NCBI GenBank assembly: GCA_046757025.1
Contig: JBHHXN010000063.1
Span: 1 to 26,191 of the forward strand
DNA: 26,191 nucleotides
From: a bacterium
Lineage (GTDB): Bacteria; Zhuqueibacterota; Zhuqueibacteria; Oceanimicrobiales; Oceanimicrobiaceae
Direction of reading: 5' to 3'
The notes beneath the pieces are model-generated. The model saw nothing but the letters and a program-made list of their open reading frames with translations. It ran no database searches and was not told the DNA's origin. A program made the position numbers and the translations under genes. Numbering within the stretch: the stretch's first letter is position 1; every line of letters starts with the position of its first letter. Positions 1-26,191 of the stretch are shown here, piece after piece.

Positions 1-318
1 TTTACATTTTTGAAAAATCAAAACAGTTAAAATTATTTGTCAGGTCTCCATAATCATAAAGACAACCTTTTTGCGAGAATTCTCTCAAAAAATATTTTGC
101 AGTAAGTTTTTAACAAATGCCAGTAAAGGGGATGATTTTTGAAATACCTTGCTTTAATCAAATCACAAACGTTTGGGTTTGCGAGTGGTAGGGGCGGTCC
201 CCAAAATCCGCGATGTCCGTCGCTTTCGAGAAACTGGCACCTGTCAGGTTAATTCGGAGAGCGAGAATCAATAATTCGTGGATTCATACAGCCGTCCCAA
301 TGAATTAGCAATTTTAAA

Positions 319-2889
319 TCATTCGATTACATACTTAAATCCAATAAACGGCACTACCGGCAACTGACGATTGGTTCTTTGCCGACCACGGGCTCGACTC
401 CACTGGTAGTTCAAGATGTTTTTGCGGTTATAAAGATTCCAAATACTTAAATAAACCGAAAGATGGGATTTCTTGAATTTAAAATGTCGGCTGATGCGAA
501 TATTCAAGGAATGGTAGGCGGGCAGGCGGACTTGATTGAATCGGGTTTGATCGAATACCGTAGTGTTTAATTTATTCGAAGTGGTGATATCGAGTGGGGC
601 ATAGGGGCGACCGCTCATGTAAATCCAGCGTGCCACGATTTCCCATTTTTTGCTGAGCTTAAAGCCGCCTTCAAAACCGAGTTTCACCCGGCTGTCAAAA
701 GCGCGATTTTGCCACTCGCGATGGTAATCTTTGTATTTTGACACCAGATAAGAGATGCTTGCCATGCCGCAAATCTGGCGGGAACGGGAGGTCTGCACGC
801 TCACATCCACACCGCGCGCTAATGCTTCACCGATATCGCTCAAACTGTTAAAATAACTGAAATGTAATTGATTCTTTTGCGCAATTTCATCCAGAATAAA
901 TAATTGCGGATGTTGTTCACTGAGCGGAAAATTTTTGTTGTGCTTGCTGAACAATTCAAGCGACATTTTGAGGTTTTCATGCAGCAATTGCGTCCATTTC
1001 AGGCTGTGTTGAATTGAGAACAGATTATTCAGATTTCTGTTTGATTCCTTTTGGTAGAGCAGCGCCGTGGGCAAACTCTGATAATAAAGCCCCGATGTAA
1101 AACGGAAGGCGGTTGTTTCCGACCATTTCGAAAACAGTGCGATTCTGGGTGCCAGATGAAATCGCCGGTTGTGGGAATAGTAGTCGCCGCGCAGTCCTAT
1201 TTGCACGTTAAATTTGTCAGAAGGCTGCCAGTGGTAATTTACATAGCTGCCGAACCGAAAATCGCGCTGGTTAGTTCGTACTGAAGCGCTATCGATTTTA
1301 TTGCCAAAATGGTCAATGTATTCACTGAATCGGTATTTATCCGAAATGCGAGTGAGTTTGAATTCCAAGCCCGTTTCCAGGGCTCTTTTTTTATTGATTT
1401 GAAAATAAAAATCTGTGCGAAATGAGAAGGTCTTTTCGACGGCCTGACCTGCAAAAATTTCGCTTTCGAGTGCGGAGTCGAATTTATACCCTTTATATTT
1501 TAAGAACGAGAATGTTATATGCGATTTAAAAAACCAATGTTCGTCAAAGTTGATCAAACTTATCCCTGTCAGGTTGTTTTTGATATCGCCTTTAAAATGG
1601 CTGTCTAAATCGTTGCGTTTCGCGTCCTTTTCACTTTGCATGGTGTTATCGACGCTGGAAATCATCAGCAGATTCAGCTTGAGATTGGTTTTGATGTCGT
1701 AAACGATCTTTACCAGATTGTCTTTGTAAATAAGAATGGTGGGAATTTTCAAGATTTTGGCAATCAGATCCAGATAGCTGCGCCGAACTGAAAAAAGGAA
1801 GGAGCCGCGGCCTTTAAAAATCGGGCCCTGGCTGCTGGCGTGAAATCCAAAGGAGTCCGAATCCAGCTTTTCCACCATCTTTTGGCGATTGCCTTCACGC
1901 ACATAAAGATCCAACTGCGCTGACAACACATCGCCCGTCGTGACCGGCACCCCGCTGGTCATCAGCTCAGCTCGGCTAATGTTTTCCATGGACAGCACAT
2001 GCACTAAACCAATGCCGGTGCGCGCAATGGGAAAATGGTTGGGATAGGGAAATTCCATCCCATCCACGCGATGAACCAGGCCAAAGGGAGTCGTGCCAGT
2101 AATACTAATGGAATTGGCCAGGTCGGTCTGCGGTGTCACACCAGGCTGTGCATTAAAACTTCGGCTGACGTCGCCAGCCGAACCAGGCTGGCTGCGCAGC
2201 TCTGCTTCTGAAATGCTGATGCGATCCTCATCAATCGAAATCTCTTTCGAACCATTGGAATAAATTGTATCAAGTGTCACCACCGTGTTTTTTAATTCCA
2301 CCTCAACAAAAGTTTTTTCACCTGATTTGATGAGCACATCTGATTTTTTCGAAGCATCAAATCCAATGAAAGTCACGTGCAGCTCGTAGCGGCCTGCGGG
2401 AATGTGTTCAATATAAAAATGACCTCGGATATTCGAAGCCGTCCCCAAGTGCGTATTTTCCAGATAAATGTTCGCTCCGGATAGCGGAAGTTTGGTTTCT
2501 TTGTCTCGTACCCGCCCTATCAGGGTGCCGGGCATTTTTTGAGTCAGCTCCACCAGGCTGTCTGCACAAATCTTAAAATCTATCTGGGTGTTCTCGAAAA
2601 GCGCCTGCAAAACGTCCGTCAACGGCTTTTTGTCAACCACTAAATTGACGCTGTTTTCTTCGTCTATCAGAGCGTCGCTAAAGCTGAAACTAAAACCGGA
2701 TTGTTGTTCAATTTCATTCAGCACGCTTCTAATGCGGGCGTTTTGAAAATGCAAACTCAGCAATCGTCCTGGAGAAGGCTGGCCGTGGCTGGCGGCTGCA
2801 CTGCTGCGGTTAGGAAAGCTGAACGCCGCCAGGAATCCATAAAACGAAAGTAAAAAAATGACTGAGTTGTCAGCCCATCTTATTTTCAT
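319..2889 (-). CDS. TonB-dependent outer-membrane receptor/transducer (STN extension + carboxypeptidase-regulatory-like domain + plug + beta-barrel)
   Basis: 856 aa with a signal peptide. STN-like segment (LSLHFQNARIRSVLNEIEQQSGFSF), CarbopepD_reg-like segment (GRVRDKETKLPLSGANIYL...GTASNIRGHFYI), plug (GDVSRSFNAQPGV) and barrel end (IWNLYNRKN...PFIGFKYVIE). ATGA overlap with the upstream FecR gene. Confidence 0.92.
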   Translation of the reverse strand: MKIRWADNSVIFLLSFYGFLAAFSFPNRSSAAASHGQPSPGRLLSLHFQNARIRSVLNEIEQQSGFSFSFSDALIDEENSVNLVVDKKPLTDVLQALFENTQIDFKICADSLVELTQKMPGTLIGRVRDKETKLPLSGANIYLENTHLGTASNIRGHFYIEHIPAGRYELHVTFIGFDASKKSDVLIKSGEKTFVEVELKNTVVTLDTIYSNGSKEISIDEDRISISEAELRSQPGSAGDVSRSFNAQPGVTPQTDLANSISITGTTPFGLVHRVDGMEFPYPNHFPIARTGIGLVHVLSMENISRAELMTSGVPVTTGDVLSAQLDLYVREGNRQKMVEKLDSDSFGFHASSQGPIFKGRGSFLFSVRRSYLDLIAKILKIPTILIYKDNLVKIVYDIKTNLKLNLLMISSVDNTMQSEKDAKRNDLDSHFKGDIKNNLTGISLINFDEHWFFKSHITFSFLKYKGYKFDSALESEIFAGQAVEKTFSFRTDFYFQINKKRALETGLEFKLTRISDKYRFSEYIDHFGNKIDSASVRTNQRDFRFGSYVNYHWQPSDKFNVQIGLRGDYYSHNRRFHLAPRIALFSKWSETTAFRFTSGLYYQSLPTALLYQKESNRNLNNLFSIQHSLKWTQLLHENLKMSLELFSKHNKNFPLSEQHPQLFILDEIAQKNQLHFSYFNSLSDIGEALARGVDVSVQTSRSRQICGMASISYLVSKYKDYHREWQNRAFDSRVKLGFEGGFKLSKKWEIVARWIYMSGRPYAPLDITTSNKLNTTVFDQTRFNQVRLPAYHSLNIRISRHFKFKKSHLSVYLSIWNLYNRKNILNYQWSRARGRQRTNRQLPVVPFIGFKYVIE

Positions 2890-3887
2890 TGCACGCCTCC
2901 ATCTTCATCAATTTGAAATGCCCCGTTAATTTTTTTTGACTTCAAATTAAAATTCGCGCAGATATGTCTGAGAATTTGATCCACAGGCAGGCCTTTGTTG
3001 TATTTGGCGGTCAGAGTTAAGTTGGTCATATTTGCCACGGCGATTTTAAATTTGACGTCGAATTGTCGTGTCAGCTCCTCGAACACGACGTGCAGCGGGG
3101 TACGCTCAAAAATCAACTTGCCTTCCCGCCAGGCCGTCATTTTAGAAATATCCACTTTGACCGGCGGCGTTGGCAAGCTGGTATCCACCACCTGGCTCAT
3201 TTCGCCGCTATGCAGAACCACTTTGCCGACGGATTCCAGATTTGCGATTGCGAGCTTACCCAATTGTACCACCACCGTGGTGGTGTTGCCACGCTGGCGC
3301 AGGTTGAATGCGGAACCCAGCACTTGCACCAGGGCATTCTGGGTTTCTACCGTGAACGGGACGCTGCCGGGGGCCACCTTGAAAAACGCTTCCCCCATCA
3401 AACGTACTTTCCGCAGCTTGTCTGAAAATTTTTTCGGGTATCTTAGTTTACTTGCGGCATTCAATTCGACGACGGTACCGTCCACCAGATGAACCGTCGC
3501 GTGTTTGCCATTTGGAGTCTTGACTTCTGCTTGTGTAAAATAATTTCCATAAACCCACCAAAGAGACGCAAGCGTGACCAGAACCACCGCCGCTATCCTC
3601 CACATCCTCTGAAAAGCGCTAAATGTGGAGCGTATATCGACCAGAGGATTTTTAATGTAACCATTTTGCTGCGATGGAGACTCTTCTTCCATTTTTTGCA
3701 GCAGTTCCGCCCAACGGTTTTCAGCCACCGGCGGCTGAATTTGATCTAACAATGCCTGCAGTTTTTTAAGTTTTTCAAATTCTTCGGGCTTAGTCCGGGC
3801 AAAGGCTTGAATTTCTTCCTCCGTGGCTTCTTGAGTAAAGATTCGAGCAAGCAATTCGTCATCCATTTTTCTTCCTTTTTTCTTCAC
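2886..3887 (-). CDS. FecR-family anti-sigma factor / transmembrane sensor
   Basis: WRIAAVVLVTLASLWW TM helix and FecR motifs (LVDGTVVELNAASKLRYP, RKVRLMGEAFFKV, VQVLGSAFN, AWREGKLIFERTPL). The start may be GTG 3887 or ATG 3866; both have SD-like sequence upstream. Confidence 0.93.
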   Translation of the reverse strand: MKKKGRKMDDELLARIFTQEATEEEIQAFARTKPEEFEKLKKLQALLDQIQPPVAENRWAELLQKMEEESPSQQNGYIKNPLVDIRSTFSAFQRMWRIAAVVLVTLASLWWVYGNYFTQAEVKTPNGKHATVHLVDGTVVELNAASKLRYPKKFSDKLRKVRLMGEAFFKVAPGSVPFTVETQNALVQVLGSAFNLRQRGNTTTVVVQLGKLAIANLESVGKVVLHSGEMSQVVDTSLPTPPVKVDISKMTAWREGKLIFERTPLHVVFEELTRQFDVKFKIAVANMTNLTLTAKYNKGLPVDQILRHICANFNLKSKKINGAFQIDEDGGVQ

Positions 3888-3958
3888 GGTACACCCCCAG
3901 CTTAAATTACATGAATAGTCGATTTATCAGTAGAGACACCGATTTTCACTCGATCATA

Positions 3959-4522
3959 TCATCTTTTATTTAAAATAAATAAAAACGCTTTCAGTTTTTC
4001 TCGGAGAATTCGATATGCTGAAGCCATGTCCCTGTTAACCGTGGCGATTGAGATATCTAGTATTTCCGCTATTTGGTGATAAGGCATATCAAAATAATAT
4101 CTCAAAATAAACGCCAATCGCTTTCTTTCGGGCATGGATTTGATGATTTTTGTGATCGATCTTTTCAATTCTTCCTTCTCATTATCTACTTCTGGTCCAA
4201 AGTTAGTTGAAGAATTGGCAGCCGTTATTTCTACCGCAGCGAACAAAGGATTTGTTTTACCTTTTCTGATAAAATTTAGATATTCATTTTTACAACAGCG
4301 ATAGAGGAATGAACGCAACGCTGTGTGTGGATTCCATTTTTCACCTTTAGTCCAGATATTTAAAAAGACATTCTGGGTAAGATTTTCAGCCTCTTCTTTT
4401 GAATTGGTTAAATACCAGAGGAAATTGAACAATTCCTGGTGGTACTGATCATAAAGCTGCTTAAAAGATTCCCGATCTCTTGCTTGAATTCGCTTGATCC
4501 ATTCTCTTTCTTCCGAATTCAT
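3959..4522 (-). CDS. ECF (sigma-70 group 4) RNA polymerase sigma factor
   Basis: 187 aa. Region 2 (SFKQLYDQYHQELFNF...EEAENLTQNVFLNIW) and region 4 HTH (MPYHQIAEILDISIATVNRDMASA). GGAGAGGGG SD; lies upstream of the fecR-like gene. Confidence 0.93.
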   Translation of the reverse strand: MNSEEREWIKRIQARDRESFKQLYDQYHQELFNFLWYLTNSKEEAENLTQNVFLNIWTKGEKWNPHTALRSFLYRCCKNEYLNFIRKGKTNPLFAAVEITAANSSTNFGPEVDNEKEELKRSITKIIKSMPERKRLAFILRYYFDMPYHQIAEILDISIATVNRDMASAYRILREKLKAFLFILNKR

Positions 4523-5480
4523 GTTTCCCCTCTCCCATTCAATTTCAACAAAAAACTATTATCTGTTTTATTGAATTGAGTATTAAAGGCTCATTTTCTA
4601 CAAAAACAAATGAATTGTTGAATCTAAGCTGCGGATAAAAATCGACAGAAGCATTCAAACGATAATTAATTTAATGAGGGATGCGCGAAAGAGAGTAACA
4701 AGTATTTTGGTCGCTCCCATTGTGGCCGTACTGTAAATCGATCAACAGTTGAAAAAGACTCAGAAATCGAACGACAAGGTTTGCTTGCTTTTCGCGCTGT
4801 AATTAATAGACACATCAATTACACCGATTCCATCATAGTTTTTTTGGAAAATGGGTAATTCATTCTGAATGAAAGTACCCAAACTGTCGCTTATTCAGAC
4901 GATGAAAAATCAGCAAACGCACACAACTTGAAACACGAAGATGAGGATGAATATATGACAAGAGCTTGAAGGGAGTCGGGACTGTCGTTCGCCGACTCTC
5001 GATGATAGCAGGGTTGGAAACCTTAGAGTCCTTTGGCTGTGCACTCTTATCATCTGTAGGAAGCTATGCACTCATGGAGTGAAAGAAAGATGCCGAAAAT
5101 AAGGATGTTGATCTGCTTGGTCGTACAACCTAACAAAAAAATCAAAAAAATGCAAGTATTTTATCTTTCAGCGGTTGCATTCATAATTCAGAATAGCTTG
5201 AAACGGCATATAGACGGGTCGATATCAAAAGGGTATTTCAGTCGTTTATGAAAATTGTCTGGATTTGTCCCCCATTTCTCGTGGTAATTGAAGCGCCAAT
5301 TTATTTACGCAATGATGAACTATTTTTGTGAACAATTTTGTTACAATTAGGGAGAAAGGATCCGCATGTCAGTTTAAAACGAGAAGGTGGCAGTCGAACA
5401 TTTTACGACTTCTGAAAAATGTCACACCAGATGATTTAAGAAATCACAAATATAAAATCCGACTTTTAAGCGCTAATATT

Positions 5481-6938
5481 ATGCCCAAATATCGATTGAG
5501 TTTAAGACGGCGAGCTATTTTTGGCATCGGATTTACCTACGTGGTCATCATCTTTGCTTTTGCTTTTTCAGCTTTTATCCAGGAGCAGAAGATCGTCAAA
5601 GAAGAAATGATGAACACCTCCATGGGCTGTTCCCGGTTGTTTGCTAAAATGGTGACAGAGCCGTTGCTCAAAAAAGATCTAACTTCCATCAAGATGCACA
5701 TGCAGCAAGCCGGCCCCATGGCAAAATTCAGCCACGGCAGAAACGTCCGCTATGTCATCATCCAGGATGAAGAGGGCCGCGTGGTTGCCAGCAGTGACGA
5801 CTTCAACATCGAGAAATTTCTGCGCGGCAAAATCAACGAGAATGCTTTCACCACCAATGCTGAAATCATTCAGGATGCTGGTTCTATTCTGGACGTGGCG
5901 ATTCCCATTTTTGCAGAAGGCGTCAAACAAGGGGTGGTGCGGTTAGGCATCTCCACGAAAGACATGCAAATCAAAATCCTGAAAAGCCGGCGCTGGGCGC
6001 TGCAATTTATGCTGGGAGCCATCTTCATCGGGGCACTTTTGGGGATCGTCATCGACTATCAGGTTAAAAGAAATTTGCAGAATCTAACTGCCACTACCCG
6101 ACAAATTGCCGACGGCGATTTTAATCAGCGCGTGTTCATCAACACGGGCGATGAATTGGAAGAGTTCGGTGTCGCCTTTAACAAGATGGCTGACAAGCTA
6201 CAAAATGCCCATGTGGACCTGGAGCACAAAGTTATCGAAAGAACCCAGGAGCTGAGAGAATCGCAAAGGCAATTGGTACACAACGAAAAAATGGCCAGCT
6301 TGGGCGTTTTGGCCGCTGGCCTGGCGCATGAAATTGGTAATCCTTTGACCGCGATTTCTTCCATTGTTCAAATCCTGCAAAGAAAATCCACTGAAACCAA
6401 ACACAAAGAGCAATTAAAACTGTTAAGCGAAAACATCAATCGAATCTCAAAAATCGTGCGTGAGCTGAGCGATTTTTCTAGACCGGTTAAAACCGACAGG
6501 CAGCCATGTCAAATCAACGAACTCATTCGCACTGCTCTGGGGATTTTAAAATATGATCCCCGAGCTAAAAAATACAAAATTACCACTAACCTGAGTAAAG
6601 ATTTGCCTAGAGTGAACGTGGTAGCTGATCAGGTTTTACAAGTTTTCATTAATGTCATTCTCAACGCATTCGACGCCATGGAATCGCAGGGCGAGCTGAG
6701 GATTTCTTCCTCAAAAAGAAATCATGCTGTGACAATAACTGTTACAGACACCGGCAAAGGCATCGCCCCGGAGTGGCAAGAAAAAATTTTTGAACCCTTT
6801 TTTACTACCAAAACAGTGGGGCAGGGGAGTGGTTTGGGTTTGTCTGTGAGTTATGGTATTATCAAAAGTCTTGGTGGCGAAATACACGTCGAAAGTGAAG
6901 TGGGGAAAGGTACCACCTTTGTCATTGTTCTTCCTTGA
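5481..6938 (+). CDS. Membrane sensor histidine kinase (2 TM, periplasmic sensor domain, HAMP, HisKA, HATPase)
   Basis: TM1 follows SLRRR; HAMP (GDFNQRV...GDELEEFGVAFNKM); H-box LAHEIGNPL; N-box QVFINVILNAFDAM; G boxes DTGKGI, FEPFFTTK, GSGLGLSV. The ORF is open from GTG 5328; ATG 5481 is preferred because it places TM1 near the N-terminus. Confidence 0.93.
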   Translation: MPKYRLSLRRRAIFGIGFTYVVIIFAFAFSAFIQEQKIVKEEMMNTSMGCSRLFAKMVTEPLLKKDLTSIKMHMQQAGPMAKFSHGRNVRYVIIQDEEGRVVASSDDFNIEKFLRGKINENAFTTNAEIIQDAGSILDVAIPIFAEGVKQGVVRLGISTKDMQIKILKSRRWALQFMLGAIFIGALLGIVIDYQVKRNLQNLTATTRQIADGDFNQRVFINTGDELEEFGVAFNKMADKLQNAHVDLEHKVIERTQELRESQRQLVHNEKMASLGVLAAGLAHEIGNPLTAISSIVQILQRKSTETKHKEQLKLLSENINRISKIVRELSDFSRPVKTDRQPCQINELIRTALGILKYDPRAKKYKITTNLSKDLPRVNVVADQVLQVFINVILNAFDAMESQGELRISSSKRNHAVTITVTDTGKGIAPEWQEKIFEPFFTTKTVGQGSGLGLSVSYGIIKSLGGEIHVESEVGKGTTFVIVLP

Positions 6939-6955
6939 ATTAACTGGAAAACCCT

Positions 6956-8320
6956 ATGAATGAAAGCATTTTAATTGTGGATGATGAAAAATCGATCCGG
7001 GAATCCCTCCAAGAGGTGTTAGTGGATGAAGGATATCGTTGTAAAACTGCCGCTGATGGCGAAGATGCCCTGACACAAGTTTCTGAAGAACAATTTGATC
7101 TGGTTATCACAGATTTGCAGTTACCCGGAATGGATGGAATCGAAGTGATCAAAAGAATCCGTAATGTGAGTTCCAAAACTATCATCGTCATGATTACCGC
7201 GTATGCCAGTGTGGATACGGCTGTGAAGGCACTGAAAATCGGCGCTTCGGATTACCTGGTTAAACCTTTGATTTTAGATGATCTCATTTTTCGAATTCGA
7301 CAGCTTTTAAAATTTCAAGCACTGGAGATTGAAAATCAAAACCTGAGAGCGGAAGTGGAGCAAAAATACCACTTCGGCAACCTCATAGGAGAAAGCGCAG
7401 AAATGAAGCTGGTTTTTGGTCTCATAAAAAAGATTGCCCCCACCAACAGCAACGTCTTGCTGCAGGGGGAAAGCGGCACCGGCAAAGAACTGGTGGCGCG
7501 GGCCATTCATTACCACAGTTTGCGCAAGAGCGGGCGATTTCTACCAGTCTGTTGCAGCGCCATTTCCGAACAGCTTATGGAAAGCGAATTGTTCGGACAT
7601 AAAAAAGGAGCCTTCACCGGCGCTTTGCAAAACAAAGATGGTTATTTTAAAGCCGCCAACAAAGGCACACTTTTTTTAGATGAAATCAGCGAGATACCAC
7701 TGCACTTGCAATCGAAATTATTACGGGCTATTCAAGAAAAAGAAGTGTATGCGGTTGGCAGCAGCCAGGCAGAAAAAGTGGATATTCGCATTATTGCTGC
7801 TTCCAACCGTGATTTAGAGGAAGAAGTGAGCCGGGGAAATTTTCGCGAGGATTTGTTTTATCGTTTAAATGTTGCGGAAATAAATTTGCCACCGCTGCGA
7901 AAACGGCGAAACGATATTCCGCTGCTTGTGAAACATTTTATTAAAATTCACAACCAGGAGCTGGGCAAGAAAATCACCGGCGTGGATGAGGAGACCATGC
8001 GGTGGCTCATGAACAACGAATGGAAAGGCAACATCCGCGAGCTGGAAAACATGATAGAACGGGCGATGATTTTAACTGACGATGAGCTCATATCGCGCCA
8101 GGCTTTACCGGTTCTCCTCAAGTCCCAAAAACAACTCCGCGAGGTTGAAGATGAATTGAAATGCGCTATGAAAATTTACGAGCGTCAACACATTTTGAAA
8201 GTTATTCACAAAACCGGTAATCACAAACGACAAGCAGCAAAATTATTGGGCATCAGCGAATCGTCATTGTATAGAAAGTTGGAAGAGCTCCAAATTCCAA
8301 CCGATGGCCAATCGATGTAA
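6956..8320 (+). CDS. Sigma-54-dependent NtrC/AtoC-family response regulator (REC-AAA+-Fis HTH)
   Basis: REC (ILIVDDE, ITDLQLPGMDG), Walker A GESGTGKE, intact GAFTGA, Walker B LFLDEI, FREDLFYRLNV, WKGNIRELEN, HTH AAKLLGISESSLYRKL. Confidence 0.96.
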   Translation: MNESILIVDDEKSIRESLQEVLVDEGYRCKTAADGEDALTQVSEEQFDLVITDLQLPGMDGIEVIKRIRNVSSKTIIVMITAYASVDTAVKALKIGASDYLVKPLILDDLIFRIRQLLKFQALEIENQNLRAEVEQKYHFGNLIGESAEMKLVFGLIKKIAPTNSNVLLQGESGTGKELVARAIHYHSLRKSGRFLPVCCSAISEQLMESELFGHKKGAFTGALQNKDGYFKAANKGTLFLDEISEIPLHLQSKLLRAIQEKEVYAVGSSQAEKVDIRIIAASNRDLEEEVSRGNFREDLFYRLNVAEINLPPLRKRRNDIPLLVKHFIKIHNQELGKKITGVDEETMRWLMNNEWKGNIRELENMIERAMILTDDELISRQALPVLLKSQKQLREVEDELKCAMKIYERQHILKVIHKTGNHKRQAAKLLGISESSLYRKLEELQIPTDGQSM

Positions 8321-8357
8321 CTATTCACCACGATAATTTCCGGCTGTTTGCCATAAA

Positions 8358-8400
8358 TGTCTCCTGAAAATAGGAGACAGTCTCACACTTCTGGGAGACA
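8358..8400. promoter_or_regulatory. Tandem palindromic upstream activator sites (candidate binding sites for the adjacent NtrC-like regulator)
   Basis: TGTCTC-N10-GAGACA at 8358-8379 (perfect 8-bp arms TGTCTCCT/AGGAGACA) and AGTCTC-N10-GAGACA at 8379-8400, about 100-140 bp upstream of a sigma-54-like promoter. Confidence 0.7.
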
Positions 8401-8496
8401 GGAAAATCGCTTTCAGGCAATTGAACACGATCTCCTGTTTCCACTAATCCTTTAAAATTAATCGTTTAAGTAAATTTCTTACAATTGACTACTCCC

Positions 8497-8512
8497 TGGC
8501 ACAATAGTTGAC
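8497..8512 (+). promoter_or_regulatory. Sigma-54 (-24/-12) promoter for the cytochrome P460 gene
   Basis: TGGCAC-AATAG-TTGAC: canonical -24 and spacing, but the -12 dinucleotide is GA instead of GC. About 75 bp upstream of ATG 8586. Confidence 0.65.
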
Positions 8513-8585
8513 AGATTTCATTTCATCGATGCAACATTGGATTCAAACAAAAACCTAATTAATTACTTAAATCCAGGAGTCTGTC

Positions 8586-9146
8586 ATGAAAAAGCTGTTT
8601 TATTTGATCGTCGTAATGAGTGGTTTCGCATTTTTACTGTCAAGCTGTTCCGGCAGCGACAATTCCATGCAATCGATAGCCAGCGATGACGTCATCGCTG
8701 CCAATCTCTGGAATCGGTTGATGTCGGAGGACTACAGCAATACGGCAAAAACGTGGAATCTCTGGCCTGGCAAAACCGGCTATTACGCCGGGGATACCAA
8801 TCTGATGGGCCGCGATCCCCACATGGGACCGCAGGTGTTTCGTACGTTTGTGAATCCCACCGCCCTGAGTAACTTAAACAGTAAATCGTTTCCGCTGGCG
8901 GACAATGCTGTAATCGTTAAAGAAAATTACATGGTGAGCGGTTCCGATACCACTCTGGCAGCTCTGACCGTGATGTTAAAAGTGTCAGGTTACGATTCAG
9001 AACATGGCGATTGGTTCTGGGTGAGTTATCAACCAGACGGAACCGTGAAAACCATGGGTAAGGTTGATATGTGCTACGGTTGTCATGCGGGCGCCAACAA
9101 TCATTATGGCTTTGATCGGGACTATGTCTGGACTGATTTGCCATAA
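8586..9146 (+). CDS. Cytochrome P460 / c'-beta family lipoprotein
   Basis: Lipobox LSSC. Family motifs DNAVIVKENY, LTVMLK..GYDSEHGDWFW, and a C-terminal CYGCH followed by RDYVW. AGGAG SD. Confidence 0.85.
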   Translation: MKKLFYLIVVMSGFAFLLSSCSGSDNSMQSIASDDVIAANLWNRLMSEDYSNTAKTWNLWPGKTGYYAGDTNLMGRDPHMGPQVFRTFVNPTALSNLNSKSFPLADNAVIVKENYMVSGSDTTLAALTVMLKVSGYDSEHGDWFWVSYQPDGTVKTMGKVDMCYGCHAGANNHYGFDRDYVWTDLP

Positions 9147-9190
9147 CGCTTTTCAATAACAGAAAACACCAGATTAAAACTCGCTGGCAT

Positions 9191-9227
9191 AAAAAAAACC
9201 TGCTCGTCAGTACGAGCAGGTTTTTTT
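9191..9227. terminator. Bidirectional intrinsic terminator
   Basis: A8-CCTGCTCGT-cagt-ACGAGCAGG-T7: perfect 9-bp stem between convergent genes. Confidence 0.92.
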
Positions 9228-9243
9228 GAATTTAAAAGAAGAA

Positions 9244-9990
9244 TTATTTCGACTCCGCAAACTCCATATTGACTGTTGCGGTAGCGCCAGCTTTGACCGT
9301 GACTTTCTGGGTCTGAGTTCCTAATTTTTCGTGCCAGAATTCCAGAGTATATGAGCCCGGCGGTACGTCGGCAAGACTGAACTTTCCGTTTTCATCGGTG
9401 ATGGCGTAATAGGGATTATCCACTATTGCCACGTAGCTGTTCATCCAGTTGTGTACGTCACAAGCCACCCGGATAAATTCAGGTTTGTCAAAAGAGATTT
9501 TCAGAACTTTCAAGAATTTCGGCTGCGCTTTGTTAATGGGCGTGTTTTTTTCGCTGAAAGTGTGAATGTTGTGCAGGATGCCATCGCTGTTTTTGATTTG
9601 AATTTTGGCGCCAACCGGAGCCAGCAACACATGCGGCTGGAAGAGACAGCCATTTTGATCCAGCACAAATTCGTCTCCCCAGGTTTCAAAGGATTTGCCA
9701 CCTTTGACGCCTGAAATCCCTACGACCACGTTGGCCAGACCTTTGTCTTTGGCCACGACCAGATCTTCATTGTAATGGTCAACTTTTCCGCAAACGCTCA
9801 CGTCTTTATTCACCGTAATCTTCTTCTTTGCTGGAACAGCACCTGCAAAAGTTACTTTACCTTCGATGGCCGCTCCGGCTGCGGGTGACAGTGCGTGGTT
9901 GGAACCGGTTTTTGCAAAGGCGGTACCCTGGATGTTCGTCAAGCTCATTAACAGACCTGCTGTCACAACAATTGGAAGTATTCGATTCAT
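9244..9990 (-). CDS. Secreted cupredoxin-like protein with carboxypeptidase-regulatory-like beta-sandwich
   Basis: Signal peptide ending AFA; LDQNGCLFQPHV; NSDGILHNIH; ligand loop CDVHNWM (C-x2-H-x2-M); PYYAITDENGKFSLADVPPGSYTLEFWHE. Confidence 0.85.
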   Translation of the reverse strand: MNRILPIVVTAGLLMSLTNIQGTAFAKTGSNHALSPAAGAAIEGKVTFAGAVPAKKKITVNKDVSVCGKVDHYNEDLVVAKDKGLANVVVGISGVKGGKSFETWGDEFVLDQNGCLFQPHVLLAPVGAKIQIKNSDGILHNIHTFSEKNTPINKAQPKFLKVLKISFDKPEFIRVACDVHNWMNSYVAIVDNPYYAITDENGKFSLADVPPGSYTLEFWHEKLGTQTQKVTVKAGATATVNMEFAESK

Positions 9991-10096
9991 AATGCGTTTC
10001 TCCTTTTAATGAATAATGATAGTTGTTAACAAAACCTGTTTCAAAAAGAATGTAAATACACTTTTTATCTCAAAAAGTCAAGTTTTTATTTTGAAA

Positions 10097-10534
10097 TTAC
10101 TGGGCCGTCAGCCGATCTTTTACGATTAAATAACCGACCATCCCTTTTTTCGCATGTCCATCTTTACTGCAATAAAATTTGAACTCGCCGGTTTTCGTAG
10201 GCGTCAGCGTGATGACGACGCCTTCGCCGCCGGGCACGTCTTGATTTTGAATTTCCAGACCGGCTGCCGGCGCCACAAGATTGAAATCGTGCGGCACCAG
10301 TCCCAAAAATCCCGATCGTTTTTTCAACGTCAACTGCAGCGGTCTGTTGACTTCGGTGACGATGCGGCTGGGCTCGAAGTAAAAATTTTTCAAGACCATC
10401 TCCGCTTTCAAGGTATCGTTCGCGAAGAACTTAGCGGTCTCCGTTGTCGGAGCAAGTTGCTTGCCGGGCGTGCCGCAGGCGATAAATACACAAACCCCCA
10501 TGCAAATCAAGGTTACAAATGGTTTGTTAGACAT
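10097..10534 (-). CDS. Single-domain cupredoxin lipoprotein
   Basis: Lipobox FIAC; FYFEPSRI; PHDF; GEFKFYCSKDGHAKKGMVG (C-x4-H-x4-M). Confidence 0.88.
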   Translation of the reverse strand: MSNKPFVTLICMGVCVFIACGTPGKQLAPTTETAKFFANDTLKAEMVLKNFYFEPSRIVTEVNRPLQLTLKKRSGFLGLVPHDFNLVAPAAGLEIQNQDVPGGEGVVITLTPTKTGEFKFYCSKDGHAKKGMVGYLIVKDRLTAQ

Positions 10535-10549
10535 GTTCCTTTTCTCTTT

Positions 10550-11629
10550 TTATAAAAAAACATGAAACTGCAAAGTTAACTGATCTTGATTCAGCGGTAC
10601 GTTTTGAGGGATGAAGCGATTTATTCGGTAAAAGATACCGAATTGCATGAATTGCGTGATAAACGGCTCCACCCCGATGGTGATGCGTTCCTGCCCATCG
10701 CGGTCATTCGCCACATCCCGGTTGCGATCGAAAAACTCGTAGGTGGCTTTGAAATTGAATCCGCGTGTGATCAGGTAGTTTAACTCCACCAAACCGGCGA
10801 ATTGTTCCCGGTCATCTTTTTTAATAAAATCCCCTTCCCCTAACAGCGTGAAGCGCCCAAAGTTGACGCCGGCAAAGGCGCCAGCCACATAGTCATCGCC
10901 CTCGCGGATGTTGCGCCCGAAGGAGCCGCCGATGCGAAACCGTCGGAACACCGTCGAAGCCACCAAAGACAACTGGTTTTCGGTGAGATTGGCCACCAGG
11001 GAATGGGGGCCGGGCTCCAGGCCGATCTCGATGGCGGTGTCATGGCGGTTGTAAGTGTAACCGGTGCGATTGCGAATGAACGCGTCGTTGTCCAGCAGGC
11101 GGTAGCCGAACGGCAGCAGCATGCGCCCGACTTTTAAATACGAATCCAGGGGCAAATTTTGGATGATTCCAAAAAATTCTCGATTGGCGCTGGGTTGCAA
11201 AGTCTGGTCGGCGTACACGGAAAACACATCGGGCACCACGTCAAATTGCAAATAGACATTGGCTTCTGAAATTCGGGTATTGTTGCTGTAATCGGCTTTT
11301 TCGCCGGTAAAGCTTTTGAATTCAAACAGCGACACGTCATCAGCGCGGAAGTTCGCACCCACGGAAATTCGGTCGCTCATCTTGCCATCGAAAAAGCTGG
11401 AGCTGCCTTTGGCTTTGATAAATTTCATGTACAGATTGGTTTGAGAATAGATGACACCGAAGTCGGTTCTTTTGCCGCCGCCGGTCCGATTGACATGACA
11501 TTGACTGCACTTAAATCCTGTCCGTACTGCCAGGTAAGGTTCTGCTGGTAAAGTGGTTAGAAAGCCATCCAGTAGCAGAGCCCACACCAGGCCGGTGGCA
11601 AAAAGCAGGGTGATTTTATTTTTTAACAT
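10550..11629 (-). CDS. Outer-membrane beta-barrel with N-terminal monoheme cytochrome c motif
   Basis: Start moved to ATG 11629 (AGGAGG SD; avoids overlap with the upstream gene). Signal peptide, then AEPYLAVRTGFKCSQCHVNRTGGGKRTDFG. Alternating amphipathic strands and a barrel-type C-terminus (LTLQFHVFL). Confidence 0.78.
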   Translation of the reverse strand: MLKNKITLLFATGLVWALLLDGFLTTLPAEPYLAVRTGFKCSQCHVNRTGGGKRTDFGVIYSQTNLYMKFIKAKGSSSFFDGKMSDRISVGANFRADDVSLFEFKSFTGEKADYSNNTRISEANVYLQFDVVPDVFSVYADQTLQPSANREFFGIIQNLPLDSYLKVGRMLLPFGYRLLDNDAFIRNRTGYTYNRHDTAIEIGLEPGPHSLVANLTENQLSLVASTVFRRFRIGGSFGRNIREGDDYVAGAFAGVNFGRFTLLGEGDFIKKDDREQFAGLVELNYLITRGFNFKATYEFFDRNRDVANDRDGQERITIGVEPFITQFMQFGIFYRINRFIPQNVPLNQDQLTLQFHVFL

Positions 11630-11639
11630 GGATTTCCTC

Positions 11640-12119
11640 CTAATTGTTTGGCGCGCCCTGTGCAATCCAATCTCTGATCAATTGTATTTCACTTTGCGAG
11701 AGAAACGGCGGGCCGTCGAAAGGCATGCGTCGGCCGGCTTTGGGAGAGGCCGATGAAATTTTTTGGATGAGGTAACTGCCATCCGGATCACCGGGAGCCA
11801 CCCGCATCTTCGGGTCGACTGTCGGCGCCTGAAAAGTCGGTTGATTCACAAGGGACGCGTGCGAGTTGCCGCTGGTGAGATTCAGGCCGTTGTTCTGACT
11901 GCCCCCGGTTTGAATAAAACCAATGCCGCCGCTGGCATGACAACGAATGCAATTGGTATCAAAAATGGGTTGAATCTGCGCAGCAAAACCGGAGGCGCCT
12001 TCGGGGTCGCCGCTGGCGTTCAATCTCACCCCATCGCCACGGCAGGAAAACCAGGCCATCAAACTCACCAAAATCAAAATAGACAAAAATAATGACTGTA
12101 TATTCTTTAATACCTGCAT
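11640..12119 (-). CDS. Monoheme cytochrome c lipoprotein (Planctomycete cytochrome C-like domain)
   Basis: Lipobox WFSC; IQPIFDTNCIRCH, GLNL, VAPGDPDGSYLIQKI, RMP (candidate axial Met), LSQSEIQLIRDWIAQGA. Confidence 0.85.
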   Translation of the reverse strand: MQVLKNIQSLFLSILILVSLMAWFSCRGDGVRLNASGDPEGASGFAAQIQPIFDTNCIRCHASGGIGFIQTGGSQNNGLNLTSGNSHASLVNQPTFQAPTVDPKMRVAPGDPDGSYLIQKISSASPKAGRRMPFDGPPFLSQSEIQLIRDWIAQGAPNN

Positions 12120-12134
12120 TTTGTCCTGACTCCT

Positions 12135-13103
12135 TTATTGGGTGACCTCGGTATCTTCTGCAAACAAGCGATAGAAAACACCGGCTTTTTTTGATAAAGA
12201 TTTTACATAGTGCACCAGCGACCAACTGCGACGGTCGATGAGTTCTTTCATCTGCTCTTCGGTCATGTTGCCAATCTGTTCTTCGGTGGGTTGTTTTGTT
12301 AAATAGGCTTTCAGCTCATCCACTTCATTTTTTGAGTAAACTTCGAGATAGTTGTTAAAATCCTCAATACTGTCCCCGCCGAAAAGAAATGTTTCAGAAT
12401 ACGAAGGCATGGGGGTGCCGTTGAGTCCGGTGGTAAAAGTTTTGAAGACGCTGCGGTGGTCATTGCCGCCTTTGTAGTTTCCGATGGTAAAATTGAAAGG
12501 TTTGATTTTATGTCCCCATTCATCTTTCAACGTGTTGGCGGATTTGCCATCTCCTTTACCGCTCACACCATGGCATGCCCAGCATTCCATGAGCATGTAC
12601 AGACTTTTACCTTCGCTAACGGTTTGAGCCGTCATTTGAGGTTCCGAGGAAATCTGGATGGGTTTTCCGGAAGCCATCTTTTGAAATTTATCTGAAAAGG
12701 TTTTTATGTAAGCCACCACGTCCCGGCGAACCTGTTCTGACAGCAAATCTTGCCAGGCCGGCATCATGGTTCGGGGAATGCCGTTGGTAATGGTGCGAAA
12801 CAAGTCATCATCCGTGGGTAACTGTCCGCTGGGAGTTGAACGAAACTTGTAAATTCCTGTGGTGAAATCCCGCGGCAGGGGGTCGAGATAGCGGGCCGCT
12901 GGTCCGTTTCCATCTCCTGCTCGGCCATGACAAGCTGCGCAAGCCCCGTTGTAAACCTGTTGACCGCGCGTGGCCGCCAGCGCTTGTTGAGCTGCGTCCG
13001 GAGTTTCCGTTTCCTGACCGTACAAAACCGCCACAGAAAGCACGGTCAACAGCAGGAATGCCATGAACCAGGCAGCGGGAAGTTTTTTAGTTAGAATGGC
13101 CAT
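12135..13103 (-). CDS. Periplasmic diheme class I cytochrome c
   Basis: Signal/TM segment, then two homologous domains: CAACHG..GDG.GP...PLPRDFT...MMPAW and CWACHG..GKGDG...KPFNFT...PMPSY. AGGAGG SD. Confidence 0.92.
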   Translation of the reverse strand: MAILTKKLPAAWFMAFLLLTVLSVAVLYGQETETPDAAQQALAATRGQQVYNGACAACHGRAGDGNGPAARYLDPLPRDFTTGIYKFRSTPSGQLPTDDDLFRTITNGIPRTMMPAWQDLLSEQVRRDVVAYIKTFSDKFQKMASGKPIQISSEPQMTAQTVSEGKSLYMLMECWACHGVSGKGDGKSANTLKDEWGHKIKPFNFTIGNYKGGNDHRSVFKTFTTGLNGTPMPSYSETFLFGGDSIEDFNNYLEVYSKNEVDELKAYLTKQPTEEQIGNMTEEQMKELIDRRSWSLVHYVKSLSKKAGVFYRLFAEDTEVTQ

Positions 13104-13259
13104 TTTTCCTCCTGTCCTAATTGATTAATTTGACCTTTGCATTAAACCGGTCGTCACGATTGTTCAGAGATTATGTAAATGAAGTTTGACTGAAAATGAA
13201 TTCCGGCAGCCAATCAGAATGAATACGTCGCAGAGTTGTACTTCGGAATATTGGCCTTT

Positions 13260-13288
13260 ATTATAATCATACTCTGCAACAATGTCAA
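13260..13288 (-). promoter_or_regulatory. Consensus sigma-70 promoter for the diheme cytochrome operon
   Basis: Minus strand reads TTGACA-ttgttgcagagtatgat(17 nt)-TATAAT, a perfect -35/-10 consensus about 157 bp upstream of ATG 13103. Confidence 0.85.
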
Positions 13289-13460
13289 GTAATATATTCC
13301 GCTCAATGGTCGGTTATGGGATCGGAAATTTAACGGCAATTTCAATCACGAAGTCGTTTGGTTATTTATTACAACATGCCCGAAAAACAATTCAGACCAC
13401 AAAAAGTTGCCTGAATTTTTCAATCGCCAGAACCGACCTTTATTGTTTTAAAATTCGCAT

Positions 13461-16400
13461 CTACAATTTACTCAAATCCGTTCGTACGCGAATTCTTCCT
13501 TTTTGACCGTGATGTAAGGTGCATTCATAGTCGTAGTCCCCTTCGTTCGTAAAAGTTCGAGAAACTTCGGTGCCCGGTTCGGAATCCGGTATATCGCCTC
13601 CTGAAGGCGCTTCCTTTTCAAATGTCACATTGTGCGTCGTACCTGAAAACTGCCAGGTGACTGTGTCACCAGGTTGAATTTCCACTCTTTCCGGACTGAA
13701 CGATTTACCGGGGGTGGTGACGACCACGGTGTTACCCGTGCTTGGCGGCGGGTTCGAACCGCCGCCGCTGCCCACGTTAATGGAGCCTGCCATGCCTTGT
13801 CCACCGCGATCGCCATGAAATATGCAAAAATAGGGAAAGCTCGTGCCATCCTGGGCATCTGCGGGGACTGTCCAACTGTAGGAGCCGCCGGTATTGACCG
13901 TGCCCGAATCCCAGAGACCGGTATCGCTGGTGGAAGTGTGTTTTTTTCTTCCTGAGTTATTCCAGGTGATTTTTGCGCCGGGATTCACAGTGACGTTTCT
14001 GGGAGAAAAAAAGTTATCTTTCATGGCAATGGTGACGTCCCCACCAGTCTGAGGCGGTGGCGGTTCCGAGACCGTGATGGTGGTGGAGGCGTTGGCATTC
14101 AACCCACCGCGCTCCGCCACCACTTTGGCGGTGTGGTCGCCGGCGCTGCTGTAAGAACACAACGCCGCCACCTGGTAGAAATCCTGATCCGTGGTGGTTT
14201 CATGCTCAAATGTGCCGTCGCCGGTGCAGTCAAAACGATAGGTGATGGGGCCGGTTACGGTGCCGCTCACCTGCGCGATGAGCGCGACATTTTCAAGCGG
14301 CGCCTCGCCGGAAGAAGGTTCTGCGCTGAGTGCGACGGACAACGTTGGGGATTGATTTCCAGTGCTTACGTGAATTACGCCGGCCATGCCCTGTCCGCCT
14401 TTATCGCCGTGAAAAACGCAAAAGTAGGGAAAGTCGGTGCCCGACTGCGTGGCCGTGGGCACGGTCCAACTGTAAGAGCCGCCGGTGTTGACGGTGCCCG
14501 AATCCCACAATCCGTCGTCGCTGGTGGAGGTGTGCGGTTTTTTGCCCACATTGTCCCAGATGATCTTCTCGCCGGGTTTCACCGTTACTTCGCGTGGTGA
14601 GAAGAAATTGTCTTTCATGAGTACGCGCACTTCTCTGCCGCTGGAAGGCGGTGGCGGTTCCGAGACCGTGATGGTGGTGGAGGCGTTGGCGTTCAACCCA
14701 CCGCGCTCCGCCACCACTTTGGCGGTGTGGTCGCCGGCGCTGCTGTAAGAACACAACGCCGCCACCTGGTAGAAATCCTGATCCGTGGTGGTTTCATGCT
14801 CAAATGTGCCGTCGCCGGTGCAGTCAAAACGATAGGTGATGGGGCCGGTTACGGTGCCGCTCACCTGCGCGATGAGCGCGACATTTTCAAGCGGCGCCTC
14901 GCCGGAAGAAGGTTCTGCGCTGAGTGCGACGGACAACGTTGGGGATTGATTTCCAGTGCTTACGTGAATTACGCCGGCCATGCCCTGTCCGCCTTTATCG
15001 CCGTGAAAAACGCAAAAGTAGGGAAAGTCGGTGCCCGACTGCGTGGCCGTGGGCACGGTCCAACTGTAAGAGCCGCCGGTGTTGACGGTGCCCGAATCCC
15101 ACAATCCGTCGTCGCTGGTGGCGGTGTGCGGTTTAATGCCCCCGTTTTCCCAGATGATTTTGGCGCCGGGCTTCACTGTCACGTCCCTTGGAGAGAAAAA
15201 ATTATCTCTCATGGAAACGGTGACCACCTCGGCATTCGTAGGGGGCTGTGGCGATGAAACCTCGATGACAATCGAAGTCTCGGCTGTTAACCCTCCTCGT
15301 TCCACCACAACCTTTGCAACATAAGAACCGGGATCGTTGTAATCATATAAATCAACGGCCGTATAAATATTTGAATTGGTTGTCAATTCTTCTTCATAGA
15401 CGCCATCGCTGTTGCAATCAAAGTGATAGGTAATCGCCCCTTCGACGGTGCCGCTGACCTGGGCCGTAAAATCTACGCCTTTCAAAGGCGCCATACCTGC
15501 CGGCGGGCTGGCAGTCAGGGTCACAGATAGAGTCGGCTGCTGCTGAGCGCTGGTACTGACATTGATGACGCCGGTCATACCCTGTCCGCCTTTGTCGCCG
15601 TGGTAAACGCAGAAGTAGGGAATGACGGTACCGGATTGGGTTTCATCGGGTACGGTCCAGCTCCAGGTGGCTCCGCTATCGACCTTTCCGGAGTCCCAGA
15701 TGCCATCATCGCTGGTGGTCGTGTGCGGCATCAAACCGACGTTGCGCCAGCGAACCGTGGCGCCCGGTTTCACGGTCACGTCCCTGGGAGAGAAGAAATT
15801 ATCTATCATGGAGACATTCACCGTATCTGAGGAAGAGGAAGGCGGGGGTTGCGTTCCGACATAGATGACGCCGGCCATGCCCTGTCCGCCTTTGTTGCCA
15901 TGATACACACAGAAATAGGGAAGAGAAGTCCCGTCTGCCGTGGCCTCAGGCACTTGCCAGCTCCAGGACTGACCGCTGTCCACGTTGCCTGAATCCCATA
16001 TTCCGTCATCGCTAGTGGAGGTGTGCGGACGATTACCCACGTTATCCCAGATGATGGTAGCGCCGGCTTTGACCGTCACGTCTTTCGGTGAAAAGAAATT
16101 GTCCTGCATGGCAATAACGACGGTGTCGCCGGTGGAAGAGGGAGGGGGTTCCAGCACGTTAATGGTCGTGGTGGCTTCGGCGGTTAAACCGTCTCGCTCA
16201 ACCGCCACTTTTACCGTGTAAGCTCCCGGAGAATCATAACTGCATAAATCTGCTGATCTATAGGTATCCGAAGCTATGGTGTTTTCATCTTCAAAAGTGC
16301 CGTCACCGTTGCAATCAATTCGATAGGTGATGTCACCGGTGGCGGTGCCGCTTACCTGAACGGTTATGTCCACATCCTGAAGGGGCGCTTCCCCGGCATC

Positions 16401-17132
16401 AGGGTTGACGCTAACCGACACAAAAAGCGTTTTCTGACCAGGAGAGGCACTGCCGACATGCAATATGCCGGCCATGCCCTGTCCGCCTTTATCGCCGTGA
16501 TAAACGCAGTAGTATGGAAAATCGGTTCCGGCGGTGGTTTCATCAGGCACTTTCCAGCTCCAGGACTGGCCGCTGTCCACGTTGCCGGAGTCCCAGAGGC
16601 CGTCGTCGCTGGTGGCGGTGTGCGGCCGGGCGCCGTCGTTTTTCCATATGACGGTGGCTCCCGGTTTTACGGTGGCATCGCGCGGTGAAAAAACATTGTC
16701 CAGCATGGAGATAATGACACTGTCACCGGTGGAAGGCGTTGATTCGGTTGCCGCGGCTACTGTCAGGGTTATGTCAGCGGTGGCCGTGACCTCGGCGCGC
16801 TCAACCATAACTTTAGCGGTATAGGTGCCGGGGTCTGTGTAGCCGCACACGTCCTCGGCGGTGTAGTGGTCACTGTCTTCCGTCACTTCTTTTTCGAAAA
16901 TGCCGTCGTTATTGCAGTCGAAATGAAAGGTCACCGGCCCGCGCGCGGAACCACTCAAACTTGCTGTCAGATCCACGCCCTCTAAAGGGGCTTGACCTGT
17001 TACGGGCACTGCCGTCAGAGTCACTGAAAGCGTTGGTGGAGATAACACCATGGTATCTCGACAGGATAACATTGAAACAAATAGCAGAATCATCAGGGAC
17101 CGTACTGAAAGAAAAATATTTACTGACTTCAT
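13461..17132 (-). CDS. Large lipoprotein with seven plastocyanin/amicyanin-like cupredoxin domains and five PKD-like domains
   Basis: Lipobox MLSC. Six repeats of DN.FSP..xTV..G....W.N.G...HT.TSD.G.WDSG...PYxC(V/I)xHGxxGGQGM.G, plus a seventh divergent domain (THNV...YECTLHHGQ). Five G.APL...DC..DG.(F/Y)E...Y...G.(Y/H)..KV.(V/A)ER PKD-like repeats. Pro/Ser/Thr linkers. Confidence 0.9.
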   Translation of the reverse strand: MKSVNIFLSVRSLMILLFVSMLSCRDTMVLSPPTLSVTLTAVPVTGQAPLEGVDLTASLSGSARGPVTFHFDCNNDGIFEKEVTEDSDHYTAEDVCGYTDPGTYTAKVMVERAEVTATADITLTVAAATESTPSTGDSVIISMLDNVFSPRDATVKPGATVIWKNDGARPHTATSDDGLWDSGNVDSGQSWSWKVPDETTAGTDFPYYCVYHGDKGGQGMAGILHVGSASPGQKTLFVSVSVNPDAGEAPLQDVDITVQVSGTATGDITYRIDCNGDGTFEDENTIASDTYRSADLCSYDSPGAYTVKVAVERDGLTAEATTTINVLEPPPSSTGDTVVIAMQDNFFSPKDVTVKAGATIIWDNVGNRPHTSTSDDGIWDSGNVDSGQSWSWQVPEATADGTSLPYFCVYHGNKGGQGMAGVIYVGTQPPPSSSSDTVNVSMIDNFFSPRDVTVKPGATVRWRNVGLMPHTTTSDDGIWDSGKVDSGATWSWTVPDETQSGTVIPYFCVYHGDKGGQGMTGVINVSTSAQQQPTLSVTLTASPPAGMAPLKGVDFTAQVSGTVEGAITYHFDCNSDGVYEEELTTNSNIYTAVDLYDYNDPGSYVAKVVVERGGLTAETSIVIEVSSPQPPTNAEVVTVSMRDNFFSPRDVTVKPGAKIIWENGGIKPHTATSDDGLWDSGTVNTGGSYSWTVPTATQSGTDFPYFCVFHGDKGGQGMAGVIHVSTGNQSPTLSVALSAEPSSGEAPLENVALIAQVSGTVTGPITYRFDCTGDGTFEHETTTDQDFYQVAALCSYSSAGDHTAKVVAERGGLNANASTTITVSEPPPPSSGREVRVLMKDNFFSPREVTVKPGEKIIWDNVGKKPHTSTSDDGLWDSGTVNTGGSYSWTVPTATQSGTDFPYFCVFHGDKGGQGMAGVIHVSTGNQSPTLSVALSAEPSSGEAPLENVALIAQVSGTVTGPITYRFDCTGDGTFEHETTTDQDFYQVAALCSYSSAGDHTAKVVAERGGLNANASTTITVSEPPPPQTGGDVTIAMKDNFFSPRNVTVNPGAKITWNNSGRKKHTSTSDTGLWDSGTVNTGGSYSWTVPADAQDGTSFPYFCIFHGDRGGQGMAGSINVGSGGGSNPPPSTGNTVVVTTPGKSFSPERVEIQPGDTVTWQFSGTTHNVTFEKEAPSGGDIPDSEPGTEVSRTFTNEGDYDYECTLHHGQKGRIRVRTDLSKL
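14052..15134. repeat. Near-identical intragenic direct repeat (14052-14540 vs 14646-15134)
   Basis: 489-bp copies offset by 594 bp (198 codons). I found only two mismatches (14097/14691 and 14528/15122). Confidence 0.92.
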
Positions 17133-17488
17133 GTCAAATCCTTTACGACTTGTACATCAAAAATGGTTACTTATTTTAGGGTAATATATTAGGATGAATG
17201 TTTTGATTTCATGCACTGTTTGAATTGAAAATTCAGTGACGCTATCAATCAAAGAATCATTTTCTGAAATCGTCCTGATATCACCGCGACTTTTCAGAGA
17301 AAATCCGAATAAATGTACGCGAGCAATTGAAAGGCAAAAGAAATAGCAGGCAGTTTATTGAAAGGTATTTTATATGAATGCTTGATTATGAATCTATCCG
17401 TGTGAATCAAAATTCCACTCTCCAGGGATTACTATTTAAAGCTCAATTCAGGTTGCAATTGTTTGGATTTTCATCATTCATGTCTGAT

Positions 17489-17647
17489 TAATTAGTGTCC
17501 CTCGGTAATCGTCATTCCCGAGTGCTCCCTGCTTACAACATGCAGGGACAAGCTCATCGGGAATCTCGTGCCTAACTGAACAATGGATTCCCGCTTAAAA
17601 ATTGCGGGAATGACAAAAAAGGGCTCTTTACGGCTGGACGCTAATTA
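17489..17647. repeat. REP/MITE-like nested palindromic element
   Basis: Outer IR TAATTAGTGTCC (17489-17500) / GGACGCTAATTA (17636-17647), 11/12 match. Inner IR GTCATTCCCG (17511-20) / CGGGAATGAC (17605-14). Two ATTCCCG...CGGGAAT hairpins inside. Confidence 0.7.
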
Positions 17648-17654
17648 TAATGCA

Positions 17655-17686
17655 GAAGCAGAAGGAGGCATGGCTCCTCCTGCTTC
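17655..17686 (-). terminator. Hairpin downstream of the tandem cupredoxin gene (possible terminator or stability element)
   Basis: Minus strand GAAGCAGGAGGAG-ccatgc-CTCCTTCTGCTTC: 13-bp stem with one G-U pair, followed by only a weak U tract. Confidence 0.5.
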
Positions 17687-17737
17687 CGATTGACTGTCCA
17701 ATGGTGGAAATTGAGAAAATTCAACTTCCTCCGCAGC

Positions 17738-18700
17738 TCATTGCACAACGATGTGACCGTGCATGCCTGCTTCCTGGTGTCCGGCAATGGTGCAGATTAC
17801 TTCAAATTCGCCCGTTTTAGTGGGCACCAAAAACAATTCCGTGTTGCCGCCAATCAACAATTCTATGGCATTAAAATACGGGACTTTGATTTCAGCATAA
17901 GAGTCTTCGGCTTTTCTGGTGACAACGGATTTATAAAAATCAGTACAGGTGTAATAGTGCTTGCTTTCATTGGAGCCGTCGTTGACCAGATTGATTTTGT
18001 AACCGGTGTCTTTCGTCAAAGTCAACGTTTCGGGATCAAACGCCAGTGAGCCGTCGGCGTTTTCAATCATCTGTACTGTTACTTCCTGAGCAGTTGACCA
18101 GACCGGATTGGAACCCGAGGTTCTGGCGTCCGTGGTCAATCCCATGTCAAAATTGGTATCTACTTCCAGATCAAGTTCATAACCTTCGCCACCTGTAACC
18201 GTAATTTTGCCGGTCATGCCGGCTTCTTTGTGGCCGGTGATGGTGCACAGAAAATCGTACGTACCAGCTAATACGGGAATGAAATAAAGCTCCACCTCGC
18301 CGCCGATCAACAGCTCCACTGCTTTAAAATAGGGTGCCTTGTATTCGGCGTCCGGTGTTTGCACCTTACGCGTGGCAATGGCTTGAAGAAAGTCCTTGGC
18401 GCCTTCAGTGGCAAAATAGTGCTTGCTTGAATTTCCCGCTGGATTCGTAAACTTCAGCACGTAAGGTTTGCCGGCTTCCAGTGTGATTTCCGAAGGTTCA
18501 AAATGAAAATCATTTGCGGATTCTTCGTGCATGGTGACCACGATGGTGGTCTTCGCATCCCAGTTGGCGTTGGCGACCCAATCAGACGCTTTCACCCAGG
18601 GGGATTCTTCCGGGCCGGTTGAGGAATCGCCCTTACAGCCGAGAAACAGCCCGATGAGCAGCAGGGCTGCGACGACACTGAATAATTTGATTAGTTTCAT
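17738..18700 (-). CDS. Tandem two-domain cupredoxin lipoprotein
   Basis: Start at ATG 18700 (GGAGG SD); lipobox FLGC. Two repeats of F.P...TL......SKHY...(V/I)ELLIGG..EL...P...G with loops CTITGHKEAGM and CTIAGHQEAGM (C-x4-H-x4-M). Confidence 0.9.
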   Translation of the reverse strand: MKLIKLFSVVAALLLIGLFLGCKGDSSTGPEESPWVKASDWVANANWDAKTTIVVTMHEESANDFHFEPSEITLEAGKPYVLKFTNPAGNSSKHYFATEGAKDFLQAIATRKVQTPDAEYKAPYFKAVELLIGGEVELYFIPVLAGTYDFLCTITGHKEAGMTGKITVTGGEGYELDLEVDTNFDMGLTTDARTSGSNPVWSTAQEVTVQMIENADGSLAFDPETLTLTKDTGYKINLVNDGSNESKHYYTCTDFYKSVVTRKAEDSYAEIKVPYFNAIELLIGGNTELFLVPTKTGEFEVICTIAGHQEAGMHGHIVVQ

Positions 18701-18880
18701 TATACAATCCTCCACGATTGATTAATTTGTTAAATAAGTTTGTTAAATGTTATGAAATAGACCGGAGTCGTCAAGTACCAAATCCTGCGGCTCCTCTTCT
18801 GAAAAAAAATCGACTGCTACGGTCACCTCCCCTCGTTTCCTTTTTTATCTTTGTGAATTCATTCAGTTTGATATGTGATT

Positions 18881-19261
18881 TCAATTAAAACAGCTTATTT
18901 CCATATCTCGCAGGCGGCAGGTGATCTGCGTGAAATTCAGGATAAATCTGATCTTGGTTTCATGGTCCGATTTGAGCTTGTCAATAATTTCAACCACGGC
19001 TCTTGCGATGGTAGGTTCCCCTGAAATCTCCTGGTCCAGCTCCGATGCAAATTCCTTGATTTTTTCTATTCTAATATGCGGTTTATCATTTTTGCTCTGC
19101 TCTACGAAAAAGCGGATTTGTTCCGCTAATTTACCGTTTTCAATCCAAAAGGTAGGAGACATTTTTGCTGAAAAAAAAGAGCCGTGGCTTCCATTATTGT
19201 GAAACATAACATCGAACAGGTAATTAATAAAACAGGTTAACTGGCAACGTACAATGCCCAC
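18881..19261 (-). CDS. Possible small hypothetical protein (start uncertain)
   Basis: 126-codon ORF between a sigma-54 promoter and the tandem cupredoxin gene, in the same orientation. No SD and no recognisable motif. Confidence 0.3.
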   Translation of the reverse strand: MGIVRCQLTCFINYLFDVMFHNNGSHGSFFSAKMSPTFWIENGKLAEQIRFFVEQSKNDKPHIRIEKIKEFASELDQEISGEPTIARAVVEIIDKLKSDHETKIRFILNFTQITCRLRDMEISCFN

Positions 19262-19307
19262 TTGCTTAAATTCAAACGAACTAACTGGACGTGCCGGTGT
19301 TGTTTGG

Positions 19308-19322
19308 GCAAATGAAGTGCCA
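19308..19322 (-). promoter_or_regulatory. Sigma-54 (-24/-12) promoter facing the cupredoxin genes
   Basis: Minus strand TGGCAC-TTCAT-TTGC, with exact GG-N10-GC spacing. Confidence 0.85.
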
Positions 19323-19432
19323 ATTATTTATTCGCAACAAAATATCCGTGCTATCTTGTATAATTACAGGGAATTAAATCGATTATTACTTATGGAAGCG
19401 AGGGCAAGCGAATCGATGGGGATTTGTTAAAT

Positions 19433-19470
19433 GTGTCATGAAACACGACAAATGTTGTGTTTCATGACAC
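19433..19470. promoter_or_regulatory. Double palindromic upstream activator site
   Basis: GTGTCATGAAACACGACA-aa-TGTTGTGTTTCATGACAC: inverted 18-bp arms (17/18 match), each arm itself TGTY-N9-GACA. About 110-150 bp upstream of the sigma-54 promoter and downstream of the NtrC-like gene. Confidence 0.75.
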
Positions 19471-19630
19471 TTCATGGACGATTACGGGTGTGAGCGTATG
19501 GAAACATAACTTATTTTTTAATGAGTTAACGGAGTTTGTTCAATTTCTTGAAGTGGTCGCCGTGAGAGAATTGTAATGAAATAAGACAGATCGCTGAAAA
19601 GGCCGGGAGAGTTTTTCGGCTAAGGGGCTG

Positions 19631-21001
19631 TCAGGCAGGATATTTTATGTTGTACAATTCCAGTTTTTTATACAAGCGCGTTCTCGAAATGCCTAATAAA
19701 GCCGCGGCTTTGGATTTGTTGCCTTTTGCCGCGATCAAAGCTTGTTCAACGGCGTTTCGTTCTGTGCGGCTCAGCGTGCTGACGGTATCCCCGCTGACCA
19801 CGAGCTGTGCCGAAGGTTTCACTTCTCGCTTCAAAATGGCGCGCACATCTTCGAGCCGGATTATTTTTTCGATCCCCATCACGTAAAGCCCTTCTATGAA
19901 GTTCTCCAGCTCGCGGACGTTTCCCGGCCAGGCATACTCCATCAAAATGTTGACCGCCGGCCTTTCGATACCTTGAATTTTCCGATGAAAAACCCGATTG
20001 AATTTTTCGATAAAATGCCGCACTAAAAACGGAATATCGGTCTGGCGTTCTCTCAGTGGTGGAATCGTAATGACCACCACACTGATTCGGTAAAACAAGT
20101 CCTGGCGCAGCTGCCCTTGCTCCAGGGCCTGCTCAATCTGCCTGTTGGTGGCAGACACTACCCGCACATCGATGGGGATTTCTCGCGTGTCGCCCACGGG
20201 ACGGATGACCATTTCCTGCAAAACCCGCAATAGAATGACCTGCACCTCTTTTGGCATTTCAGCGATTTCATCCAAAAAGATGGTGCCTTTGTGGGCGGAA
20301 CGAAACAAGCCCGGAGTGCTTTTATCCGCCCCGGTGAAAGCCCCTTTTTTGTGACCGAACAGCTCACTTTCAATGAGCTCTTTTGGAAGGGCACCGCAAT
20401 TGACCGGCACGAACGGTGCCGCCGACCGCCTGGAATTTTGGTGAATGGCCCGGGCAATCAGCTCTTTGCCGGTCCCGCTTTCGCCGATTATCAAAACCGA
20501 GCTGTCGCTGCGCGCGGCGTGCAAACCTTGAGTGAAAATATCCAACATCTGCTTGCTCTTGCCAATGATATTGTCAAAGCCGTACTTCTCTTTTAACTGT
20601 GTGCGCAACTGTGCTACTTCGCCCCTCAACTGCCGGCTTTCGATTATCTTTTTGATCACGTGCAATAGCTCGTCTTTATTAAACGGTTTGGTGATATAAT
20701 CGGAAGCGCCGATTTTGATGGCTTGCACGGCATTCTGGATAGTGCCGTAACCGGTCATGACGATGACATCGGTTTCAGGGCTTTGCTGTTTAATGCGTTT
20801 CAGCAGTTCGATGCCGTCCATGACCGGCATTTTTAAATCAGTTAACACGATGCTAACCGGTCCATTGCGCGACAGGATGTCCAGAGCCTCCTGCGCGGAA
20901 TACGCCACCAATGCGTCGAATTTATTGCGTTTGAATAGTTTAAAACAGTTATCCGCCATGTCACGGTCGTCTTCGACGATCAATATCTTGAAATCATTCA
21001 T
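19631..21001 (-). CDS. Sigma-54-dependent NtrC/AtoC-family response regulator
   Basis: REC (ILIVEDD, LTDLKMPVMDG), GESGTGKE, PVNCGA, intact GAFTGA, IFLDEI, WPGNVRELEN, HTH NKSKAAALLGISRTRLYKKL. ATGA overlap with the kinase gene. Confidence 0.96.
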   Translation of the reverse strand: MNDFKILIVEDDRDMADNCFKLFKRNKFDALVAYSAQEALDILSRNGPVSIVLTDLKMPVMDGIELLKRIKQQSPETDVIVMTGYGTIQNAVQAIKIGASDYITKPFNKDELLHVIKKIIESRQLRGEVAQLRTQLKEKYGFDNIIGKSKQMLDIFTQGLHAARSDSSVLIIGESGTGKELIARAIHQNSRRSAAPFVPVNCGALPKELIESELFGHKKGAFTGADKSTPGLFRSAHKGTIFLDEIAEMPKEVQVILLRVLQEMVIRPVGDTREIPIDVRVVSATNRQIEQALEQGQLRQDLFYRISVVVITIPPLRERQTDIPFLVRHFIEKFNRVFHRKIQGIERPAVNILMEYAWPGNVRELENFIEGLYVMGIEKIIRLEDVRAILKREVKPSAQLVVSGDTVSTLSRTERNAVEQALIAAKGNKSKAAALLGISRTRLYKKLELYNIKYPA

Positions 21002-23316
21002 GCGGTTTTCCTGGAATTGTAAAAGGGCAGCGTGATGGTAAATGTGGTACCTTTGCCCGATTCACTTTCTACTTCGATGCGGCCTTTATGCTCTTTCACG
21101 ATGCCGTAACAAACAGACAACCCGAGTCCCGTGCCCTTACCAACGTCTTTATTGGTGTAAAACGGATCAAAAATTTTGTTCAGGTTTTCTTTGGGAATAC
21201 CCATGCCGGTATCGCTGACCTTCACTTGGACTTTATTTAAATTTCGACTCGTGCTGATTTTAATTTCGCCGCCATCTGTCATGGCATCTTGGGCGTTGTT
21301 CAGCAAATTAAAAAACAACTGTTCAATTTGGTTGGCGTTGCCATAAATGGCACTGCCGCGCTCATCGAATTCTGTGGAAACCGTGATGTGGCTATTCTTG
21401 AATTTTTTATGCATCAGGTCGATGATGAGGCGAATGATATCCTCTAATTTGACCGCCGATTTACTGGTGTCCGCCGGTCTGGAAAAACTCAATAATTCCT
21501 TAATAATTTTTTCACAATGATCCGCCTGACGTTCAATCCGGTCCAGATCATCGAGAATTTCTTTGTCGTCCACCACTTCTTTGGTCATTTGCGCCGACAA
21601 AATGATGGAAGCCAGCGGCGTGTTCAATTGGTGCGCGATGCCGGCAGCAAGTTGTCCGATTCCGGCCAATTTTTCAGCCTGTTGAATTTGCTTTCCCATC
21701 TTTATTTGTTCGGTCATATCCTTGCCAATGGTCAAGATACCGGTCACTTCCTCGTTTTCGTTTTTTATGGGGGAAGCAGAAATGTTGATCGGCAGGGTCT
21801 GCCCGTTTTTTTTCACAAAGTCGATTTGATAACTGTGCAGCTTTTTGTCCGTGTCTGCGACTTCTATCAACGGGCAGCGCTTTTCAACACAGCTCTTGCA
21901 TAAGGTGCAAATTTGTTTGCCGATAACCTCACTGACCTGGTAACCGAATATTTTTTGTGCACCCCGGCTGAACAGGGTGATATTTCTTTCCGTATCCAGG
22001 GTAATGATGGCATCCACCGAGCTGTCGATCAGTTTTTGCAGATAGTTTAGCGTTTTGCTCAATTCACGCGTTCTCTCAGCCACTTTTTGCTCTAAAATTT
22101 CAGCATATTCTTTAAGTTGCTCCTGGTGATGTTTGATGACGTCGGCCATGTGATTAAAGTCCACGGCAAGCTGTTCGATTTCGTCGTTCGTGTCGAGATG
22201 AATCCGATAGTCCAGATGGCCTTTGGCCAGCATTTCAGAGCTTTTGCTTAAATCTTTTATGGGGCGCGTAAATTGATTGGCTGCTACAAAACCCAGCACC
22301 AGGGCAATGGCAAAAGAGGCCGATCCGAACAACAGCACCAGTTTCATGAACGACCGGCTGGGCTGGTGAATCAGATCTTTGGAGATACATCGTAAAAGAA
22401 CTAAAAAATTGTCTTTCGAGCCGGTAAAATAGATGGGCGTGTAGGCCACGATTTTGTTCGTCTGCTCTTCGATCAGGCCCGGTTTGCCGGAAAGAATTTG
22501 CTCGTGGGCTGCCGCGGGAAAGTCCCGTTCGATGTTGCCTTCCTTTCGCAGAGCCAGTAGTTTATTCCACTCCGTTTTGTCGGAATTGTAAATGTAAAAT
22601 CCTTCGCTGTCGGCCAGAATGGTTCGGCGGCCTGCCGACACTGGCGCTTCGGCCAGGATGTCAAATAAGGTTTGCGCATACACATTGGCGATGAGAATGC
22701 CTTGCAGCTCCTCACGGTTTTTGAGGCTGTAAACCGGCAAAAAGTAGCTGATGGCCGGAATGATGCGGTCAACAAACTTTTCATTCGTCAGCTCCACCGG
22801 CGTGAACTGCAGCTCGCTATTCTGGTTGTTTTCTACGCTGTAAAGATAAAATACGTCCTGTCGTCGGGTTAGCTCATCTTGGGGTGTCACCACGGTGATG
22901 ATGCCGTCGTGTTCAATTTTCAGCATTTCGTTGGTAAACTGATCCAGAAAACGCAGCTGATAATAGACTTTTCGGTTGCTGGCGAAATCACGAAACTGCT
23001 CTTCCACCACATGCTGCCATTTTTTAATTTCATCCTTGTCTTCATTTTCCAATGCGTTGATCATCTCCCGAAAAACATAGGAATCTCTCAAATAGTAGAT
23101 ATCGCTTTTGATTTCGTTTAGAAATCTATCAACCTTGATTTGCATGTTTGAAATATCGCTCTGCAAATCCTGCAAAGAGATATCTTCCAAAATCCGGATG
23201 GTGTATTTCACTCCCCAGAAGCCGGTTAAAAGCAGTGGTACGGTTGCCAGTAGCGTAAACGCGATGGTCAGCTTGTTGCGAATTTTGAACTGTTTTAATA
23301 ATTTATTCAGGTTCAT
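20998..23316 (-). CDS. Sensor histidine kinase (TM, Cache-like periplasmic domain, TM, HAMP, PAS, HisKA, HATPase)
   Basis: Two TM helices around a ~290-aa periplasmic region; HAMP (DEIEQLAVDFNHM); PAS (SSVDAIITLD...GAQKIFGY...KKNGQTLPINISASP); H-box IAHQLNTPL; DTGMGI, FDPFYTNK, GTGLGLSV. Confidence 0.94.
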   Translation of the reverse strand: MNLNKLLKQFKIRNKLTIAFTLLATVPLLLTGFWGVKYTIRILEDISLQDLQSDISNMQIKVDRFLNEIKSDIYYLRDSYVFREMINALENEDKDEIKKWQHVVEEQFRDFASNRKVYYQLRFLDQFTNEMLKIEHDGIITVVTPQDELTRRQDVFYLYSVENNQNSELQFTPVELTNEKFVDRIIPAISYFLPVYSLKNREELQGILIANVYAQTLFDILAEAPVSAGRRTILADSEGFYIYNSDKTEWNKLLALRKEGNIERDFPAAAHEQILSGKPGLIEEQTNKIVAYTPIYFTGSKDNFLVLLRCISKDLIHQPSRSFMKLVLLFGSASFAIALVLGFVAANQFTRPIKDLSKSSEMLAKGHLDYRIHLDTNDEIEQLAVDFNHMADVIKHHQEQLKEYAEILEQKVAERTRELSKTLNYLQKLIDSSVDAIITLDTERNITLFSRGAQKIFGYQVSEVIGKQICTLCKSCVEKRCPLIEVADTDKKLHSYQIDFVKKNGQTLPINISASPIKNENEEVTGILTIGKDMTEQIKMGKQIQQAEKLAGIGQLAAGIAHQLNTPLASIILSAQMTKEVVDDKEILDDLDRIERQADHCEKIIKELLSFSRPADTSKSAVKLEDIIRLIIDLMHKKFKNSHITVSTEFDERGSAIYGNANQIEQLFFNLLNNAQDAMTDGGEIKISTSRNLNKVQVKVSDTGMGIPKENLNKIFDPFYTNKDVGKGTGLGLSVCYGIVKEHKGRIEVESESGKGTTFTITLPFYNSRKTA

Positions 23317-23335
23317 TCGGGCTCAACAAGTTGCT

Positions 23336-23965
23336 TTATTTTAAGAGTTTCGAGAGATTAGCCGGATCGCCCAGGAACAAATTGAAATTGGCGGTGACGC
23401 TGCCCTTTTCAGGCACAAAAAGTTCCACGGTACTGGTAGCCAGATTTTTGTGCCAGGTGCTCAACCGATAAGTTCCCTCCGGCACATTTGATATGACATA
23501 TTTACCATCGGCGTCGGTCAGGGCAAAATAAGGGTTTTTCAGCACGATGATGTAAGCGGACATTTCCGGATGAACGTTGCACAAGAGCACCACTTTGCCG
23601 GGCTTGTTGTATTTAACGGATTTAAAATCTCCGGGCGGATAAGAGCCCAGATTGAAACGGTTGACCCCGGATGGCGAAAAAACATTGTGCTGCACTTTGT
23701 CGCTATTCAAAAAATCCACCGTGGTGCCCACAACTATGGGCAAAATGTGCGGAATGAAAGTCAGATTCTTTTGATCCATTTTCGGGCGCACTTTCGGTGG
23801 TGGAAATTTATCTGGAGACGCCACGTCTTCGATGAATACAACAATATTTTTCGTACTGTCAACCCAATCGGATTGCACTTTTCCTTTGATTTCACCGCCT
23901 ATGGCAGGGAATATGCCGGCGCTGAAAATTATCAAACTGAATGTGATGGTATAAAAGATTTTCAT
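23336..23965 (-). CDS. Secreted cupredoxin-like protein with carboxypeptidase-regulatory-like domain (homologue of 9244-9990)
   Basis: Signal peptide from ATG 23965 (or GTG 23971); MDQKNLTFIPHILP, FLNSDKVQHNVFS, FNLGSY, loop CNVHPEM, PYFALTDADGKYVISNVPEGTYRLSTWH. The ORF is open from 24073, but that extension precedes the signal peptide. Confidence 0.87.
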   Translation of the reverse strand: MKIFYTITFSLIIFSAGIFPAIGGEIKGKVQSDWVDSTKNIVVFIEDVASPDKFPPPKVRPKMDQKNLTFIPHILPIVVGTTVDFLNSDKVQHNVFSPSGVNRFNLGSYPPGDFKSVKYNKPGKVVLLCNVHPEMSAYIIVLKNPYFALTDADGKYVISNVPEGTYRLSTWHKNLATSTVELFVPEKGSVTANFNLFLGDPANLSKLLK

Positions 23966-24146
23966 TTTCACTTTTCTTGCCCTCTCATTGTTGACACCAG
24001 TCCTGTTTGGATGAACCGAACGATGGCAAAAAGAGTTTACTATCCTTTCAGAATAATTAAACACCGATATCACATCTGCCGGCTAAGGCTCTGCCAACCA
24101 TTTATTATTTATTAAAAGAAGCATGATAATGCGACAATCGAGCATT

Positions 24147-24162
24147 TGCAACTTATATGCCA
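24147..24162 (-). promoter_or_regulatory. Sigma-54 promoter upstream of the cupredoxin-kinase-regulator operon
   Basis: Minus strand TGGCAT-ATAAG-TTGCA, with exact GG-N10-GC spacing, in the intergenic gap. Confidence 0.8.
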
Positions 24163-24212
24163 TGAAAAAGAAAACTGCGTTTTTGTTGCCCCTTTTTAAT
24201 AATGCCTGGCCA

Positions 24213-25484
24213 TCAAAACAAAAAATCCAATCGTATTCTAAAAAGACTGTCACCGCTGTTATCGAGATAAATTTCGCCTTCGTTCACCAGACGGACATTG
24301 GCGCGATACGCCAGAACCAGACCCGGCACGATGCGTTGGATTTCACGCCCATCCTGGTCCACTCGATCATACCGAATCAGAGCTATTATCCAGGGCAGCA
24401 GGAGATATTCCGCTTCCACAAAAAAAGCGTTGAAGCTGGATTCAGCCAGGTTGTTTTTAAATTCACGGCCGTGCATAAATACGCCGAACAAATTCAAACG
24501 TTGGTACCACCAATCCAGGTCGAAACCGAAGCGGTCAAAGGTATTGGATTTTTCGGAGAAGGTGCCTTCGCCAAAATATCCAAAAGCTCCGATTTTGAAG
24601 GAATCATCCTGCCAATTGCTGGTTTGCTGCAATTGCCGTGATTTTGGCAGACGGGTGGAACCGGCCACACCGAATCCGCCAAATTTATACGAAAGGCGAT
24701 AGTAGGTATCTTTGGATGAATTCGTGTCACGGCGAGGACCGCTGCCGTTGACCACCCCGAGACCGTACTCCAGTCCGCCGGTATCCGTAATGGATTTTGC
24801 GCCCCAAAGCTCAATGCCTTGCTGCCGTTGTTTAAAATTAAACCCACCGGACACCGCTCGAAACTCGGAAGTGATAAAATCAGCAGCGGTCAGGCGCCGA
24901 CTGAAGCGCGAAAAGGGCACGGAAGCCAATTCAAATCGTCCAATTTTGAGGTTGAACAAGGTGTTGCCGCCGATTCGATCAAACTGTGCAAACGCGCGTT
25001 CGAGCACAAATTCTTCATTTTCAAATGCCAGCTCAAAAAAATAAGAGAAACCGCTGCCGGCATTACCCCCTGCTAAAATTTCAATTTCCCTTGGAATGTC
25101 AAAATCACTGGTGATTTCGGCGCCCGGATTTATGAGGAAATCCCCATCCATCCTCAAAGCAATGGGGGGAAAGCCCGGCAAACGAGCGGGCCAGAAGCCT
25201 TTGGGCCAGACTTCTTTCCACTCCTCATCCCCCAATTTGACGTCGGGTATTTTTACAAACGCTTCATCTTTCGGTGGAATTCTGTAACCGTTATTTTTAA
25301 ACGCTTTGCCGAATTTATTCAATTTCGGAATCAAAACATGACAGGTGGTACAGGCGGTTTTGTAACGTCGGGCAAACGCCGGAATGGCGAAACTTTCCTT
25401 TGCAGCGCCGACCATCGAAACAAAAAAGAGGATCCAAAACCACCACCAGTGGCCACAAATCATGCGCTTGTTTTTATTCATCAT
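24213..25484 (-). CDS. Cyc2-like fused monoheme cytochrome c-porin
   Basis: Signal peptide ending SFA. Mature N-terminus IPAFARRYKTACTTCHVLIPKLNKFGKAFKNNGY fits the Cyc2-family pattern AxPxFAR...CxxCH...PxLxxFGxxFKxxG(Y/F). The remainder is amphipathic beta strands ending in RIRLDFLF with a terminal Phe. Confidence 0.82.
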   Translation of the reverse strand: MMNKNKRMICGHWWWFWILFFVSMVGAAKESFAIPAFARRYKTACTTCHVLIPKLNKFGKAFKNNGYRIPPKDEAFVKIPDVKLGDEEWKEVWPKGFWPARLPGFPPIALRMDGDFLINPGAEITSDFDIPREIEILAGGNAGSGFSYFFELAFENEEFVLERAFAQFDRIGGNTLFNLKIGRFELASVPFSRFSRRLTAADFITSEFRAVSGGFNFKQRQQGIELWGAKSITDTGGLEYGLGVVNGSGPRRDTNSSKDTYYRLSYKFGGFGVAGSTRLPKSRQLQQTSNWQDDSFKIGAFGYFGEGTFSEKSNTFDRFGFDLDWWYQRLNLFGVFMHGREFKNNLAESSFNAFFVEAEYLLLPWIIALIRYDRVDQDGREIQRIVPGLVLAYRANVRLVNEGEIYLDNSGDSLFRIRLDFLF

Positions 25485-25533
25485 CGCTGACTACGATTTC
25501 AGGAAGTGAATCGTTCTTTATTATTTGAAGTAT

Positions 25534-25619
25534 GAATGACTCTGTTGATAAAATCGAAGAAGCCTTCAAACTGAGTCCCGAAACAAGTCGGGAAAGGCGG
25601 ATTTTTCAACGGGTCATTC
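25534..25619. repeat. Long imperfect inverted repeat upstream of the Cyc2-like gene
   Basis: Nested stems GAATGAC/GTCATTC, GTTGA/TCAAC, AAAATC/GATTTT, GCCTT/AAGGC and TCCCGA/TCGGGA. Confidence 0.6.
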
Positions 25620-26191
25620 CTATTTGAAATTCTGGTATTCATTACAACAGATAAACCCTAACGCAGCTTATGGCTGCAAACAAATTTTATTTTCCACGCA
25701 AAGCCGAGAAGTCCGCAAAGGTTGTCAAGATATTTGTTCTTTTCTTTGCGAGCTCGGCGGCTTTGGGTGAGATTGTTTATAACTTTGCAAAAAAAAGTTT
25801 TTAGCGGTAATAGAATACAGATTCGAATCGTCAGTGGTGATTACTTTACGTCATACCTACTCAATTTAAAAAAGTTATGGCAAATTGGCAACAGTTTTCT
25901 CCAACAAGCTGTGGCTTACACGCACAGAGGCGGGGAGTCTTCCCGTCAGCAAGTAATCAAATGGCAAGAAATGAGGCTTGATTTGTGCGGGTATGCGAAT
26001 GACCTTTTCTGGTTTGTTTGCCTGCACCGCGCTATTTTACTTGATCCTTCCACGGTTTTTTATTAACTTTGTGAAGCCTGAATGACTCCTTTGGATGATT
26101 TTACAAGCTGCCCATGACAAAAAATATTCGTCTTTCTCACTAGTGTCCGGTTATTAGTCGAATAAATACAATTGTTTAGAGAAGCTGCCGT

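Follow-up and report, generated by a model that had tools for sequence, protein, structure and literature searches.

A sigma-54-associated locus of cytochrome-porins and multi-copper lipoproteins, a candidate electron-uptake chain in Zhuqueibacterota

The available part of PMC13741234 describes the chain of Acidithiobacillus ferrooxidans as Cyc2-Cyc1-rusticyanin-Cup-aa3, and section 13 of Keffer 2021 (PMC8406198) calls the functions of divergent Cyc2 proteins uncertain. The locus analyzed here is a variant of this Cyc2/rus kind, and its link between multi-copper lipoproteins and porins was not found in print. The literature covered, mostly open texts without supplements, yielded no description of the locus, of its second porin, or of tandem type-1 copper lipoproteins; these genes may appear in the table of PMC10732223 and among the Cyc2 alignments of PMC8406198.

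The window (the whole stretch of DNA analyzed, 26,191 nucleotides with 18 open reading frames [ORFs]) belongs to the present assembly (G000), and the relatives compared include G001, G004, and G013. All ten redox genes that a first-pass annotation had placed in 8586..25484 are present there, and a recount reproduced its totals of 12 copper sites, six CXXCH motifs, and five lipobox-like signals. Type-1 copper sets, scored as a Cys-x-His-x-Met loop plus an upstream His, number seven in gene 13461-17132 (in the seventh, Gln replaces Met), two in 17738-18715, and one each in 10097, 9244, and 23336. Pfam cupredoxin matches back the sites in 13461, 17738, and 10097, and those in 23336 (weak match, E = 0.0076) and 9244 (no match) are motif based. 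The CXXCH motifs fall in genes 8586, 10550, 11640, and 24213 (one each) and 12135 (two). A lipobox-like Cys was called by pattern in 8586, 10097, 11640, and 17738 and by eye in 13461 (MLSC, Cys24), and the signal peptides are predicted from these calls. The features are as follows.

8586..9146, plus strand: P460-family cytochrome lipoprotein (PF16694), a neighbor only
9244..9990, minus strand: secreted cupredoxin/carboxypeptidase-regulatory-like protein, one type-1 set (motif), last gene of its unit
10097..10534, minus strand: single cupredoxin lipoprotein, one type-1 set (Pfam, motif)
10550..11629, minus strand: second heme-porin, sister family of Cyc2, 359 aa (model, hhalign)
11640..12119, minus strand: lipoprotein monoheme cytochrome c with invariant Met and FoxE-like domain (alignment, PDB profile match)
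12135..13103, minus strand: secreted diheme cytochrome c
13260..13288, minus strand: sigma-70 promoter before the diheme gene, 12/12 consensus
13461..17132, minus strand: lipoprotein of 1223 aa with seven cupredoxin domains and five PKD-like spacers (Pfam, motif)
14052..15121, no strand: recent internal duplication yielding domains 4 and 5 (14052-14527 equals 14646-15121 with one mismatch)
17653..17688, minus strand: strong hairpin 3' of the di-cupredoxin gene
17738..18715, minus strand: di-cupredoxin lipoprotein, auracyanin-like domains, two type-1 sets (Pfam, motif, lipobox)
18881..19261, minus strand: 126-aa ORF, no family match; relatives have a small receiver-like ORF at the same place
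19308..19322, minus strand: conserved intergenic sigma-54 -24/-12 box upstream of the copper-protein unit
19631..21001, minus strand: NtrC-type sigma-54 activator (Pfam), kept in G001, G004, and G013
20998..23316, minus strand: sensor kinase with periplasmic sensor domain, HAMP, and PAS (Pfam)
23336..24073, minus strand: secreted cupredoxin/carboxypeptidase-regulatory-like protein, one type-1 set (motif, weak Pfam), true start probably near 23965
24148..24162, minus strand: intergenic sigma-54 -24/-12-like box in the gap between the Cyc2-like and following genes
24213..25484, minus strand: Cyc2-like fused monoheme cytochrome-porin, 423 aa (CXXCH, Cyc2 upstream motif, PXL)

The window is composed of several units rather than the single ten-gene system first proposed, and it is broken up by several promoters, one hairpin, and one genome-wide repeat. 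As predicted from sequence, one unit joins a Cyc2-like porin of nearly canonical form to a cupredoxin, a kinase, and a sigma-54 activator; another comprises the putative di- and hepta-cupredoxin lipoproteins downstream of the conserved sigma-54 box; and a third combines the diheme cytochrome c, the FoxE-like lipoprotein cytochrome, and the second porin, which comes from a sister family without the Cyc2 motif. The diheme gene has its own perfect sigma-70 promoter, and in G001 and G013 merely 36 to 90 bp separate it from the copper protein. The core of porin, lipoprotein cytochrome, and diheme usually occurs without multi-copper proteins, which we regard as accessory because each accompanies only 2 of 37 sister-porin loci. 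The P460 gene lies on the opposite strand, was not found in G001, G004, or G013, and was rejected as a member. Its Lys112, at what we take to be the position of the P460 cross-linking Lys, aligns with Lys in 6HIU/9HRK and with Met or Phe in 7S5O/7EAD, all weak matches (E = 0.002 to 0.4).

At about even odds (probability near 0.5), we read the cluster as a sigma-54-controlled electron-uptake chain to O2, with Fe(II) as the likely donor. The earlier proposal of a conduit with rus-like parts thus stands in part: one porin is Cyc2-like, the genes co-occur, and oxidase clusters lie beside copies, whereas the ideas of a single system and of copper instead of multihemes did not hold.

Both putative heme-bearing barrels survived modeling, each as a 16-strand barrel with porin fold matches and an N-terminal heme motif. 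The sister porin (pLDDT 91.8; top fold match, OprP) shares with Cyc2 a heme-binding N terminus fused to a predicted 16-strand porin, and its family aligns with the Cyc2-like family (hhalign 93.4%, E = 2.4e-7). The Cyc2 upstream motif or PXL was found in none of 76 relatives, and gene 10550 is also shorter than 365 aa, so surveys that use the published motif and length filter would miss this porin. Of 37 sister-porin loci from several phyla, 34 have the lipoprotein cytochrome directly upstream of the porin and 25 have a diheme within 2.6 kb. The best PDB match of the lipoprotein cytochrome family profile is the Fe(II) oxidase FoxE (5MAB, E = 5e-9), its best solved relative, which favors uptake; the FoxE-type domain also occurs in hydrazine synthase alpha (E = 6e-6) and is therefore not specific to Fe(II) oxidation. 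As to a possible Cyc1/c4 type for the diheme, all its NCBIfam matches are below cut-off. The sister-porin/cytochrome core is also present in Fibrobacterota and other groups, none of which, to our knowledge, are iron oxidizers, and this counts against Fe(II) uptake. At the ends of the loci, the single cupredoxin (10097) was not found at the equivalent place in the compared relatives, and a 9244-type gene directly follows the porin in G004 and G013:C123.

The first-pass annotation saw no electron sink, and indeed neither a terminal oxidase among the 18 window ORFs nor rus-type aa3 oxidase genes in the window were found, but oxidase clusters beside orthologous or paralogous copies supply the missing sink. 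G001 and G013 each have a paralogous copy that continues into a bd-like oxidase cluster, the bd-like gene coming directly after the porin. Within 10 kb of the 37 sister-porin loci, a bd-like cluster occurs in 5 and a heme-copper oxidase in 1; the other 31 have neither nearby, many on short contigs, which we count against uptake. All four carriers of the multi-copper lipoprotein encode two to four heme-copper oxidases over cut-off, with two in G000, outside the window. Searches of the G000 assembly and of G004 found no bd-like gene. Contig C141 ends within the sister porin, and C334 starts with genes that in G001 follow the bd-like cluster; the depth of a contig with 86% likeness to the G013 bd-like gene is close to that of a C141-like contig (15.8 and 14.8), a hint only, as several related populations are mixed in those runs. 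The sequencing runs containing locus DNA are labeled hydrothermal vent metagenome and come from one study. Copper does not replace multiheme cytochromes, as had been suggested, because G000 is itself rich in them (at least 33 ORFs with four or more CXXCH motifs, up to 31). Neither RuBisCO nor acetyl-CoA synthase was found, so the chain would provide a heterotroph with extra energy rather than support autotrophy. As for a reverse TCA cycle, PF16114 matches occur in all four carriers but are weak (E about 1e-6), and the matching G000 ORF is presumably succinyl-CoA-ligase-like.

In gene 24213, a single N-terminal CXXCH is fused to a predicted 16-strand porin (pLDDT 84.0; porins matched by fold), and PXL follows the CXXCH, as in 82 of 85 relatives; the length exceeds the 365-aa minimum of Cyc2. 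Its upstream motif departs from AXPXFAR[Q/K][T/Y] in having R at the Q/K position (strict matches in 13 of 85 aligned relatives, relaxed matches in 80). The gene matched no Cyc2 model in Pfam or NCBIfam, a PDB sequence search gave no match, and a plasmid search gave one 54-residue match. In an Atlas search the clusters were unnamed, and the nearest name, Porin_O_P, applied to 12% of members. The presence of Cyc2-like matches in 49 of 61 relatives counts against Fe(II) uptake. Sigma-54 control, already suspected, is upheld by the box at 19308..19322, which recurs at the equivalent place in six loci of four genomes. The box at 24148..24162 has an equivalent in G013 (L022:7194) and is absent from G001 and G004, in which the gap is too short; FNR-like boxes were not conserved among the compared loci.

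The neighbors of 16 Cyc2-like genes examined include a cupredoxin in 15, a kinase within 4.5 kb in 14, and a sigma-54 activator in 13, and two of the adjoining kinases bear a heme motif. These neighborhoods suit a periplasmic respiratory hub and sensor without net uptake from outside, in which the porin hemes would sense or oxidize a small solute such as a nitrogen oxide; copper and heme carriers would move electrons among periplasmic enzymes, bc complexes, and oxidases or store them. A Cyc2-like paralog beside a Rieske/cytochrome b complex and a G000 cluster with a related diheme, which we take to be Nar/NXR-like, fit as well. The bd-like cluster with its cytochromes and cupredoxin-like proteins also resembles the nitrite oxidoreductase-linked cluster of Nitrospina in the accessible part of PMC3578206. 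We nevertheless consider such a hub unlikely: in most loci the sister porin is associated with cytochromes rather than regulators, periplasmic shuttling needs no heme-porin fusion, and no NirK was found in G000 or G004; NosZ was not found either, in a search that came up blank in its controls as well. Neither G000 nor G004 showed a multicopper oxidase, which together with the lack of NirK favors uptake, and the window proteins were rejected as multicopper oxidases or copper nitrite reductases (PF07732 blank in G000, controls positive).

The multi-copper lipoprotein family is present in 4 of 167 phylum genomes, with five- and six-domain forms in the paralog and G004. Seven domains are probably the minimum count because domains 4 and 5 are an exact DNA repeat and contig depth is about twofold on one repeat piece and about threefold on another. 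An assembly artefact as the source of the repeats was rejected, given the five and six domains in relatives. The di-cupredoxin family occurs in 4 of 61 genomes, and paralogous loci carry fused four-site forms; rusticyanin identity was rejected (TIGR03095, 41.3 bits against a cut-off of 146.7), the nearest solved relatives being auracyanins. Repeat expansion multiplies copper sites, as would suit copper handling: in that reading, a sigma-54 two-component system that senses copper would control the cupredoxins, these would serve as copper buffers or sinks where metals abound, and the porin-cytochrome genes would be colocated clients or neighbors. There are weak CopI model matches, and the paralogous loci further encode a probable barrel protein bearing CxxC and a protein rich in Cys; as far as PMC3707914 was available, Myxococcus CorSR offers the precedent of a sigma-54 system over a copper-tolerance operon with cupredoxin and cytochrome. 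We judge copper handling quite unlikely, as the window copper proteins have ordinary His and Met contents, compared with the His/Met-rich regions described for CopI in the available part of PMC13308877, and keep the electron-transfer type-1 ligand set in every domain. No P-type ATPase, Cus, or multicopper oxidase was found among the 18 window ORFs, and CopI identity was rejected (model scores of 22 to 61 bits, far below the cut-off of 200 to 280).

An electron-carrier role fits a secreted protein of at least 1740 aa in G001 (contig C183), in which a glucose/sorbosone dehydrogenase domain and CBM96 modules are joined to an intact di-cupredoxin copy (66% identity). The same conduit could then serve an organic donor, with secreted sugar dehydrogenases oxidizing sugars outside and electrons passing through surface cupredoxins and porins to respiration, and KSB1 are described as heterotrophs (available parts of PMC10732223 and PMC9012183). 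This seems to us very unlikely, since the fusion occurs in only one of four carriers and no such dehydrogenase was found in the window or syntenic loci. Multi-cupredoxin strings are not peculiar to this locus: at least four type-1 loops occur in 65 of the top 150 matches, commonly without such porins shown, and strings in other bacteria reach 12 loops, with secretion tails or C-terminal membrane anchors present in some of them. A metagenome scan for the multi-copper protein confirmed 0 of 120 pattern matches.

The multi-copper protein, the di-cupredoxin, a close Cyc2-like ortholog, and the sister porin occur in the same 4 of 21 family genomes, which are unrelated in an RpoB tree (20 genomes; four changes required). 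Neighborhood conservation was thus borne out, with gene order kept in unrelated genera, contiguously in G004 (one contig) and piecewise in G001 and G013. A chance mosaic of unrelated envelope genes, to which the promoters, the hairpin, the genome-wide repeat, and the nonconserved P460 and single-cupredoxin genes might point, is hardly credible and largely refuted by this synteny, by the second copy in G000, and by the conserved sigma-54 box.

In the electron-uptake chain that we favor, the hemes of the predicted porins would accept electrons from an outside donor, most probably Fe(II) in solution. The lipoprotein cytochrome, the diheme cytochrome, and the blue-copper proteins would relay these electrons to oxygen reductases whose genes lie elsewhere. 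The conduit itself would consist of the sister porin with its lipoprotein cytochrome, and the Cyc2-like porin, cupredoxin, kinase, and activator would be a cassette that also senses the donor or envelope redox state and turns on the copper unit. The five- to seven-site lipoproteins may sit on one face of the outer membrane and carry electrons at high potential or store charge, and their PKD spacers may hold the copper sites too distant for a fixed wire. Flow would be inward because Met-ligated type-1 copper and His/Met hemes suit electron delivery to O2. We speculate, and think it unlikely, that these lipoproteins are surface copper chains taking electrons from minerals or secreted dehydrogenases to a single-heme porin, a copper counterpart of outer-surface multiheme cytochromes; if so, multi-cupredoxin strings elsewhere would be an unrecognized class of extracellular electron-transfer proteins. 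Overall, the chain likely pipes external electrons to oxygen respiration with more copper than known iron-oxidation chains. An uncharacterized multi-site blue-copper class linked to cytochrome-porins and oxidases would thereby gain a testable job, and all parts are small enough for expression and assay. If the electrons come from Fe(II), uncultured heterotrophs, probably KSB1, would contribute to iron oxidation at oxic-anoxic boundaries.

Among described systems, as far as the accessible portions of the cited sources go, CopI and Myxococcus CorSR/curA share envelope cupredoxins and sigma-54 two-component control with this locus, which differs in having no His/Met-rich regions, ATPase, or multicopper oxidase (PMC13308877, PMC3707914). 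The lipoprotein cytochrome family profile matches both heme domains of FoxE (PDB 5MAB/5MVO; E = 5e-9), but here the protein is a monoheme lipoprotein beside a heme-porin. The genes after the sister porin in relatives (bd-like subunit, mono- and diheme c, diheme/EB_dh protein, and cupredoxin-like gene) resemble the bd-like (TO_1-type) clusters of Nitrospina, Nitrospira, and Manganitrophus, where those sources place no heme-porin or multi-copper lipoprotein (PMC3578206, PMC9040806), and the present window has no bd-like cluster. Large cupredoxin-domain proteins proposed for extracellular electron uptake, likened here by description, are Slit_1812-1818 of Sideroxydans and UetF of Tenderia, although those include multicopper oxidase motifs or adjoin multiheme complexes (PMC11429942; bioRxiv 10.1101/2022.05.06.490989).

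The closest likeness is to Cyc2 as presented in the available part of Keffer et al. 2021 (PMC8406198): both porin genes join one N-terminal CXXCH to a predicted 16-strand porin and have OprP/OprO among their fold matches, and 24213 is also long enough, has PXL, and nearly matches the upstream motif. In contrast to Cyc2, 24213 carries R where the motif calls for Q/K and is associated with a kinase/sigma-54 pair, and 10550, at 359 aa, lacks both motifs and has a fixed lipoprotein cytochrome partner. With the A. ferrooxidans chain, as given in the accessible part of PMC13741234, the locus shares a cytochrome-porin, a diheme c, cupredoxins, and heme-copper oxidases in the genome; that chain uses soluble single-site carriers, whereas here 12 copper sites on lipoproteins accompany two porins, with the oxidase outside the window, in a probable heterotroph.

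Apart from a P460-family gene, the redox genes of the window fall into three units. In the reading that we favor, at a probability of about 0.5, a donor, likely Fe(II), would give up electrons that cross the outer membrane and pass to oxygen reductases, and the cassette of the Cyc2-like porin would additionally serve as a sensor for the sigma-54 promoter. Binding among the parts, the membrane side, the direction, and the donor are what we infer. The units are arranged as follows.

Unit 1, minus strand: Cyc2-like porin (24213..25484), cupredoxin/carboxypeptidase-like protein, kinase (20998..23316), and sigma-54 activator (19631..21001)
Unit 2, minus strand: sigma-54 box at 19322, then the di-cupredoxin lipoprotein (17738..18715) and the hepta-cupredoxin, or multi-copper, lipoprotein (13461..17132)
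Unit 3, minus strand: 12/12 sigma-70 site, diheme cytochrome c (12135..13103), lipoprotein monoheme cytochrome c (11640..12119), sister porin (10550..11629), and two cupredoxins

The first-pass annotation had counted 6 CXXCH motifs, 12 type-1 copper ligand sets (7+2+1+1+1), and five lipobox-like signals in the redox genes, and the same numbers were recovered here. The window is the entire contig C63 of genome G000 (5.96 Mb; 94.8% complete), and the stretch is present in four DNA runs of a single study labeled hydrothermal vent metagenome; two of these runs are possible sources of it, and no RNA run appeared with them. The sigma-54 box of the copper unit has an equivalent position in six loci of four genomes, and four of these six boxes match the strict sigma-54 pattern, which occurs 19 times in the 5.96-Mb G000. 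Weaker sigma-70 sites numbered 26 versus 20.6 expected, and thus only the 12/12 sigma-70 site stands out. The gap between the copper protein and the diheme gene is only 36 to 90 bp in G001 and G013, two other genomes with the multi-copper lipoprotein. Elsewhere in the window, an ECF sigma factor, FecR, and a TonB-dependent receptor with an STN domain (319-4522, minus strand) constitute ordinary cell-surface signaling. On the opposite strand, a second kinase/sigma-54 activator pair is followed by a P460-family cytochrome lipoprotein (5328-9146, plus strand), which presumably carries Lys at the likely cross-link position; the P460-family gene was present in 5 of 61 genomes and in none of the other three carriers of the multi-copper lipoprotein, and the pair and this gene are possibly a separate nitrogen-oxide unit.

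AlphaFold2 folds each porin into a barrel of 16 strands with small helices at the N terminus, with pLDDT values of 91.8 for the sister porin and 84.0 for the Cyc2-like porin, whose heme region is poorly modeled; the best Foldseek matches were OprP and general porins, respectively. The criteria for Cyc2, in the available text of Keffer et al. (2021; PMC8406198), are a heme-porin build, the AXPXFAR[Q/K][T/Y] motif, PXL, and a length of 365 aa or more. The porin of unit 1 agrees with these except for R at the Q/K position of the upstream motif, and we name it Cyc2-like; among its 85 aligned relatives, 13 have the motif in strict form and 80 in loose form. Both the upstream motif and PXL are absent from the second heme-porin, and none of its 76 aligned relatives has either. 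The two families are nonetheless alignable (93.4%, E 2.4e-7), and the second is a sister family of the Cyc2-like porins. It has 640 matches, and members occur in KSB1, Fibrobacterota, Calditrichota, Marinimicrobia, Gemmatimonadota, and Gammaproteobacteria. The titled relatives nearest to the sister porin, at 65-71% identity, come from “candidate division KSB1” or from unclassified MAGs, which makes G000 probably a KSB1 genome.

In the neighborhood of 16 complete, full-length Cyc2-like genes in 15 loci, a cupredoxin was found for 15, a kinase for 14, and a sigma-54 activator for 13, although these genes are kin rather than independent and two misses lie at contig ends. In two loci, a sensor kinase with a CXXCH motif is directly 3' of the Cyc2-like gene (L025:4543-8949 and L062:2852-5662), and in other families of the class (L015-L020), distant Cyc2-like genes adjoin cytochromes with four to five hemes, not cupredoxins. 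Of 37 sister-porin loci, some sharing genomes and many on short contigs, 34 have a monoheme gene directly upstream and 25 have a diheme gene nearby; five have a bd-like oxidase in the vicinity, one has a heme-copper oxidase, and each multi-copper protein turns up in two. The partner monoheme family has an invariant Met, and among PDB entries FoxE matches it best, with hydrazine synthase alpha in second place; some partner cytochromes (L062, L064, L075, L087, L078) have CX3CH or CX4CH heme motifs invisible to a CXXCH scan. With kinases and activators so regularly beside the Cyc2-like porins, a periplasmic hub or sensor, with no uptake, is the strongest alternative, if an unlikely one.

For electron uptake ending in oxygen reductases, each of the four carriers of the multi-copper lipoprotein has two to four heme-copper oxidases above the cut-off. 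A bd-like subunit and cytochromes lie 3' of the sister porin in G001 and G013, with a cupredoxin too in G001, and no bd-like gene was found in G000 or G004; the available parts of PMC3578206 and PMC9040806 describe a similar cluster in Nitrospina and Manganitrophus, where its oxidase role is putative. Neither RuBisCO nor acetyl-CoA synthase was found in the four carriers (controls positive). The earlier idea that copper chains take the place of multiheme cytochromes fails, since G000 has 131 ORFs with CXXCH, with up to 31 per protein, and copper is therefore additional to multiheme cytochromes. A 50-kb region of G000 (contig C12) is rich in multihemes. Another contig (C19, about 17400-26250) holds what we take to be a secreted molybdoenzyme cluster, Nar/NXR-like, including a related diheme cytochrome; the labels ACIII, Nap, and Nar/NXR on other contigs rest on gene patterns. 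On contig C103 (L035:1293-18370), a Cyc2-like paralog occurs with a kinase, activator, cupredoxin, flavoprotein, Rieske protein, cytochrome b, and octaheme cytochrome c, a candidate uphill branch whose order is similar in G001, G003, G010, G014, and G021.

In the 1,223-aa multi-copper lipoprotein, cupredoxin domains alternate with five PKD-like spacers; six of the domains are mutually 59-88% alike, and the final one has Gln as the axial ligand. Domains 4-5 arose by a recent duplication of DNA, and contig depth is about 2x over a 357-nt piece and about 3x over a 145-nt piece of the duplicated DNA, so seven domains may be a minimum. The multi-domain architecture is real, as relatives have five (the G000 paralog) or six (G004) domains. 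The GC content across the multi-copper gene (14001-17000) is 0.56-0.59 versus about 0.37-0.52 elsewhere, and between the two copper genes (17481-17635) lies a palindromic interspersed repeat with 79 matches on 61 G000 contigs and very high depth in the DNA runs. Close homologs are few (full-length in 3 of 25 matches). Among the best 150 representatives, 65 have four or more type-1-like loops (maximum, 12; loose pattern), and 54 have none and matched via PKD-like parts. Very long PKD/cupredoxin repeat proteins (P0271, P0279, P0300, P0248, and others) have 6-12 such loops, and no paper describing them was found in the literature searched. A secretion tail on some multi-cupredoxin strings named from Bacteroidota and hydrophobic C-terminal anchors on others (judged by eye) favor a cell-surface role for the class, which need not accompany these porins; that the multi-copper lipoproteins form a surface-displayed copper chain is itself doubtful.

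G000 has a second copy of the locus on contig C141, with 5+4 copper sites. Within it (L034:9598-11104) lie an ORF of 152 aa that is rich in Cys and, with no Pfam match, a probable barrel protein of 351 aa that bears CxxC; G001, G004, and G013 have similar genes, and copper supply is a possible role. Copper handling by the whole locus, like that of CorSR or CopI, is less probable still than a hub or sensor. No multicopper oxidase or NirK was found in G000 or G004. An organic donor, acting via secreted dehydrogenases, we consider a slim prospect. In G001, a di-cupredoxin is embedded intact within a secreted protein of at least 1,740 aa that combines a glucose/sorbosone dehydrogenase domain with PKD and CBM96 modules (L108:2-5221, contig C183).

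Of 61 relatives, four carry the multi-copper lipoprotein (G000, G001, G004, and G013), and across 167 genomes of the phylum the count is still four; among the 61, the di-cupredoxin is confined to the same four, and full-length Cyc2-like orthologs (68-72%) are in the same four; the sister porin is in these and in G007 and G042. In G009, without the copper proteins, a close Cyc2-like ortholog (71%) is present as a truncated piece of 120 aa (L013:1492-1854). An RpoB tree covering 20 of the 21 genomes of the family (G020, in fragments, omitted) requires four changes for the four carriers: the copper/porin genes were transferred together or lost together. Chance assembly of the genes is very hard to credit, and a single contig of G004 (C71) has nearly the entire gene order.

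The combination of a heme-porin with a multi-copper lipoprotein was not found described in the literature searched. Iron-oxidase genes are reported in KSB1 MAGs (available part of PMC10732223), and electron uptake in Sideroxydans and Tenderia is linked to large cupredoxin proteins (PMC11429942 and bioRxiv 10.1101/2022.05.06.490989, both in the portions available). Although we reject identity with the rus operon, we propose by analogy that the locus may work like the Cyc2/rusticyanin chain, as presented in the accessible part of PMC13741234.
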